A stretch of DNA of 64,000 nucleotides, from the NCBI GenBank assembly GCA_963664815.2, contig CAXXHB010000003.1, forward strand, positions 1,376,001 through 1,440,000. The letters run 5' to 3'. Shown here in pieces: positions 1 to 64,000 of this stretch. Numbering within the stretch: the first letter of the stretch is position 1; each line of letters starts with the position of its first letter. This stretch comes from Spirochaetota bacterium. GTDB taxonomy: Bacteria > Spirochaetota > UBA4802 > UBA5550. The notes below the pieces were generated by a model, which saw only the letters and a program-made list of their open reading frames with translations, was not told the origin of the DNA and did no database searches. Made by a program: the position numbers and the translations under genes.

Positions 1-50
1 TGAGAATTTTTATAAAGGGAAATTTTTTGATTCGCTTTAAATTTAATTGC

Positions 51-75
51 TGATCTTCACCGGGTATAGTGGACA
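51..75 (+). mobile_element. IS3-family terminal inverted repeat remnant
   Basis: TGATCTTCACCGGGTATAGTGGACA resembles IS3-family ends (TGA...GTGGACA); an IS3 orfB fragment follows at ~181. Confidence 0.5.
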
Positions 76-77
76 TA

Positions 78-130
78 TGCTAACACCGATTAGAATTTGC
101 CGCTTTTCACCGATATAACTTTGCCGGTTT
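78..130 (+). mobile_element. IS21-family-like terminal repeat, copy 1
   Basis: TGCTAACACCGATTAGAATTTGCCGCTTTTCACCGATATAACTTTGCCGG: TG start, internal tandem CACCGAT..TTGCCG units; near-identical copies at 11120 and 20901. Confidence 0.6.
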
Positions 131-180
131 TGTGTCAGGAATCAGTCGAAGCTGACAACTCCCTATGTGCAGTAACTCTG

Positions 181-335
181 GAGTATATGGGAGTAACCAG
201 AAAGCAGGTTCGTCTGATTATGAAAAAAGCCGGTTTACGGGCGATTTATCCCGGAAAACGATTGTCAGTGCCATCTAAATATAATAAGAAATATCCGTAT
301 CTTCTCAAAGATAAAGAGATATGGTTTCCGGATCG
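181..335 (+). pseudogene. IS3-family transposase OrfB fragment
   Basis: Translation VTRKQVRLIMKKAGLRAIYPGKRLSVPSKYNKKYPYLLKDKEIWFPD matches the HTH_21/pre-rve segment of IS3 OrfB. Confidence 0.75.
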
Positions 336-493
336 TATATTGCAAAAGGACTTAGTTCATACTGGTATCTACGCTATCTGTTTGAAAAATTACCCGCATG
401 TAAATGTGATGATGTAATCAGGCTTATTATGCCGAACAGAATTAATTCTGATGTTATCGATAAATTCAGAGGTGGGGTTGCTTTAATGCTTAC
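336..493 (+). mobile_element. IS66-family transposase C-terminus plus right end
   Basis: AKGLSSYWYLRYLFEKLP...LIMPNRI is the IS66 C-terminal motif; ends in GGTGGGGTTG...GCTTAC, matching the IS66 GTAAGC terminus. Confidence 0.7.
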
Positions 494-518
494 GATTCAA
501 TAGAAGGAGTTTGGAATA

Positions 519-1469
519 ATGAGTTATATAAAAACAATAATGATTCTAACTACAATTTTATTTACTTTGCTCGGATGTAAAGAAATTGATATAAGTAAAA
601 AAAAGTACATCAGCCTCTTTTTAAAACCTAAAATTCGGATTTTAAATATTTCTTATGTGAAGATTTATTCACTTACTGATGATAAAATAATTGCATCAAA
701 AATAATTAACAATGATATTATTAAAATGTCATGGCATCCATCAAAACCAAGGCTATTATTATGTTGTAGTAATAAGCCTAAAAATTTAAAACGATTATTT
801 TTTATTTTTGATTTAAAATTAAATACTATTTCTGAATTGCAATTAGAAAATGCTTATGATGCAATATATGGAGATGATGGGAATATAGTTTATTTAAAAA
901 AGAATGAATTTGATAAATTATATAGTGGAAATTATGAAATAATCAAATATAATATTACTAATAATACTTTTGATCATCTTTTTTCGGAAAATAGTACATA
1001 TCCAGAAATAATCACATGCTACAATAACAATGTGTATTTAAAATATAAAAAGTTATCGGATGTTTCAATTAAGATTTTATCTATTGAAGGTCATCGTCAA
1101 TTATTAAAAACTGTTTTTCACAAAAGGATTACCCCGAATCTTGGAGATTTATACTTAAATCGTTATGGTAATAAATATATTATTTTAGGTGAAAATAATT
1201 CTAATGGTGTTCATGTATATGATATTGTTAATCCAGGATTATCAAAAAAGCTACATTTTCCGTTTATGTTGGAAGATGAGGATTATAAAATTTCATGGTC
1301 ATATGATGATACAAAAATATGTTTATTATCTTTTGACATAATGAATTTGCCACAGGCAGCATATCCTAAACTCTATTTATATGATATTATTAATGAAAAA
1401 AAAGACCGAGAAATTAGTCCAGTTCTTAATAATATTTTATTAGCTGAATGGAGTCCAATATACCAATAG
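519..1469 (+). CDS. putative lipoprotein, TolB/beta-propeller-like
   Basis: Lipobox LLGC; SWHP, SWSYD and EWSP repeats; RBS AAGGAG. Confidence 0.6.
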   Translation: MSYIKTIMILTTILFTLLGCKEIDISKKKYISLFLKPKIRILNISYVKIYSLTDDKIIASKIINNDIIKMSWHPSKPRLLLCCSNKPKNLKRLFFIFDLKLNTISELQLENAYDAIYGDDGNIVYLKKNEFDKLYSGNYEIIKYNITNNTFDHLFSENSTYPEIITCYNNNVYLKYKKLSDVSIKILSIEGHRQLLKTVFHKRITPNLGDLYLNRYGNKYIILGENNSNGVHVYDIVNPGLSKKLHFPFMLEDEDYKISWSYDDTKICLLSFDIMNLPQAAYPKLYLYDIINEKKDREISPVLNNILLAEWSPIYQ

Positions 1470-1613
1470 CTATATCTGTAATTTATAAACGTTACGGAGC
1501 ATTCTCGGTACTCAGCAACCCCGCTCATTTGGGGATTGATTTTCGCGCATTGCTTCGTAACATTTTGAGTGCAAGCTCGGAAGACGCATACGAAATATCG
1601 CATAGCGGTGTTC

Positions 1614-1994
1614 GTTGTACTCAAAAAGAACAAAAATGCTTTAACAAATATTGGAGGTTCTTATGATACGAGTATTAGTTCTTTATCCTAGAAAAGATAA
1701 TAGCAAATTTGATTTTAATTATTATAAAAATAATCATATGACATTGGTTAAAAAGAAATTAGAACCTATAAAAATAGAAATTGATCAAGGTTTAGATAGT
1801 AATAATAAACCATCTCCGTTTTATGTAGTGAGCCATATGTTATTTAATTCAAGAGAAGAACTTGCATTAAAATATGCCAAATTTGGAAAAGAATTAAATC
1901 TTGATAAAGAAAAATTTACAAACATAGAAATAATTACGCAAGTCAGCGAAATAATTGAAATATAATAAATATTGTTGTGCTTTCAGCGCACAAC
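1614..1994 (+). mobile_element. gene cassette (EthD), GTTGTAC...GCACAAC
   Basis: Core sites at both ends; the two ends are complementary at about 18/24 nt. Confidence 0.6.
1663..1965 (+). CDS. EthD family protein
   Basis: MIRVLVLYP...FDFNYYKNNH motif; GGAGG RBS before ATG 1663. Confidence 0.8.
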   Translation: MIRVLVLYPRKDNSKFDFNYYKNNHMTLVKKKLEPIKIEIDQGLDSNNKPSPFYVVSHMLFNSREELALKYAKFGKELNLDKEKFTNIEIITQVSEIIEI

Positions 1995-2021
1995 ACGATA
2001 TATGACTACACATAGTGGGGG

Positions 2022-2091
2022 TGCCAATGGACAGGTATAAATACTATTCGTATAAGCAGTGAGTAATGATGCCTGTAAATTTCAACACACA
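2022..2091 (+). repeat. intergenic repeat C, copy 1 (second copy 9413-9481)
   Basis: TGCCAATGGACAGGTATAAATAC..TTCGTAT..GCA..GAGTAATGATGCCTGTAAATT..CAACACACA occurs twice, each upstream of a B-type end. Confidence 0.85.
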
Positions 2092-2110
2092 TAAAAAAGC
2101 CGGCCAACCA

Positions 2111-2157
2111 GAATAGTATCTCAATCGGAGAAGATTGATTAAGATACTATTCTTAAC
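2111..2157 (+). repeat. hairpin repeat B, copy 1, abutting the cassette start GTT
   Basis: GAATAGTATCT-CAATC-GGAGAA-GATTG-ATTA-AGATACTATTC then TTAAC|GTT. Confidence 0.85.
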
Positions 2158-2266
2158 GTTATCTGCAATTCCCCCCGACTTGTGCTTGATAACTTTTTGT
2201 TTTTATTCATTATTAAAATATAAGAAAACTTCTTGACTACTAACCATATAATGATTACTTTGATTT

Positions 2267-2530
2267 ATGTACAATATAATCATTAAAAAAAGCATAATGA
2301 AAAATGTCCTGAAGATGCCGAAAGATATTCAATTTCATTTTGAATCTCTTGTTAATGATTTAAGAGAAAAAGGACCAGTTAGAAAAGAATGGCCGAACTT
2401 TAGCAGGTTAGGGAAAAATGAATACCATTGCCACTTATCACATAAATGGGTCGCATGTTGGTATTATGAAAATGATTCAGTAGTTATAGAGGTATATTAT
2501 GCAGGCAGTCGTGAAAACGCCCCGTATTGA
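2267..2530 (+). CDS. RelE/HigB-superfamily toxin
   Basis: 87 aa basic protein with WPNFSRL..YHCHL..WVACW...YAGSRENAPY, upstream of and overlapping an HTH antitoxin. Confidence 0.7.
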   Translation: MYNIIIKKSIMKNVLKMPKDIQFHFESLVNDLREKGPVRKEWPNFSRLGKNEYHCHLSHKWVACWYYENDSVVIEVYYAGSRENAPY

Positions 2531-2867
2531 AATAAACATTAAAGGTGATATTCCGCAGAAGATCATCACTTTATTGAAAGAAGAGTACGGAAAGAAAGTT
2601 CATTTAACAAAAGATGAAGACGATGAATATGTGGATATCTTCGAAACTGATTGGTATAAAAAAATCAGTGCAGAAAAAACTCCGGGCGACAATATGAAGA
2701 TTTACAGAAAGATTCATAAGTTAACTCAGAAAAAACTTGGTGAAATGCTTGGAGAAATTCCGGCGCAACACATTTCAAACATGGAAAACGGATCAAGACC
2801 AATTAGTAAAATTACAGCTAAGAAATTAGCAAAAATATTTGATGTATCAGTAGAACGGTTTATATAA
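2499..2867 (+). CDS. HigA-like XRE HTH antitoxin
   Basis: C-terminal HTH LTQKKLGEMLG..QHISNMENGSRPI. Confidence 0.8.
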   Translation: MQAVVKTPRIEINIKGDIPQKIITLLKEEYGKKVHLTKDEDDEYVDIFETDWYKKISAEKTPGDNMKIYRKIHKLTQKKLGEMLGEIPAQHISNMENGSRPISKITAKKLAKIFDVSVERFI

Positions 2868-2893
2868 TCAAACCGAACGGCGGGGGGAACAGC

Positions 2894-3019
2894 AGATAAC
2901 TTATAGAAGTCTTAACGTAGCTGCCCCAAAAAAACCGCTGGTCTTTATCAGCGATATAAAAATATTAAGCAGATAATTTTAATCTTCAGGCAGCAGCTAT
3001 GTTAAGACTTTTGTTGGAC
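2894..3019 (+). repeat. attC-like repeat A, copy 1
   Basis: AGATAAC TTATA GAAGTCTTAACGTAGCTGCC...AGCTATGTTAAGACTTTT GTTGGAC; the long arms are complementary. Confidence 0.8.
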
Positions 3020-3064
3020 AAAACCACTGACATCGGGCATTTATTATAAAACATGGAGTGAAAA

Positions 3065-3709
3065 ATGGATTGTTGCAAAAAAGTAATTCAATATTCATTG
3101 TTAAGCGGTTTTATTTCAGCTGTAATCTATCCATTGACTGATATTATAGCCGGGAATATGTATAGAGGATATAGCTTTAATGAGCAAGCTGTAAGTGAAT
3201 TATTCGCGATTAATTCACCCGTTGCTCCATTAGTCGTTTTTCTTTTCTCAATATCGAGTGTTTTTTTAATTCTCTTTTCTGCAAGTGTCTTCATGTTTTC
3301 AAAGAATAAAAAAATTATGCGTTTTTTAGCCCTGATGTTATCAGGAAATGCAATCAATAGTCTGATTTTATGGAATTTCTTTCCAATGCATATGCGCAAT
3401 GTTCAGCCTGCATTTACTGATAAAATGCATGCAATTCTGGCAATAAATCCCTTTGTACTCATCAGTATCATCATCGGAGTTTTTATGTATAAAAACTGGT
3501 TCCGTTATTATTCTCTTTTAACCATATTGATATTATTCATTCCGGCATTTTTATCTTTTTCATATATCCCACTGTTATTATCACATCAGCCAACACCATG
3601 GATGGGGTTCACTGAACGTGTATCTCAGTATGGTCATTTGTCATGGCTCGCGGTGTTATCAATTATGTTATTCAATAAAAACAGAGCATTTCAGAAGGGT
3701 AGCCTTTAA
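3065..3709 (+). CDS. DUF998-like membrane protein, copy 1
   Basis: GYSFNEQAVSELFA, FPMHMR, MHAIL and GFTER motifs; several TM segments. Confidence 0.75.
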   Translation: MDCCKKVIQYSLLSGFISAVIYPLTDIIAGNMYRGYSFNEQAVSELFAINSPVAPLVVFLFSISSVFLILFSASVFMFSKNKKIMRFLALMLSGNAINSLILWNFFPMHMRNVQPAFTDKMHAILAINPFVLISIIIGVFMYKNWFRYYSLLTILILFIPAFLSFSYIPLLLSHQPTPWMGFTERVSQYGHLSWLAVLSIMLFNKNRAFQKGSL

Positions 3710-4108
3710 AAATTCTGATACTGTTCTTTTTCAGGCTCTATAGAGATGGGGCAGATTCAGACACCCGATGAAAAATTCTTTATGGCTTAAAAACCGATGC
3801 TTTCAAACACATATGAAAAAGAGACTTAAACTTTCTGTTCTAATGATGAAATTCTTATATCTGCAGGACAAATTAAAATTGTACGGCACAGAATGATAAT
3901 TTTTGACAGGAACCCATTTTTAAAAGAAGATACTGATTATTTCTGCTATAAAAAACTGGAATTAAAACAGCTAACAGCCGCTGGTTGTATAGAGAGCTTA
4001 AGACGGCTTGAGCCGTATTAAAGGCGACCGGAGGAAGTGCCTGTGGTAAAACTTTCACGCACGGTTCTTATGGGGGAAAGGGGGTGTAAACTCCATGACC
4101 TGCCAGAC
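3710..4108 (+). mobile_element. group II intron 3' remnant (maturase C-terminus, DV, DVI)
   Basis: Decayed frame SDTVLFQAL*RWGRFRHPMK..WLKNR and KIVRHRMIIFDRNPFLKEDTDYF; DV GAGCCGTAT...ACTTTCACGCACGGTTC (4010-4067); DVI ending GACCTGCCAGAC. Confidence 0.85.
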
Positions 4109-4256
4109 TGTCGCTTCGAGGCTATAACTTTGGGACTGCTGTCCATGGCGGCGTTAATTGGGTAGAGTATATCATGAAATTTGACTATTAATGAAATGCT
4201 TACTATCATATAAACGAGGTGTAATTTTTTAAGTATTATGAATAAAACCATTCGGG

Positions 4257-5297
4257 ATGAAGGAGCAAGATGGGGAAATGATAAAAAAATCAATCATAGC
4301 GACGCTCATCGCAGGTTTGCTTTTCATTATTCTGACAGAGGATAATTTTGGCCATATGAATACGGTAAAACGTGCTTTTCTGATTTTTACAGCATTTATT
4401 GTACTTTGTACCTGCATTTACTGCTTTGTCCTTGCATTCTTTTCCTTCATCAGCGGGTGGAGAGTTCTGAGTCTCAAGTTTCCTTTACCGGAAACAGTCC
4501 AATCCGACTCTCTCCTTTTTTATACCCAAAGCGTTGGGATGGGTTATATGTACTACTCCATGAGTGTGGATATCAGGTTCATCGACGCAGGCCTGATTTT
4601 TTCCCAGTCCCGCTTTTTTACTTTTATGCACAGGCCATTCATTGTGCCATATGAAAAAGTCGAACATCCCGGGAAAATTAATTCATCCGATTCGGATCTT
4701 GAATTCACAGTTGAAGGGATCAAAATGAGGATGTCAGGTGAATCAGCGGAAGCCCTTATTAAGAAAAAAATGAATCCATCTCTCCCAATCGTTTCACTCA
4801 GGAGTGGTAAGGATGATCCCGACAGATCTATGAAAAAGGGGGGAGAGAAGTTCATCACGAGAAAATGCCGGTTCGAAGAACTTCAGCCCGGTTTCATTTC
4901 ACAGGTACGTGATTTTATTAAACATAAAAAAATAGACGGCCTTCAAGATGCGATGGTGCATTGCTGCGAAACAGCATACATGAAAAAGGGATTTTTCCTC
5001 GGGACAGTCTATCACCAGTACACGGACCTGCTATTAACCGGTGAGTGGTTTTTCTGGGGAGTCTGCGACGGCGATGGCTGCTCATCCGGGTGCGCAAAAA
5101 TAAAGGATATTACCGAAATCCATGATCCAGAGGAAATCCTCACCTTGAACCCGCTGGAAATCAGAGGTATCAATATAACCGGCTTCCACTACGACGAATC
5201 AGATCTCACCTCATGGCGCTTAAATGTGGGAAATGATGAGGAGAGCACATCATTCAGGAGGAAATTCGCGGAATTGGTCAGTAAATATCGCAAATAG
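4257..5297 (+). CDS. hypothetical membrane-anchored protein
   Basis: 346-aa ORF with two N-terminal TM helices; start may be 4278. Confidence 0.6.
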   Translation: MKEQDGEMIKKSIIATLIAGLLFIILTEDNFGHMNTVKRAFLIFTAFIVLCTCIYCFVLAFFSFISGWRVLSLKFPLPETVQSDSLLFYTQSVGMGYMYYSMSVDIRFIDAGLIFSQSRFFTFMHRPFIVPYEKVEHPGKINSSDSDLEFTVEGIKMRMSGESAEALIKKKMNPSLPIVSLRSGKDDPDRSMKKGGEKFITRKCRFEELQPGFISQVRDFIKHKKIDGLQDAMVHCCETAYMKKGFFLGTVYHQYTDLLLTGEWFFWGVCDGDGCSSGCAKIKDITEIHDPEEILTLNPLEIRGINITGFHYDESDLTSWRLNVGNDEESTSFRRKFAELVSKYRK

Positions 5298-5339
5298 TTA
5301 AGTTCACTTGATCAGGCCTATTTGTGCTAAACGAACGGA

Positions 5340-5522
5340 GGCCTTCGAGGTAAGAAGACGATACAGAAAATAGCCCAAATGTATGGAGTACACCCGAATC
5401 AGGTAACGCTTTGGAAAAAGCAGCTGATAGATAATGCAACATCAGCCTTTGATAAAGATGTCAAAGACAAAGACCTGGAAGAATCAGAAAAGAAGCAGGA
5501 TGAGCTATACAGCCAGGTAGGA
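5340..5522 (+). pseudogene. IS3-family OrfA (HTH) fragment
   Basis: LRGKKTIQKIAQMYGVHPNQVTLWKKQLIDNA...ELYSQVG. Confidence 0.8.
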
Positions 5523-5538
5523 GCTTCCCGTTTAACCT

Positions 5539-5585
5539 GAATAGTATCTCAATCGGAGAAGATTGATTAAGGCACTACCCTTAAC
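5539..5585 (+). repeat. hairpin repeat B, copy 2
   Basis: GAATAGTATCTCAATCGGAGAAGATTGATTAAGGCACTACCCTTAAC. Confidence 0.85.
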
Positions 5586-5668
5586 TTTATATGCAATGCC
5601 CGTCATTCATGAAAAATGCTTGACTTTTCATGAAACTTGATTATGTTACCCATAATGGAGGTGATATT

Positions 5669-5947
5669 ATGGCAATCCTGCAGGTTCGCGATATTGATGA
5701 TAGATTGTATGCTTCACTAAAAGCAATTGCAAAAAGTCAAAACAGATCTATCAGCCAGGAAGTAATTTCTATTATAGAAAAGTATCTTTCAAATCCGTCG
5801 GTTTATAAAAGTAATCCAACAAGAGAATTCATAGCTCTTTCCGGTGCATGGGATGACGATCGAGGTGCAGATGAAATAATTGATTCGATAAAAAAATCTC
5901 GTAAAAACTCTGAAAGATTTAAAAAAGAAAATGTCCTATTTGATTGA
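5669..5947 (+). CDS. FitA-like ribbon-helix-helix antitoxin
   Basis: MAILQVRDIDDRLYASLKAIAKSQNRSISQEV; GGAGG RBS. Confidence 0.8.
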   Translation: MAILQVRDIDDRLYASLKAIAKSQNRSISQEVISIIEKYLSNPSVYKSNPTREFIALSGAWDDDRGADEIIDSIKKSRKNSERFKKENVLFD

Positions 5948-6332
5948 TACAAATATAATAATTTATAGCATCAAAGGTGATTCTGTTGTTCATGAACATT
6001 TATTGAAAAATGAAAACATACCAAAATCAATATCCGTAGTCACATATGGAGAGTTGCTGTTTGGTGCTAAAAAATCTCAAAATTATGAAAAGAATTTAGC
6101 TATAGTTTATCGGATAAAAGAATTATTTCCTGTCATTGATATAGATAAAGCCATTATTGAAACCTTCAGTGAATTAAAAGCAAATCTGCAAAAATCAGGT
6201 TACCCAATAGATGATTTTGATTTGTTGATAGCGTCAACAGCTCTGACCATGAATTCAATTTTAGTCACAAATAATGAAAAACATTTTAATAGAATAAAAG
6301 GATTAAAAATAGAAAACTGGTCAAAGAAATAA
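5931..6332 (+). CDS. vapC: VapC PIN-domain toxin
   Basis: YLIDTNII, ELLFGA, DFDLLIA and LVTNNEKHF PIN motifs. Confidence 0.9.
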   Translation: MSYLIDTNIIIYSIKGDSVVHEHLLKNENIPKSISVVTYGELLFGAKKSQNYEKNLAIVYRIKELFPVIDIDKAIIETFSELKANLQKSGYPIDDFDLLIASTALTMNSILVTNNEKHFNRIKGLKIENWSKK

Positions 6333-6628
6333 ATAACGGGCACTGCATATAATGCTTACAACGCTGCGCTCGCGAAAAAATTCGTCTGGCCCTGCGGCAC
6401 ATTAAGGCAAAAGGCCGCCGCAAAGTCGGTAAGCAATGCGTTTAACAAAACCGCCTGCCTGATGAATGCCGGAGACATGGGCAACATGCTTTAATTTATT
6501 AGTTCTCAAATATTTCGAATTAAATCATTGGAGTGTAATATGATAAATATTGCTTACCTCAGTTAAATACTTGCTATTTCTGTTACTGGTATTAGTTTTT
6601 TAGCCATATGAGTTTTTGAAATACTATT

Positions 6629-6677
6629 CACAATGGGGTTAAAAATTAATACTCTTTTTTGCCCCATTGATTTTTTC
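6629..6677 (+). terminator. intrinsic terminator-like hairpin
   Basis: CAATGGGG...CCCCATTG followed by a T-run. Confidence 0.45.
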
Positions 6678-6729
6678 TTTAAAAAATTTGCCTAACTAAA
6701 GTAATTATAAAAATCAAGGAGCAAGTATC

Positions 6730-7500
6730 ATGAAAAAATTTTCAACAATATCATTCATATCTTTTTTTATTATACTTCTATTTACAATTTCCGGTTACAG
6801 CAGAGAAAAACAAATTAAATCCATAAGCCTTTATAAAGGTGGAGTAAAAGTAATTTTAACTGAAAATGATCAAGGAACAAATAAAGGGGAACTTTTTTAT
6901 CATTTATTCTACACAGTTGATTGGGTTAAAGTTAATAGTGAGTTAATTGCATTTACTGTGACTTATTCAAATTGTAATGAAACAAAAACTAAAGAAATAA
7001 ACTGTAAGAAAGATGAATGTTTTGATAAAGACTTTTTTTATGCCACTTGTAAACAGCAACCAAATTTTAGTGCTATTGAAATGATGAATTCAAGTTCAGA
7101 CGCGGGAACCATTCATGGAGGTAAAGCTGGGGATTGGTCCAAAGCAAAAAAGAAAACATGTATTGAGATAGATGAAACCGTTCGAGAAGAAATATTAAAT
7201 TGTATTGGAAAAGATGAATATGGTAATGTTCCAGTAGATAATTTTCCAAATAGAAAAATATTCAATTGCGGTAATTATGTTATAATAAATATTTATAAGA
7301 GGGATCGTGCTGGATCCGCAGATAATCCTAGACAGGAAGTTTTAGAATTTAGAAAAAAAATAAATAAAACATGTGAAGATGAGGCAAGAGAAATACTGAT
7401 AAACTCATATAATTTATCGAAAGATCAGTGTGGTACAACTATTAGAGCAACTTATTCAGAGGATGGTGACGTTTGGATATTGTATGCTATGCCAAAATAA
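6730..7500 (+). CDS. hypothetical secreted Cys-rich protein
   Basis: Signal peptide, many Cys, RBS AAGGAG. Confidence 0.6.
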   Translation: MKKFSTISFISFFIILLFTISGYSREKQIKSISLYKGGVKVILTENDQGTNKGELFYHLFYTVDWVKVNSELIAFTVTYSNCNETKTKEINCKKDECFDKDFFYATCKQQPNFSAIEMMNSSSDAGTIHGGKAGDWSKAKKKTCIEIDETVREEILNCIGKDEYGNVPVDNFPNRKIFNCGNYVIINIYKRDRAGSADNPRQEVLEFRKKINKTCEDEAREILINSYNLSKDQCGTTIRATYSEDGDVWILYAMPK

Positions 7501-7737
7501 TAATTATTAGGGTATACGGTGAGCACAAAATTTAATTTAGACAGGACATTATTGAGGAATTACTGTTAAGGAAGATGCTTTAAGTACCTTCTGATAATTA
7601 AACTTTCTATAGTATATTGTCGTTTTCAATATAGATAAAAAGAGAAGAAGAATTTGATTGTTAGTATAACAAATATGTCGTGAACTTTTCGGCGTCTTTG
7701 CCTCAAAGTTTAAAACATTTAGTAATGTGGCTGCATC

Positions 7738-7861
7738 GCATAATTTATGGAAGCATTAACGTAGCCGTCTAAAAACCGCTGGTCTTTATCAGCGGTATAA
7801 AAATATTAGAATAGATAATTTTAATCTTCAGGCAGCAGCTATGTTAAGACTTTTGTTGGAC
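7738..7861 (+). repeat. attC-like repeat A, copy 2
   Basis: GCATAAT TTATG GAAGCATTAACGTAGC...GCTATGTTAAGACTTTTGTTGGAC. Confidence 0.8.
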
Positions 7862-7906
7862 AAAACCACTGACATCGGGCATTTATTATAAAACATGGAG
7901 TGAAAA

Positions 7907-8551
7907 ATGAATTGTTGCAAAAAAGTAATTCAATATTCATTGTTAAGCGGTTTTATTTCAGCTGTAATCTATCCATTGACTGATATTATAGCCGGGAATA
8001 TGTATAGAGGATATAGCTTTAATGAGCAAGCTGTAAGTGAATTATTCGCGATTAATTCACCCGTTGCCCCATTAGTCGTTTTTCTTTTCTCAATATCGAG
8101 TGTTTTTTTAATTCTCTTTTCTGCAAGTGTCTTCATGTTTTCAAAGAATATAAAAATTATGCGTTTTTTAGCCATGATGTTATCAGGAAATGCAATCAAT
8201 AGTCTGATTTTATGGAATTTCTTTCCAATGCATATGCGCAATGTTCAGCCTGAATTTACTGATAAAATGCATGCAATTTTGGCAATAAATCCCTTTGTAC
8301 TCATCAGTATCATCATCGGAGTTTTTATGTATAAAAACTGGTTCCGTTATTATTCTCTTTTAACCATATTGATATTATTCATTCCGGCATTTTTATCTTT
8401 TTCATATATCCCACTGTTATTATCACATCAGCCAACACCATGGATGGGGTTCACTGAACGTGTATCTCAGTATGGTCATTTGTCATGGCTCGCGGTGTTA
8501 TCAATTATGTTATTCAATAAAAACAGAGCATTTCAGAAGGGTAGCCTTTAA
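7907..8551 (+). CDS. DUF998-like membrane protein, copy 2
   Basis: Differs from 3065-3709 at only 4 of 214 aa. Confidence 0.75.
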   Translation: MNCCKKVIQYSLLSGFISAVIYPLTDIIAGNMYRGYSFNEQAVSELFAINSPVAPLVVFLFSISSVFLILFSASVFMFSKNIKIMRFLAMMLSGNAINSLILWNFFPMHMRNVQPEFTDKMHAILAINPFVLISIIIGVFMYKNWFRYYSLLTILILFIPAFLSFSYIPLLLSHQPTPWMGFTERVSQYGHLSWLAVLSIMLFNKNRAFQKGSL

Positions 8552-8745
8552 AAATTCTGATACTGTTCTTTTTCAAGCTCTATAGAGATGGGGCAGATTC
8601 AGACACCCGATGGAAAATTCTTTATGGCTTAAAAACCGGTACTTGAAAACGCACAGGAAACAGGGACTTAAACCTTTTGTTCTGATGATGAGATTCTTAT
8701 ATCTGCAGGACACGCTAAAATTATATGGTACAGAATTATCATATT
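8552..8745 (+). mobile_element. group II intron maturase fragment, copy 2
   Basis: Homologous to 3710-3900 with the same in-frame TAG; diverges after ~8635; no DV. Confidence 0.75.
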
Positions 8746-8928
8746 GCATTCCAAACATAACTTGGTAATTCCATGGAAAGTAACCATTCTAAAATGATAT
8801 AATTCAAATGAAATTATTTACTGTTAGAATATCAATCGCAGATTTCTATAATGAACATGGAATTAGCACTGTGTCTCTGGTTTTCCAGAGCATAGATTTC
8901 GAATTTATTAAATAATAATAGAGGTTTT

Positions 8929-9312
8929 ATGAATAATTTATCTATCATATTTTATATTACAACATTCGTAGTTATTATTATTAGCAGATTCTTGTATGAT
9001 ATTGAAATCAAAAAAATGACTGATGAACAAAAGCTTATATTATTAAAAGAATTTAAAATAATTCATTTAATACCTTTGTTTTTAATGCATCTTTTAATAA
9101 TAATAGCAATAAATATAAATTTAAAATTTATTAAATTATTATTCATTGTAATCCTGCTTGAAATTAGCTATTTAATTACTTATGAAAAGTTTAGATATGA
9201 AAGATTAAAAAAGAGCAGTTTTGATAATTCGCATATTAAGAAAAATATAATTTATTCTTCACTGAGTCTCGGTGCATTTATATTTATATTATTTGTATTT
9301 TATTTAATTTGA
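8929..9312 (+). CDS. hypothetical small membrane protein (cassette remnant)
   Basis: About four hydrophobic segments; followed by core site GCATAAC at 9336-9342. Confidence 0.55.
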   Translation: MNNLSIIFYITTFVVIIISRFLYDIEIKKMTDEQKLILLKEFKIIHLIPLFLMHLLIIIAININLKFIKLLFIVILLEISYLITYEKFRYERLKKSSFDNSHIKKNIIYSSLSLGAFIFILFVFYLI

Positions 9313-9398
9313 AAACATAATTGATAAATCACTACGCATAACGAGACTGTAGAGAAAGTATAAATTGATTTAAATTTAACAGTAGTTATGTGTTAATA

Positions 9399-9518
9399 TG
9401 TCCATTGGAGGCTGCCAATGGACAGGTATAAATACCATTCGTATGAGCATGGAGTAATGATGCCTGTAAATTCAACACACAGATACTTTCCGGGGCAATT
9501 GAACATACTCTTTTTAAC
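9399..9518 (+). repeat. repeat C copy 2 with palindrome and degenerate B end
   Basis: TGTCCATTGG-AGGCTG-CCAATGGACA palindrome, then the C segment, then ..ATACTCTTTTTAAC|GTT. Confidence 0.75.
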
Positions 9519-10030
9519 GTTATGCAAAAGCCTGAAAATTTTTTGAGGTAGTTAATGGAATCTTTTGAATTAAAAGGAAACAACGGTTTTATCAAATTTA
9601 CTATAATAGAATTACCCGAATTTCCGAATCGCACACATTTTACTGGTGGCTATGATTGTAAAATCAATATTGAAATCAAAGCTGGAATATTCACAGGAAA
9701 TGGTGAGTTATGGAGTTCTACTGGAGAACTATTTCAATTTTATTCATCATTGAAAAAATCTTATGAAACTCTTGAAGGTGAAATAAACTATTATAATTAT
9801 GAATCAAATATATCTATTCACTTAAATTTTGATTTCTCTGGTCATTGTATAATTACTGGCGAGTACTATAATTATTCTGATTCGGCGAATGTATTAAATT
9901 TCAGAATTGAAAGTGATCAATCATATATTAAAGAAAGTTTGTTTGAATTAGAAAAAATATCGAATAAATATGGCGGGATGCTAGGTGTAAAACAAAAATA
10001 AATGTATTAATTGTCAGGCTATTGCATAAC
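9519..10030 (+). mobile_element. gene cassette carrying WapI-like gene
   Basis: GTTATGCAAAAGCCTGAAAATT versus AATTGTCAGGCTATTGCATAAC (20/22 inverted match). Confidence 0.85.
9555..10001 (+). CDS. putative WapI-like immunity protein
   Basis: ELFQFYSSLKKSYETLEG..YE..GH...G...ESDQSYI pattern recalled for WapI-family proteins. Confidence 0.5.
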   Translation: MESFELKGNNGFIKFTIIELPEFPNRTHFTGGYDCKINIEIKAGIFTGNGELWSSTGELFQFYSSLKKSYETLEGEINYYNYESNISIHLNFDFSGHCIITGEYYNYSDSANVLNFRIESDQSYIKESLFELEKISNKYGGMLGVKQK

Positions 10031-10147
10031 TTATAGAAGTCATAAAGTAGCTGCCCAAAAGAATAGTTATCAATTACGGTGGTATATAAATATTATGCAG
10101 ATAGTTTTAAGTTTCAGACAACAGCAATGCTAAGACATTTGTTGGAC
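10024..10147 (+). repeat. attC-like repeat A, copy 3 (diverged)
   Basis: GCATAAC TTATAGAAGTCATAAAGTAGCTGCCC...GCTAAGACATTTGTTGGAC, followed by the same Y tail. Confidence 0.8.
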
Positions 10148-10227
10148 GAAACCACTGGCATCGGGCAGAACATACTTCGTTTTTAAGCTCATAACAATCA
10201 TGGGAATTTGAATCCTGTTTTCTACTG

Positions 10228-10269
10228 GTATCTCAATCAGTGAAGATTGACTGAGATACTCTTCTTAAC
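10228..10269 (+). repeat. hairpin repeat B, copy 3
   Basis: GTATCTCAATCAGTGAAGATTGACTGAGATACTCTTCTTAAC|GTT. Confidence 0.85.
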
Positions 10270-10378
10270 GTTATATGAAAGTGAGCCCCATTCAATAGTA
10301 CGCCAAAATCTTATCTCCGTATAAATATTTTGCTCGTGTTTCTATGTTGGATTCCAGCTTTTCATCCAAATTTTCAGT

Positions 10379-10411
10379 TGCAATTAATTATAAAGATTAT
10401 TACTTTGTAAT
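10379..10411 (+). promoter_or_regulatory. TA promoter with operator palindrome
   Basis: TTGCAA -35-like hexamer; ATTAC-TTT-GTAAT palindrome at 10399-10411. Confidence 0.5.
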
Positions 10412-10431
10412 TACATAAAAGAGGTGCTGTT

Positions 10432-10677
10432 ATGATAGCAAAAATAATTCAAATAGGAAATTCAAAAGGAATACGGATTCCAAATCAGGTTTTAAAAGAA
10501 ATGAATATTGAAAATCAGATAGAACTTATAATAAGTGATAAAAAAGATGAAATAATCCTTAAACCAATTCATAAAGCCCGGGAAGGGTGGAATGAATCAT
10601 TTAAGAAAATGAGAACTGCTTATGATGATAAACTTATCATTGATGATTCATTAGATTTGAATGATTGGGAATGGTGA
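10432..10677 (+). CDS. mazE: AbrB/MazE antitoxin
   Basis: KIIQIGNSKGIRIP; acidic C-terminus ..DWEW. Confidence 0.85.
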   Translation: MIAKIIQIGNSKGIRIPNQVLKEMNIENQIELIISDKKDEIILKPIHKAREGWNESFKKMRTAYDDKLIIDDSLDLNDWEW

Positions 10678-10680
10678 GAA

Positions 10681-11004
10681 ATGGAGATTTTACAATATAG
10701 CATATATCTGGTGAATCTAGATCCGACAATAGGGCATGAAATTAAAAAAACCCGTCCATGCCTTGTTATATCACCAGATGAAATGAATCTGAATATTCAA
10801 ACAGTTATAATTGCTCCAATGACAACTAAGTCTCATAAATATCCAACCAGAGTTCAGGTGACTGTTCAGGATAAAAAAGGATGGATAGTGTTAGATCAAA
10901 TAAGAACAATAGATAATCAGCGGCTCATCAAAAAAATCGGTAAAATTAATAATGAAACAATAAAACAAGTCAAGGGTGTCATCAAAGAGATGCTTGTTGA
11001 TTAA
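10681..11004 (+). CDS. mazF: PemK/MazF toxin
   Basis: VNLDPTIGHEIKKTRPCLVIS, APMTT and DQIRTID motifs. Confidence 0.9.
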   Translation: MEILQYSIYLVNLDPTIGHEIKKTRPCLVISPDEMNLNIQTVIIAPMTTKSHKYPTRVQVTVQDKKGWIVLDQIRTIDNQRLIKKIGKINNETIKQVKGVIKEMLVD

Positions 11005-11057
11005 CTTCACGTAGAAATATATTATTCAATTTGTTGTTCGCATTGGGCTTCAACTTC

Positions 11058-11119
11058 ATATAACTTATAGAAATCTTAATGCAGCAGCCCAAAAAAACCG
11101 CTGGTCTTTATCAGCGGTA
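11058..11119 (+). repeat. attC-like repeat A, copy 4 (5' half only)
   Basis: ATATAAC TTATAGAAATCTTAATGCAGCAGCCC...TCAGCGGTA, cut off by an IS21-like end. Confidence 0.8.
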
Positions 11120-11170
11120 TGTCAACACCAATTAGAACTTGCCGCTTTTCACCGATATAATTTTGCCGGT
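11120..11170 (+). mobile_element. IS21-family-like terminal repeat, copy 2
   Basis: TGTCAACACCAATTAGAACTTGCCGCTTTTCACCGATATAATTTTGCCGG. Confidence 0.65.
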
Positions 11171-11178
11171 ATATAAAA

Positions 11179-11850
11179 TTACCATAAATAAGGTAAAAGT
11201 CTATACCTGGTTTTATAAATATAATCAGAATAACCTTTGAGTTCATTCTTCAGGGTTTTATCCTCCAGGTATGTTCTTACTATATTAAGAATTATTAACA
11301 TACCTGCAGGTATTATACTCCATAAAGAACCAAATAACAATGGGAATCCAAGTGTCTGGATAATTATTCCCATATAGCCGGGATGTCTTACAGATTTATA
11401 CAGGCCGGTATCACAGACCACATGTCCTCTGTCTTTCTGAATCCTGACAGTACTTGAAAAAAATCTGTTCTGCTTTTGCGCGACCAGAAATAAAAGTTGT
11501 CCTGTCACAGTGAGCAATATGCCCGCCACTGACAGGCTCCAATGAAAAACAGGGGACCATTGGAAGCGGCCGGAATCGAGTCCGGCTGTAATATACATGC
11601 ATATTGTAGCTGAGAATGATAATAGTAAAACGACCTTATCCCAGCTTTTAATTCCTTCTCCCGGTTTTGAACGTTCTTTCATCAGATCGGGTTCCGGCTT
11701 CAAAGCCGTGTAGTTTAAAATCAGCATAACAAGTCCTAAAGATGCATAAATCAGTCCCTGCATATATTTCAGGCGGCCTGCACTGACAAAAATAAGAGTA
11801 AAAAATATTAAAGTACCAACAACCTGCTTAATAAAAAGATTTGCCTTCAT
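11179..11850 (-). CDS. isoprenylcysteine carboxyl methyltransferase (ICMT/PEMT) family protein
   Basis: NRFFSSTVRIQKDRGH, GLYKSVRHPGY, RTYLEDKTL and YRLLPYLW motifs. Confidence 0.85.
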   Translation of the reverse strand: MKANLFIKQVVGTLIFFTLIFVSAGRLKYMQGLIYASLGLVMLILNYTALKPEPDLMKERSKPGEGIKSWDKVVLLLSFSATICMYITAGLDSGRFQWSPVFHWSLSVAGILLTVTGQLLFLVAQKQNRFFSSTVRIQKDRGHVVCDTGLYKSVRHPGYMGIIIQTLGFPLLFGSLWSIIPAGMLIILNIVRTYLEDKTLKNELKGYSDYIYKTRYRLLPYLW

Positions 11851-11953
11851 ATTAACACCTTATAAAATTAGTTTGTGAATAAACAATTATCATAAAAAAG
11901 AGAGACAGTAAAGGGCCAATTTCCAGGTATTTTACTCAGCCAATTTAAATAAT

Positions 11954-13420
11954 ATGATACTTACAGTTGATAAAAATTTAAAGATTCCGGTGTTTGAACA
12001 GATTCTCAGGCAAATAACCGGTATGATAAATAACGGCACATTAAAAGCCGGTGACAGACTCCTGTCAACACGTGAGCTGGCTGAATTGTCGGGAGTAAGC
12101 AGGTCGACTGTCAGCCGTGTATATGAAGAACTGTGGGCACAGGGGTATATTGAAAGCACTCCCGGATCATATACAACTGTAAGAAAAAGAAAAATTACAC
12201 AGTCAAATGGAGAAGAATACAGCAAATATAATAATCCGGAAATAAATTTTTTCAGAGACACACATGGTCTGCCATACGACCCGATGATGTATTACCTTGA
12301 AAACGGTAAAAATATAGAAAAAGGGAAGATAAATTTTTTACAGTTATCTCCGGACACACGGCTGCTTAACTGGAATAAAGTAAAAGCATGTATGAGAGAT
12401 GCCCTCAATGAAACAGAAATTGATCCCTTTGATTTCGCCCCTGCGAGAGGATTCCCGCCGCTGAGACAGGAAATTGCCAGACATATGAAGCTTCACAATA
12501 TTCCGGTGGATGACAAAAACATACTTGTTACAAATAGTTCACTTCAGTCGCTGCAACTGATCTTTCAGACATTCTCCAGGCCTGGAGATTGTATTGTTAT
12601 TGAAAAGCCGACCTATTCGATTATCCTGTTATTTATAAAAATATTCCAGCTTCAGGCTGTTGAGATACCGATTACCGGCGAAGGAATGGATCTGAAAATA
12701 CTGGAAAAGGTATTAAATGAGAAATCTGTAAAATTTATCTACACAATGCCTGCATACCAGAATCCAACAGGGATATCTATGCCTCAGGACAAAAAAGAAG
12801 CGCTTCTTAATTTATGCAGAAACAGGGATTGTATAATCATTGAAGATGGTTTTGAAGAAGAAATTAAATATAAAGGAGAGGCACATAAACCACTCAAATC
12901 AATGGATATAAGCGGGCAGGTAATTTATCTTGGCGCTTTTACAAAAATACTGGCTCCGGGATTAAGGATGGGCTGGTTAATTGCCACGGCGGAGTGTATA
13001 AAAAAACTGACAGTATTAAAATCGATATTCGAAATATCATCCGGTTCAATAAATCAGATATTCCTCAATAATTTCATTCAAAACGGTGCTTTTGAATTGT
13101 ATCTCAGGAAAACCAGGAATGTCTTTAAAAAAAGAATGGAAATTGCTGTTAATTCGATAAAAAAATATGTCCCTCCCGAAAAGATCGAATGGACAGAACC
13201 AGATGGAGGTTATATGATATGGATAAAGCTGTTGACCCGGTTAATGGATAATATAGAAAATCATTTTACAGACTACGGAGTAATGGTTCATAACGGCAAA
13301 TACTTTTTTTTAAACGAGCCGTGCTTTAATTATATCCGTTTATGCATAGCGCAGACAAATGAGAGTGAAATAGAAGAGGGTATAAAAAGAATAGGAGAAG
13401 CCATCAAAGCCCTTGAATAA
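11954..13420 (+). CDS. MocR/GabR-family GntR regulator with aminotransferase-like domain
   Basis: N-terminal GntR HTH (GDRLLSTRELA..VSRSTV); QNPTG and K..APGLRMGW. Confidence 0.9.
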   Translation: MILTVDKNLKIPVFEQILRQITGMINNGTLKAGDRLLSTRELAELSGVSRSTVSRVYEELWAQGYIESTPGSYTTVRKRKITQSNGEEYSKYNNPEINFFRDTHGLPYDPMMYYLENGKNIEKGKINFLQLSPDTRLLNWNKVKACMRDALNETEIDPFDFAPARGFPPLRQEIARHMKLHNIPVDDKNILVTNSSLQSLQLIFQTFSRPGDCIVIEKPTYSIILLFIKIFQLQAVEIPITGEGMDLKILEKVLNEKSVKFIYTMPAYQNPTGISMPQDKKEALLNLCRNRDCIIIEDGFEEEIKYKGEAHKPLKSMDISGQVIYLGAFTKILAPGLRMGWLIATAECIKKLTVLKSIFEISSGSINQIFLNNFIQNGAFELYLRKTRNVFKKRMEIAVNSIKKYVPPEKIEWTEPDGGYMIWIKLLTRLMDNIENHFTDYGVMVHNGKYFFLNEPCFNYIRLCIAQTNESEIEEGIKRIGEAIKALE

Positions 13421-13656
13421 CATCGGGATTTTTTAATAACATGTAGTAATAATCCGGTGATTTTACCGGGGAGAATAAACCCGTAAATAATTATTTCTTC
13501 AGTCGTCGTACAGACCTTGAACAGCGATCTCATACAAGGTCTCAAAACCACGGACATACCGCTATGTGCCAAAATAATCCATTACTTCTGAAATCATTTA
13601 AATTTGATTGACTTTCATGCCGAATGTATTACTGTTTGTATTACGGGGGCTTTAAA

Positions 13657-13905
13657 ATGATTTCATTAAGATTATCTGATGATTTAGATGAAAAATTAAA
13701 CCAAGTAGCAAAAAACGAGAAAATTTCAAAATCTGAAGTTGTTAAAAGAGCACTCGTTCTGTATTTCGAAGATTATCAGAGAACACACTCACCATATGAT
13801 TTAGGTGCTGATCTTTTTGGAAAGTTCGGTAGTGGTGACGGAGATCTGTCACAAAATTATAAAGAAATTTTGAAAGGCAAACTCCGTGAAAAACATTCTC
13901 GTTGA
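13657..13905 (+). CDS. CopG/RHH antitoxin
   Basis: MISLRLSDDLDEKL...SKSEVVKRAL; GSGDGDLS; overlaps the PIN gene. Confidence 0.8.
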   Translation: MISLRLSDDLDEKLNQVAKNEKISKSEVVKRALVLYFEDYQRTHSPYDLGADLFGKFGSGDGDLSQNYKEILKGKLREKHSR

Positions 13906-14311
13906 TGCAGGCCCGTTAATTGCTTTATTTGATAAAGATGATAAATATCATATTCCTGTGATAAAATTCCTGAAACAATTCAATGGAAATCTGATTACTA
14001 CATGGCCGGTAATTACAGAAGTTACACATCTATTGAGTTTCAACATTAATGTTCAGATTGATTTCCTGGAATGGCTGAAACGTGAAGCTATTACTATAAT
14101 AAATTTAGAAAACATCCATTTAGACAGGATAATACAATTATCAAAGAAATACTCTGATGTTCCAATGGATCTTGCAGATTCATCATTGATCATAGTTGCC
14201 GAGTTAACAAACATTCATGACATAATAACGATTGATTCAGATTACTATATTTACAAAATAAAAAACAAAAAATCATTGAATAATTTACTTTTGCCTTTTC
14301 TCAATAATTGA
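13886..14311 (+). CDS. PIN-domain (VapC-like) toxin
   Basis: ILVDAGPLIAL, TWPVITE, MDLADSSL and ITIDSDY motifs. Confidence 0.85.
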   Translation: MKNILVDAGPLIALFDKDDKYHIPVIKFLKQFNGNLITTWPVITEVTHLLSFNINVQIDFLEWLKREAITIINLENIHLDRIIQLSKKYSDVPMDLADSSLIIVAELTNIHDIITIDSDYYIYKIKNKKSLNNLLLPFLNN

Positions 14312-14439
14312 TGTAATACAAAAAGAGAGCGGCACCTTTGTGCCGGGATAGTTGTCGCCTGATAACGGTCACGAATCTTAAGATCGGCACGTCCTGTGCG
14401 GTTAAGAAATAAAAACGTAATTATCAAATGTAATTGTTC

Positions 14440-14486
14440 TTGACATTTTTATATTACTCAAATATATGACTACCGAACGGTAGTTA
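14440..14486 (+). promoter_or_regulatory. sigma70 promoter with TetR-type operator
   Basis: TTGACA at 14440; palindrome ACTACCG-AA-CGGTAGT at 14469-14484. Confidence 0.7.
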
Positions 14487-14508
14487 GTTAAATTGAGGGT
14501 TAATAAAT

Positions 14509-15099
14509 TTGTCGACAAAAGAAAAAATAAAAACAGCTGCATTTTCTTTATTCGCAAAGAACGGTTATGCCGGAACATCCATGAATGATATAGCTGGGGC
14601 AGTTGGTATAAACAAAGCATCTCTTTATTCTCACTTCAGCAGCAAAGAGGAAATTTTTCTGAACATATATGAAAGTGTTGCAAAAGACTATGAAACGCTT
14701 TATGAAAGAATAATTGAAGATTCAAAACAATTTAATGTTGAAAAACGGTTACAATACATTTTTCATAATTATATTCTGCATTTTTATCAAAATCCTGATA
14801 TCCAGTCTTTCTGGAACCAGTTGAACTTCTATACACCTCCGGAGATCCATGAAAAGTATTATAACGACATCTCTGTACGTAATAAAAAGTATTCAGGTAA
14901 AATGATAAAGATATTTGAAGATGCCATGAAGCAGGGTGCTTTAAGGAGGGGTGATGCCGAAAAAATGTATGTTTCATTCTGGGCTATGTGCGAGGGAGCA
15001 TTATCAGTAATGCTTGCGATAAAAAAAACTGATGAGATCCGGATCGATAATTTCTGGGTTGATCTCTGGTCCGGTTTCAGGGGAGGAAAACTGAAATGA
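14509..15099 (+). CDS. TetR/AcrR family regulator
   Basis: AAFSLFAKNGYAGTSMNDIAGAVGINKASLYSHFSSKEEIF. Confidence 0.92.
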   Translation: MSTKEKIKTAAFSLFAKNGYAGTSMNDIAGAVGINKASLYSHFSSKEEIFLNIYESVAKDYETLYERIIEDSKQFNVEKRLQYIFHNYILHFYQNPDIQSFWNQLNFYTPPEIHEKYYNDISVRNKKYSGKMIKIFEDAMKQGALRRGDAEKMYVSFWAMCEGALSVMLAIKKTDEIRIDNFWVDLWSGFRGGKLK

Positions 15100-16520
15100 C
15101 AGACAGAACAGTAGTTAATGAATTGTGGCGCATGAGCGCATTTGATTTAGCCGGGGGTATCCGCAGAAAAGATTTTTCATGCAGTGAGGTAGTTAAGGCG
15201 CATTTGACAAGGATTGACCAGGTTAATCCTCTTGTTAATGCCGTAACTGTTAAACTTGAAGAGCGGGCACTTTCAATGGCAAAGGCGGCAGATAACAAGC
15301 CGTCAGGGAATAAGCCTGCGGGCAGGCTTCATGGAGTACCATTTACTGTAAAAGAAAATCTTGATCTTTCGGGTTCCGCGACAACCTCGGGGATGGTGGT
15401 GTGTAAAGATGCGTTAAGTCCGGTTGATGCACCGCATATAGCCCAGCTTATTGATGCCGGCGCAATACCAATCGCGCGTACAAATCTGTCAGAAATGTCG
15501 TTACGGCCGCATACCGACAATGAGCTTAACGGCCCTACGCTGAACCCGTGGAACCGTGAACTGACGCCAGGCGGGTCAAGCGGCGGTGACGCAGTTGCTG
15601 TTGCGACAGGGATGACACCGCTTGGCATGGGTAACGATTATGGCGGATCTCTGAGGGCCCCTGCTCAATTCTGCGGTGTTACGTCCATTAAACCGACAAG
15701 CGGCCGGATTGCGAGCCATTCTGCGCTTGTACCGGCAGATCCGATGCTTACCCTGCAGCTTTTCTTCTCGAATGGACCAATTGCAAGGAGAGTCCGTGAT
15801 CTCCGGATTGCTCTTTATTCCATGAGCGGTTATGATGCAAGAGATCCTCAATGGATACCGGCACGGCTGGGTGACAGCAGCAGAAAAAAACCTTTAAAAA
15901 TTGCACTTGTTAAAGATCCTTCAGGCATTGGAGTTGATGAAGTAACTGCAATGAGCATCAAAAAGGTGGCAGAATATCTTGAAGATTCTGGCTACATAGT
16001 AGAAGAGGCGGAACCCCCTTCAATAATAGAGGGGGGAAGGCTTTTTATTCAGCTGATTGCGACAGAGATGCGTACAATGTTTATGCCGGTTGCCGGTCAG
16101 TTTATGAGTGAAAAGATGAAAAAATTTTTACAATACTGGTTTGACATGTTTCCTGAAGATTCACTTGCAGGTTATATGAACGCCTTTGCGCTAAGGAATG
16201 GTATAGCAAGAGAGTGGAATATCTTTTTTGAAAAATATCCTGTAATTATAGGCCCAGGCTTTACATATTCTACTCCCGTGATCGATTTTGATATAAAAAG
16301 TGAAGAGAGCTTTTTATCTTTTATGAAAGGTTCAAGGCTGATATTTATGGCAAATCTGCTGGGCATCCCGGCTTTGAGTTTACCTGTGGGAACACATAAT
16401 GGGCTCCCGATGTCAGTACAATTGATCAGCGGAAGATTTTCTGAGGATACCTGTCTGGATGTTGCAGAGGATATTGAAAAGTATGTTGGAGAGATTACAC
16501 CAATTGACCCTGTTAAATGA
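15096..16520 (+). CDS. amidase-signature family enzyme
   Basis: GVPFTVKEN, TPGGSSGG and DYGGSLRAPA (Ser-cisSer-Lys triad). Confidence 0.92.
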   Translation: MTDRTVVNELWRMSAFDLAGGIRRKDFSCSEVVKAHLTRIDQVNPLVNAVTVKLEERALSMAKAADNKPSGNKPAGRLHGVPFTVKENLDLSGSATTSGMVVCKDALSPVDAPHIAQLIDAGAIPIARTNLSEMSLRPHTDNELNGPTLNPWNRELTPGGSSGGDAVAVATGMTPLGMGNDYGGSLRAPAQFCGVTSIKPTSGRIASHSALVPADPMLTLQLFFSNGPIARRVRDLRIALYSMSGYDARDPQWIPARLGDSSRKKPLKIALVKDPSGIGVDEVTAMSIKKVAEYLEDSGYIVEEAEPPSIIEGGRLFIQLIATEMRTMFMPVAGQFMSEKMKKFLQYWFDMFPEDSLAGYMNAFALRNGIAREWNIFFEKYPVIIGPGFTYSTPVIDFDIKSEESFLSFMKGSRLIFMANLLGIPALSLPVGTHNGLPMSVQLISGRFSEDTCLDVAEDIEKYVGEITPIDPVK

Positions 16521-16551
16521 CAGGGTTATAAAAAATTGGAGGTAAAAATAA

Positions 16552-16971
16552 ATGATTGCTAATGATGTAATTGATGAATTTTGTTCCCAAACACAAGCAG
16601 ATGAATTTAAAGAAATTGTTCATAATCTGTCTTCTATAATTTTATCAATAGATTCGGCGATATGTGTCTCGGTTAAATGGAAGAAACTTACATTTGCTTT
16701 AAATGATGATTTTCACCATTGGATTTGTGCAATTAATTTCACTAAAAAGGGTACAGTATTATATTTTCATTTTGGTGGACTTTTAAATGATGAATATAAT
16801 GTTCTTATTTCAGGAGAAAGCAGTTTCTTAAGAAAGATTGAATTTAAAACAGCGCAAGAGATTGATAAAAAAATTATAAAAAGCTATGTAAAGCAGGCAA
16901 TTTTAAGATTAGATTACTTCAGAGATAACTGGAAAGAGATCAATGCAAAAAATAAGTTGAATAAAAAATGA
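16552..16971 (+). CDS. DUF1801-like protein
   Basis: VKWKKLTF, LYFHFGGLLND and LRKIEF motifs. Confidence 0.65.
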   Translation: MIANDVIDEFCSQTQADEFKEIVHNLSSIILSIDSAICVSVKWKKLTFALNDDFHHWICAINFTKKGTVLYFHFGGLLNDEYNVLISGESSFLRKIEFKTAQEIDKKIIKSYVKQAILRLDYFRDNWKEINAKNKLNKK

Positions 16972-17300
16972 TAAATATCTGAACACTGCAAACAACAGAG
17001 GAGCATGCCGTAAAAGTATTCACATCCTGACGATAAAAGTCCGTCCAAAGATTTTTGAAAAATTAAATTTAACCGATTCTGATAAAAACAGGTTTGTAAA
17101 ATCATAAAAACATTTGGTTTCTGATAAGATTAGATCTCCTGAATCAGTGGTGGTTCATGATACTGAGGGTGCTTTAATACCCGGAAATTCCCGGATTAAA
17201 AAAAATAGTAATTGACAGGGCAGACCGGGAAATCAACTTTTTTAAAAAATACCGCATTCGTGATATTTAATGACAAACATCCTTCAGCAGAGGTTTAATT

Positions 17301-17915
17301 ATGTTTTCTATCCGATATAAATACATCAGTTATTTCTTTATTCTGCTGACAATTACTTGTTCCTTTTATTCCTGCACAACACTTCCGGAATTGCCTGAAT
17401 CTCCAAAAAAATATGATCCGGCTGATATGGCGCAAATTAAACTGATAAACGCAGATACAAATGGTTTTACCGAGCGTTTTGGTGGTGATGAATTTGAACT
17501 TTCATGCTGTTTCATTCCTGTAATACCGATCAGGAGGCATTTGGGCGCTATAGCCTTTAATGAAGACTTTATAGTATATGTAGATGAAAGCTGGGAAACA
17601 TACAACGGCAAATTTCTGGATAGAAAATATAAATTTAATGATAATGCTGTTTTTAATATACCTGCAGGAGAATATACAGTCTGTGCCTATAAACTGGCAA
17701 CTTATCCCAGTAAAAAGATCATAAAAAAATGTGTTGAAAACAAAACTTTCAAGTTTGAGCCGGGCGATAAGTATGAGATGTATATAACTTATTATACATC
17801 ATCTAAAACTGTAAATAACGGTAGAGGTTATACTACAACTTATACGTGGTTGTTGAATATTGCTGATATACGGAAAGTTGAAAATTTTAAACCCGCACAG
17901 CTTAATTTTAAATAA
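17301..17915 (+). CDS. hypothetical lipoprotein
   Basis: Signal peptide with FYSC lipobox. Confidence 0.55.
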   Translation: MFSIRYKYISYFFILLTITCSFYSCTTLPELPESPKKYDPADMAQIKLINADTNGFTERFGGDEFELSCCFIPVIPIRRHLGAIAFNEDFIVYVDESWETYNGKFLDRKYKFNDNAVFNIPAGEYTVCAYKLATYPSKKIIKKCVENKTFKFEPGDKYEMYITYYTSSKTVNNGRGYTTTYTWLLNIADIRKVENFKPAQLNFK

Positions 17916-17992
17916 GTATGAAAATAAATGTTCCGATTTTTGCTGATATATTAATCGCTTCGGTTTATAATAATTTTCGCACATTTGTTTAA

Positions 17993-18185
17993 TGAGAAAG
18001 TCCTCGGACTGATGAAAAGTAAGTGACCGGGAAACTTTTAATAAGAGGAGAAATTTCATAAATAGTAAGATTATCGGGATAAATGAGTAAAAAAGTCATG
18101 GAACATTAAGCTGAATATATAAGGGTAACAGTGGAAGAAACTTTGAATGCCTGGCCGGATGCTGGAGCGGATAAATCCTGTATGT
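17993..18185 (+). pseudogene. IS256-family transposase 5' fragment
   Basis: VTVEETLNAWPDAGADKSC resembles the IS256 N-terminal TVEETLNALLDAEADRLC; RBS GAGGAG followed by ATA. Confidence 0.55.
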
Positions 18186-18260
18186 TTGTAAATTAATATT
18201 TATTTTTGAGTTTTTTATATTTGTTCCAAAAAATGGATTTTCGCGCAATTGCAGGTAAAC

Positions 18261-18499
18261 TTATTCAACAATTTTATACTTCCCCTTTTTTACATCCTCC
18301 AGTCCTTTTTTATTCCTGAAACAAGTTTAGCATCTTTCATTATTTCAGCCATTTCATAATCAGATACACAGATCTCATTGGTAAGATATGACAGAGAGGC
18401 ATTTTCTATAAAATTTGATATAGTACGACGTTCTCCATCGGCAGCTTTTTTCAGAATATTATAAACATTCTCATCAACGCGAACTGTAATTGTTTTCAT
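18261..18499 (-). pseudogene. RHH antitoxin with homopolymer frameshift; toxin partner lost
   Basis: MKTITVRVDENVYNILKKAADGERRTISNFI; adding one A to the A6 run restores GIKKGLEDVKKGKYKIVE*. Confidence 0.7.
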
Positions 18500-18809
18500 T
18501 TTATCAGCTCTTCAATAATTGCAGTATATTCAATAATATTCAAAGTTTCAAATATTTATTCAAATTTCTACATACGAATTATTCTTGAAAATATAAATCC
18601 AGTTGATTAAAACGCCATTAATATTGTGTCGGGCTGTTGTTCCGGGGGTTATGTCGGGCAGACAGGACGTCAGCATTCCGGCAGACTCAGTTGCCGCCTG
18701 CCGGCATATAACAGGCAGTACAATGTTTGTATTGATATTTCAGGAGAAGTGATGATGTAAAAAATCCAGCCATTATGAATATAATTCTGATTATGAATAG
18801 AGGGTTTAT

Positions 18810-19892
18810 ATGAATAAAATTATCAGAGTGCTGATTCTGTCAGTTCTTATATGTAACTGTTCAACCCAAAAACCGGGTGTAAAAAATGATGATAAGTATA
18901 TTGTGACCGCAAAAAAAGGGATTAACCTGCGGAAGACCCCTGACCGGAAAGGTGAGTATTTGGCGGTAATACCACCAGATGAGCAGTTGATTGTGCTTAA
19001 ATCAACGGATGAAGCTGATGATATAGATGGTATCAGGTCTCCATGGTATCTTGTGAAATATAAAATGTATGATGGATGGGTTTTCGGTGGTTATTTAAAA
19101 AAGATAAGTGATAATAAAAAAGATAACGCTGACAGGGTCAGTAAAGCAATAACCGGCAGTTCTTCAGTCTATGGCATAACCAGAGGGAAGGAGATTCACT
19201 TCAGGCGTTCACCTTACGGGATAACAATGAAAGATCTGAAGGAGGGTGAGGTTGTTTTTATTATTAAAAAGGAAAACTATAATAAGAAACATGGGAAGGA
19301 AGACTACTGGTATCAGGTTAAGAATTTTAACGGAATAACAGGCTGGCTGAAGGATAATTGTGTTTATACACTTGATCCTGAAAAAATACCTGATAAATAT
19401 TATATTCAATTAATACCGCATGAAACAGATAAAGACCCGGACACTACCTGGTACGGCATTAAATTTGAGTTTATGAAAGACCAGAATCTGATTGTATTCA
19501 GATCATGTGACACTGATACCTATTCAGGCAGGATAGTGATGCGTCTGTATGAGGTAATAGATGAAAAAGCGGTTAATGTTTCTTATTGTCTTGATTACTA
19601 TTCTAAAATTCTGGCTGATAACAGGTATATTTTTGTTATAGAGGGTCGCGAAGTTGAGGTTTTTGACAGAAAAATATCCTCCGGATCAGAGGGTTATAAG
19701 TGTTTAGACAGAATCAGTTTTTTAAAACAGGAAGGTATACTGGAAGATGATACTGTTCTGAGTTTTGACAAAAAAGAAAACTGTTTTTATCTGAAACTGA
19801 AAATCCGTAATTATTATACAAAACAGGACTACGAAAAGACTTTCAAATTCGATGGAGAAAAATTCGTAAAAAACGGTACCGGAAATTCATAA
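18810..19892 (+). CDS. SH3b-domain lipoprotein
   Basis: ICNC lipobox; two SH3b repeats (GINLRKTP...WYLV...GWVFGGYL; WYQV...GWL). Confidence 0.75.
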   Translation: MNKIIRVLILSVLICNCSTQKPGVKNDDKYIVTAKKGINLRKTPDRKGEYLAVIPPDEQLIVLKSTDEADDIDGIRSPWYLVKYKMYDGWVFGGYLKKISDNKKDNADRVSKAITGSSSVYGITRGKEIHFRRSPYGITMKDLKEGEVVFIIKKENYNKKHGKEDYWYQVKNFNGITGWLKDNCVYTLDPEKIPDKYYIQLIPHETDKDPDTTWYGIKFEFMKDQNLIVFRSCDTDTYSGRIVMRLYEVIDEKAVNVSYCLDYYSKILADNRYIFVIEGREVEVFDRKISSGSEGYKCLDRISFLKQEGILEDDTVLSFDKKENCFYLKLKIRNYYTKQDYEKTFKFDGEKFVKNGTGNS

Positions 19893-19902
19893 GAAACATG
19901 GA

Positions 19903-20006
19903 CTGGTTGTATAATAAGTTTCAGACGGCCCGAGTTGTACGATGGGAGACTTTCACGTATGGTTCTTATGCGGGACGGGGAGTGAATGCTCCATGACCTG
20001 CCGGAC
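19903..20006 (+). mobile_element. group II intron DV-DVI remnant
   Basis: CTGGTTGTATA..AGACGGCCC GAGTTGTACGATGGGAGACTTTCACGTATGGTTC TTATG...GACCTGCCGGAC, homologous to 3981-4108. Confidence 0.8.
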
Positions 20007-20222
20007 TTGCATATTTATTATTTAAGGAGGAATTACAAAATGCATGATAATCCTGACTATAATTCAGCTCTTGAGTTATTTAAAAAACAAAATATTTTTT
20101 TAGTTTGATGGAATCAATAAAATAGAATAAAATGGCTTATCTTATCCGGGAATAATCTGTTTTATTTAAGGCACAATGGAAAAGGCGGAATGTGATTTGA
20201 AAATGAATAAAGGCTGGTAAAC

Positions 20223-20744
20223 ATGAAAATGAAAAATATGTTAAAAATAATAGTGATACTGACAGTTTTTGTATTCTCTTCATGTGGTCGTAGTGAGAAT
20301 ACAGACAGGTCCTCTGAGACAAAGGCACCACAGGTGTCCGGAGTAAAGACAGAGGCCAGAGTAAAAAATGCTCTGGCATTTATAAATGGATATGTTGAAA
20401 ATGCTGATAAAATGGAAAAAGCTGCAGGTATAACTGACTGGGTTAATTCGAATAATTTATCAACGAAGAGATTTAAAAAGGAGTTGAAAAGATTGATGGA
20501 TGAAGCTTACAGGAAAGGCCCGGAATCAGGAATTGATGCAGACCCGATATTTGATGCTCAGGACTATCCGGACAGGGGTTTTAAGCTTGAATCATTTGAT
20601 GAAAAGACAAATTATATGACTGTAAGCGGAATAAACTGGCCTGAGTTCAAATTGACGATGAAAATTATAAATGAGAATGGAAAATGGCTGGTTGATGGAT
20701 GCGGAATGATCAACATCCCGGAAGATAAAAGAGCTAAGAGATAA
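20223..20744 (+). CDS. hypothetical lipoprotein
   Basis: FSSC lipobox; DADPIFDAQD and ENGKWLVDG motifs (DUF3828-like). Confidence 0.6.
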   Translation: MKMKNMLKIIVILTVFVFSSCGRSENTDRSSETKAPQVSGVKTEARVKNALAFINGYVENADKMEKAAGITDWVNSNNLSTKRFKKELKRLMDEAYRKGPESGIDADPIFDAQDYPDRGFKLESFDEKTNYMTVSGINWPEFKLTMKIINENGKWLVDGCGMINIPEDKRAKR

Positions 20745-20823
20745 AAACTGCACACAGTTGAAGATGTACTGCCTGCATTAAGCTGCAGGTACGTTCTTTT
20801 CAATCTATACCTCGCGGAAGTTT

Positions 20824-20878
20824 TAAATTACATAACTGTTGATTCGGATGAAATAAGATCAACAGTTATGTAATTTTA
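20824..20878. repeat. long AT-rich inverted repeat
   Basis: AAATTACATAACTGTTGAT...ATCAACAGTTATGTAATTT perfect arms. Confidence 0.8.
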
Positions 20879-20900
20879 ATACCGGAATAATTAAATTTAA

Positions 20901-20955
20901 TATCAACACCGGTTGGAAATTGCCGTTTTTTTCAAACGTAATCTCTTTGCCGGTT
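20901..20955 (+). mobile_element. IS21-family-like terminal repeat, copy 3 (diverged)
   Basis: TATCAACACCGGTTGGAAATTGCCGTTTTTTCAAACG...TTTGCCGG. Confidence 0.5.
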
Positions 20956-21240
20956 ATAATGTTGACATAAAGGAAGATAAAAGAGAATTGTAAAAAATAC
21001 TTTGCTGATTCTTATAGTTCGCATCAGACAGGAACAGATTAAAATACAGGCAGATTAATCCGGCAGTATTTTCCTGAAGATTCAGACTTTAAAAATTATC
21101 CGGCGGTGATATCCGATCTGCTGTTAAAATTTAAATAAAAGAACAGGAATACGGATGGGATATTATATGCAAAATGATGTTTTGTAAAGTATTGCACTTG
21201 ATCATTGTATTCATGATATCAATTCAGGAGGATTTTATTT

Positions 21241-22893
21241 ATGAATAGTGACAGAATAAAGAAAGGTTTTGATAAGACCGGACAATGTGCGCTAATTTAT
21301 GCAACAGGCGTATCTCCTCAGTCAATTGACCGGCCATTTGTCGGAATCGCCAGTTCATTCAGCGATCTGGTTCCGGGACATATCGATATGAGATCGCTTG
21401 AGAGACAGATTGAAAAGGGAATTCATTCCGGTGGAGGAAATGCATTCATTTTCGGGTTACCGGCAATATGCGACGGCATCACAATGGGGCATAAAGGGAT
21501 GCATTACTCTCTTCCATCAAGGGAATTGATTGCGGATAGTATAGAATCGGTTGCAACTGCGCATGCTCTGGACGGACTGGTTCTTTTAACCAACTGCGAT
21601 AAAATAACTCCCGGAATGTTGATGGGGGCATTACGGTTGAATATTCCTTTTATTGTTGTTACAGCGGGTCCCATGCTTACAGGTCGATATAGAGGTGAAA
21701 AGCTGACACTTGTAAAGAACGCATTCGAAGCAGTCGGAAGTTATAAAGCAGGTTTTATTAATGATGAAGAACTTCATAATTTTCAACTCGAAGCCTGCCC
21801 CGGAGCCGGATCCTGCCAGGGACTATACACCGCAAACACGATGGCATGCATTTGTGAAGCTATGGGATTGTCGTTGCCGGGTTGCGCGACGGCTTTGGCT
21901 GTTTCTTCAAGAAAGAAACGCATCGCATTTGACAGCGGATTTCAGATTGTTGAATTGATAAAAAATAATATAAATCCTCAAACCATAGTAACTAAAAACG
22001 CTTTTGAAAATGCCATTTTTGTTGATATGGCTCTGGGCGGGTCAACCAATACAGTTTTACATTTACCTGCTATTGCACATGAAGCAAATATAAGTATTGG
22101 CTATCCTGATTTCATTGAAATTGCAGAAAAAGCTGTTTATATTTCCGCGATCCAGCCATCGGGCGACTATGCAATGGAAGATCTGGAGTATGCCGGAGGC
22201 ATACCGGCAGTATTGAAGGCTGTTATGCCGATGTTGAAAAACAATCCGACCGTTTCAGGTATGGATATTATTGAAATAGCTGAACGGGGGGAAATTGTGG
22301 ATACTGATGTCATTCATTCATCAGATAATCCGATTAAAAAAGGTGGAGGGATAGCTATTCTTTTCGGAAACATAGCGCCAGATGGTGCAGTTGTCAAAAC
22401 AGCAGCAATGACTCCGAATATGCGCAGATTCAGGGGTGTTGCCAGACCATTTGATTCAGAGGATGATGCTATGAAAGCGATTCTTGGTGAAACTGTTAAA
22501 CCTGGTGACTGTGTAATAATCAGGTATGAAGGCCCGAAGGGTGGACCGGGGATGCGGGAGATGCTGTCGCCAACCTCTGCTTTGTTCGGGTTGGGACTGG
22601 GAGATAAAGTTGCTCTTTTAACGGATGGACGTTTTTCCGGTGGTACAAGAGGAAATTGTATTGGCCATGTCTCACCTGAAGCATATGAATGTGGTACCAT
22701 TGCCCTGGTTGAAGATGGTGATATTATAGAATATGATGTTGATGCCGGAACTATAAATCTGAATGTTGACCAGATAATTTTAGACAAAAGAAAAAAATCC
22801 TGGCAGGCCCGTTCTCCTAAAGTTACTGCCGGATATTTATCAAAGTATATCAAACAGGTTTCTTCATGTCATCTTGGAGCAGTATGCTCCTGA
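21241..22893 (+). CDS. ilvD: dihydroxy-acid dehydratase
   Basis: [34 protein letters not shown] and TDGRFSGGT motifs. Confidence 0.96.
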
Positions 22894-23034
22894 GTTATGT
22901 TATTTGTTAAGGTGTAATCAATATATTATCGCTTAATTTTCTTTTAAATTTATTAATTGCAATAATATATCGATACACTTTGATAACAGATGACGCAGGA
23001 TTGCATCAGAATATATTTATTCATGGAGGATATA

Positions 23035-23844
23035 ATGACTGACAGAACAGGTATTCTCTGTTTCTCTGCGACTAATACAACAAAAATAATATGTAATGCT
23101 GTTGCTTCCGGAATGGGATCTGTTAATCCGCTGATTCTGGATATGACTCTTCCGGATAAAAGGGGAGAAATTATTGCTGATGTAAAAACACTGCTGGACC
23201 GGATAGATTATTTAATTGTAGGTGCACCTGTTTATTCCGGCAAACTGCCGCCTGATGTTATAGAGTGTCTCAAAGCTTTTAATGGTTCCGGTAAAAAAGC
23301 TGCAGCGATTGTTGTATATGGCAATAGGGACTATGGAGTTTCACTTTATAATATGGTTGAAATACTTTCTCAAAATGATTTTAATGTTGTTGCCGCAGCT
23401 GCATTTGTTGCCCAGCATTCATATTCGGATATTGTACCTGTTGCAATGGGGCGTCCGGATAAATCAGATATAGAGAAGGCACAAAAGTTTGGAGCACAGA
23501 TATTGTCTGCTTCCGGGCCCCTTAGCCTTAAAGATATTCCGCTTCAGATTGACCAGCATTCAAAGTCGGAAAAATATTCATCTCTAAAACCATCTTATAA
23601 TGAAAAACTATGCATTAAATGCGGAAGGTGCGGTAAGACCTGCCCGGCCGGTATACTGTCATCTGATACGGGCAGATATTTAAACCGATCTGTCAGGAAG
23701 AACTGTATAGGATGTATGGCCTGTGTTAAAAATTGTAAACCTGGAGCAAGGTTTTTAAAAGTGAATCCGGCAGTAAAAATGGTTATGAATAAAATTCTCA
23801 GGCAGGCATCTGCTGAAAGAAAGGAGCCGTTTATAATTATCTGA
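23035..23844 (+). CDS. EFR1-family flavodoxin/ferredoxin
   Basis: FSATNTT, PVY and VYGNRDY motifs plus two CxxCxxCxxxC clusters. Confidence 0.85.
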   Translation: MTDRTGILCFSATNTTKIICNAVASGMGSVNPLILDMTLPDKRGEIIADVKTLLDRIDYLIVGAPVYSGKLPPDVIECLKAFNGSGKKAAAIVVYGNRDYGVSLYNMVEILSQNDFNVVAAAAFVAQHSYSDIVPVAMGRPDKSDIEKAQKFGAQILSASGPLSLKDIPLQIDQHSKSEKYSSLKPSYNEKLCIKCGRCGKTCPAGILSSDTGRYLNRSVRKNCIGCMACVKNCKPGARFLKVNPAVKMVMNKILRQASAERKEPFIII

Positions 23845-24028
23845 CTGGAAAATCAGCCGTATTAAGTATGTTTAAAACAACACAAAAATACGGCTGAAAT
23901 CCGCCGCCAAAGTATCGGCCCGGACATTGCCGCATTGCATCAATAGGCCGTGAAGCTTCAGACGGCCTGAGCCGGGAGATGAAATCAGTACCCTTATTTG
24001 CAGAAGTAGCGGCTGGAGGTTTAAAATA

Positions 24029-24310
24029 ATGAAGATATATCAGATTGATGCTTTTACCAGTGAATGCTTCAAAGGAAATCCGTCAGGGGTATGTATATTA
24101 ACCGATACCGGTAATGTTAATGAAGATCCTGTAACCGGTTCAGCTCATTCATATTTAGCACCGTATTGGTACGGGAAATTAAATAAAAAAGTATTAAATG
24201 CATATCAGGCATCAAAACACGGCGGTGAAATTCAATATGAATTGACAACAGATAAGAGAGTATTGCTTAGATGGAAGGGGGTAACAATTTTTGAAATTGA
24301 AATTGAAAAA
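24029..24310 (+). pseudogene. PhzF-family gene with large internal deletion
   Basis: N-terminal QIDAFT..FKGNP joined directly to C-terminal EDPVTGSAH..LAPYW..YQASKHGG. Confidence 0.8.
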
Positions 24311-24325
24311 AAATCCGGCCAGCCT

Positions 24326-24372
24326 GAAGAGTATCTGCACCGGAGAAAACTGTTTAAGATACCCTTCTTGAG
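24326..24372 (+). repeat. hairpin repeat B, copy 4 (diverged)
   Basis: Preceded by CCGGCCAGCCT (cf. CCGGCCAACCA at 2100); GAAGAGTATCT...CGGAGAA...AGATACCCTTC. Confidence 0.75.
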
Positions 24373-25205
24373 GGTATGCAGAAATGCAGTTTAAAATGCA
24401 ATAACCTTTTATATCGGAGGAATATGACACAGATTAAAACAATCGGAACTTTTAAGGTAATACTGCTTTATGCAATTACTTCATCGCTGATATATTCAGG
24501 ATTATATTTTGTAATTCCTGTTTTATTAAAATCAGGACTTTTATTTTTTCCCTCATATTTAATTACATTTTATCCTGCTTTTATTTTAATGTTTATTCTG
24601 ACTTTTATACTTTTAAAACGGGATGGATACAGTTTACGGTATAATGTTTTATCAGAAAGGCTGAGATTAAAAAAACTGACAAAGAAAGATCTTTGGATAA
24701 CATTACTCCTTTTCATTATATGCATTGGCACATATTTTTTATTATCATTTTCCGGTTCTGTACTTGCAAATATCCCTGTGTTCGCACCGCCCGATTTTTT
24801 CCCCCCTGAGATAAACCCGTTAAAACATAAACTTGTTAATGGAACATTTATGAATTATCCTCTGCTCGGTAACTGGTGGATTCCATTAATATATTTTATC
24901 TGCTGGATTTTTAATATTCTGGGTGAAGAACTGTTATGGAGGGGATATCTCATTCCGCGAATGGAATTGAAATGGAAAAATAATGCCTGGATTGTCAATG
25001 GCCTGCTCTGGTGGGTATGGCATTTTTACTGGAAGTGGAATCTGCTGATTCTTTTACCGACAAATTTATTAATTCCATTCGTTGTTCAAAAAAGAAAAAA
25101 TACATGGATAGGGATAATTGTTCACGGAACTATGAATTTTCTGCCTGTTATTTATTTAATTCTTGGAGTAACCGGTGTTGTAAAATAAACAGCATTCAGC
25201 ATAGC
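24373..25205 (+). mobile_element. decayed gene cassette carrying CPBP protease
   Basis: GGTATGCAGAAATGCAGTTTA versus TAAACAGCATTCAGCATAGC (about 17/21 inverted match). Confidence 0.6.
24424..25188 (+). CDS. CPBP (CAAX/Abi) intramembrane protease
   Basis: GEELLWRGY, WxxWH and HGTMN motifs; GGAGG RBS. Confidence 0.88.
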   Translation: MTQIKTIGTFKVILLYAITSSLIYSGLYFVIPVLLKSGLLFFPSYLITFYPAFILMFILTFILLKRDGYSLRYNVLSERLRLKKLTKKDLWITLLLFIICIGTYFLLSFSGSVLANIPVFAPPDFFPPEINPLKHKLVNGTFMNYPLLGNWWIPLIYFICWIFNILGEELLWRGYLIPRMELKWKNNAWIVNGLLWWVWHFYWKWNLLILLPTNLLIPFVVQKRKNTWIGIIVHGTMNFLPVIYLILGVTGVVK

Positions 25206-25625
25206 AGATGTGTATTTATTAAATAATTCCATTTGTATTCCCCGTGATCAACTGATTCATAAATCCGGTTGTCTGTTGTTATGAACCTGCTTTGCTCTCG
25301 TCTGCAGGGAAAGCCGCTGCACCAAAAACCATGATCAATGCCGCAATTAAACCTGCCGGTTTTACATTGTATTTCATGTTATTCTCCTTTGAAATTATAT
25401 TTTAATGGAAGAATGCAATTACCTGATTAATGATCTTTAAAAACACTTTTGTAAATAGACTTTTTTGATCTCAATTCTCATCAGTCTTATCACCCGGATT
25501 TGAATATATTTATTCATTTGTGTCTCAGATTATGATCATCCTGCCACGGAGTATAATAAGGTCATAGGAGAGCTATTCCTTAAGAACTCCTGTTGCAGGT
25601 GTCTATCATTGATATTGAGTATATT

Positions 25626-28600
25626 TCAAATATTCGCGGGAGCTTCATCCCTTACAAGGATACGACCTTCAGTCGCTTCCCGGAATTTTTCTATATATTC
25701 AAATACAGCAGGTACAACAACCAGAGTTATCAATGTCGAAACAATAACACCGCCAATGATTGAAATTCCCATTGACTGTCGTATCTTTCCGACCTCGCCG
25801 AGTCCGAAGGCAAGAGGGAGCATCCCTGCTATCATGGCAAATGTAGTCATCAGAATCGGTCTTAAACGTCTCTGCCCGGCCTGTAGTATCGCTTCTTTTA
25901 CAGCAAGTCCGGATTTAATACCATGTACGGCGTTATCCACAAGAAGAATCGAATTCTTCGTTACAAGGCCCATGAGCATTATTATACCGATCATGCTGTA
26001 TAGATCAAGCATTGTGTTTGTAATAAACAGTGCAAGTATGGCTCCGGTTAATGCAGGTGGTACTGCGAGAAGAATAGTAACCGGAGTTACAAATGATTCA
26101 TACAGACTGGCCAGAACAAGATACATGAAGACAAAAGCCATAATTAATGCCAAAAGAACACTCGTGCCTGTATCTGAAAAATCTTCTGCTTCTCCGCTGA
26201 AACTGTAATGTATGTCAGAAGGGAGTTTAACCTGATCTTTTATTATAGATTCAGCCTGTTTCATGGCGTTTCCAATTGCGCCGTTACCTTTGAGGTTGGC
26301 TGTAACTTTTACGATGTAGGCTTTATCAAGCCTGCTTATTTTTGAAGAACCTGTGACAAGTTCACTGCCGGCAATCAGGTTCAGAGGAATCATGCGGTTG
26401 TCACTGTTGGGTACTTTAATATTATTGAAGCTTTTCTCAAGATAACGCTGTTCCGGTTTTACACGGATACGTATGTCATAGTTGATCCCTTTATCACGGA
26501 ATTTACCCGCTTCAGTGCCTGCTATACTGTATCTCAATTCAGTTCCGGCTGTGTTAGTTGAGACGCCAAGAGACTTCATCTTTACCGGATCAAATTTAAT
26601 CCGGTACTCGGGATTCCCTTTTTTACAGGTTGTATCAAAATCTGTGAGATCAGGAATAACCTTTATCTTTTCAGCTATTTCACCAGCCCATTTTTCAACA
26701 GACGCACGATCGCTCCCGGAGATAACCATGGTAAATGCATCGTCTTCCGGACCACCTGCTATTGTGGCTATTTTTGGATGTGCATATTCAAACCCTGCAA
26801 GCATTAAGCGGATGATTTCCTTGTTTTCATCTGTAGTTTTATCCCGTTTATGCTTTAAGAAACAGTCAATCTGACCTTTTGTAACCTCCCCTTCGGCTGA
26901 ACCGACAGTAATACCGAAATGATCTATATCTTTATTACTTTTAATTTTGCTGATAATATTATTAACCATATCCTCTGTGCCATTCAGGCTTGTTCCTGAC
27001 TGCATCTCTATTTTTATTGCAAATTCTCCGTTATCCTCTGAAGGGAAAAATGTCTGTTTCACAAACGCCAACAAGCCGAGGCTTCCGAGAAATATGACCG
27101 TTGCTGCAATTATAACTATAAGCTGATGCCGGAGACATATCTTCATAATCCTGGTATAAAGTTTTTCTGCTTTATCCTGCAGTTTTTCAAAATATAGCAA
27201 GATAAAATTATCCGATTTTTTACCTTTACCTGCGAAATAAGCGCTCAAAAACGGCGCAACTGTAAGTGCATCAAATAAACTTACAAGCATAGCAAATGCG
27301 ACTGTAAAGCCGAATTGTCTGAAAAGCTTTCCTATCATCCCGCTGAGCATCCCTATAGGAAGAAATACAGATAGTATAACAAGTGTTGTGGCTATTACTG
27401 CGAGCATAACCTCTTTAGTCCCGATTTCCGCAGCCCTGAATGGATTCATCCCTTCTTCGATCTTTCTGAATATATTCTCTCTGACGACTATTGCATCATC
27501 AACAAGAAGTCCGATAACCAGTGACAGGGCCATCAGTGACATTACATTGAATGTATATCCCAATAAATTAATCATAATAACAGCGCCGAGTAAACTGTTC
27601 GGGATGGCAATTGCGGTTATGAGTGTTGAGCGGGCATTGCCAAGGAACAGGAAAACAACCAGGACAGCCAATAATATGCCAAGTTCAATGGAAGTTACAG
27701 TCTCGTCTATAGCCGCAATTATCTCTCTCGATGAGTCATAGGCTACAATAAGATGAGTATTTCCATTGTCTTTTTTCAGACTATCATTAATATTATTTAA
27801 TTGTTCTTTAATACGTTTCACAACTTCAACAGTATTTTTTCCTGACTGTTTTACTATATCGAGATAGATACATGAATTCAGTTTACCAGGATCTGCTGTC
27901 GTTTTTTTTGAGTTTTTATCATCTGATTTTTTAATATCAGAAAAGTAACATCTGCTTTCAATATCCTTTAAACCATCTTTAACCTCACCCAGAGTATTAA
28001 TACTGACAGCGTTGCCTATTTCTCCGGAAAAAGATATCATGGTGTTTGTAATCTGATCAAAATCATTGAATTCCCCCATAGCCCTGTAGATTGTCTGGTT
28101 AGCACCGTGATCCTTTTTACCAACCGGAATGTTCGAACCGGCATTTTTAATCTGTTCAACAACTCTGGTTAAAGGAATCATATATTCATTCAGTTTGTTC
28201 CGGTCTATTTCTACCTGGATCTCTCTGCGGCTTCCCCCGGTTATATCAACCTTCCCGACATCTTTAATTCTTTCCAGTTTTGGCTTGATCATCTCTCTTG
28301 CAAGGTCGTATATCTGTCCAGGTGGAAGATCCGAAACAAGTGCGAGCTTGATAACTGAACCTGCATTCGGATCAAATCTGGAAAGTACCGGATCAGATTC
28401 AAGATCATTCGGGAGATTGTTTTTGGCTGAATTAATCTTGTCAAGTATCTCCTGCGATATTTTATCCAGGTTGGAATCCATATTAAATTCAAGGGTTATT
28501 GTGGATAAACCCTCTGAGCTTTCAGAGTTAAGATGAAGCAGGCCTGATATTGATCCGAACTCTTCTTCGAGAGGCTTTGTTATAAGCTGTTCAATGTCAT

Positions 28601-28769
28601 CAGGTGAAACTCCGGGATACGATGTAGTTACACCAAAAGCTGGAAATGAAGAATCCGGAAGAAACTCTTTTCCTGTGTTAAAGTATGAAATACATCCAAA
28701 AACAATAATAAGGATAACAATACATGATATAAATACAGGTCGTTTAATTGCAAGTTCAGCTATATTCAT
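25626..28769 (-). CDS. RND efflux transporter permease (AcrB family)
   Basis: IKRPVF, GLLVDDAIVVRENI, KNSILLVD and RLRPILMTT motifs. Confidence 0.95.
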   Translation of the reverse strand: MNIAELAIKRPVFISCIVILIIVFGCISYFNTGKEFLPDSSFPAFGVTTSYPGVSPDDIEQLITKPLEEEFGSISGLLHLNSESSEGLSTITLEFNMDSNLDKISQEILDKINSAKNNLPNDLESDPVLSRFDPNAGSVIKLALVSDLPPGQIYDLAREMIKPKLERIKDVGKVDITGGSRREIQVEIDRNKLNEYMIPLTRVVEQIKNAGSNIPVGKKDHGANQTIYRAMGEFNDFDQITNTMISFSGEIGNAVSINTLGEVKDGLKDIESRCYFSDIKKSDDKNSKKTTADPGKLNSCIYLDIVKQSGKNTVEVVKRIKEQLNNINDSLKKDNGNTHLIVAYDSSREIIAAIDETVTSIELGILLAVLVVFLFLGNARSTLITAIAIPNSLLGAVIMINLLGYTFNVMSLMALSLVIGLLVDDAIVVRENIFRKIEEGMNPFRAAEIGTKEVMLAVIATTLVILSVFLPIGMLSGMIGKLFRQFGFTVAFAMLVSLFDALTVAPFLSAYFAGKGKKSDNFILLYFEKLQDKAEKLYTRIMKICLRHQLIVIIAATVIFLGSLGLLAFVKQTFFPSEDNGEFAIKIEMQSGTSLNGTEDMVNNIISKIKSNKDIDHFGITVGSAEGEVTKGQIDCFLKHKRDKTTDENKEIIRLMLAGFEYAHPKIATIAGGPEDDAFTMVISGSDRASVEKWAGEIAEKIKVIPDLTDFDTTCKKGNPEYRIKFDPVKMKSLGVSTNTAGTELRYSIAGTEAGKFRDKGINYDIRIRVKPEQRYLEKSFNNIKVPNSDNRMIPLNLIAGSELVTGSSKISRLDKAYIVKVTANLKGNGAIGNAMKQAESIIKDQVKLPSDIHYSFSGEAEDFSDTGTSVLLALIMAFVFMYLVLASLYESFVTPVTILLAVPPALTGAILALFITNTMLDLYSMIGIIMLMGLVTKNSILLVDNAVHGIKSGLAVKEAILQAGQRRLRPILMTTFAMIAGMLPLAFGLGEVGKIRQSMGISIIGGVIVSTLITLVVVPAVFEYIEKFREATEGRILVRDEAPANI

Positions 28770-28811
28770 TTTTTACTCCGTGATTTTTTAATGTTATAAT
28801 ATTCATAAATA

Positions 28812-30227
28812 TCACCTGATTAAATCCAGGTAATCTATATAACATCCGATCAGCTGATATTTCAGAGCGATGATACCGTTTCTCTCAGAAGTGATGTTAT
28901 TTTCTGTATCAATTACATACGAGAGGTTGAGTCTTGCCTGGCTGTATTTTTTTTTCTCAGTTGTAAGCTTAGATTCAAGCGCTTTAAGTATCCTCTCTTT
29001 TTTTGACAACTGTTCATTCATACCCTTAATTGATTCAATACATGACAGTAATGATTTCATATAGCTGTTTTCAGCGGATTTATATTCATACTCAAGGGAT
29101 TTCATCTGAATTTCAATATCCTTCAAAGCGCTTTCCGCGTTATTATTTTCCAGGTAATATTTAAATTCAAAACCGACATTGTAGTCAGTATCTTTCAATC
29201 CATATGTCTGTGAACCGGAGAGGTTCTTTTTTATTACATCTGAAAAAACATTAAACTGCGGGAGAAGCCTGTTTTCATAAACTCCCGCTGAATAAGCATA
29301 GTTCTTTAATGTCAGGTCCATTATCCTTGCTGCGGTAGTATTTTTAAAATTCAGAATCAGCGGGGAACTCCCGGAAGCTTTTTTGCAGTATTCCTCAAAT
29401 GCCGATACATCCGGATTAATTGCCTGTGTATCTATGTATAAGCTTAGCTGATTCTCAATGTTTTTCAGAATTGTAAGATTTTCAACTCTCTGGTTTTCAT
29501 AATTTAATACTGATGCTGCCGAACTCTGATAATCATCATTATCAGCCAGACCGGAATCTACTTTACGTCTGATCTGTTCACTGAGTATATTGGAATTCCT
29601 TATTGCAGCATCCAGATTTTTAATGGATTTATTATACATGATCCATTGAAAATAGATTTTTTTATATGCATTAAGTATACTTTTATTATTCTCCTCAAAC
29701 TTGTATTTTGAGATTTCAAACTGCATTTTTGCATTGTTCTCCGAGTACATATCAACTTTACCAAGAAAATTGTACAGGAGAGGCTGTGAGATTTTGATAT
29801 TTACAGAAGGTTCATACGATGAATAATCAGGTACTGTGCTGAAGTTGCTGTATTTATCCCTGGAATAGTTGTATGTTGTACTGATAGTTGTCCCGGTCGC
29901 TGCGATTGTTTTATTCAGTCCGGCGTAATAGTTATATCCTTTTAAATCGCCTTTGTCATTTATCCCTGTGTATTCTTTTTTTGAGAAAGCCTTACCACCT
30001 GCATCCAGATATATATCGCTTCCGGCTTTCGCGCTCCGAATTTTATTTTCGGCTGAAATGACATCCATTCCGTTGTTTTTAATTTCCGGAAGTGAATTCT
30101 CGATTGTTTTTATATACTCATCGAATATTATAATTTTCTTTGAATCACTTGTTGTTTGCGAATGAGCAAATTCTGCTAAAAACAGTATAAGCAGAAATGC
30201 ATGTATAAAATTAAGTTTCATTTTCAA
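28812..30227 (-). CDS. TolC-family outer membrane protein
   Basis: Signal peptide, helical repeats, ISQPLL and RLLPQF motifs; adjacent to RND gene. Confidence 0.8.
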   Translation of the reverse strand: MKMKLNFIHAFLLILFLAEFAHSQTTSDSKKIIIFDEYIKTIENSLPEIKNNGMDVISAENKIRSAKAGSDIYLDAGGKAFSKKEYTGINDKGDLKGYNYYAGLNKTIAATGTTISTTYNYSRDKYSNFSTVPDYSSYEPSVNIKISQPLLYNFLGKVDMYSENNAKMQFEISKYKFEENNKSILNAYKKIYFQWIMYNKSIKNLDAAIRNSNILSEQIRRKVDSGLADNDDYQSSAASVLNYENQRVENLTILKNIENQLSLYIDTQAINPDVSAFEEYCKKASGSSPLILNFKNTTAARIMDLTLKNYAYSAGVYENRLLPQFNVFSDVIKKNLSGSQTYGLKDTDYNVGFEFKYYLENNNAESALKDIEIQMKSLEYEYKSAENSYMKSLLSCIESIKGMNEQLSKKERILKALESKLTTEKKKYSQARLNLSYVIDTENNITSERNGIIALKYQLIGCYIDYLDLIR

Positions 30228-30264
30228 CCTCCATTGAATTTATTTTTAAATTGATTGTGCCGTT

Positions 30265-31506
30265 TTAAGCAATGTCTCCTGAAGATGTCTGAATTACACG
30301 ATTTACAGAATAGAGTTGCATTATGGTCAGTACCATTATAAACACAACAATCCATCCCAGGATGTCATAATTTCCAATCTGTCCAGAGGGTTTCTCTGTC
30401 ACTATCAGTCCTGCGATGAAAGATGATATACCTCCCGCCAATTGTTGCATGGAACTGCTCATTGACATATAAGCACCTCTGTCATGAGGATCAGGAATGG
30501 CGGTTATTAAAGTCATTGTCGATGACATCCTTCCTGAAATAATCAGTGCAAAAAGGCAATTAGCAGCTATCACCATCCAGAGAGGTGTTGTTGCAAGGCC
30601 GGTGTACCATATTATCCAGACAGAACCGGTAAAGCTTGCCAATATAAACATTCTGAATTTGCCTATGGAGTCAGACAGACGGCCAATATAAGGACCGGCA
30701 ACCATGGCCACGGCACCTGATGACATATACACTATAGGGAGTTTTTCTACAGAGACGCCGAGATTATTAACTGAAAATGCACTTGCAAAGGGTTGGAGCA
30801 TAAATCCTCCTGTTGCAACAAGCATTGTGGCAGTAATGCCCATGAGATACTTCTGGTTTGCTACTATATTGAGAAAATTACGTATTGGATGTTTTTGACG
30901 TGCAGCCTCGACATGTGCGGCCATTGGCTGAAGGTATATAATCATAAATACACCGGCTATGATACCTGTTAATACTATCATAAGAAAGGCTGCATGCCAG
31001 TTGATAGAACTGGCAATTAAGAGGCCGAAAGGTATTCCCAGTATCTGACTGGCCGAAAACGCACTTTGTATTGTTCCCATAACCTGTCCCCTGGATTGTA
31101 TCGGGAATAGATCTGCAACAATTGATAGAATTATTGATCCTATTACACCTCCGAAAAAGCCGGTAATTATACGTGAAACAAGGAGAAACATAAAACATGT
31201 TGAAATTGAGCAAAGAAATGTTCCCCCAAGAAACCCGGCATAGAATACAAGAAGAAACCGCCTTCGATCAAAACGATCTGCAAAACCGGCAGAAATGATG
31301 CCGGAAATACATGCGCTGAATGCATAAGCGGAAACAACCAATCCGAACTGATGTGTGTTTATATTCATGTTTTTAAGTAATATCACTCCGAGGGGAGATA
31401 TAATCATGAAATCAAGCACAACAGTGAATTGCAAAAACGCCAATATCGCTATAACGATCTTTTGATAATTTGTAAAATTCAGTTTTGCATTATCCTGTTT
31501 GTCCAT
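30265..31506 (-). CDS. MFS transporter (DHA-like)
   Basis: About 12 TM segments; GFADRFDRR motif A. Confidence 0.92.
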   Translation of the reverse strand: MDKQDNAKLNFTNYQKIVIAILAFLQFTVVLDFMIISPLGVILLKNMNINTHQFGLVVSAYAFSACISGIISAGFADRFDRRRFLLVFYAGFLGGTFLCSISTCFMFLLVSRIITGFFGGVIGSIILSIVADLFPIQSRGQVMGTIQSAFSASQILGIPFGLLIASSINWHAAFLMIVLTGIIAGVFMIIYLQPMAAHVEAARQKHPIRNFLNIVANQKYLMGITATMLVATGGFMLQPFASAFSVNNLGVSVEKLPIVYMSSGAVAMVAGPYIGRLSDSIGKFRMFILASFTGSVWIIWYTGLATTPLWMVIAANCLFALIISGRMSSTMTLITAIPDPHDRGAYMSMSSSMQQLAGGISSFIAGLIVTEKPSGQIGNYDILGWIVVFIMVLTIMQLYSVNRVIQTSSGDIA

Positions 31507-31535
31507 ATTTTATTAACTCCTAGATTTTGATATAA

Positions 31536-31580
31536 CATTAGCACTCTAATGATTTCATTTCTAATAATTAGAAACCTAAC
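31536..31580. promoter_or_regulatory. two TTAG-N4-CTAA operator-like sites upstream of the MFS gene
   Basis: TTAGCACTCTAA and TTAGAAACCTAA share the core of the 32059 palindrome. Confidence 0.6.
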
Positions 31581-31597
31581 TAAATGACTAAAAAAAA

Positions 31598-32050
31598 TCA
31601 CCTTTTTTCAAAGTTTTTGCTTACCATTCTTAATAATTGCAGAAAATCCTCCTTTTGTTTTTTTGTCATACCTCTGACTATTCTTTCTTCGGTTTCTTCA
31701 AAAACCTTATCAAATACATCCACTAATTCCTGACCTTTTGGAGTGAGAGAAAGATTTTTGACTCTCTCATCGTTTTCATTGGTGTTTCTTGTTATGAAAC
31801 CCTTCTTTTCCAGTCCTTGCACTAGGCTGGTAACTGAAGAGCCTTTTATATTCATCACTGATTCAATATCTTTCTGGCAAATTGGTATCCCCTTTTTTCG
31901 TTTATCATTTATGAAACCAACAATACGTGCCTGTGGAGGAGTAATATCAAATGGCTCAAGATATGTATTGGCACTGTTTTTCATCTTAAATCCTACTTCC
32001 CGTATATAAAACTGAAACAAGTGCTCGATTTCTTTATGATGCACTTTCAA
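31598..32050 (-). CDS. MarR family regulator
   Basis: ITPPQARIV, SVTSLVQGLEKKGFITR and DERVKNLSLTPKG motifs. Confidence 0.92.
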   Translation of the reverse strand: MKVHHKEIEHLFQFYIREVGFKMKNSANTYLEPFDITPPQARIVGFINDKRKKGIPICQKDIESVMNIKGSSVTSLVQGLEKKGFITRNTNENDERVKNLSLTPKGQELVDVFDKVFEETEERIVRGMTKKQKEDFLQLLRMVSKNFEKR

Positions 32051-32058
32051 CCTCTCTG

Positions 32059-32092
32059 CTGGTAATTACTTAGAATTCTAAGTAATTACCAG
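32059..32092. promoter_or_regulatory. 34-bp perfect palindrome, probable MarR operator
   Basis: CTGGTAATTACTTAGAATTCTAAGTAATTACCAG, 8 bp upstream of the marR start. Confidence 0.75.
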
Positions 32093-32140
32093 TAATTTAG
32101 CAGATTAATTATTGTCAATATATTATTTATTTTTTTAAGA

Positions 32141-32344
32141 TTATCTTGCCCGGCAGTCTCTTTTGCACCCTTTCTTATTCTGTTTTTCACATTCCTGTTT
32201 ATATTTTTTATTAGGGCACCTGGTTTCAATGCAACGCTTCATGCATTCTCTGTCATTTGCTTCAAGGTTACCTGAAATACCTGAGGATACAACTACTGAG
32301 AATATAAAGACTATTGCAAAAAATAAGAAAAAAATTCTATTCAT
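32141..32344 (-). CDS. small secreted Cys-rich basic peptide
   Basis: Signal peptide plus 6 Cys (CxxxCxxxxC...CxxxxxxxCxxxC). Confidence 0.55.
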   Translation of the reverse strand: MNRIFFLFFAIVFIFSVVVSSGISGNLEANDRECMKRCIETRCPNKKYKQECEKQNKKGCKRDCRAR

Positions 32345-32654
32345 GATTTTCCCCCGGCTTTTTTATTTATTTTTGATAGCCTGCAATATTTATATAATAT
32401 TTACAGGTCAATGTCAATAATCAGTAATAAATATTTTTATTGTCAACCCGGATCGGAGTCTGTTTCTGTTAACTGGTTTAAATTTCAAGGTTTATATTTA
32501 ACTTTTAAGTTTACCTGTATCTGTTTGTTAAAATATAAAGAATTAATTTACAGATGTTGATTAATAAACGGAGATAAATTTTTTTACAGGCTTGACATAG
32601 GCTCTCAATGGTATTTGTTTAATTAAATTTAAAAAATTTTAGGAGCTAAAAACT

Positions 32655-33050
32655 ATGAATGAAGTATTTGAATACCTGAAAAAATGCGGTGCTTTTTTCC
32701 TGGCGACAATTGACGGAGATCAGGCCAGGGTAAGGCCATTCGGCGCAATAAATATTTTTGAGGGTAAAATTTATATCCAGACCGGTAATATAAAAAAGGT
32801 ATTCAGTCAGATGAAAAAGAATCCCAGGGTTGAAATCTGCGGCATGGCTGACAAGGGCAGCTGGATTCGTATAGAGGCAACCGCAATTCAGGATGACAGA
32901 ATTGAGGCCAGGCAGAATATGCTCGATTCATTCCCGATGCTGAAATCCATGTATGCAGCAGATGATGGCAACTGTGAAGTCCTCTATCTTAAAGATGCAA
33001 CTGCAACATTTTCATCTTTTACAACAGAGCCCAGGATTGTCCGGTTTTGA
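32655..33050 (+). CDS. pyridoxamine 5'-phosphate oxidase-like (NimA/NimC) protein
   Basis: FFLATIDGDQARVRPF and KNPRVEIC motifs. Confidence 0.88.
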   Translation: MNEVFEYLKKCGAFFLATIDGDQARVRPFGAINIFEGKIYIQTGNIKKVFSQMKKNPRVEICGMADKGSWIRIEATAIQDDRIEARQNMLDSFPMLKSMYAADDGNCEVLYLKDATATFSSFTTEPRIVRF

Positions 33051-33057
33051 TTGAATA

Positions 33058-33097
33058 ACGCCTCCATGCAGGATAAATATTTTCTGCGTGGAGGCGT
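33058..33097 (+). terminator. stem-loop after gene
   Basis: ACGCCTCCATGCAGGA...TTCTGCGTGGAGGCGT. Confidence 0.55.
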
Positions 33098-33262
33098 GCA
33101 AGACGTGGATGTATATATTTAAACTTAAGTATCCTTCAGATTTGCTGCCTGCCATTGAAAAACTTCCTGATCTGATAACTTTTATTATGTGTAATACTGA
33201 CTGGTGTTAAAGGTGAATAATCCTTAGCCATGGCATAAGTTAAAATTACATGGAGAAAAGAA

Positions 33263-33537
33263 ATGAATTTAATTAAATGTGAAATATGCAATAACGGATT
33301 TAGCGATGATCAGATAATTACCGGCCACGGGATACGTCATGAAGTTGAAAACCTGATAAAAATTGACTTTCCGGCCTGGAATGATAATAGTCATATATGT
33401 AAAAATGATTTTAATACATACCGTGTAAGGTATTTAACCAAGATGATTGAGGATGAAAAATGAAGATTGGAGAGAAAATTTCAGACAGGGTTGCATCTTT
33501 CGGGGGCAGCTGGACTTTTATCATATCATTTCTTTAA
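33263..33537 (+). pseudogene. DUF1003 gene remnant
   Basis: CEIC...HICKNDF N-terminus then, out of frame, GEKISDRVASFGGSWTFIISF and a stop. Confidence 0.75.
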
Positions 33538-33717
33538 TGTAATCACTTCTTAGCTGCATTACCAATGTATTTAAGAATATTTCTTTATGTTTCTTCTTTA
33601 TTCGAATATCTACACATGTTTTTCTCTTACAATTGTAAATCAGGTTATCAGAAAGCTTGAAATAGTATTATTTTTATAGTAGTATTAGATATACTAAAAA
33701 ACCGAGGGAGAAATTGA

Positions 33718-35934
<2,217 letters not shown>

Positions 35935-36066
35935 TGATGAGAAGACTAAAGCTGCAATGGATGAGGCAGCAAGGCAGGGTGCAGCTCTAAGTAAATATAA
36001 AATCTCTGCCTTTGTTAAAATTCCTTCACCACCCAGGGATTCACCGGTTCTTTTTATAATATGTTG

Positions 36067-36825
36067 TTATTCTTTGATTTTTGCAATTATTTCACTGGCG
36101 CACTTTTCTCCTGAGAGCAGCATCCCGCCGAAGACCGGTCCCATCCGTGGAGATCCGAAGTAACCGCAGGCTGCCATTCCTGTAACATAAAGTCCTGGAT
36201 AGACCTCCCTGGTGTTTGCCACGGTCATCTTTTCACCGCTGTCACAGAACATCGGAGCCTCGCCAGCCGGGGATGCGATAATTCCGCGTTTAGAGAGGAG
36301 AGATACCACTGCCGACGGGTGCCCTGTCGAATCAACAACAAAGCGTGATTTTATCATAAGCGGATCAACATGGAGATTTGCCGTCTTAACCGGGGTCCAG
36401 TTTATTACTACGCCCTCCATACGGTTGTATTTTACAATGACATCCTCAATCTCGACTGTATTAAAAATGGAACATCCGGCATCAAGTGTTGCAGCTATAA
36501 GTTTTGCAGACATCTCAACAGCATCAACAGAGTAATAGCCTTCACGGAATTTTTTCAGGCGGAATGAAAAACTCTCAGCAATTTCTATACAGTCATCCTG
36601 CAGTACAATCTCGTTCATCATCATGCCGCCTCCCCATATACCTCCGCCGGGTGAGAGTTTTTTTTCATAGATGGCCGTTTTAATACCGGCTCGTGCAAGA
36701 TAACAACCGAGAACAAGTCCTGACGGCCCGCCACCTGCAATGACGACATCATTTTCAATATGGTTTGTAAATTTAGCGATGTAGCTTTCCACTATCGCCC
36801 GGGTGATAATTGTTTCCTGAAGCAT
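36067..36825 (-). CDS. thi4: sulfide-dependent thiazole synthase (non-Cys Thi4)
   Basis: GGGPSG, GGGIWGGGM, LHVDP and PRMGPVFGGMLLSG motifs; TPP riboswitch upstream. Confidence 0.93.
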   Translation of the reverse strand: MLQETIITRAIVESYIAKFTNHIENDVVIAGGGPSGLVLGCYLARAGIKTAIYEKKLSPGGGIWGGGMMMNEIVLQDDCIEIAESFSFRLKKFREGYYSVDAVEMSAKLIAATLDAGCSIFNTVEIEDVIVKYNRMEGVVINWTPVKTANLHVDPLMIKSRFVVDSTGHPSAVVSLLSKRGIIASPAGEAPMFCDSGEKMTVANTREVYPGLYVTGMAACGYFGSPRMGPVFGGMLLSGEKCASEIIAKIKE

Positions 36826-36853
36826 AGTACCTCCAAAGTTTTAATAATAATAT

Positions 36854-36883
36854 AAAAAGCCGTGTGGAGGTACACGGCTTTTT
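36854..36883 (-). terminator. riboswitch expression-platform terminator
   Basis: AAAAAGCCGTGT...ACACGGCTTTTT. Confidence 0.8.
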
Positions 36884-36924
36884 AATAATGACATATATGA
36901 ATAATAATATGACTTTATTTAAAA

Positions 36925-37007
36925 CCGTTTCCCTCCGCCGGTATTAACCGGATCAGGTAATCAGGGTATAATCTCAGCGCACGAATTAAACGCGGCACCC
37001 CTAACGG
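36925..37007 (-). ncRNA. TPP riboswitch
   Basis: Minus strand CCGTTAGGGGTGC...GCTGAGATTATACCC...ACCTGATCCGGTTAATACCGGCGGAGGGAAACGG. Confidence 0.95.
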
Positions 37008-37259
37008 AAAATTTAAACTTTTAAAACTTTAAACGGCCAAACCTGTATTGTCAAATATTTTAATACGGAAATTTGATTATGCTGAATATTTTACATATAC
37101 CACAGCGAAGAATTTAAAAACATTCTGATAATATATATTAAGTATTATATTTTATGGATTAAAAATTCTTAAAAAAATATACTTTTTAAAAGTCTGTATA
37201 TGTATTTTAGCGGGGAGAGAAAGTCCTGATATTAAATTAGCTGATAATAATATGAAGTA

Positions 37260-37595
37260 TCATGATTTTACCAGTATATTAAATAATTTTACATCTGTCA
37301 GTGCTTCTAATCCGTAATTAATATCAGATTCCATAGCAATCATATCACCAGTGTTGACTATAACTTCATCACTTTCTTTATATAAGATTTTAGCGCTCCC
37401 TTCAATAATAATAAACAGAGTTTCCATATTGTAATACTCTTTATCAATACTTTCACCTTTTGCAAAAGAGAAAAAACGTATTTCTGTGTTGTCATTGGCA
37501 ATTAAAGCTTTGCTTGCAATTTTATTCCCTGTATGACTTATCATATCTGTCATGGAAATGACTTCAAAAGGTTTTATGTTTCTCAGATATTTCAT
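37260..37595 (-). CDS. cupin domain protein
   Basis: FFSFAKGESI and IIEGSAKI motifs; paralogue of its neighbour but lacking the His ligands. Confidence 0.8.
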   Translation of the reverse strand: MKYLRNIKPFEVISMTDMISHTGNKIASKALIANDNTEIRFFSFAKGESIDKEYYNMETLFIIIEGSAKILYKESDEVIVNTGDMIAMESDINYGLEALTDVKLFNILVKS

Positions 37596-37598
37596 TTT

Positions 37599-37937
37599 CT
37601 ATTCCTCTTTAACTACAACCAGAAGCATTTTCATATCTTCCATTGCTGTGACCTGGTGAGGGATATTGGCCGGCATAACCACTATCTGCCCTTTAACGGC
37701 TTCTAACATGTGATCCCCTATTTTTACTTTGGCCACACCCTGATGTATATATATCAATGCATCCCCCTTTGCAGTATGAGGCCCCACACCTTCACCTTTT
37801 CCGAAAGCCATTGCTGTTATCCCCACGCCGTTTTTTTGTGCCATGGTTACAGTTTCAATCTGTCCGTCCCTGCAGCTTACCAGACTGTCAAAATCCAGAC
37901 TTCGGGCTTTTTCAACGTTTTTTATCAATTCCTGCAT
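37599..37937 (-). CDS. cupin domain protein
   Basis: [17 protein letters not shown]...MPANIPHQV; RBS AAGGAG supports the start at 37937. Confidence 0.88.
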
Positions 37938-38015
37938 TTTAATGATCTCCTTAGGGTTAATAAGTTTTACTTTATTTCTGTATTTCTTCAGTATCACAGA
38001 AAAAAAAGAATTTAA

Positions 38016-38029
38016 ATGACTTAAGTCAA
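38016..38029 (-). promoter_or_regulatory. Crp/Fnr-type (HcpR-like) palindrome
   Basis: TTGAC-TTAA-GTCAT about 80 bp upstream of the cupin start. Confidence 0.5.
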
Positions 38030-38335
38030 TTTTTTTCAGTTCAAGTTTTATATTTATTTTTTTGTCAATAGTTCTGCTGAGCAGTTCAGCGTTATATTAC
38101 AGCTGGTATCTTATTTTATCATTGACATAATACTGTTTTAAAGAAAGCCTGCTTGAACTTTCTATAAAAAACTCAATAATAATTCTTTAACTTTTTATGT
38201 TTTTATAAAAGAAAATGCTCTATTTCCACCGCCGACAATGGAGGCTGTGAGAGATAATCTTTATATTACACTGAAATATCTGTTAAGGAACAATAATTGT
38301 AAAAAAACAAAAAGAAAAGGGGAGAGAGAGAAACA

Positions 38336-39025
38336 GTGAGAATCAATAAAATTATTCTATTTTTAATAGTATTGTCTTTAACCGGCATTCCGGGTGCAAC
38401 AGGAAATGCAAAGATAAAAAATCCGGTTAAGTCTGTAAAAGATCTTGTTGATAAAAAAAATCAAAAAGATTCCAAAGAGAAGCCAAAAGAAACTCCAAAA
38501 GAGACGCCTAAAGAGATTAAGTACGATTATGTAATGACTGATAAAAGCGACATTGAAGCTGATGTTATTAAGCTTTTACCTGCTAAAAGTGTGATTACAC
38601 ACAGGATTACTGAAGGAATATTTGGTCCTGCTGACGGGACAAAAGGTATGATAAAAATTGTTCCATACATAACAGGAAATAACGGCAAGGTACAGCTTAT
38701 GCTGCTTATTCCTGCAGAGATCCGGAAATATAATAAGATGATGCTTGGTGAGATCAGCTTCGGAGGAAACAGTGCATCAGAAGTATTGTCAGTTTTTTTT
38801 GACCAGGCAGATAAGGATAAGGAACGGGAGCTTTTTGTACTGTGCGCATACGTAAAAGGAAACCGCCCTTTTTTTGAAACAGCAGTGTATGACTGGAATA
38901 AAACCAGATTTGATCGTGTGCCGGGCCTTGAATCAAAAATAAAAAATTTAACTCCCGCAATAAATGTAAGAAGGGCTTTAAGGGCGATGGAGTCTCAATC
39001 CGGAACAGGTAAAGCAAAAAAATAA
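38336..39025 (+). CDS. hypothetical secreted protein
   Basis: GTG start, signal peptide, PKET repeats. Confidence 0.6.
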   Translation: MRINKIILFLIVLSLTGIPGATGNAKIKNPVKSVKDLVDKKNQKDSKEKPKETPKETPKEIKYDYVMTDKSDIEADVIKLLPAKSVITHRITEGIFGPADGTKGMIKIVPYITGNNGKVQLMLLIPAEIRKYNKMMLGEISFGGNSASEVLSVFFDQADKDKERELFVLCAYVKGNRPFFETAVYDWNKTRFDRVPGLESKIKNLTPAINVRRALRAMESQSGTGKAKK

Positions 39026-39044
39026 AGATTCGGGTAATACCGTG

Positions 39045-39088
39045 ACATCAATACGGAACTCTCTTGTGAATCCATTCCGTATTGATGT
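39045..39088. terminator. stem-loop
   Basis: ACATCAATACGGAA...TTCCGTATTGATGT. Confidence 0.5.
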
Positions 39089-39218
39089 AAATATTCCTGC
39101 AGCCATAAGGCTGTCCTGAAAGTCTGTTTCACCAGTTTTAACTTCCTTCATGAAAAGAGAAATTTTATCTCATTCGGGAGAGCACCAGATTTAAATTATT
39201 CAGTATTGGAGATTATCC

Positions 39219-41969
39219 ATGAAACCTTCCATTTTTCGGCCCTGTTTAGTGTCCTTAAGTGTTCTGTTGTTTGCACTGCTTCTGGTCAGCGTTACACCTG
39301 TAAATGCTGCTGATGGAAAAAAATGGGATGGGAAGACATATCCGTTCAAACTTCTTGATCCATCGAAAGCAAACAGCGTGAGTAATCCCTTTATTATCGA
39401 TACCGCCGGCAAGCTTGCGTATTTTTCATGGCTGGCTTCCAGAGGGAATGATATGGATTTCGATATGGCTGCATACGGCAGAGAAAACGGACTCAAAGGT
39501 CTGCAGGCCGCATTTAAAGATAATTTTGTGAAGCTTACTGCGGATCTTGATATGAATGGTTCCAGGTTTGAATTAACCGCCATTATGGGTATGTCTGTAA
39601 ATTTTGACGGTGGCGGGCATGTGATTGATAACCTGTGCATCAGCGATAAAAAAACCAAAACGATTATCGACGCGACAGAGGGTACTGTTGAAATATATCT
39701 GGGGCTTTTCCAGGATGCTGAATCAATAAGAAATCTCGGTATCGGCAAAGGATCAACGATCACCTTCTATGGCGGATCCAGCTATACAAATTCAGTCTTT
39801 GCGGCCGGTGTTGCTGCAGGTGCTAACCTTGTAGATAACTGTTTCAGCGATGCCACAGTGAAGATAAACGGAGAGGGAGATGCCCTCGTTGCGGGGGTTG
39901 TGGCTCAATGTGCATATGTAACCAACTCATATAACCGCGGTTCCGTTATAATTATTGGCAAAGTTATAAATTCAAGGGCAAAAAACAAACAGGGAAGAAT
40001 AGAACCGGGTGAGTTGAGGGTTGGCGGGGTGTGTGCACGGTTTGACAAAAAAATCTCGGGCTGTTACAATACCGGCTCTATTACCGTTAAGTCTTCCGGT
40101 GCAGTTGTTGAAATCGGCGGAGTTTCCGCAAATCAGAACGGTGGTGTGTGTACGGATCTCTATAATTCAGGAAGTATACATCTGGCTGCAGATGGCCATA
40201 TCAAAAACGCCGGTATTGGCGGTGTGCTTGGTGTCGGAACTCCTGCTTTGGCGCTCCCATGGAAGCCGATCAAATACGTTGATTCGGGATATATATATAA
40301 TAAAGGGAATATCGATGTTACGGTACAGAGCGGCGGTCAGATATTTGCGGGCGGAATATGCGGTTCTAATAAACCGGGATTCAACGGTATATGGCTGGGG
40401 TTCGCGGGCGGAATCAGCGGATGTATCAATACATATAATACAGGCTCAATATCTGTTGCTTCAAAAGAAAAGGTTGATGCTCTTGGCGCGGGTGGAATAG
40501 CCGGTTATGGAACCATGGTAATTAACAGCTACAATACCGGCAGCATTAAAGGAATCTCCGGAGCCGGAACAACACTGTACATCGGCGGCCTTGGAGGCAG
40601 TGCTGTGTATGTTCAGAACTGCTACAATATCGGCGCGGTGAGCGGAAAAGGTCCCGGTGATAATTTTACCGGGGGAATTGTGGGAAATGCCGTTGCAACA
40701 TGGGGGGAAACAGATAAAACACTGATAACCGCACTGAACGGCTTCTGGCTTAAACAGGCCAAAGAGGGTGGTGTCAACAGCGATATTAAATATGGCAAGG
40801 GTTCCTATTATTACATGACATTGAGCGATCTGAAGAAAAAGACCGGGGAAACTGAATTCCGCAAGCTTCTTGATGCTGTTGACAGGGAGAAGGAAGACCC
40901 TGACACCATGCATGAAGCTTCATACGGAGCAGTCTATTCATTCGAGAGCCCATCCTCATCCGTTATGACCAGAACAGATGACGGGCCGGGGAAAAGGGGG
41001 AATCTTAACGGCACGCTGCTTAACAATCTTAATAATATGGTAGAGGACAAAATAAACCGTTTATACCGCAGATGGGTTATTGACGGATCAAACGGCGGAT
41101 ATCCGGTGTTATCGTCCAAACCGACTATTTACAGCAGCACTCCTGAAAAGCCCGATGCCTCTGTCGCCAAACAGATCGCCGGAGGGTACCTGGGGGAGAA
41201 TAAGCAATGGACAGACAATATCACGCTGAACGCTGACGGCACTTTTAAACGGGCCAACGGCGGCGATGGCGGGAACTGGCTGTTCAACGGGAAGAGGCTG
41301 ATACTCCTGTGGTCAAAGTGGGAGCCTGAGATTCTTGAACAGAAATCCGAGGGGGTATTCTCTTCGAATGTTTACGATTTCAAACTGACACGCTCCGGCT
41401 CTTCGAAACTGGAAGATAAACCGGATGCAGCAACAGCAGGTAAGCTTGCGGGAGTATATTCTGCCGAGCACAGGTACTGGACCGATAATATTATAATCAA
41501 CGGCGACGGCACATTCAAAAAAGCCTCAGACGGCGATAACGGTACATGGTCTTTTGACGGGAAGAAGCTGATGCTCAAGTGGTCAAAGTGGGCACCGGAA
41601 ATTCTTGAGCTGAAGTCTGATGGTTCATTCTCCTGTAAGATCTACAGGTTTAAGCTGACGCGCTCCGCCGCATCCAGGCCTGATAATTCCGCAAAAGATA
41701 CTCTTACCCCGGCCGAAAAACCGGATGCAAAGATAGCAAAACTGGTAGCAGGAGTGTATTATGCCCAGCACAGGGACTGGACCAGCACTGTCACAATTAA
41801 TGCTGACGGCACCTTCAGGCGTGACAGCAACGGAGATGGAGGTACATGGACAAGCTCTGATGGGAGGACACTTGTTCTCAAATGGTACAAGTCGGCACCA
41901 GAGACCCTGCAGAAATCGGCGACCGGGTTCTATTGTCCTGCATATAAGTTCACTCTCAGGCAACGCTGA
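39219..41969 (+). CDS. large secreted protein with GLUG-like repeats and three C-terminal ~90-aa repeats
   Basis: Signal peptide; repeated YNxGxI..GGxxG units; triple KPDA..AG.Y...WT...NADGTF...GD.G.W...W.PE.L. Confidence 0.75.
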   Translation: MKPSIFRPCLVSLSVLLFALLLVSVTPVNAADGKKWDGKTYPFKLLDPSKANSVSNPFIIDTAGKLAYFSWLASRGNDMDFDMAAYGRENGLKGLQAAFKDNFVKLTADLDMNGSRFELTAIMGMSVNFDGGGHVIDNLCISDKKTKTIIDATEGTVEIYLGLFQDAESIRNLGIGKGSTITFYGGSSYTNSVFAAGVAAGANLVDNCFSDATVKINGEGDALVAGVVAQCAYVTNSYNRGSVIIIGKVINSRAKNKQGRIEPGELRVGGVCARFDKKISGCYNTGSITVKSSGAVVEIGGVSANQNGGVCTDLYNSGSIHLAADGHIKNAGIGGVLGVGTPALALPWKPIKYVDSGYIYNKGNIDVTVQSGGQIFAGGICGSNKPGFNGIWLGFAGGISGCINTYNTGSISVASKEKVDALGAGGIAGYGTMVINSYNTGSIKGISGAGTTLYIGGLGGSAVYVQNCYNIGAVSGKGPGDNFTGGIVGNAVATWGETDKTLITALNGFWLKQAKEGGVNSDIKYGKGSYYYMTLSDLKKKTGETEFRKLLDAVDREKEDPDTMHEASYGAVYSFESPSSSVMTRTDDGPGKRGNLNGTLLNNLNNMVEDKINRLYRRWVIDGSNGGYPVLSSKPTIYSSTPEKPDASVAKQIAGGYLGENKQWTDNITLNADGTFKRANGGDGGNWLFNGKRLILLWSKWEPEILEQKSEGVFSSNVYDFKLTRSGSSKLEDKPDAATAGKLAGVYSAEHRYWTDNIIINGDGTFKKASDGDNGTWSFDGKKLMLKWSKWAPEILELKSDGSFSCKIYRFKLTRSAASRPDNSAKDTLTPAEKPDAKIAKLVAGVYYAQHRDWTSTVTINADGTFRRDSNGDGGTWTSSDGRTLVLKWYKSAPETLQKSATGFYCPAYKFTLRQR

Positions 41970-42122
41970 CCGGGTTATTGAACTATACAGATAAATTTAA
42001 AACCGGGGAAAGTTATGAAGAAATATTTTGTTGCTGCAATACTGCTGCTTTGCACTACACAGTTTCTGTTCTGACTAAAAGAAAGGAAAAAAGTGAGCAA
42101 ACAGGTTTTCCATCCAGGTATA

Positions 42123-43334
42123 TTAAAAATATCTGGCAAGCAGTTCACCGGCCCTTGCATTTCCCAGTCCGGAGGCCTTTATCAAATCCTTTTCCGCCTC
42201 CTTAAGTCTGTTTAATGAAAAATGAAGAACTCCTCTTCTTAAATAACCGTCGGGGTATGATGGGGCTGATTTTATTGCCGAGGTGAAATCCTCGAGGGCC
42301 TTATCAAAAAGTTCCATCTTTACATAAGTTTCACCCCTGTACAAAAGGCACTCGGAGTCTTCCGGATTTTTCAGTATTACCCTGGTAAAATCTTCACATG
42401 CCGCCGGGTAATTCCCCGATTCATAAAGTGCATTAGCCCTGTTGAAAAATATGCAGGTATCTTCAGGATCGAGTTTTAAAGCTTCGTTGTATATTGCAAT
42501 TGCCCTGCTGAATTCATGTTTTTCGTAAAGAGTGATTCCTCTGTCAATTAACTCAGCGATCTTTTTTTTATTTCCGGAGATGTCCGGAGAGACTGCACCA
42601 TGTGCTGTCAGCATATCATGCATTTTCTGTTTATCAGCTTTATTGTCCGGAAGGATATAGTGTGTCAGTATAAAGAGGGGAGTTTCGCCGCCTCTGTTTT
42701 TTATATTCGGGTCTGCCCCGTTTTTAAGCAGTGTTTCCATAACATCTGATCTGAGAAAAAAAACCGTGAGGTGAAGCGGTGTCATACCGTCAGCATTGAC
42801 AGCGTTTTTATCCGCTCTGTGTTTAAGTAAAGATTCTGTCATTTCTTTATTGCCCCAATAGGCAGCCTTGTGAAGCGGAGTTTCATTTTCGTTGTCTGTT
42901 ATATCAACACTGGTGTAATGCCTGATAAGGTATTCCCCCGTTTCCAGATCTTTAAAATATGCTGCGAAGTGGAGAGGTGTCTCGTTTTTCTCTGTTACAG
43001 CAAGCGGTTCTGCGTGATTTTCTATAAGAAACCTGATCATGCTTAATGTGTCTCCCCGGGATAAACAGGCCGAATGCAGAGGGGTCATCTCTTTTATTCC
43101 TCTGCAGTTGACATCAGCATTACAGCTTAAGAGTTTCTTCGCGGCATCCATGTAATTATTGGCTGCAGAAATATGGAGCAGAGAGTTGTGGCCGTTTACA
43201 GGTGCATTGATATTTTTACCGTTTTTAATTATTTTATCAGCTTTTTCTGTTATCTCCTTTTCCGTGAATGTTTTTCCTGAGTTGAACAGTCTTTTAAATA
43301 GTTCCATCATAATGGATACCTCCGATTGTTCCAA
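42123..43334 (-). CDS. ankyrin-repeat plus TPR protein
   Basis: Multiple TPLH ankyrin motifs; C-terminal TPRs. Confidence 0.88.
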   Translation of the reverse strand: MEQSEVSIMMELFKRLFNSGKTFTEKEITEKADKIIKNGKNINAPVNGHNSLLHISAANNYMDAAKKLLSCNADVNCRGIKEMTPLHSACLSRGDTLSMIRFLIENHAEPLAVTEKNETPLHFAAYFKDLETGEYLIRHYTSVDITDNENETPLHKAAYWGNKEMTESLLKHRADKNAVNADGMTPLHLTVFFLRSDVMETLLKNGADPNIKNRGGETPLFILTHYILPDNKADKQKMHDMLTAHGAVSPDISGNKKKIAELIDRGITLYEKHEFSRAIAIYNEALKLDPEDTCIFFNRANALYESGNYPAACEDFTRVILKNPEDSECLLYRGETYVKMELFDKALEDFTSAIKSAPSYPDGYLRRGVLHFSLNRLKEAEKDLIKASGLGNARAGELLARYF

Positions 43335-43617
43335 TATCTATATACCAGGCAGTTCTTTTATATCTGTTGCATAATATAGATTTAAAAGTAAAAAACAATT
43401 ATTTTTAATATTTTATAATTTTTTGCATGATCTTTCTGAATTAAATAGTATATGCCGCTTCGGATCATGGAATGGGATGAAATAAAACTGTGATTGACCT
43501 GGCTAAAAAACGAATTTTAAAATATTATATTAAAAATGACCTTGACTTTTAAATTTTATATGTCGTAATAGGTATATATCAGTTATTATGCCATGTGCAT
43601 TACGGAGAAAAGATAAA

Positions 43618-43887
43618 ATGAATATTTATGTAGGTAACCTGTCGTATAAAATGACAGATGAAGATTTGGGGAGTTTATTTAATTCATACGGTACAGTATC
43701 TCAAAGCAAAATTGTTATCGACAGGGAGACTGGACGTTCCAAGGGCTTCGGATTTGTTGAGATGCCCAATCAGTCTGAAGGTGATGAAGCAATCAGGCAG
43801 CTGGATGGGAAAGAGGTTGACGGCAGAAACATTAAAGTTAACGTTGCAAAACCTAAAGAGGATAAACCACGCAGAAATCAAAGATAA
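43618..43887 (+). CDS. RRM RNA-binding protein
   Basis: MNIYVGNL (RNP2) and KGFGFVEM (RNP1). Confidence 0.95.
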   Translation: MNIYVGNLSYKMTDEDLGSLFNSYGTVSQSKIVIDRETGRSKGFGFVEMPNQSEGDEAIRQLDGKEVDGRNIKVNVAKPKEDKPRRNQR

Positions 43888-43984
43888 TAAACAGAAATCC
43901 TGCTATGATTACTTTCGTTCATGTATGTAGGATGTTCATCTGGACGAAAGTAAAGATTTGAAATGACATTTTAAGGATGAAAAA

Positions 43985-44176
43985 TTGGCCAGAAATAACT
44001 ATCAATATGAAAAGCGGCAGAGAGACATAGCAAAGAAAAAAAAGCAGGATGAAAAACGTCAGAAGAAGCTCAATAAAACATTGAATCCTGAAGACGATAA
44101 TTCAGATACTGACAATGATTTAAATGAGAATGATTTAACAGAAGATTCTGATAATGAAGATGAAAAAAAGGAATAA
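43985..44176 (+). CDS. small basic/acidic hypothetical protein
   Basis: TTG start after AAGGA; NYQYEKRQRDIAKKKKQDEKRQKK. Confidence 0.6.
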   Translation: MARNNYQYEKRQRDIAKKKKQDEKRQKKLNKTLNPEDDNSDTDNDLNENDLTEDSDNEDEKKE

Positions 44177-44276
44177 GTTGTAATATTATTCACCCCGGAA
44201 AATCCCTTTTGCAGTATCAATACTTTTGTGATTGTTTGTGAAATTATTAAACAAAATATTTATTATGGCTTATTAG

Positions 44277-45092
44277 ATGAAAAAGGTAAGGCTTGACCTG
44301 TTGCTTGTTGAGCGGGGATACTCTAAGTCTGTTGAGAAGGCGAAAAAGGAGATTCTCTCCGGATGGGTCAAGGTAAGCGGCGAGACTTGTCGAAATCCTT
44401 CGTTGAAAATTTCAGGCAAAGAAGAAATCATCGTAGAAAGGCCCGGCGGTCAGTTTGTAAGCCGCGGTGGAGACAAACTGCTGCATGCTATAAATGAATT
44501 TAATATAGACATGGTGAATCTTGTTGCCCTTGATCTCGGCGCTTCTACAGGGGGATTTACCGATTGTATGTTGAAATCTGGAGCGGCAAAAGTATATGCT
44601 CTTGATGTAGGGTATAACCAGATTGATTATTCACTCAGGATTGATCCCCGGGTGGTTGTTATGGAAAAAATTCATGCCAGGGATATAAGGAAAGATTTGT
44701 TTCAGGATCATGTAGATTTTTTTACTGCGGATCTTTCATTTATATCTATTTTAAAAATTCTCCCCTCTGTTTATTCGGTTTTTGATAAAATCACAGGAGT
44801 AATACTGTTAAAACCCCAGTTTGAGGCGGAACCTTCGCAGCATATTAAAGGCATTGTCACTGATCCTGACTGTCATAAAGAGATTCTTTACAGGGTAGCT
44901 TCCGGTATTATAGAAACAGGTTTTGAAATAAAAGGGATTACTTATTCACCGATTAAAGGTCATTCCGGTAATATTGAATTTTTATTACTTCTGGTAAGAG
45001 ATAGTGCCGGTACAGAGATGCCCGCTTATAAAGATTCATTGAAAAACATAATATCTGCTGTTGTAGAAACTGCACATAACATCCTGAAGTGA
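44277..45092 (+). CDS. tlyA: TlyA family rRNA methyltransferase
   Basis: S4 domain; VSRGGDKL, DLGASTGGFTD and KPQFE motifs. Confidence 0.93.
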   Translation: MKKVRLDLLLVERGYSKSVEKAKKEILSGWVKVSGETCRNPSLKISGKEEIIVERPGGQFVSRGGDKLLHAINEFNIDMVNLVALDLGASTGGFTDCMLKSGAAKVYALDVGYNQIDYSLRIDPRVVVMEKIHARDIRKDLFQDHVDFFTADLSFISILKILPSVYSVFDKITGVILLKPQFEAEPSQHIKGIVTDPDCHKEILYRVASGIIETGFEIKGITYSPIKGHSGNIEFLLLLVRDSAGTEMPAYKDSLKNIISAVVETAHNILK

Positions 45093-45356
45093 TAAAAAAA
45101 ACGAATTAAATATTTTTCTTGTTGCTTATTTTCAGCCGGTTTTTTAGAAAATATCAGCTTAATATATAAAATGTGCCGGTTATTATTCAAAATTTAAAAA
45201 ATAAGTCTGATATTTCAGAATTCTCTTAAACGCACTTCATAATGCAGTTATTCGGTATATAATGCCCGGAGTTTATCCTGTCAGAAGTGTAGACTATTTA
45301 TAAAGAGTATCCTGTTATAACAATATTTTGAATATAATAATCACAAGGAGAGATCA

Positions 45357-46610
45357 ATGAAAATATTAGCATTAAATTGCGGAAGCTCCTCTTTAAAATA
45401 CCAGTTATTTGACTGGGAAAAAAAAGAAGTTGTTGCAATCGGTATCGTCGAGAGAATCGGTATTGATGGTTCATTTATCAAACATGAAGTCCCTGCAAAA
45501 GACAAAGAGATCAAGACAGAAACTCCAATTCCGGATCATAAAGTAGGTATCCAGCTTGTTCTTGACGCTCTTGTTAAGGGAGATGGTGCTGTTATCGGCG
45601 GAATGTCTGAAATCTCAGCAGTAGGCCACAGGGTTGTTCATGGCGGAGAAAAATTCAATCACAGTGTTCTCATTGATGATAAAGTAATTGATGCCATTAA
45701 AGCTGTTTCGCATCTTGCGCCGCTTCATAATCCGGCAAACCTTATTGGTATAGAAGCAGCAATCGAAGCGCTTCCGGGATGCCCCCAGGTTGCGATTTTT
45801 GACACAGCTTTCCATCAGACAATGCCGAATTATGCGTATATGTATCCTGTACCTCATGAATGGTATGATAAATTTGCTGTAAGAAGATATGGTTTCCACG
45901 GAACAAGTCATCTCTATGTTTCAAAAAGAGCGGCTGATCTCCTGGGAAAATCTCCGAAGGACTGCAACATCATAACTATGCATATTGGTAACGGAGTTTC
46001 CTGTTCAGCAATCAGAAACGGTATCAGCGTTGATACATCAATGGGTCTTACACCTCTTGAAGGTGCAGTAATGGGTACAAGATCCGGTGATATTGACCCG
46101 GCGATACCAATGTTCATGCAGAATGAACTCGGCGTTGGTGCAAAAGAGATGGACACTATACTCAATAAAAAATCCGGTCTTCTCGGTATAACCGGAAAAT
46201 TTACAGACAGGCGCGATATCCTTTCAGGTGCAGAATCCGGCGACGAAAAATGCAAGCTTGCAGTTGATATGGAATGCTATAAACTGAGAAAAATACTCGG
46301 TTCCTATGCAGCAGCGCTTGGTAAAGTGGATGCAATCGTGTTTACAGCCGGAGTTGGTGAAAACGCAGGAGATATCAGGCAGAAGGTTCTTGAAGGTCTT
46401 GACTGTCTTGGAATTGTTATAGATAAAGAGAAAAACCTCGGAACAAGATCCAAACATGGCGAAACCCTTATTTCAAAACCCGATTCAAAAATAAAAGTAT
46501 ATGTAATACCGACAAACGAAGAGCTTGTATTTGTTGAGGATGTTGTTGGAATCATGAATAAAACATATGATGATCATATGGTTTATAAGTATACTTTCCT
46601 TAAAAAATAG
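45357..46610 (+). CDS. ackA: acetate kinase
   Basis: NCGSSSLK, GHRVVHGG, APLHNP, YGFHGTSH and TNEE motifs. Confidence 0.97.
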   Translation: MKILALNCGSSSLKYQLFDWEKKEVVAIGIVERIGIDGSFIKHEVPAKDKEIKTETPIPDHKVGIQLVLDALVKGDGAVIGGMSEISAVGHRVVHGGEKFNHSVLIDDKVIDAIKAVSHLAPLHNPANLIGIEAAIEALPGCPQVAIFDTAFHQTMPNYAYMYPVPHEWYDKFAVRRYGFHGTSHLYVSKRAADLLGKSPKDCNIITMHIGNGVSCSAIRNGISVDTSMGLTPLEGAVMGTRSGDIDPAIPMFMQNELGVGAKEMDTILNKKSGLLGITGKFTDRRDILSGAESGDEKCKLAVDMECYKLRKILGSYAAALGKVDAIVFTAGVGENAGDIRQKVLEGLDCLGIVIDKEKNLGTRSKHGETLISKPDSKIKVYVIPTNEELVFVEDVVGIMNKTYDDHMVYKYTFLKK

Positions 46611-46664
46611 TAATTGGCAGTTTATTCCTGTCTCAGGAAAACAGGCTGGAATAATTATATCAGG

Positions 46665-46698
46665 AGAGGCTTTTCTTTATGAAAAGCCTCTTTTTTTT
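46665..46698 (+). terminator. intrinsic terminator after ackA
   Basis: AGAGGCTTTTC...GAAAAGCCTCT followed by a T-run. Confidence 0.85.
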
Positions 46699-46800
46699 AT
46701 TTTTAAAATTTACCTGGTGAATTATTGTTGACCTGTCTTATTTTGAATGAAAAAATACAGATATATATGTAACTTAAATCAGTTTAACTGGTATATTAGA

Positions 46801-47004
46801 ACTATAGCATTTTACAATTGAAATAGAACACTCATTGCCATTCCCGCGAAGGGGAGAATCCCATAGAACAGGTATGATGAGATTCCGGCAGTTCAGTCAC
46901 GATGTCTGCCTGCAGGCACGAAACAGGATGTTTTTATAATGCCTGCCTTCGTAGTCACTAAGGCCGGAATCTCATGGTGCTGATCGTTTCGTAAATGCTG
47001 TAGT
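46801..47004. repeat. ~204-bp nested inverted-repeat element (MITE/REP-like or structured RNA)
   Basis: Ends ACTATAGCATTT/AAATGCTGTAGT; inner 13-bp ATGAGATTCCGGC/GCCGGAATCTCAT; REP-like CATTCCCGCGAAGGGGAGAATCC. Confidence 0.6.
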
Positions 47005-47069
47005 CATGTGAAATATAACAATTTCTGTTGCTTATACATTGCAGGTAATCATTCTTTGAGGATATCAGG

Positions 47070-47426
47070 ATGAAACAGATATATAAAATTTTAATCATTT
47101 TTATTATTATTTTTTCACAGACTGCCTATTCACTGGATCTGAAAGATCTTGCAGCTTATCCTGTGCCGTTCAATCCTCAGAAAAAAACGCTTACTATTGA
47201 TAATCCTTCAGGAACTCTGGGATCGCACAAGGTTACAGTTTCAATTTATGATATAAATGGAGATGAGGTTATTACAAAGACGCTCTCTTCCTTTCCTGTA
47301 AAATGGAACGGAAGAAACAGCAGCGGAAGATGTGTAAAGCCCGGATTATATATTCTTAAAATAGAAGTAGATGATGACTCCGGTGAATACGGAAAAAAGA
47401 TTATCCGCATCCTGATAGATTATTGA
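47070..47426 (+). CDS. secreted FlgD-Ig / T9SS-CTD-like single-domain protein
   Basis: AYPVPFNP...IYDING...WNGRN..G..VKPGLYI. Confidence 0.75.
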   Translation: MKQIYKILIIFIIIFSQTAYSLDLKDLAAYPVPFNPQKKTLTIDNPSGTLGSHKVTVSIYDINGDEVITKTLSSFPVKWNGRNSSGRCVKPGLYILKIEVDDDSGEYGKKIIRILIDY

Positions 47427-47439
47427 TGATGGTGCATTT

Positions 47440-48444
47440 ATGAAACTGAAGATATCAGCCATTATTTTACTTTTATTTACGGCCTCGGGTGTTTATGCGG
47501 GGAATGCCGGAAGCAGGGGGTCATACACAAGAGGGGGGTGGGCAGGCGCTGAGTATGCCGCATCAGGTATGACCGGGGAGGTTCTTGCCAATGATGTTTT
47601 TTCAATTTACTGGAACCCTGCGGGATTGGCCGAGCTTCGTACCAAGAAAAAACTTTCTGAAAGCCAGATAACTGAAAAGGCAAAGCAGGGGAAGCTTAAT
47701 GACATAACGGAAGATGACCTGCTGAATTTTTCCGAGGATGACAGCAATAAGCTTTTTTTTAACATCGGAGCATCCTATACAAATCTTGATCTTGACAGGG
47801 ATGCCGGTTTTGCCGGGTGCGCATTCAATCTTTTCAAAGGAGTGCTCGGCGCGGGCTACTATTCCATTGTATCTTCCGATATAGAAACAAGAGATGATTC
47901 GGGAACATTAACCGGTACTCAGAAATATTCAGGTTCTACCGGAATATTATCATATGCAATGCAGTGGAACATTCTGTCATTCGGTATATCCGCAAAGGGG
48001 TACTATGAGAAGATAGGTGAATCGACATATTCCGGCGCCGGCGCTGATGTCGGATTACAGATATTTATTCTTCCATTTATTAAACTCGGGATACTGGTAA
48101 GAGATGCGGGTGGATTCCTGAAACCGCAGAATGCGTCCGGCTCGGAAAACAGATATGACTTTTTCAATCCGCAGATAAAGACAGGAGTTGCATTCCTGAC
48201 TGATTCGGGTGTGAAGATAGCCATTTCCGGTTCAAAGAAACTTGAGCAGACGGATTTTGAATACGGTGCAGGGGTTGAATATGAAATATTGAAATTCTTA
48301 ACAATCAATACCGGTATAACTGATAATTATTTTTCAGCCGGATTTACCCTTAAGCTTATAAATATGGACGTTTCATATGCAATCAACTTCGACCAGATAG
48401 ATTTCGGTTATAATAATACTGTATCCATGGCTATGCTCTTTTGA
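47440..48444 (+). CDS. PorV/PorQ-like (FadL-fold) outer membrane barrel
   Basis: GA..AASG...SIYWNPAGL; beta-strand pattern; C-terminal Phe. Confidence 0.7.
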   Translation: MKLKISAIILLLFTASGVYAGNAGSRGSYTRGGWAGAEYAASGMTGEVLANDVFSIYWNPAGLAELRTKKKLSESQITEKAKQGKLNDITEDDLLNFSEDDSNKLFFNIGASYTNLDLDRDAGFAGCAFNLFKGVLGAGYYSIVSSDIETRDDSGTLTGTQKYSGSTGILSYAMQWNILSFGISAKGYYEKIGESTYSGAGADVGLQIFILPFIKLGILVRDAGGFLKPQNASGSENRYDFFNPQIKTGVAFLTDSGVKIAISGSKKLEQTDFEYGAGVEYEILKFLTINTGITDNYFSAGFTLKLINMDVSYAINFDQIDFGYNNTVSMAMLF

Positions 48445-49262
48445 TGAATACCGGGAAAAAAACCCGTATTATGGGGATATTGAATGTTACTCCCGATTCT
48501 TTTTATGACGGGGGAACATATAACAGCATTGATAAAGCAGCGGCTCATGCTGTGAAAATGTTTGAAGAGGGTGCCGACATCATAGATGTCGGGGGTGAGT
48601 CGACAAGACCAGGTGCAGATGATGTCAGCGTTAATGAAGAGATTGACCGGGTAGTTCCTGTAATAGAACGTATAATCAGGGATATGCCGCTCCCTGTATC
48701 GGTTGATACGACAAAATCTGAAGTTGCTCTTGAAGCTGTAAAAGCCGGGGCGTCTATAATAAATGATATAAGCGGACTTACATTTGACCCGGGAATTACA
48801 GATGTTGCCGCGAAGTACAAAACAGGCCTGATAATTATGCATATAAAAGGGACTCCTCATGATATGCAGAAAAATATTGTATATAATGATATTATAAAAG
48901 ATATACTTGATTTTTTAAATGTATCTATAAATAATGCATTGAACTGTGGTGTTTCAGGTGATAAAATTATTATTGATCCGGGCATAGGTTTTGGAAAGAG
49001 TATTGAACATAATTATACAATTCTTAATAATATAGAAAAATTAAGGGAAACAGGATATCCTGTTCTTGTGGGACTTTCGAGGAAGTCTCTGATCGGAAAG
49101 ATTTATGAAAAGGATGAGGACAGGCTTCCTGCTACAATCGCATTGAATGCAGTTGCTGTAAATAATGGTGCAGAGATTATCAGGGTGCATGATGTTAAAG
49201 CCCACCGGCTTGCCATGGAGAGTATAGACTTTTTAAAAGGACAGTGTCTTGACAGATGGTAG
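48444..49262 (+). CDS. folP: dihydropteroate synthase
   Basis: MGILNVTPDSFYDGG, GGESTRPG, DPGIGFGK, SRKS and IRVHDV motifs. Confidence 0.97.
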   Translation: MNTGKKTRIMGILNVTPDSFYDGGTYNSIDKAAAHAVKMFEEGADIIDVGGESTRPGADDVSVNEEIDRVVPVIERIIRDMPLPVSVDTTKSEVALEAVKAGASIINDISGLTFDPGITDVAAKYKTGLIIMHIKGTPHDMQKNIVYNDIIKDILDFLNVSINNALNCGVSGDKIIIDPGIGFGKSIEHNYTILNNIEKLRETGYPVLVGLSRKSLIGKIYEKDEDRLPATIALNAVAVNNGAEIIRVHDVKAHRLAMESIDFLKGQCLDRW

Positions 49263-50062
49263 AATTATTCAGTAATATAAGCGGTTCTATAACTTCATTC
49301 TGGGACTATTTCAGGAATGTCATTGATATACTGATTGTAGCTTATCTTTTTTACTGGACTTATACATTTCTGCTCAATACAAGGGCTGTACAGCTGATAA
49401 AGGGTGTGGTTGTAATTTTTATAGTTGCTGTAATCGCCGGTATTCTTCACCTTGATACGCTGGACTGGCTCATTAAAAATATAACTTCCTACCTGGTGAT
49501 TACTGTAATAATTCTTTTCCAGCCGGAATTGAGACGATTAATTACTAGATTCGGACAGAGAAACTGGCTTGTAAATGAGTCGAGCACCGAGTCATTCCAG
49601 CTTGATGAACTGGTTAACTCAGTTTTTGCAATGGCAGAGGAGAAAGTCGGCGCACTTATTGTAATAGAGAGAAATACAGGGCTTAAAAGCTTCGTTGAAT
49701 CGGGAGTGGTTGTGGACTCTATCATTTCTGAAGAGCTTATAAGGACTGTTTTTTTCCCTCTGACTCCGCTTCATGACGGTGCACTTATAATCCAGGAGGG
49801 GAGAATTGCCGGAGCTGCATGTTATCTTCCCCTTAGTGATTCAAAACAGATAAAAAAACATCATGGAGCCAGGCACAGGGCCGGGCTTGGAATAGCTGAA
49901 GAGACAGATGCGCTTGTAATAGTCACTTCTGAAGAGCGCGGAGAGATATCGATTATGGTTAACGGTAAGCTCATTTCAGGAATAAAGAACGGCGATCTTA
50001 AAAACATGATACTCTTCTTTATGAATCCTAAAACTGCTTATGAGGAGACATACAATATTTAA
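49256..50062 (+). CDS. cdaA: diadenylate cyclase CdaA
   Basis: 3 TM segments, FQPELRR, LHDGA and RHRAG motifs. Confidence 0.95.
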   Translation: MVELFSNISGSITSFWDYFRNVIDILIVAYLFYWTYTFLLNTRAVQLIKGVVVIFIVAVIAGILHLDTLDWLIKNITSYLVITVIILFQPELRRLITRFGQRNWLVNESSTESFQLDELVNSVFAMAEEKVGALIVIERNTGLKSFVESGVVVDSIISEELIRTVFFPLTPLHDGALIIQEGRIAGAACYLPLSDSKQIKKHHGARHRAGLGIAEETDALVIVTSEERGEISIMVNGKLISGIKNGDLKNMILFFMNPKTAYEETYNI

Positions 50063-51034
50063 ATGAAAAGGTACATTGAAATTCTCGCCGAAATCATTAA
50101 GAATAAGAGTATTGTTCCAAAATTAGTGAGCATTCTTCTTGCCGTCATTCTGTGGGCTTACATTACAAGTGCAAAGAGCGGTGATGTACGTTTTAAGCTT
50201 CCTGTAACCTATACAGGTCTTGATGAAAAATATATTGTTTCAAAAGTTTCACATAAATTCGTAATGGTTGAAGTCAGCGGGAATAAGGATGATTTGAAAA
50301 ATATTTCATCAAAGAATATCAAACTTCTGGTTGATCTTTCCAAATCCATACCGGGAGAGTCTAAACCATTTGCCATACAGTATCAGAAGATTGATTTTAC
50401 TGATGATTTAAAAATCGGATTATATCCCGAAGAGGTGAAAGTATTCATCGAGAAAAAAATAGAAAGAAATGTGAAGATAATCCCCAGGTATACCGGTTTT
50501 CCGGAGAAAGGATTTATGACCGGGAATTTAAAAGTTAATCCGGAATATGTACGGATTGCCGGGCCGGGATCAGTAATAAATAATATCGGTGCAGTGTATA
50601 CTGAAAATATTGCTGTTGACAGTAAAAATGCCATGTTCCGGCAGGATGTTAAACTTGTTTCTATCAGTAATGACCAGCTTCAGTACAGTGTTTCAAAGGT
50701 AAATGTTACAGTACCGGTTTTTAATGTTTCAGAGGTAACATCCTATGAAATTCCTGTTGCAGTTAAAAACAAAAAGAGGGGATTAAATTATATTTTTAAT
50801 CTTAACAGGGTTAAGGTGAATGTGGTTGTTTCCGGAAACAAGAATATAGGAGAACATTCATTTTCTGCTTATATCGATGTTGATGATATAGACGGAGGTG
50901 AGGATGATTTTGCAAGGAAGAACAGGATTGAAGTAATGCGGTATGTGTATGTCAGCGGAGATACATCTGAAAGTGAAAATGCTATACTATCATCAACTCC
51001 GGAAGTTGTGGAAATAGTTGTAACAAAGGAATAA
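50063..51034 (+). CDS. cdaR: CdaR/YbbR family regulator
   Basis: KLVSILLAVILW anchor; P..V.IAGP YbbR motif; follows cdaA. Confidence 0.85.
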   Translation: MKRYIEILAEIIKNKSIVPKLVSILLAVILWAYITSAKSGDVRFKLPVTYTGLDEKYIVSKVSHKFVMVEVSGNKDDLKNISSKNIKLLVDLSKSIPGESKPFAIQYQKIDFTDDLKIGLYPEEVKVFIEKKIERNVKIIPRYTGFPEKGFMTGNLKVNPEYVRIAGPGSVINNIGAVYTENIAVDSKNAMFRQDVKLVSISNDQLQYSVSKVNVTVPVFNVSEVTSYEIPVAVKNKKRGLNYIFNLNRVKVNVVVSGNKNIGEHSFSAYIDVDDIDGGEDDFARKNRIEVMRYVYVSGDTSESENAILSSTPEVVEIVVTKE

Positions 51035-51099
51035 TCAGGTATCTTATCCATAAAAGGGATAAAAAAAGGGATAAATGGTTTTATTTAACGGAGAAGATA

Positions 51100-51306
51100 A
51101 TGATAGGCAGGATTTTTAGTTTAATTTTTTTTATTTTCATCGGGTTTGTAATATTGAAATTTTTGAAACTGATATTCCAGATTGGTAAAACTACAGGCGA
51201 GTTTAACCGGAGAGTGGATGAGATGGACCGTTCAAAGAAAAGTGCCGGACGGGACAAAAAAGGTGCGGTTATTGAACTTGATAAGAATCAATACAAAGTT
51301 GAGTGA
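51100..51306 (+). CDS. small membrane protein
   Basis: One TM segment; C-terminal VIELDKNQYKVE; RBS GGAG. Confidence 0.6.
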   Translation: MIGRIFSLIFFIFIGFVILKFLKLIFQIGKTTGEFNRRVDEMDRSKKSAGRDKKGAVIELDKNQYKVE

Positions 51307-51312
51307 ATATAA

Positions 51313-51720
51313 ATGAAAAAATGCATACCTGTATTTTTTCTTCTTTTAATTTTATTATCCTGCGGAAAACTGAAAGGGGAGTTTGCATTCAAAACTCCTG
51401 AAGACAAAGGTTATAAGATTAATCAGAGCAGGTTTGAATTTGATGCTTCCAAAGAGATTGACTGGATTTTCAGGTTTGATTCCGAGACACGTCATAGAAT
51501 AAATCTGGGAGTAATAATTTTAAAGAAAGAGCTCGGGTGGATAGATATATTAACCACTTCAGATTATATAGATCCCCTGAAAAACATTTTGTATGGTAAG
51601 CTGAAAGATATGGAACCAGGTGAATACAAAATAGTAATTGTGGAACCTACTCCCGAAGGGAATAAAATTATTGATGAAATTGAAATATATCTATATTCAG
51701 ACGAAGAAGAACTGGATTAA
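51313..51720 (+). CDS. hypothetical lipoprotein
   Basis: LLSC lipobox. Confidence 0.65.
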   Translation: MKKCIPVFFLLLILLSCGKLKGEFAFKTPEDKGYKINQSRFEFDASKEIDWIFRFDSETRHRINLGVIILKKELGWIDILTTSDYIDPLKNILYGKLKDMEPGEYKIVIVEPTPEGNKIIDEIEIYLYSDEEELD

Positions 51721-51722
51721 CT

Positions 51723-52010
51723 TCATTTAGAAAGTCTGTTTACAGAATCTATAACATCATCTATTTTATCTTTTTTCTTATGCATGTCAATTAATTCTTT
51801 TTCACAGCTGTTAATATATTTCCGCAGGGTTTCATCAACATTTTCCCCTTTGTAATGAATATAACCCAGGTACAATACAAGCGAAATAATTATTATGATT
51901 ATTATTTTTAAAATACGTTTGAGTATCAAATAGATAATAAGTGAGATCAGCAGAATCAGTATAGTAAGAAGAATTTTATTCGATAATAAAGAGTTTATAA
52001 ACGGTTCCAT
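51723..52010 (-). CDS. hypothetical membrane protein
   Basis: Two TM segments. Confidence 0.55.
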   Translation of the reverse strand: MEPFINSLLSNKILLTILILLISLIIYLILKRILKIIIIIIISLVLYLGYIHYKGENVDETLRKYINSCEKELIDMHKKKDKIDDVIDSVNRLSK

Positions 52011-52193
52011 ATTACAGTTCCAATTTCCCGGTATCTTTAAGCTAATTTTTCATTAATATAAATTAATTATAAATCTGATTATTTCTTGCAATGATTATTT
52101 TATTATTAAATACTGCCTATTATTAAAAAGTTCCGGAGTTTATAAACACCGGAACTTTTAAGATACTGTTAATCTGGTAATAATCCGGAGGAA

Positions 52194-53207
52194 TTGATGG
52201 AATTTAAAAAGGTGCTTAAGAAGGCAACTTTCCTTGATCCGTTAAATGGATTTGACCATGGAGGCCGCGAGTGTGAAATCAGGACAGATCCTCTTACGGG
52301 AAGGAATTCGAGAATACTTTTTTTCCCGGTGAGAGTTCTTCCTGAACCTGATCCGGAGTTGATCAGGAAAAAAGATTCAGGTTTTTGTCCTTTCTGTACA
52401 GAAAACATTGATAAAATTACTCCTAAATTCAGTCCGGAATTATTCAGCAGGGACAGATTCAGAGTCGGTGAGGCTGTATGTTTTCCAAATGCGTTCCCAT
52501 ATGATGAAAACGGCGCTGTGACAGTAATGACCGAAAAGCATATGGTGATGATCGATGAGTTCACCTGCGAAATTATACAGAATGCAGTTTCCTGCTGTGT
52601 TGAGTTTCTTGTCGATGTAAAAGAAAAACAGCCTGAGGCGGTATATCAGTCCATTAACTGGAATTACCTTCCGACTGCCGGCAGTTCAATTGTCCATCCT
52701 CATCTTCAGATTACGGCTTCATCCATTCCGACCAATTATTATTCTGATGTCCTGAAAACAATGGAAGTGTCCGTGGAGAATGTTTTTAAAGATCTTGTTC
52801 TCTCTGAGATTGCTGAAGATGAAAGGTTTATTTCAAAGGGTGAGTATTATTCATGGATGATAGCCTTCGCTCCGGAGGGTATCTTTGATTTAATGGCAGT
52901 GTCTCACGAATATTTTGAGCCGTATCAGCTTAGGGATGGGAGGCTTGAAGAGCTTGTAAAAGGGATCATTAAAACAATCAATTTTATAAAATCCAATCAT
53001 ATAATCAGTTATAATATGTCTTTTTTCTTTATACCGGGTAATAATGAATTTATACCTCATATGCGAATATGTCCAAGAACCAATGTTCCCCCTCTGGATA
53101 CAAGTGAAATAAATTACATGAAGATGCTTCACAATGAACCTATGTCTACAATGAAACCTGAACATGTTGCAGCTGAAATAAAAAAAATCTGGAACGCTTG
53201 TCAGTAG
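52194..53207 (+). CDS. GalT-like (HIT superfamily) nucleotidyltransferase
   Basis: RTDPLTG, CPFC, FPNAFP and AGSSIVHPHLQ motifs. Confidence 0.85.
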   Translation: MMEFKKVLKKATFLDPLNGFDHGGRECEIRTDPLTGRNSRILFFPVRVLPEPDPELIRKKDSGFCPFCTENIDKITPKFSPELFSRDRFRVGEAVCFPNAFPYDENGAVTVMTEKHMVMIDEFTCEIIQNAVSCCVEFLVDVKEKQPEAVYQSINWNYLPTAGSSIVHPHLQITASSIPTNYYSDVLKTMEVSVENVFKDLVLSEIAEDERFISKGEYYSWMIAFAPEGIFDLMAVSHEYFEPYQLRDGRLEELVKGIIKTINFIKSNHIISYNMSFFFIPGNNEFIPHMRICPRTNVPPLDTSEINYMKMLHNEPMSTMKPEHVAAEIKKIWNACQ

Positions 53208-53237
53208 TAACGCCCTGATTATTACCGGTATAAAAAA

Positions 53238-53267
53238 TATCCCCATGCCGTCATCGGCGTGGGGATA
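53238..53267. terminator. stem-loop between convergent genes
   Basis: TATCCCCATGCCG-TCAT-CGGCGTGGGGATA. Confidence 0.7.
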
Positions 53268-53320
53268 CAGAATTTCTTTATTAAACGTGTATATTAAGGC
53301 ATTGTTACTTACATATTTTG

Positions 53321-53953
53321 TTATTTGGCGGAAACCCTGATGTTTTCCAGATTTATTTTATAGCCTCCGGAAACAGTTACATATCCGCGGTATTTGTCTG
53401 ACATATCTGTTATTTTTGCCATAAACCAGTTTTGTGTTATTGCCGCAGATTTATCTTCGGGTGCAAAGTAAACTCCATCATCGCCAGCTCTTTCAAAAGC
53501 AATAATGAGAAGTCCGATTTTCAGTTCTTTTTCAGCAGCTATCCGCGTCTTCCAGAAATTTTTAGTCCAGATGTTCTCTCCATTATCGATGGTCATGAAT
53601 TCCCCTTCATTTTTTGTTTTTGCTGAAGGTGGAGTAACAATTTTCGCGGCTTTGACATATATCCATCCTGAACCTTTAAAAGGTTCCTTTGATACAAAGA
53701 CCACATCGCTGGTGATGAAATGATTATCTCCAGTCGCGGAGCCGCTGTTTTTACTTTTGTTTTTTGAATTTTTACTGTTGTCTGAAATTCCGTTGGTTGA
53801 ATTATTGCTGCTGGAATCTGATGAGCTCAGGGCTTTGTCTTTTAAAGTGTTTACTACGTTTCCCTCTATAAGGCTTTTTGTGTCCATACTGCATGAAACA
53901 AATGCAACACAGGTTATCATCAGGATTGATGTTTTTATCATTTTCCCAATCAT
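53321..53953 (-). CDS. hypothetical lipoprotein
   Basis: FVSC lipobox; Ser/Asn-rich linker. Confidence 0.65.
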   Translation of the reverse strand: MIGKMIKTSILMITCVAFVSCSMDTKSLIEGNVVNTLKDKALSSSDSSSNNSTNGISDNSKNSKNKSKNSGSATGDNHFITSDVVFVSKEPFKGSGWIYVKAAKIVTPPSAKTKNEGEFMTIDNGENIWTKNFWKTRIAAEKELKIGLLIIAFERAGDDGVYFAPEDKSAAITQNWFMAKITDMSDKYRGYVTVSGGYKINLENIRVSAK

Positions 53954-54256
53954 TAAAATCCTCCATTTAATTAATTGTCTGATTTAGATATTTTTATGTG
54001 GGGTATATAAGAAAGGCAACACTATTTTTAAATAATTGGGTCAAAATTAAAATGATTTGTTTTTTATGAATAAAAGGTAAATATATCGACAATAATTTAT
54101 TAATATATATTTTTTATCGACATCGACTCTTTGTCTGGTATTTTCAATTACAATGAGTTAAGTAATAAATATTAATTTGATGTATGAGTAATAAGTGTAT
54201 ATGCTACCTGTTATTTGAATTAAATGAGCAGTGTGATTTATTCAGGAACTGAAATT

Positions 54257-54284
54257 AAAAAAGGGTAACTAAAAGTTACCCTTA
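54257..54284 (-). terminator. terminator downstream of tRNA pair
   Basis: AAGGGTAACT...AGTTACCCTT with a T-run on the minus strand. Confidence 0.75.
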
Positions 54285-54288
54285 AAAT

Positions 54289-54362
54289 TAGCGGGGGAGG
54301 GACTCGAACCCCCCACACCACGGATATGAGCCGTGTGCTCTAACCAACTGAGCTACCCCGCC
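54289..54362 (-). tRNA. tRNA-Met(CAT), elongator (Ile2 not excluded)
   Basis: GGCGGGGTAGCTCAGTTGGTTAGAGCACACGG-CTCATAT-CCGTG...GTTCGAGTCCC; CCA not encoded. Confidence 0.9.
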
Positions 54363-54374
54363 GGTTTTTTTTAT

Positions 54375-54447
54375 TAGCGCGGGTAGGACTTGAACCTACG
54401 ACCTTTGGGTTATGAGCCCAACGAGCTGCCAACTGCTCCACCGCGCG
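54375..54447 (-). tRNA. initiator tRNA-fMet(CAT)
   Basis: Unpaired C1:U72, three consecutive G-C pairs in the anticodon stem (GGG-CTCATAA-CCC); CCA not encoded. Confidence 0.93.
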
Positions 54448-54789
54448 ATCTGTAAGCAACCTAAATAAATGGCAGGTATGTGTCAACATTTTTTAATAAT
54501 TAAAAAATAATTAACAGAATATTTTCTTTTTTACCTTTCAGCTGTTTATTGTGATTAAACCTTTACAGGAGATTATGTTCATCATTTATACTTTAATATA
54601 TGTTCGTGAATTGCTATAGCATTTGACTGGATTGTATTTTAATATAAATATAACCTGATATGTTAAATATAAACGCAATTCAGCAGTTTATGGATACAGG
54701 TAATTATTCACTGTAAATTTATTGAATACACATGAAAACTAATTGACCGCAATGATAAGACAAATAACATTTTGACAGTGTGAAATTAT

Positions 54790-55785
54790 ATGATAAATCC
54801 TTTTAAATATTTCAGAAACAGAAAAGTAGGCCTTGCGCTTGGCAGCGGAGGTGCTAAAGGGTTATCTCATATCGCAGTGATAGAATACCTTGAGAATATG
54901 AATATCCCGATTGATATGATTTCCGGGTCAAGTATTGGCGCAGTAATAGGGGCTGTTTACCTGTGCGGTAACCTTAAAAAGCTTAAGGATGATATGCTGT
55001 CTTTTTCAAAGAAGGAGCTTCTCCGTATAGCCGATATTACTCTTCCGAAATCCGGACTCATCAAGGGTAATAATTTTGTACAGTTTCTGACCAGGTATAT
55101 ACCGGCTGACGCAAAAATCGAAAATCTGCCTAAACCTCTCGGAATTGTAGCAACAGATTATTTTACCGGGGAACCAATAATTTTCAGAAAAGGAAATATA
55201 CTCGAAGCTGTAAGAGCCAGTGTATCCATTCCGGGGGTTTTGGTACCCGCTACATACAAAAACACCTATCTTCTTGATGGTGGAGTGGCAAATCCCCTGC
55301 CTGTTGATGTAGTAAAAAAAATGGGTGCAGGATTGACCATTGCAGTAAATCTTCATCCGGGACTTAAAATTTCCAGAATAAAAAAATATGTAAAGAACAG
55401 TGCCGGAGTAATAGGAATTGACCTGTTCCCGGAAGAAATAAAGTTTGCCGATGATAAACATGGTGTTTCGGTTGATGATGATCAGAAGGGGCGAACAGGC
55501 TGGTTTAAAAATATTGATCAATGGCTTTCACGTGATAAGAGGGAAAAGGAGAAAGATCTTCCGCCAAGTATTTTTGAAGTTCTCTTCCAATCGATTGATA
55601 TTATGGAATTTGTAAATACAAGAAATATACTTAAATATCACACCCCGACTGTTTTAATAGAACCTGATCTGCTGCAGACCGGGACTCTCGATTTTCATGA
55701 TGCAAAAAATATTATGACTACCGGTTTTGCTGCGTCTGCTGATAAAAAATTTGAACTTTTACGAAAGATCAGAATATGGGTATAA
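54790..55785 (+). CDS. patatin-like phospholipase
   Basis: GSGGAKG, GSSIG and DGG motifs. Confidence 0.93.
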   Translation: MINPFKYFRNRKVGLALGSGGAKGLSHIAVIEYLENMNIPIDMISGSSIGAVIGAVYLCGNLKKLKDDMLSFSKKELLRIADITLPKSGLIKGNNFVQFLTRYIPADAKIENLPKPLGIVATDYFTGEPIIFRKGNILEAVRASVSIPGVLVPATYKNTYLLDGGVANPLPVDVVKKMGAGLTIAVNLHPGLKISRIKKYVKNSAGVIGIDLFPEEIKFADDKHGVSVDDDQKGRTGWFKNIDQWLSRDKREKEKDLPPSIFEVLFQSIDIMEFVNTRNILKYHTPTVLIEPDLLQTGTLDFHDAKNIMTTGFAASADKKFELLRKIRIWV

Positions 55786-55806
55786 ATAATTATTACAGGG
55801 AATGAC

Positions 55807-57435
55807 ATGAACAGAATAAAACTTTTTTTAAAAGATAATTATTACCTTGCAACTGCAGTTTTACTGTTTCTCTCTTTCCCGTCTTATGATTTTGCTTTTC
55901 TGAAACTATTTCCTGTGATTGCATGGTTTTCTCTTGTTCCGCTGTTCTGTTATGTTTCAGGTAAACCTCTGAAAGATGTTTTTTTTACCGCTTTTGTTAC
56001 CGGTCTTGCGGGTAATTTTCTGGCATATGGCTGGATAGGTAATTTCGGTGCGAAGGTGCAGGGGGGATTTATTGTAATTATTGTTTTTTTGATTCCGACT
56101 TTAACCGTTTTTTTTACAATCAAGATTATTCTATCAGAGTTCCTGTCTCAAAAATTTCCGGAATATAAGGTATTTATCTATCCGGCTGTCTGGATAATAA
56201 TTGATTATGTTCAGTCAATAGGTTTTCTCGCGTTCCCCTGGACCTATATCGGATACTCTCAGTATCCCTTTACATCGTTTATTCAGATTGCATCGGTAAC
56301 CGGAATACTTGGAGTGAATTTTATAATTATACTTTTTAACAAAGCATTTTCTGAATATATGCTTTCATTTAAGAATGGATTTAAAAGTGTAAAAGATATT
56401 TTGAGCAATTCTTATTCGATCAAATTTGCAGTGGTTCTTCTTCTCGTTATTGCTATAACGATATCCGGATTTTTCAGACTCTCATCGGTCACCAATAAAG
56501 AAAATGGTAAAAAACTGAAGGTTGTGCTTATACAGTCTTGTATATCTCCATGGGAGAACTGGTCGGGCAACAGATTCAGGTATCTTTCGGAGCTGATGCA
56601 CTACACAAGAGAATCACTCGCTACTGATCCGGACTTTATTATCTGGTCGGAATCTGCAACACTTGAACTGATTTCATTCAGGGCCGCCACGGGGGACAGG
56701 GATGGTTTTGATGAACAGCTTTTAAGTTTTATTAAAGATAACGGAAAACCTCTTCTTACCGGAGAAATCGGACTTACCGTCAGGCGTGACCGCGGTTTTT
56801 TTAAATATTCTCCCCAGAATAATGCGGTTCTGATCAGCGGAAATGGTGAAGTTGTACAGACCTATCCTAAAATAAATCTTGTTCCCTTCGGAGAGTGGTT
56901 CCCCTATGAGAAATGGTTTGCACCAGTAAAACGTCTTCTTGAAAGCTTCGGGGCATCTGAATTTGTACCGGGTAAAAAACCTGAGCTGTTTACAGTTGAC
57001 GGTTTAAGATTCGGATCACTTATCTGCTATGAGGGGATTTTTTTCAGGTTGTGCAGGGAATATGGTAATATGGGTGCCGACTTCCTCGTCAACATAACCA
57101 ATGACGGCTGGACTGATACTTACAACGGGCATTACCAGCACTATTCAGCCTCATTGTTCCGTGCTGTTGAAAACGGTATATGGGTGGCAAGGGCCGGTAA
57201 TACAGGGGTTACATCGTTAATTGATCCAAAGGGGAGAGTTACGGCTTCGCTTCCTATTCTTAAAAAAAATTTTCTGTCCGGTGAAATTGATACATCCCGT
57301 AATGTTAAAACATTTTATTCCAGGAACGGTGATCTTATACTGTATGTTTCAATATTATTTATTCTAATTTTCATTGCTATTGTTGTATTCAGGAAGTTTA
57401 ACATATTTTTAAGGGAAAAAAGTGCAAAGAAATAA
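55807..57435 (+). CDS. lnt: apolipoprotein N-acyltransferase
   Basis: FPW, WSESA, KINLVPFGE, ICYE, NDGW and RAVEN motifs. Confidence 0.95.
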   Translation: MNRIKLFLKDNYYLATAVLLFLSFPSYDFAFLKLFPVIAWFSLVPLFCYVSGKPLKDVFFTAFVTGLAGNFLAYGWIGNFGAKVQGGFIVIIVFLIPTLTVFFTIKIILSEFLSQKFPEYKVFIYPAVWIIIDYVQSIGFLAFPWTYIGYSQYPFTSFIQIASVTGILGVNFIIILFNKAFSEYMLSFKNGFKSVKDILSNSYSIKFAVVLLLVIAITISGFFRLSSVTNKENGKKLKVVLIQSCISPWENWSGNRFRYLSELMHYTRESLATDPDFIIWSESATLELISFRAATGDRDGFDEQLLSFIKDNGKPLLTGEIGLTVRRDRGFFKYSPQNNAVLISGNGEVVQTYPKINLVPFGEWFPYEKWFAPVKRLLESFGASEFVPGKKPELFTVDGLRFGSLICYEGIFFRLCREYGNMGADFLVNITNDGWTDTYNGHYQHYSASLFRAVENGIWVARAGNTGVTSLIDPKGRVTASLPILKKNFLSGEIDTSRNVKTFYSRNGDLILYVSILFILIFIAIVVFRKFNIFLREKSAKK

Positions 57436-57818
57436 ATACCGTAATAGTTTAAAAAAGCATCATATTCTGAATGGATAAATAAAAGGCTTTACAAAAAAAA
57501 TCTCCCTTGTAATTTCTGCTGAAGTATTGTCAATCTTTTCGTTGATATAAAAATTTGAATTCCAGTCATGGAAGGAAGAAATTTGTGTATCAAAAAAAGA
57601 ATAAGAGCTGTTTAAGTCATGGTTTTTCTATGAATTTTCACTCTTCTGTTATCCGGAACAATATAACTTAAATAAAACGGATTGTATATTCTCAGAGTTT
57701 TTATATACCCGAACTGCGGTATAGGAGAAATGTCTGCCGGATGAACCGGTTTATTTCTGGTGTAAATAAATGTTTATTCAAACAATATAATGTATGAAAT
57801 AATTCAGGAGGTTCTTAA

Positions 57819-59930
57819 ATGTTGAAGGAGTATAAAACTGGTGAAATCAGAAACGTAGCAATAATCGGACATGGAGGAACAGGAAAATCAACACTGCTTG
57901 ATGCGATGCTTTTTGTAAGCGGGCAGATCGATAAAATGGGTAATGTTGACAATGGTACTCTGGTTTCGGATTTTGATGATGATGAAAAGGAAAAGAAAAT
58001 TTCAATAAAAGCATCTCTCGGTTTCGTGGAATTTGAAGATGTGAAGGTTAATATAATAGATACTCCCGGAACAGCGGATTTTGTCGGAGAGGCGCGCTCT
58101 GCACTTCAGGCGGTTGAAACAGCGATTCTAGTTGTGGATTCTGTTGATGGTGTTCAGATTGAAACCGAGAAAGCATGGAGATATCTTGCCGAAAATAACA
58201 TTCCAAGAATTATTTTTGTAAACAAGATGGATAAAGAGAGAGCCAGTTATGATAAAGTAATTGAAAATATTAAAACGAGTCTTGGCGTAAATGTCGCTTC
58301 TCTCTGCATTCCAAATGGCGAAGGCGAGTCTTTCAAGGGTGTAGTTGATACGATACAGATGAAGCTGTATACACCCAAAGGTGATGGCAGGGATGTAACA
58401 ATCGGTGAAATACCTGCAGACATGAAAGAACTGGTTGAGCTTGAAAGAATGAACCTTATCGAACTTGGCGCAGAAGGATCAGATGAGCTGATCGAAAAAT
58501 TTTTAAGCGGCGAGCAGTTGACTGATGAAGAGATAAGGTTCGGGATCAGGACCCAGCTCTCTGCAGGCAAATTGACACCGGTAATTTGCGGTTCATCCTT
58601 AAAAGTAATAGGGATTAAAAACCTTGTCAGGGTAATAAAAAATTATACACCTCCTCCACAGACCGGAAAAGAATTCAAGGGGCATGACCAGGTTCATTCT
58701 GATAAAGAAATAATTGTAAAAATGGATGATTCGGGAGTATTCAGCGCGGTTGTATGGAAAACGGCAATTGACCAGTATGCAGGAAGGTTCAATTATGTGA
58801 AGGTGATTTCCGGTCAGCTTAACCCTGAAACTGAGGTACTTAATTCGACAAAAAATATCAAAGAGAGAGCCACCAAGCTTTATACGATGATAGGTCATAA
58901 ACAGGTTGATATTCCGAAAATAAATGCCGGAGATATCGGTGTTCTCGTTAAACTTGATAAAACAACAACTCTTGATACTCTTTGTGATCCAAAAACCTCT
59001 GTTGTTCTTCCTATAATAAAACTTCCACAGCCGGTATTCTCTTTTGGTATTGAGGCCGCGAAAAGGGGAGAAGAGGATAAGATAGGCCAGTTCCTTAACA
59101 AAATGGCTGAAGAAAATCCTACAATAAAATATGGATTCGATGCATCGACTTCCGAGTCTGTTCTGTCCGGTATGGGTGAGATGCAGCTTAATATTATTCT
59201 TAAAAACCTGAAAGAAAAACTGAAACTGGATGTTAATACAAAAATACCCCGTGTAGCATATAAAGAGACAATTACTAAAAAAGCTGAAGCCCAGTATAAA
59301 CATAAAAAGCAGTCAGGAGGCCATGGTCAGTACGGCGAGGTTCATATCCGCATTAAACCGCTTGAAAGAGGTAAAGGCTTTGAGTTTGTTGACAGTATCG
59401 TTGGAGGAGTTGTTCCGAAGCAGTATATACCGGCAGTTGAAAAAGGTCTAAGGGAAGGTCTGGAGGAAGGGGTTCTTGCAAAATATCATGTTGAAGATGT
59501 ATGGACTGAACTGTTTTATGGTTCTTATCATGATGTAGATTCTTCAGAAATGGCATTTAAAATCGCTTCAAGAACTGCTTTTAAAATGGCAATGGAACAG
59601 GCCGGGCCGCAGATTCTTGAACCTATAATGAATGTCAAGATTATGGCAGATAAGGAATTTATGGGTGATATAATGAGCGATATAACAAGCAGGAGGGGGC
59701 GTGTTCTCGGAATGGACAGCAACGAAGGTTCAGTTAGCAATATCCAGATAGTTAAAGCTCAGGTTCCCCAGGCTGAGATGCTCAGATACAGCACTGATTT
59801 GAGAGCAATGACAAGCGGGAAAGCAACATTTGAAATGGAATTCTCTCATTATGATCCGATAACCGGCAGAGATGCTGATAAAATTATCGAGGAAAGGAAG
59901 AAATTTCTGGAAGACGAGGCCAATAAATAA
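57819..59930 (+). CDS. fusA: elongation factor G paralogue (EF-G2 type)
   Basis: GHGGTGKS, DTPG, NKMD, KKQSGGHGQY and SYHDVDSSE motifs; not in a str operon. Confidence 0.9.
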   Translation: MLKEYKTGEIRNVAIIGHGGTGKSTLLDAMLFVSGQIDKMGNVDNGTLVSDFDDDEKEKKISIKASLGFVEFEDVKVNIIDTPGTADFVGEARSALQAVETAILVVDSVDGVQIETEKAWRYLAENNIPRIIFVNKMDKERASYDKVIENIKTSLGVNVASLCIPNGEGESFKGVVDTIQMKLYTPKGDGRDVTIGEIPADMKELVELERMNLIELGAEGSDELIEKFLSGEQLTDEEIRFGIRTQLSAGKLTPVICGSSLKVIGIKNLVRVIKNYTPPPQTGKEFKGHDQVHSDKEIIVKMDDSGVFSAVVWKTAIDQYAGRFNYVKVISGQLNPETEVLNSTKNIKERATKLYTMIGHKQVDIPKINAGDIGVLVKLDKTTTLDTLCDPKTSVVLPIIKLPQPVFSFGIEAAKRGEEDKIGQFLNKMAEENPTIKYGFDASTSESVLSGMGEMQLNIILKNLKEKLKLDVNTKIPRVAYKETITKKAEAQYKHKKQSGGHGQYGEVHIRIKPLERGKGFEFVDSIVGGVVPKQYIPAVEKGLREGLEEGVLAKYHVEDVWTELFYGSYHDVDSSEMAFKIASRTAFKMAMEQAGPQILEPIMNVKIMADKEFMGDIMSDITSRRGRVLGMDSNEGSVSNIQIVKAQVPQAEMLRYSTDLRAMTSGKATFEMEFSHYDPITGRDADKIIEERKKFLEDEANK

Positions 59931-60113
59931 AAATAATTATTATTATATAATGATGGTGCTGTGCAGCACCATCATTATATTTGATACATGATTGTTTGTT
60001 TATGTAACATTTTTCTTCAAAATATACACATTAAATAATTACAGAGAGAAAACCTGATACAAAGTAATTTATAATTTGAGATATTCAAATAAACTAAAGT
60101 ATGAAATTTAACT

Positions 60114-61001
60114 GTGACTGATAGATATAAAATAAATTTGTCCCTCCTCCTGGTAATATCTTTTTTTCTTCATGTAGTATTCATGGCCGCGTTTTTTTTA
60201 CCTGATTCATATGGGCTTGCTTCCTCTTATAAAAATAAAAAAAAGAATAATTCGCTCTTTTCCGGCAGAGATATTATTGTAAACATGAACCAGGATGACA
60301 GGCGATCCCCGGATAAACGGACTTTACTTTCTGACAGGGATTCAACATCCCGAGGCTTTATAACCAGTGAGAAGGGGGATAGATGGCTGAACAATTCACT
60401 TGAATTCAGATTAAGAAAAGGAATGAAAAAACAGAGTTCCAGTCAGTCAGGTTCATCAACCGGTGAGAAAACACAATTATCGGATAAAGAATCCGGTGTA
60501 AATTTAACGGTATATAAGCGTGGAAGTTCAGCAAGAAGAGGGAGCGACGGCATGTTCAATGATGTAGCTATTCCGGACAGAAACAACATCACGATGAAAA
60601 ATGCAATTTTCTACAGTAACAGCGGTATTTTTTCATTCAATACTGCAAAGTTTAAAAACTTCAGCTTCTTCAAAAGTATGAAAGACAAAATAGCTTCAAA
60701 CTGGTATCCCCCGCTACTTGCAAATGCTGTAATAGGCGGATATAATCCCTTATCTGGAAGCTATACTCCGGGAAATATGAGAATTATGGCAATACCGGCG
60801 CAGAAGGTTAAACTGTATTTCATTATGAACCGTAATGGTGATATCCAGAAAGTTGATATTGTAGATTCTTACGGAAATAAACCGCTGGATGACTCATGTC
60901 TTGATGCGGTCAGATTATCAAAGAGTTTCGGGAAAGTTCCCGATGATATAAAAGGGGAGTTTATACTTATCCCTTTTATATTCGGGTATTATTCAAATTA
61001 A
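60114..61001 (+). CDS. TonB/TolA C-terminal domain protein
   Basis: N-terminal anchor ISFFLH; KIASNW, SYGNKPLDDSCLDAV and FGKVP motifs. Confidence 0.75.
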   Translation: MTDRYKINLSLLLVISFFLHVVFMAAFFLPDSYGLASSYKNKKKNNSLFSGRDIIVNMNQDDRRSPDKRTLLSDRDSTSRGFITSEKGDRWLNNSLEFRLRKGMKKQSSSQSGSSTGEKTQLSDKESGVNLTVYKRGSSARRGSDGMFNDVAIPDRNNITMKNAIFYSNSGIFSFNTAKFKNFSFFKSMKDKIASNWYPPLLANAVIGGYNPLSGSYTPGNMRIMAIPAQKVKLYFIMNRNGDIQKVDIVDSYGNKPLDDSCLDAVRLSKSFGKVPDDIKGEFILIPFIFGYYSN

Positions 61002-61028
61002 TCTTAAAGTCCTTTGTTTTCTGTTTTG

Positions 61029-63329
61029 TTAAAAAATTTTCAGATCCTTAAGAGTCATATTCTCAAGTACCTTGTCCCTTCCGGAATTTATTTTTTCGAA
61101 CAAATTCAAAATATTTCCCTTTGATGCGTTCTTTCTGAATGAGGCGGGCACCTCTATCTGGGCTTCATTAATAAGGTTAAACAACTCAGCCAGTTTTATA
61201 TTCTCTGATGATTTTGCCGGCATTAATGGCCCTTTCTGTTCTCTGTAAATAAATCCTTTATCAACAAACAGCTTGATGAAGTAATCGAGATCTATGGAGT
61301 TGTGAGAAACTTTTTTCAGGAGTTCGGCATATGTAGTATCTCCTTTCCCGGCTTCGAATTTTGTGTAAATATGCTGAATGGCAACCAGCCCGTAAAAGAT
61401 ATTCATCTTCCTGCTTTCTTCAAATGTGTTTTTAAGACTGGAGTATGTTTCAGGGTGCATAAGAGTATAAGATACCTCAGCTCCGTAAAGAATGATGAGG
61501 GATGATGCATATATCATCAAAAGGAAAATAGGGATCGATGCAAGTGCTCCGTAAATTGCAAATGTACCTGTGGCAAATGCTTTTACATATATGATGAAAA
61601 GAAGAATAAATATTACCCATACTGTACCGGTAAATGCAGCTCCAATTGAAGCATATTTAAATGGTACTTTTGTATTTGGAGTCGTTGAGTAGGCCATAAG
61701 GAAAAGGAGCCAGATGAAGAGGAATGGGGCAAGAAAATTTATTATCATTGCAAAAGCGCTTTTTCCGGATTCTCCTTTCCATGTTTTACCGTTATCTGTT
61801 GATTTCTGTATAGTGCCTCCGTTTCCGACAGCCCACAGAGCTCCGGTAGCCTGGAGCAGCCTGTTTATCTTATATGCGGGTAGGGTATCGCTTTTCCAGC
61901 TAATACCTCCGTTTACTGTGTGAATAAGTATTCCGTTTTCACCGGCAATTAAACCTTCATTTTTATTCAGAAAGAGTACGGTATAATAGTTGTATTCCTT
62001 GAATTTCCCCTGCTGCCATGTGTCGCCTCCATCAGTGGTATGGAGTATTATGCCATCATTGCCTGCAATCCATATATCATTTTTATTGACAAAAGATACG
62101 GTGTTCAGATCAACGAGTTTGTTTTTCCTTTTGGATTCATTTATTGTTTTTATTGTCCAGGTCAAACCTGCATCTTCTGTAAGATATATACGGCCTTTTG
62201 TTCCTGTTGCAATACCTCGATTTTCAAAGAAAGCTATGTTCCTGAAATTCAGGGTTACATCCTTTGTATCTATAGCCCTCCAGTCTCTTCCCCCCGATTC
62301 TGTAGCGAGAATTATACCTCCATCTGCAGCGATAAAGCCGAGGCGGTTATTAATCATATAAATATTGTTAAGACTGAAGTCTCCCCATTTTGATATTGAC
62401 CAGTTCTTGCCTTTATCACGGGAGTGAAGTATAAGGCCTTTACCTGATATTGCCCACCCTTCTTCATTGATAAATTTAATATCATTGAAAGTCTCTTTCA
62501 TCAGCGACAGATGGTCGAGTCGGGAGTCATCTTCTGAAAAAGTATTGTCTGAAAAACTGTAGGTGTATATTCTCTGGTTTTCATAATCGAAATTCCATTC
62601 TTCGCCGGAAGTGAAATTTGTTTTGTCCACAGGGCTCTGAATTATAGAGCCCTTGTTGCCGACAACCCATATTTTATTATCTTCGATGAATGCTGAATTG
62701 TAATTTGCTGATGAAAAAACATCAGTCATCTTTGTAGCCACAGTCATACCTGCTATAAGCATTAACGGACCGAGAGTAAGAGCAGCCCAGTAGTACATGA
62801 TTTTCTGGAACAGTGTTCTACCCTGTTTTACTTTCCATATTTCGTTAAGTGATTTTTCCAATGTACGCAGGGTGGCTGTTGCGGTAAAGAATACGATTAC
62901 AGCACCAATTCCCCCTATCTTGCCGGCATTATCAATGAGTCCAGATATTGCTTCAAAAACCGGATCTATATTAAGCTTTATACTGTGTTCGACCATGAAG
63001 AGGGACATTTCCCTGAAAAGGTCCTCTTTTTTATTTTCCACCCCTGAAAAAATTGACAGAAATGTCAGAAAAACAGTCAGCAAAGGTATCAGTGAAGTAA
63101 CAGCTGCATATGCTATTGCAGATGCTTTTGTTAAACAGTCATCAATCATGAATTTTCTTGTGGCGACAATAAACACTTTTACTGTTGTTACAATTCTGTT
63201 ATAGACAGTGCTTTCAAAGGAGTATCCTTCATAAATCTGTTTACCTATAGTAACAATTCTCTGTATCAATGGAGTTTTATTTTTTACATCATTTTTAGCC
63301 TTTTTAAGGATCTTACTGAATGGGAACAT
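61029..63329 (-). CDS. YihY/BrkB membrane protein with inserted YCF48-like beta-propeller and C-terminal wHTH-like region
   Basis: YihY halves (KASAIAY..SLIP; YGALASIPIFLL..YGAE) flank several T.DGG.TW (BNR) repeats. Confidence 0.85.
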   Translation of the reverse strand: MFPFSKILKKAKNDVKNKTPLIQRIVTIGKQIYEGYSFESTVYNRIVTTVKVFIVATRKFMIDDCLTKASAIAYAAVTSLIPLLTVFLTFLSIFSGVENKKEDLFREMSLFMVEHSIKLNIDPVFEAISGLIDNAGKIGGIGAVIVFFTATATLRTLEKSLNEIWKVKQGRTLFQKIMYYWAALTLGPLMLIAGMTVATKMTDVFSSANYNSAFIEDNKIWVVGNKGSIIQSPVDKTNFTSGEEWNFDYENQRIYTYSFSDNTFSEDDSRLDHLSLMKETFNDIKFINEEGWAISGKGLILHSRDKGKNWSISKWGDFSLNNIYMINNRLGFIAADGGIILATESGGRDWRAIDTKDVTLNFRNIAFFENRGIATGTKGRIYLTEDAGLTWTIKTINESKRKNKLVDLNTVSFVNKNDIWIAGNDGIILHTTDGGDTWQQGKFKEYNYYTVLFLNKNEGLIAGENGILIHTVNGGISWKSDTLPAYKINRLLQATGALWAVGNGGTIQKSTDNGKTWKGESGKSAFAMIINFLAPFLFIWLLFLMAYSTTPNTKVPFKYASIGAAFTGTVWVIFILLFIIYVKAFATGTFAIYGALASIPIFLLMIYASSLIILYGAEVSYTLMHPETYSSLKNTFEESRKMNIFYGLVAIQHIYTKFEAGKGDTTYAELLKKVSHNSIDLDYFIKLFVDKGFIYREQKGPLMPAKSSENIKLAELFNLINEAQIEVPASFRKNASKGNILNLFEKINSGRDKVLENMTLKDLKIF

Positions 63330-63509
63330 CTCCGTTTCTCCATGGTGTAGTTTTATTGCCGCAGGAAATACTGCGGATTTAAGGGTGTTTTCTATATATT
63401 AAAAGTCAGTAATAAATATTTTTATAAATATGATCCTTTTATATATCATTGTCAAGTTTTTATTAAAAAGATTACTGCATCGTTTGAGGATTTATCTGTT
63501 ACATAAATG

Positions 63510-63561
63510 TTTTTTTAACGGTTCAGAAATACAATATTGTATTTCTGAACCGTTAAAAAAA
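63510..63561. repeat. 52-bp perfect palindrome
   Basis: T7-AACGGTTCAGAAATACAAT|ATTGTATTTCTGAACCGTT-A7. Confidence 0.9.
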
Positions 63562-63711
63562 ACTGATTCTGCATTTTATCTTCAGGTCTAAGTTAATCAA
63601 TGCCTCCTGAACTCTTAATATAATCAGTCAATACCACACGATTAACATAAAAAGCACTTCAATGTTAATTTCATGTTAACAAATCTGCATCGAGTTAATT
63701 TGACTGAATAT

Positions 63712-63728
63712 TTGGCACGCAATATGCT
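63712..63728 (+). promoter_or_regulatory. sigma54 (-24/-12) promoter
   Basis: TTGGCACGCAATATGCT: GG-N10-GC spacing. Confidence 0.8.
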
Positions 63729-63761
63729 TTTAGAATAAGTAGATTAAAAAAGGAGGAATTT

Positions 63762-63842
63762 ATGCGATCGCTATCAGGATTGCCTGAAAATTCAAATAAT
63801 AGACTGCTTATTAAGGCAGATGTCAGAGAGGTAAAAGTATGA
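63762..63842 (+). CDS. 26-aa leader ORF
   Basis: AAAGGAGG RBS; MRSLSGLPENSNNRLLIKADVREVKV*; stop overlaps the next start (ATGA). Confidence 0.5.
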   Translation: MRSLSGLPENSNNRLLIKADVREVKV

Positions 63843-64000
63843 AAAAGAAACTGATAAGTTTCATAGCTGCATGTTTTATGTTATTCACTGCCGGGTTATC
63901 ATTTTCACAGGATGCTCCGGTAAAAACCGATACGATTATCAGAACAGTTGATCCCTCGGGAGGGAATACCGGAAATGCTGGTGATGTAACTGCTGCTACA
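63839..64000 (+). CDS. partial ORF, probable ammonium transporter N-terminus
   Basis: Signal peptide then DPSGGNTGNAGDVTAAT, recalled from the N-terminal extension of some Amt proteins; sigma54 promoter upstream; truncated by the window end. Confidence 0.45.
   Translation, partial: MKKKLISFIAACFMLFTAGLSFSQDAPVKTDTIIRTVDPSGGNTGNAGDVTAAT

Follow-up and report, generated by a model that had tools for sequence, protein, structure and literature searches.

How does a gene module come to be bounded by a long inverted repeat that it shares with no other module, and which enzyme could have moved it? The question is raised by a stretch of 64,000 nucleotides from a Spirochaetota bacterium (the window), in which a sequence-only reading had recognized six modules of an integron-like cassette array lacking an integrase. 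It is probable that these modules are integron-type cassettes, and that their array is tied to a recombinase devoid of the additional domain of integron integrases (IntI).

The first 30 bases of each module were compared with the reverse complement of its last 30, and the six end-complementarity counts reported earlier were borne out when arm was set against arm in every module. They amount to 18/24 for module 1 (1614-1994), 18/20 for module 2 (2158-2900), 19/21 for module 3 (5586-6353, positions 2-22 of the arms), 20/22 for module 4 (9519-10030), 17/21 for module 5 (10270-11064) and about 17/21 for module 6 (24373-25205), where a 1-base gap is required. Outside the 7-bp core, at positions 8-25, ungapped cognate ends match at 12, 13, 15, 14, 11 and 5 of 18 positions in modules 1 to 6, respectively. 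The mean was 5 and the maximum 10 of 18 in 30 non-cognate end pairs, and 63 of 20,000 random window pairs with equal spacings reached at least 11 matches. The long cognate pairing is well beyond chance for five of the six modules. The end pairing of module 6 is marginal and weak, with a gapped score of 5 compared to 3 at most in the non-cognate pairs of this module. The repeats are private to their modules, as had been claimed, in modules 1-5 (cognate pairs 11-15/18, non-cognate pairs at most 10), but this holds only marginally for module 6. Shuffling the ends had been put forward as a means of refuting the claim; it does not, as the non-cognate pairs score far below the cognate ones. The GTT...AAC-like cores ascribed to all modules are found except in module 3, which has TTTAT...ATAAT, and in module 6, which has GGTAT...ATAGC.

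The modules are flanked by conserved interiors of the repeat families D2, D3 and K, which abut them exactly at AAC/ and /GTT (boundaries are marked with a slash). All features described here are on the forward strand. Cassette body 1 (1614..1994; arms at about 1614-1637 and 1971-1994) contains an ORF of 104 aa (1651-1965) with no family in the Pfam scan. It is followed by a composite attC-like inter-cassette region (1995..2157) with repeats D2 and D5, ending with a D2 hairpin (2106-2157), after which the junction reads ...CTTAAC/GTT when D2 right boundaries are compared across the genome. Cassette body 2 (2158..2900; arms 2158-2177 and 2881-2900) carries a two-gene, toxin-antitoxin-like module made of an ORF of 87 aa and an HTH_3 protein of 122 aa. 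It was recovered independently in a genome-wide scan for inverted repeats, as was cassette body 4. The D3-type attC-like interior of cassette 2 (2901..3012) forms an imperfect hairpin about 112 nt long and belongs to a repeat with about 33 copies across the genome. The next unit starts with GTTGGAC at 3013 and is a disrupted cassette space (3013..5533), delineated by Pfam, Rfam and repeats D6 and D11. It includes a DUF998 membrane-protein gene (3065-3709, Pfam), a domain V-like remnant of a group II intron (4008-4108; Intron_gpII, under the gathering score with 27.9 bits), an ORF of 346 aa and a short fragment resembling a transposase.

A D2-type attC-like hairpin (5534..5585, a D2 copy with 88% identity) precedes cassette body 3 (5586..6353), which encodes a VapBC-type pair consisting of a FitA-like RHH antitoxin and a PIN toxin. 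Its arms pair well despite the mutation of position 1 on both sides. The K-type attC-like interior that follows (6354..6439) consists of a GCTTAC...GTAAGC stem with a degenerate left junction; GTTTAAC at 6440 opens the next unit. A D3-type interior with a diverged left arm (7743..7854; repeats D1, D3 and D4) is followed by a second copy of the DUF998 cassette, positions 7813-8112 being 99% identical to 2971-3270. Cassette body 4 (9519..10030; arms 9519-9540 and 10009-10030) encodes a WapI-like immunity protein (9555-10001, Pfam). Next to it, the region 10031..10269 consists of a D3 interior (10031-10140), an 'empty' unit without ORF starting with GTTGGAC at 10141, and a D2 hairpin (10218-10269). 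Cassette body 5 (10270..11064) carries a MazE/MazF (PemK) toxin-antitoxin pair identified with Pfam. Its D3 interior (11065..11170; repeats D3, D4 and D7) is cut by the end of an insertion-sequence-like repeat, of which positions 11118-11170 are 91% identical to 76-128. The recognizable array ends at about 11170, and no further GTT...AAC pairs were found between 11.1 and 24.3 kb of the window. A degenerate D2-like hairpin (24321..24372, a D2 copy with 69% identity) then precedes cassette-like body 6 (24373..25205), which contains a CAAX/Rce1-like protease (24376-25188, Pfam) and has weak arms that can be paired only with a gap.

The array thus consists, as in integrons, of cassettes made of one or more ORFs and an imperfect palindromic site, with ...AAC and GTT... 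boundaries. In their predicted folds, circle junctions assembled in silico have a variable tip on an L stem, which a 3x5 internal loop separates from the R stem, and the L stem is free of single extrahelical bases. In the R stem, the first 12 positions or so are semi-conserved (G T T R K N Y G M A A T) and are followed by 5-13 cassette-specific pairs. Position 11 is a conserved mismatch, with A opposite C on the top strand, that is G.T on the bottom strand. The mean predicted fold energy of the circle-junction sites is -41.1 kcal/mol for the bottom strand and -38.9 kcal/mol for the top strand; the identical sites within the array context have -27.8 and -27.2 kcal/mol, respectively. Of 18 sites, 16 have the more stable fold on the bottom strand. 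For the two D3-type sites folded as in-silico circle junctions, the top strand is the more stable. Neither with gathering nor with E-value thresholds did Rfam return a family at the sites. The counts given here exclude a family-free site finder (AAC, 8-mer, reverse complement, GTT), which produced many false sites in AT-rich DNA, and an equally noisy genome-wide boundary table built from 10-16-nt patterns.

The modules could instead be MITE-like non-autonomous transposons, or segments bounded by the ends of IS91-type rolling-circle elements or group II introns, with D2 and D3 as element ends. D2 does end a unit that encodes a tyrosine recombinase and an IS91-family Y2 transposase, and many D3 copies are followed by more than 300 conserved nt with a group II intron remnant. 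However, the terminal repeats differ from one module to the next, so that no single transposase could recognize all of them. Target duplications are absent at the modules, whose flanks are the conserved D2, D3 and K; the combination of a common terminal repeat and a target-site duplication that characterizes MITEs is not found. The recombinase-IS91 unit is itself bracketed by 19-bp cognate arms and sits like a cassette in an array. For this last reason, and also as the complementarity spans the gene and not the repeat, the view of D3 and D2 as IS200/IS605- or IS91-like ends with trapped DNA was dropped. A transposon origin of the modules is considered very improbable, also in light of the cassette movement found in a congener.

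In this congener (G006), two cassettes, A and B, are each present twice, in swapped order, with 99.4-99.7% identity. The identity begins at GTTA, covers the gene, the right arm and the entire downstream interior, and ends at ...AAGAC/GTTA. The unit that moved is therefore arm, gene, arm and downstream attC-like site, unlike a transposon bounded by its inverted repeats, and the limits of identity locate the crossover within the 9-base window AAGAC-GTTA. As in integrons, the cassette moved with its own downstream site, with a crossover at or next to G/TT. Since the moved unit includes the downstream site, the 'private inverted repeat' is the outer stem of the cassette's own site. The site anatomy, the cassette unit and its movement in the congener are shown by sequence comparison. 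Homologous genes lying in fixed synteny in relatives had been named beforehand as a refutation of excisable cassettes; the swapped order is the opposite outcome, and the modules can be regarded as real, once-excisable cassettes. Five public runs contain the stretch as contigs, with 7 joints whose sides measure only 20-52 letters. Loose ends near 2169 and 2896 in public contigs fit other copies of D2 and D3.

The claim that no tyrosine recombinase is encoded in the window agrees with a Pfam scan of the 30 ORFs at 97-25188, and a whole-genome search with TIGR02249 gave no match within the window. The array was nonetheless misnamed when it was called integrase-less. It starts at C3:1364263, about 12 kb upstream of the window, with an attI-like site beside the decayed 3' end of a recombinase gene. 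The window holds the downstream part of this array, and an intact paralogue, P0001, heads another array in the genome. At least six array heads are present in this genome, with one intact recombinase (P0001). At four loci, the recombinase gene or its remnants are followed by an attI-like sequence ending with ...GGATAG(N5-6)/GTT. This putative attI, ...TTCGGATAG(N5-6)/GTT, lies 75-155 nt past the gene or remnant.

P0001 consists of SAM_4 and Phage_integrase domains. It scores 235 bits with NF040815 (cut-off 220) and 220.7 with TIGR02249 (cut-off 265), the latter alignment falling into two stretches that leave out about positions 180-234 of the model. Integron integrases are defined, and detected by software, by their additional domain of about 35 residues near patch III, which includes the I2 helix; P0001 lacks it. 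It has 18 residues in place of 60 in VchIntIA, and is collinear with Treponema-type IntI, including the N-terminal domain, except for 24 and 10 residues that are missing around the WLF motif. The catalytic columns (R, K, HxxR, H and Y) do not vary among 7 homologues, and the top fold matches are 2a3v and 5hxy. The scores of P0001 are far below the equivalog cut-offs for XerC (183.1 vs 335) and XerD (177.5 vs 329.6). Judging from these comparisons of its sequence, P0001 is an IntI/XerA-like enzyme without the IntI-specific additional domain. In a tree of 37 recombinases, IntI and the domain-less family group together, which does not discriminate between gain and loss of the domain. Two other recombinases of this genome, which we labelled Xer-like, branch apart from this group. 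One locus of the tree (L028) is on a contig that ends 444 nt past the gene.

In the genome under study, 10 of the 33 D3-ended units have a cognate arm with at least 17/22 matches within 4 kb upstream, the maximum in the control being 15, and 23 are without cognate arm. In G006, at least 8/11 matches at positions 12-22 were found in 18 of 25 K-delimited intervals (non-cognate mean of 3.13). Further afield, a stem of 17-25 bp follows homologues of P0001 in Spirochaetota, Nitrospirota, Bacillota and Bacteroidota, and the mismatch at position 11 is kept. In 31 cassettes downstream of homologues in other phyla, the proportion of pairing is at least 0.94 up to position 17, with all four bases used. 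The association is partial: of 43 homologue loci followed by 1 kb of sequence or more, 29 have no GTT...AAC pair downstream, including those of the Flavobacterium type, and only 10 have a pair starting within 500 nt of the gene. Homologues of the enzyme are also present in archaeal assemblies, and the cultured carriers include Desulfitobacterium sp. Sab5 and Saccharibacillus kuerlensis DSM 22868. In 25 cassettes adjacent to canonical IntI, taken from three Treponema-type genomes, the paired proportion is 1.0-0.84 over positions 1-7, drops to 0.52 at position 8 and is at background from position 9 on. The earlier suggestion that the extended stem reflects a lineage-specific recombination substrate is strengthened by its recurrence in other arrays, in congeners and in four phyla, and by its absence from canonical Treponema-type integrons.

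The orientation of position 11 bears on two further explanations of the arms. Gene-flanking inverted repeats have the layout of an invertible segment and the arrays are associated with a tyrosine recombinase, so that the arms could be the inverted sites of an invertase acting as a switch. Alternatively, they could pair within the mRNA and regulate or insulate cassette expression. In 26 of the 31 cassettes, position 11 is A in the left arm and G in the reverse complement of the right arm, and the reverse arrangement was found in none of the 31. Inversion would scramble this orientation, which is fixed with respect to the array, and in G006 the two copies of cassette A, like those of cassette B, have equal orientation. 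At the level of the sense RNA, A would face C at position 11, a mismatch and not a wobble pair, which argues against mRNA pairing. Inversion and mRNA pairing, taken together, are scarcely credible.

The more serious competitor is an ordinary integron remnant (CALIN) that was served by a canonical IntI, the long complementarity being neutral and without role in recombination. It could have arisen by template switching at a hairpin that lengthened an imperfect palindrome, or as a footprint of cassette making. Quasipalindrome correction is an established mutational route. The integron-like anatomy of the cassettes and the G/TT-type boundary fit this explanation, as do the decayed arms of modules 1, 5 and 6 and the D3-ended units without cognate arm. 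However, no canonical IntI was found above the TIGR02249 cut-off in this genome, in 5 congeners or in 5 array-bearing genomes of other lineages, that is in none of 11 array-bearing genomes. None of the 25 canonical cassettes of the same phylum has a stem extension. The stem length, the 12-nt consensus and the oriented mismatch at position 11 are kept in four phyla, which would not be expected from a purely neutral process. A remnant of an ordinary integron is therefore considered unlikely.

If the modules are cassettes of a domain-less recombinase, the circular cassette would carry one attC-like site, made of an outer (R) stem, a small asymmetric internal loop, an inner (L) stem and a variable tip. 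The cut would occur at or beside G/TT, where the R stem ends on its inner side. Once the cassette is linear within the array, its 5' end would carry one half of the R stem, and the other half would lie just before the conserved interior of the site. Cassettes would thus look bounded by private inverted repeats because the cut at G/TT splits the R stem of each site. It is presumed that recombination acts, as it does in integrons, on a site folded from a single strand, and that the full stem forms solely when the cassette is an excised circle or when its two ends meet in a long-range panhandle. The full stem may stabilize the folded site and stand in for the missing contacts of the additional domain, and the asymmetry at position 11 may help strand choice. 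A broader proposal can be made only tentatively: that a widespread, unrecognized lineage of integrons exists, in which a Xer/IntI-like enzyme without I2-helix domain captures and shuffles hairpin-bounded cassettes, a long R arm with a fixed wobble or mismatch replacing the recognition of extrahelical bases. The domain-less lineage may represent a pre-IntI state, or 'proto-integron'.

If this is correct, recombination of hairpin cassettes can do without the domain by which integrons are defined and which is considered to enable them. The literature, including Cury et al. 2016 (PMC4889954), describes this domain as necessary for integron recombination, and PMC7790495 presents it as the innovation that turned a double-strand into a single-strand recombinase. 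Integron-type gene capture would extend to Gram-positive bacteria and other phyla, complete integrons being reported as missing from Firmicutes by Cury et al. 2016 (PMC4889954). It would also account for some of the many attC clusters that are called 'integrase-less', and a natural experiment on the co-evolution of structure-specific sites and enzymes would be at hand. A stem that is long and sequence-free and has one oriented mismatch lends itself to direct testing. Such arrays or long outer stems are not described in the literature covered; the supplements of Cury 2016 (Fig. S1) and Ghaly 2022 (figs S2 and S4), which fall outside it, may bear on the novelty.

Among known systems, the window taken alone resembles the CALIN of Cury et al. 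2016 (PMC4889954), a cluster of attC sites that lacks an integron integrase, in that its attC-like sites and cassettes have no integrase close by. Unlike a CALIN, the array has an attI-like head with a decayed recombinase 12 kb upstream, and an intact paralogue is present in the genome. In that study, IntI/Xer intermediates were limited to four proteins, none of which had as many as three attC sites. P0001 scores above the cut-off of the NCBIfam XerA/'integron integrase' model and is predicted to fold like XerA, and Xer proteins are likewise without the additional domain. XerC and XerD differ in that P0001 has an extra N-terminal domain of about 85 residues; they are single housekeeping genes, whereas the P0001 type heads cassette arrays, mostly as decayed copies at multiple loci. 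The analogy with canonical attC sites is incomplete, as the L stem is without predicted extrahelical bases. Treponema-type IntI, of the 'inverted integrase' integrons, shares with P0001 collinear N-terminal, SAM_4 and catalytic domains. Their arrays likewise consist of ORFs with a 3' imperfect palindrome between AAC...GTT bounds, and carry toxin-antitoxin and small accessory genes. The enzyme described here, unlike Treponema-type IntI, is without additional domain, and the canonical R stem of 7-8 bp is replaced by one of 17-25 bp in which position 11 is a conserved mismatch.

For each module, the 30 bases at the start were compared with the reverse-complemented 30 bases at the end. The arms (paired cassette ends) are complementary at 18/24 positions in module 1 (window 1614–1994), 18/20 in module 2 (2158–2900), 19/21 in module 3 (5586–6353), 20/22 in module 4 (9519–10030), 17/21 in module 5 (10270–11064) and about 17/21 in module 6 (24373–25205), where a one-base gap is required. 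The end-complementarity counts of the sequence-only reading, which had claimed private inverted repeats of ~20 bp, were all recovered by this direct printing of the ends. At positions 8–25, beyond the 7-bp core, cognate ends (those of the same module) match at 12, 13, 15, 14, 11 and 5 of 18 positions in modules 1–6, against a mean of 5 and a maximum of 10 for 30 non-cognate end pairs; among random pairs with equal spacings, 63 of 20,000 scored at least 11. Five modules therefore pair far beyond chance, and the end pairing of module 6 is marginal. The core departs from GTT/AAC in modules 3 (TTTAT...ATAAT) and 6 (GGTAT...ATAGC).

Two repeat families, D2 and D3, abut the module ends exactly. D2 is a hairpin of ~52 nt whose 3' end, ...CTTAAC, lies immediately 5' of the module start GTTAT. 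D3, with ~33 clustered copies in the genome, opens with TTATAGAAG immediately 3' of the module end ...ATAAC. Elsewhere in the genome and after module 3, the same place is taken by a third family, K, which runs over 84–144 nt from AAC and AAAGCTTACC to GGTAAGCAAGAC and GTT. D2, D3 and K each form an imperfect palindrome between AAC and GTT. The spacer between modules 4 and 5 (D3, GTTGGAC..., D2) consists of a D3 site and then an empty unit closed by a D2 site. In this genome, a cognate arm matching at 17/22 or more was found within 4 kb upstream in 10 of 33 D3-ended units (control maximum 15), and a genome-wide inverted-repeat scan recovered modules 2 and 4 plus ten bracketed units in other arrays.

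Other elements accompany the arrays. Outside the window, on the same contig (C3) of this genome (G000), one of the ten additional bracketed units, at C3:3695137–3697540 (L007) with 19-bp cognate arms and followed by a D2 site, encloses an IS91-family Y2 transposase and a tyrosine recombinase of 287 residues (37% identity to P0001, the intact tyrosine recombinase of this genome, whose N-terminal domain it lacks); the rolling-circle transposase and its partner seem to be cassette cargo. A multi-copy group II intron remnant comprises the C-terminal part of a maturase-like ORF and a terminus resembling domains V/VI, which scores 27.9 bits with Rfam Intron_gpII, short of the threshold. It occurs at window 3710–4110 and 19903–20007 and, across the genome, behind many D3 copies. 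An insertion-sequence-like end is repeated at 76–128, 11118–11170 and 20930–20955. The copy at 11118 interrupts a D3 site, where the recognisable array ends. Over the next 13 kb come larger metabolic genes (GntR-aminotransferase, amidase, IlvD), none of them bracketed by repeats. At 36913–37012 (−) and 54289–54447 (−) lie a TPP riboswitch and two tRNA genes, which are ordinary and outside the finding.

Movement of cassettes can be followed in a congener with a complete genome (G006), where cassettes extend over at least 40 kb downstream of the gene for a P0001 homologue (57% identity). These take the form ...taagcaagac, GTTAT, a private part, ATAAC and aaagcttacc.... Two of them, A and B, are each present twice with 99.4–99.7% identity, as A-B close to the head and, 34 kb farther along, as B-A. 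The identity starts at GTTA, covers the gene together with the right arm and the whole downstream K interior, and stops at the border between ...AAGAC and GTTA. By these limits, the moved unit is two arms with the gene between them plus the downstream site, precisely as in an integron cassette, and A and B each moved singly. As this unit includes both arms and the downstream site, the private inverted repeat is, after circularisation, the outer stem of the site that the cassette itself carries. The sequence-only reading had set fixed synteny in relatives against its own claim of excisable cassettes; the same G006 cassettes were found in swapped order. Readings of the modules as a transposon, an IS91 element or intron ends were rejected on the private repeats together with the moved unit. 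Among K-delimited G006 intervals, 18 of 25 match at 8/11 or more at positions 12–22 (non-cognate mean 3.13); those that fail are long and probably hold unrecognised sites. The G006 locus (L021+L027, reverse complement, e.g. 10122–13131) also carries a palindromic repeat of ~190–200 nt with arms ATGGCCAGCCGGAATGCGCGC, in many copies between K sites, making short ORF-less units of ~250–260 bp.

The stem was analysed in 31 cassettes from surveyed homologue loci in other genomes. The left-arm consensus is G T T R K N Y G M A A T, beyond which all four bases are used. Pairing of the arms is at least 0.94 up to position 17, ~0.7 at positions 18–19, and at background beyond 21. At position 11, the left arm has A and the right arm, reverse-complemented, has G in 26/31 cassettes (4/6 in the window modules), and the opposite arrangement was found in 0/31. 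In the top strand this gives an A·C mismatch, in the bottom strand a G·T pair. An invertible switch was rejected because the asymmetry always points the same way. As a baseline, 25 cassettes adjoining an IntI over the cut-off in three Treponema-type genomes pair at 1.0–0.84 at positions 1–7, 0.52 at position 8, and at background from position 9. The stem extension could have arisen neutrally, whether through template switching in a hairpin or as a footprint of cassette birth, a possible origin that agrees with the decay of the arms in some cassettes but leaves unexplained why its length and oriented mismatch are conserved across phyla, and why canonical arrays lack both features.

The arms that flank one site in an array belong to two different cassettes, and such neighbours match on average at 7.2 of positions 1–10 and at 3.3 of the next 11. 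Formation of the full stem would thus require either the excised circle or a long-range panhandle spanning the cassette. Folded as circle junctions, 18 G006 sites gave means of −41.1 kcal/mol for the bottom strand and −38.9 for the top strand; the same sites in array context gave −27.8 and −27.2 kcal/mol. The bottom strand folds more stably in 16/18 of them. In the window, two D3-type sites were folded, and both are more stable as the top strand.

Searched genome-wide, the integron-integrase model returned no protein above its cut-off. Its best match was P0001 (C3:1972136–1973209, 357 residues), whose gene is co-oriented with the adjacent cassette run; the first cassette begins with GTTATATGC ~75 nt past its stop. 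Decayed fragments of P0001-type genes lie at six further places in the genome, and an attI-like sequence, ...TTCGGATAGTACAA before GTT, also occurs at two further remnants inspected. One recombinase remnant (C3:1364080–1364184) lies 12 kb upstream of the window; 3' of it, at 1364263, ...GGATAGGACAA is followed by GTTATATGCAATTGCCCCCC, the left arm of the first cassette. This cassette measures 3.3 kb, and its right arm lies just before a D3 site. The array had been described as integrase-less: its own recombinase gene is indeed decayed, but with an intact paralogue in the genome it is not integrase-less by nature. Its first cassette (L121:4233–5933, C3:1364233–1365933) encodes a 566-residue reverse transcriptase (RVT_1) and a 522-residue partner, possibly a module of retron-like or defence type. 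A head gene of 181–190 codons (MAKVKLHPYL... start, no Pfam family) lies 5' of the recombinase gene or remnant at four array heads, with copies at C3:1974167–1974712 and at three or more paralogous places (1360319–1360891, 2571039–2571578, 3700709–3701254). Also upstream of the window, ~7 units of roughly 120–140 nt repeated in tandem (L121:1090–1990, C3:1361090–1361990) sit between the conserved 181-codon head gene and the decayed recombinase gene, with an MNT/HepT toxin-antitoxin pair next.

P0001 contains SAM_4 and Phage_integrase domains. It scores above the cut-off of the NCBIfam XerA/'integron integrase' model (235 vs 220 bits), and below those of the integron-integrase model (220.7 vs 265) and of the XerC and XerD models. 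Its nearest solved relative is VchIntIA (2a3v), in a match split in two pieces with 18 residues in place of 60; the best fold matches of its AlphaFold model (mean pLDDT 80) are 2a3v and XerA. It aligns end to end with a Treponema-type IntI of the same phylum, including the N-terminal domain (~60 aligned residues), and lacks 24+10 residues around the WLF motif, which make up the IntI additional domain. The catalytic columns are unchanged among seven homologues. In a 37-protein tree, IntI and the P0001 family form one well-supported group, with no resolved branching order within it; two recombinases of this genome that we labelled Xer-like fall outside. Canonical IntI above the cut-off was found in 0/11 genomes with long-stem arrays.

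A survey of one genome per species yielded 588 relatives of the recombinase, and 80 loci were kept. At least 1 kb is available downstream of the gene at 43 of them; a cassette bracketed by GTT...AAC starts within 500 nt at 10/43, and farther on in four more. Carriers belong to Spirochaetota, Nitrospirota and Bacillota, with one Bacteroidia assembly; Desulfitobacterium sp. Sab5 (Bacillota) has seven cassettes in 10 kb. No bracketed cassettes were found at Flavobacterium-type homologue loci of the survey. The contig ends less than 1 kb downstream of the gene at 37/80 loci and less than 1 kb upstream at only 10/80, an excess that fits assemblies breaking in a repeat array.

Site anatomy, cassette unit and association with the enzyme are direct observations, and an integron-type system is most likely. 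The recombinase would bind the folded site (R arm, spacer, L arm) and exchange strands between G and TT with attI or another site as partner. An enzyme that lacks the additional domain and its contacts to extrahelical bases probably requires a full duplex R arm, in which ~11–12 base pairs are semi-conserved, a length equal to that of Xer-site arms. The cassette-specific extension would clamp the hairpin, and the oriented mismatch at position 11 would mark the strand. We infer the single-strand pathway and both of these roles.

No description of such arrays was found in the published main texts searched. Cury et al. 2016 (PMC4889954) do not count as IntI those recombinases that lie close to attC sites but lack the IntI signature, and state that complete integrons are absent from Firmicutes. 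Smyshlyaev et al. 2021 call the insertion 'not fully conserved' within their integron-like subgroup. Archaeal integrons, according to Ghaly et al. 2022, have attI immediately 3' of intI, and their IntIs carry the additional domain. In sequence anatomy and in movement in the congener, the present system behaves like an integron, yet its recombinase fails the defining integrase test.

Follow-up and report, generated by a model that had tools for sequence, protein, structure and literature searches.

Leftover ends of two related IS91-family elements probably frame the gene cassettes of an integron-like array in a Spirochaetota genome

The stretch of DNA analysed here (the window, 64,000 nucleotides from a Spirochaetota bacterium) contains unrelated genes set in a repeated frame, with a hairpin (B) on their left and a repeat (A) and a tail (Y) on their right. 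We conclude that this frame is probably made up of remnant ends from two related IS91-family elements at the cassette borders of an integron-like array: B would be the terminal hairpin of a type 1 element on the plus strand, A the terminal hairpin of a type 2 element on the minus strand and Y the inverted end motif of type 2. The frame, found around many different cargoes and at seven or more genomic places, is a new arrangement of known elements and not a new kind of system; if anything, greater novelty may lie in the cassette system.

At the level of sequence, the cargoes are shown by their ends to be gene cassettes of an integron-like array. They start with GTT and end with AAC, often with cassette-specific inverted repeats of 16–22 bp, and four cassettes in the window have terminal inverted repeats of their own, both element ends adjoining these cores (table 1). 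The repeats of cassette 1 (2158–2177 and 2881–2900) are complementary at 18 of 20 positions and score 30, above all 100 shuffles. Those of the WapI cassette, likewise 18/20, score 34, again above all shuffles; the FitA/PIN cassette, with repeats at both ends, scores 33 against a shuffle maximum of 23; and the MazE-PemK cassette (16/20, one indel) has a score reached by 2 of 100 shuffles. An ungapped scan for GTT...AAC inverted repeats over window positions 1–26000 gave 20 pairs with at least 15/20, compared with 3–11 in shuffles, and only three pairs from that scan, beside B and A, stand out. At the 32 A sites of the genome, a partner repeat in the cargo scored above all 100 shuffles in seven, with all seven alignments running from the terminal base, and at five further sites the score was reached by 2–4 of 100 shuffles. 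Partner repeats from the terminal base also occur in foreign loci, whose left flanks consist of GC-rich hairpins of diverse sequence. For the AAC-like bases upstream of B (2109, 5552 and 24320, some of these coordinates being slightly off), no partner repeat rose above shuffles. The arrays carry toxin-antitoxin pairs, nucleases and immunity proteins as cargo, as well as a reverse transcriptase accompanied by a polymerase, and cassettes are duplicated together with their flanks in the genome at 99–99.8% identity. The observation from which we started, made in a first-pass annotation, that unrelated cargoes sit in a repeated frame, is borne out, the cargoes being cassette-like units; a FitA-like RHH and PIN pair joins HTH_3, WapI and MazE-PemK as a fourth B-flanked cargo.

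All B copies listed by that annotation in the window (2111, 5539, 10228, 24326 and a degenerate one at 9481) were recovered. They correspond to 2106–2173 (reference), 5534–5601 (88%), 10218–10285 (72%) and 24321–24388 (69%) of repeat family D2, and a genome search allowing up to 8/50 mismatches, a limit beyond which the 24321 copy lies, found 12 copies. The end proposed as common to all, TTAAC followed by GTT, is indeed the terminus of 11 of these 12, but the 5539 copy has T for that G and the 24321 copy has a different terminus. Likewise, the description of B as a hairpin holds well at 2106–2170 (z = −4.95, folding versus shuffles) but is weak at 5534 and 10215 (z = −1.6 and −1.1). Cargo, never Y or A, lies directly 3' of B in 12/12 copies, and the 3' region of a type 1 element is still present upstream of B in six of the 12.

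The A copies previously placed at 2894, 7738, 10024 and 11058 were also all found again, at 2888–2933, 7732–7777 (67%), 10018–10063 (76%) and 11052–11097 (83%; repeat family D4). The genome holds 32 matches at up to 6/28 mismatches, one of them formed by the other arm of an adjacent copy. The repeats are well in excess of chance: when two mismatches were allowed, a 23-nt A pattern matched 27 times, against 0 for the reversed pattern. A forms the 5' arm of an approximately 112-nt hairpin (2901–3012) that folds as DNA with −21.1 kcal/mol (z = −4.3), more stably than any of 200 shuffles. The 3' arm comes next and then Y, so that A and Y, which had been described as adjacent, are separated by the second arm. 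In the window Y is found at 3013, 7855 and 10141; it had been reported after every complete A copy, which stands for 2894, 7738 and 10024 but not for 11058, where A is cut off after approximately 60 nt, without Y. Genome-wide, the 15-nt core of Y has 27 matches at up to two mismatches, 25 of them directly after the second arm of an A hairpin. An alignment of 38 copies shows sequence conservation in the A arms and the Y core and variation in the loop, and AAC precedes A in nearly all copies, with two variable bases between AAC and the hairpin. An Rfam search gave no match at A, B or Y. A promoter reading of Y was rejected by eye for its unsuitable spacing. A 29-nt repeat beside Y (C3:1367701–1367792 and C3:3686890–3686983), with 34–37 nt between copies, was considered as CRISPR-like and set aside, there being only two units and a spacer end that resembles the normal continuation; we take it as a local tandem duplication.

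Table 1. Features of the array stretch in the window, with probable assignments to element ends
Feature	Position	Strand	Remarks
Spacer after preceding unit	1995–2109	+	63-nt repeat 2019–2081, also at 9410–9472 (92%, repeat family D6)
B: putative terminal hairpin (2110–2153) and last bases of type 1 distal end	2110–2157	+	adjoins cargo GTT
Cassette 1: 87-aa protein 2267–2530, HTH_3 antitoxin-like 2499–2867	2158–2900	+	no Pfam assignment for the 87-aa protein
A hairpin, putative type 2 terminal hairpin	2901–3012	−	loop with small covarying hairpin 2936–2953
Y, putative inner inverted repeat of type 2 end	3013–3042	−	partner of motif at recombinase-side end
DUF998 gene directly after Y	3065–3709	+	duplicated at 7907–8551 (99%, repeat family D1)
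Multi-copy repeat	3701–4110	+	ends in group II intron domain V-VI-like stretch (4008–4108)
B copy, 88%, weak hairpin	5539–5586	+	directly 3' of IS3-type orfA fragment (about 5330–5540)
Cassette: FitA-like RHH antitoxin 5630–5947, PIN toxin 5931–6332	5587–6352	+	Pfam
GC-rich hairpin spacer (M type), putative native attC-like site	6353–6439	+	fold z = −0.78, no better than shuffles
Putative recombinase-side end remnant of type 1	6440–6457	+	motif resemblance
Second A hairpin (5' arm degenerate) and Y	7738–7884	−	
Degenerate B	9481–9518	+	by reading
Cassette: WapI-like immunity protein 9555–10001	9519–10030	+	Pfam
Composite spacer: A hairpin 10031–10140, Y 10141–10170, remnant 10171–10222, B 10223–10269	10031–10269	.	
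Cassette: MazE 10432–10677, PemK/MazF 10681–11004	10270–11064	+	Pfam
A cut off after inner small hairpin; end of array stretch	11065–11121	−	
Old degenerate B, 69%	24321–24372	+	precedes Rce1-like gene

The intron-like stretch that closes the multi-copy repeat belongs to a neighbouring repeat and not to A or B; it has 27 extra bases in domain V and, as a candidate group II intron of the IIC-attC type, reached only 27.9 bits (E 0.031) with RF00029, whose gathering score is 40. Past 11121, the DNA repeats window positions 76–128 (91%, repeat family D8). The stretch is present in five public sequencing runs from two studies, and contigs from four runs end at repeats, with no circle junction among them; the few run joints have sides of 20–52 nt that fit other repeat copies, and have no bearing on excision either way.

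The probable identity of A and B emerges from whole elements, which run in the order end motif with a small palindrome, tyrosine recombinase gene, Y2 (HUH) transposase gene, inverted end motif and terminal hairpin of 50–110 nt. This genome has one intact type 1 element and no intact type 2. The former (locus L010, minus strand) encodes a 287-aa tyrosine recombinase and a 418-aa transposase, which matches PF04986 (Y2_Tnp, 199.8 bits), PF14319 (Zn_Tnp_IS91, 105.6 bits) and NF033538 (NCBIfam transpos_IS91, 429.5 bits with a cut-off of 125). B ends 255 nt past the transposase stop codon and is followed by GTTA, and the 18-nt motif before B is the inverse (16/18) of the motif that opens the element. 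A tblastn search with this transposase returned the one intact gene and 3' remnants at eight further places. For type 2, a transposase with 54–73% identity to a fragment in this genome (L009 8005–8592) was present in 15 of 58 loci from other genomes and metagenomes, and in all 15 its 3' end points toward A-Y, about 240–380 nt off. Two loci (L053 and L075) hold the whole type 2 unit, with end motif, recombinase, 381-aa transposase, Y and A in that order (PF04986 at 163–166 bits). Seven of the eight type 2 remnants in this genome lie within 1.1 kb of an A-Y and none exceeds 195 aa. The recombinases have Vibrio IntI4 (2a3v) as their best structure match (E 1e-44), with recomb_XerA_Arch (‘site-specific tyrosine recombinase/integron integrase’) and integrase_gron as their top two NCBIfam models. 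Among 60 other genomes of the family, six have A-Y, as do 44 metagenome stretches, many with intact genes. On a Clostridium estertheticum plasmid, outside any array, the layout is the same: after the end motif come a recombinase gene and an IS91 transposase gene (product 47% identical), then the inverted motif, a long hairpin and GTTC. The earlier reading of A as a non-canonical attC site gives way here to A as part of an IS91-type end.

IS91-family elements insert with their oriIS end beside four target bases (CTTG, GTTC or GTCC), with target duplication absent, according to the excerpted text of PMC13181058. Both hairpin ends here adjoin GTTA, with exact element borders uncertain by approximately 2 nt, in apparent keeping with the family rule of an oriIS end beside a four-base target with T second. 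Since cassettes start with GTT and end with AAC, such a target lies on the top strand at the left border and on the bottom strand at the right border; the left borders would have received type 1 copies and the right borders type 2 copies. Several points count against reading A and B as IS91 ends, among them the uncertainty of the element borders and the recombinase gene, which classic members of the family lack. In addition, the strand is fixed by type, type 1 always plus and type 2 always minus, which this reading leaves without explanation; a cargo repeat is found at only seven to 12 of the 32 A sites; and the contigs of the public runs, which break at the repeats, revealed no event of transposition or recombination.

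The element also shares the grammar of the cassettes (GTT, cargo, AAC and a hairpin), so A and B could equally be attC-type sites, with the recombinase-transposase units as cassettes of an integron-like system. An IntI-like recombinase would then cut at the GTT cores and move cargo and units alike, the Y2 transposase being a passenger or helper. attC sites are imperfect hairpins of approximately 57–141 nt bounded by the inverse-core RYYYAAC and the core GTTRRRY. The unit has a GTT start, an AAC end and an 18-bp inverted repeat, then the 50–110 nt hairpin and the next GTT; ordinary cassettes with GC-rich hairpins follow the same grammar. The IntI4 and integron-integrase matches of the recombinases fit too, as does the presence of a recombinase of this kind at array heads in two genera. 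We nevertheless consider this explanation unlikely: every type 2 copy runs opposite to the array, which is not expected from folded-attC integration; the same end architecture occurs on the Clostridium plasmid outside arrays, beside GTTC, a classic IS91 target; and the A arms are conserved in sequence across hosts, as in a transposase binding site, with changes on both sides in only two of 18 pairs.

Spacers of the form A-Y...B, from 175 nt to 1.3 kb, probably represent a type 2 and a type 1 element placed back to back, each having lost its 5' half. There are short forms at C3:1373993 and C3:1375387 (approximately 175 nt) and at 10031–10269 of the window (approximately 240 nt), while a long form of approximately 1.3 kb retains remnants of both transposases, type 2 and type 1, on opposite strands. 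If A and B are IS91 ends, each would later have lost its 5' half by deletion, together with the native hairpin that had stood between the two elements; the spacers would be what remained, dispersed afterwards with their cassettes by duplication or recombination. The same short junction between differing cargoes means that the composite spread as a unit, and we count this against the IS91 interpretation. The first-pass annotation had proposed instead that A-Y...B is one giant branched attC between cassettes, now partly fragmented. Its anatomy is real, in that contiguous A-Y-B spacers with an identical junction separate differing cargoes, and the first bases of A can, by eye, pair with the last bases of B. 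The single site is not: the long form carries remnants of two elements on opposite strands, A-Y and B are apart in most copies, and whole elements have A or B as their terminal part. Among the 58 loci from other genomes and metagenomes, where A-Y is common, no match of the short form reaches the B part, and the conservation of full-length spacers in relatives suggested earlier was not seen. We regard one branched site as quite improbable.

In a search of those 58 loci the short composite turned up nowhere outside this genome, which would suit a frame without present function, left behind when a single old, rearranged region underwent a few segmental duplications locally. The near-identical duplication of cassettes with their flanks, and the broken state of all type 2 and all but one type 1 copies, point the same way. 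This account is very improbable, however, in view of the A-Y copies in other genomes of the family and in metagenomes, many beside intact genes, and of the variety of cargoes and genomic places in which the frame is found. Least credible, and hardly to be entertained, is the other model of the annotation, in which B and Y form a multi-copy attI-like target for the single integration of A-type cassettes. B does directly precede cargo in every copy, and in one case a recombinase gene is found 1.4 kb upstream of B, as the annotation had thought worth looking for, but an IS91 transposase gene stands between the two. Y is upstream of B wherever they are joined and is tied to A, not to B (25/27 matches), and none of the 12 B copies shows an empty B-Y junction.

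The native inter-cassette spacer is a GC-rich hairpin of 84–105 nt between ...AAC and GTT.... One array is headed by a 357-aa IntI-like recombinase without the IntI insertion (59 residues of the IntI4 chain, 2a3v, correspond to 17 residues here), and its order is recombinase, about 90 nt, cassette, 84-nt hairpin and next cassette (L011). In a second genus, a homologue (G010) has a cassette start about 150 nt after its gene. No canonical IntI was found in this genome, where the best TIGR02249 match (220.7 bits) is below the cut-off of 265 and misses model positions 180–234. Canonical IntI is present in two of 60 sampled genomes of the family, both without the GC-rich spacer, and the three genomes that have both A and the spacer (G000, G004 and G010; 96–98% complete) have no canonical IntI. 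From this distribution comes a tentative view, possible though doubtful, that the arrays form a separate IntI-independent cassette system of three parts. The first would be the IntI-related tyrosine recombinase at the array head, with no extra domain and an N-terminal extension. The second would be the cassettes, whose ends could pair so that an excised unit forms a long stem capped by the spacer hairpin, and the third IS91-type elements with their own recombinase and the same grammar, either parasites of the array or autonomous members of the family that includes the cassettes.

With transposon ends at cassette borders, the constant frame would have a plain explanation. A little-studied IS91 subgroup that carries a tyrosine recombinase gene would then be at home in cassette arrays and have ends built like cassette borders, which offers a place to ask what the tyrosine recombinase of these elements does. 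A further question is whether cassettes can be mobilised by a Y2 transposase, or by an IntI-like recombinase that lacks the extra domain. The arrays themselves are reservoirs of defence genes in spirochaetes that have not been cultured.

IS1111-attC elements and group IIC-attC introns are likewise mobile elements with a specific preference for the recombination sites of cassette arrays; their enzymes are a DEDD transposase and a reverse transcriptase, and their ends differ from those of the A and B elements. Unlike those of integrons and CALIN, the cassettes here have their own 16–22 bp inverted repeats outside the cores, which are not a known feature of attC sites. In other respects the array resembles CALIN and the chromosomal integrons of Spirochaetes as set out in the excerpted texts of PMC4889954 and PMC8352920, with small cassettes mostly in one orientation, putative hairpin sites of 84–105 nt, GTT/AAC borders and toxin-antitoxin, immunity and nuclease cargo; it differs from Spirochaetes integrons in that no IntI with the extra domain was found in this genome. 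ISwz1, an IS91-family element of Weeksellaceae resistance islands, is similar in that pairs of truncated copies flank cargo, with circular forms seen (PMC11322121, excerpted text), but it lies in another host and carries other cargo. Like IS91, IS801 and IS1294, the elements have a Y2/HUH transposase with a zinc-binding N-terminus and two unlike ends with subterminal palindromes, and, as in the family, the putative oriIS end seems to adjoin a four-base target with T second and the other end opens with four similar bases (PMC13181058, as excerpted). They differ from classic members, which have no recombinase gene, in the tyrosine recombinase gene upstream of the transposase gene, in the 15–18 bp inverted repeat just inside a much longer terminal hairpin (50–110 nt), which is not among the classic features given in that excerpt, and in the GTTA target within a conserved cassette border. 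The closest parallel is with the gene pairs on Clostridium estertheticum plasmids (NZ_CP077617.1 and others), which lie outside cassette arrays and have GTTC as target, but which share the same two genes in overlapping frames, a transposase 44–47% identical and, in the one record read base by base, the end motif with palindrome, its inverted copy, the long hairpin and the target.

The frame repeats that the first-pass annotation had placed around unrelated cargoes are real, occurring in multiple copies in the window and across the host genome (5.2 Mb, 38% G+C, three contigs). The window covers C3:1376001-1440000, C3 being contig CAXXHB010000003.1. The terminal hairpin B has four window copies, a degenerate fifth and a genome total of 12; the repeat A has four window copies and 32 matches genome-wide, and the motif Y has three copies within the window. 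As a control, the A pattern was read backwards, which reduced 27 genome matches to none. Of 60 further genomes sampled from the family, six contain the same pattern, as do 44 metagenome stretches. Named public records with A are few, and their labels are Spirochaetia or Leptospirales MAGs.

The view that A adjoins Y did not hold: A forms the 5′ arm of an approximately 112-nt hairpin, and Y follows directly after the 3′ arm, an arrangement found for 25 of 27 genome matches to the Y core. Y was at no place seen by itself, and its core has no reverse copy in the genome. An alignment of 38 copies, drawn from the host genome, its relatives and metagenomes, shows sequence conservation in the Y core and in both arms; the loop differs from copy to copy, in length as well as in sequence. 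At 11058, the A copy previously taken as complete with its tail Y is cut after approximately 60 nt and is without Y. Where this truncated A ends there is a 53-nt direct repeat, adjoining an ICMT-family methyltransferase gene on the gene's 3′ side; it is possibly the trace of a rearrangement by which the array was cut. Elsewhere, a 29-nt stretch beside Y is doubled at two places with 34–37 unrelated bases between the copies; this resembles a one-spacer CRISPR unit and was read instead as a local duplication.

Up to 1.2 kb on the 3′ side of A is conserved, with B at its end. Translation of one such A-to-B spacer revealed, on the forward strand, the C-terminal 84 residues of a transposase, whose gene is present as one intact copy in the genome and as 3′ remnants at eight other places. 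The intact protein scores 429.5 bits with NF033538 (cut-off 125), which places it among the IS91-family Y2 transposases, and a gene for a 287-aa tyrosine recombinase lies upstream of the transposase gene and overlaps it. In this element, type 1, 255 nt separate the transposase stop codon from the end of B, and GTTA comes next. The 18-nt motif immediately 5′ of B is the inverse (16/18) of the element's opening motif, which lies beside a small palindrome and upstream of the gene for the recombinase. Six of the 12 B copies retain the type 1 3′ region. Further along the window, more pieces of the 3′ regions of this element and of type 2, described next, precede an RHH-PIN pair and the gene of an SH3 protein, and the invaded array seems to extend to approximately 25 kb.

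A further transposase, distantly related to that of type 1 (24% identity), belongs to a sister element, type 2, that ends in A and Y. In the host genome its gene is broken and lies on the opposite strand after A-Y, with seven of eight remnants within 1.1 kb of an A-Y. Among 58 loci from other genomes and metagenomes, 15 carry the gene (54–73% identity), in all 15 with its 3′ end toward A-Y. Two of these loci, L053 and L075, hold the whole element, which on its own strand runs from an end motif with palindrome through a recombinase and a 381-aa transposase to Y, the A hairpin and GTTA; here Y is the inverse of the end motif. According to the available excerpt of PMC13181058, the IS91 family has unlike ends with subterminal palindromes, takes as its target, next to oriIS, four bases with T in second place and makes no target duplication. 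The element plan is broadly in line with these rules, as far as that excerpt gives them, and we therefore read A+Y and B as the putative ends, on the oriIS side, of two sister elements.

The cargoes have ends of their own. Four in the window carry inverted repeats, with GTT at the left start and AAC at the right end, which match inside each cargo and differ between cargoes. Genome-wide, a partner repeat scored above all 100 shuffles at seven of the 32 A sites, in all seven beginning at the last base; at five more sites the score was reached by 2–4 of 100 shuffles, and none was found by this test at the remaining 20. The foreign loci show the same repeat pattern, with diverse GC-rich hairpins as left flanks that stop just 5′ of GTT, and a GC-rich hairpin also follows the RHH-PIN cassette of the window. 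A 63-nt repeat ahead of B in two A-less spacers is possibly another spacer kind. At a locus outside the window, one cargo just 5′ of an A site encodes a 566-aa reverse transcriptase together with a protein of 522 aa that resembles family-A DNA polymerases. Two PD-(D/E)XK nuclease cargoes come next, and the array has the look of a defence-gene store. Separately, a multi-copy repeat has a terminal stretch like group II intron domains V–VI, which at 27.9 bits is under the Rfam threshold and whose domain V carries an additional 27 bases; in at least four places this multi-copy repeat ends directly against the inner portion of a cassette left repeat.

Features of the window and related loci (window positions unless prefixed; C3, contig CAXXHB010000003.1; L009–L011, stretches of C3; G008 and G013, genomes of two other genera of the family)
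Feature	Position	Remark
Cassette with own inverted repeats	2158-2900	
Cassette with own inverted repeats	5587-6352	RHH-PIN
Cassette with own inverted repeats	9519-10030	
Cassette with own inverted repeats	10270-11064	
A hairpin	2901-3012	
GC-rich hairpin	6353-6439	then remnant of type 1 end motif
63-nt repeat	2019-2081, 9410-9472	92%
53-nt direct repeat	76-128, 11118-11170	91%
ICMT-family methyltransferase gene	11179-11850	minus strand
Type 1/type 2 3′ pieces	13430-13559, 18553-18772	19 and 9 genome copies
Group II-like repeat	4008-4108, 19895-20009	further copies at C3:1373, 2544, 2565 and 1103 kb
TPP riboswitch	36913-37012	70.3 bits
103-nt repeat	41145-41817	three copies 270-300 nt apart, G+C-rich stretch
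Two tRNA genes	54289-54447	
Reverse transcriptase cargo	C3:1364233-1367494	L009 4233-7494
Doubled 29-nt stretch	C3:1367701-1367792, C3:3686890-3686983	
357-aa recombinase gene	C3:1972136-1973209	L011 12136-13209, minus strand
IS110-family element	C3:3688069-3689154, C3:2542329-2543594	first copy L010 4069-5154; 98% identical
Intact type 1 transposase gene	C3:3695389-3696642	
Canonical integron integrase	G013:C99:383-1321	399.5 bits, full model length
Canonical integron integrase	G008:C43:963-1901	387 bits, full model length; one in-frame TGA

These borders suggest how the frame might have arisen. On the top strand a cassette would present GTTA at the left border; at the right border the same four bases would stand on the bottom strand. 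Type 1 is found at left borders and type 2, inverted, at right ones, each directed toward the cargo. The original order between two cassettes would therefore have run from A and Y through the type 2 body, the native hairpin and the type 1 body to B. Of each body, the 1.3-kb spacer retains no more than the 3′ part, and in the 175-nt form Y is joined straight to B. Because the same junctions stand between different cargoes, we infer that the composites probably spread after forming; a search of the 58 foreign loci gave no copy of the short A-Y-B composite. An IS110-family element lies just upstream of B in the long spacer at two places.

A gene for a 357-aa tyrosine recombinase heads one cassette array of the host genome. 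A non-coding stretch of approximately 90 nt separates it from a cassette whose ends match, and an 84-nt GC-rich hairpin lies between this cassette and the next; the element end motif was looked for upstream of the gene and is absent. The protein is IntI-like, with an 86-aa N-terminal extension, and its best structural match is Vibrio IntI4 (E 1e-44), yet the 59 IntI4 residues that include the IntI-specific domain correspond to 17 in this protein, which lacks the domain. The available excerpt of PMC8138268 describes the IntI-type insertion as ‘not fully conserved’ among tyrosine recombinases of the integron-like subgroup. G012 has a homologue with 57% identity and G010, a genome of another genus, one with 45%; in G010 a cassette start follows the gene and a GC-rich spacer lies 10 kb downstream. 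No canonical IntI was found in the host genome. Among few and related genomes, two of the 60 sampled relatives have one, both without the GC-rich spacer, and the three genomes with both A and the GC-rich spacer have no IntI.

The elements themselves obey the cassette grammar, so A and B could instead be attC-type sites used by the recombinase. Transposition is favoured, if not decisively, by the inversion of type 2 in every case, the sequence conservation of the arms and a Clostridium estertheticum plasmid copy that lies outside any cassette array. In the literature searched, part of it in excerpt, we found no description of IS91-type elements at attC sites or of cassettes with their own inverted repeats, which does not prove their absence from print. 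Returning to transposition by IS91-type elements, the C. estertheticum plasmid follows the same plan, running from an end motif through a recombinase, annotated as ‘site-specific tyrosine recombinase/integron integrase’, and an IS91 transposase (47% identical) to the inverse motif, a long hairpin and GTTC.
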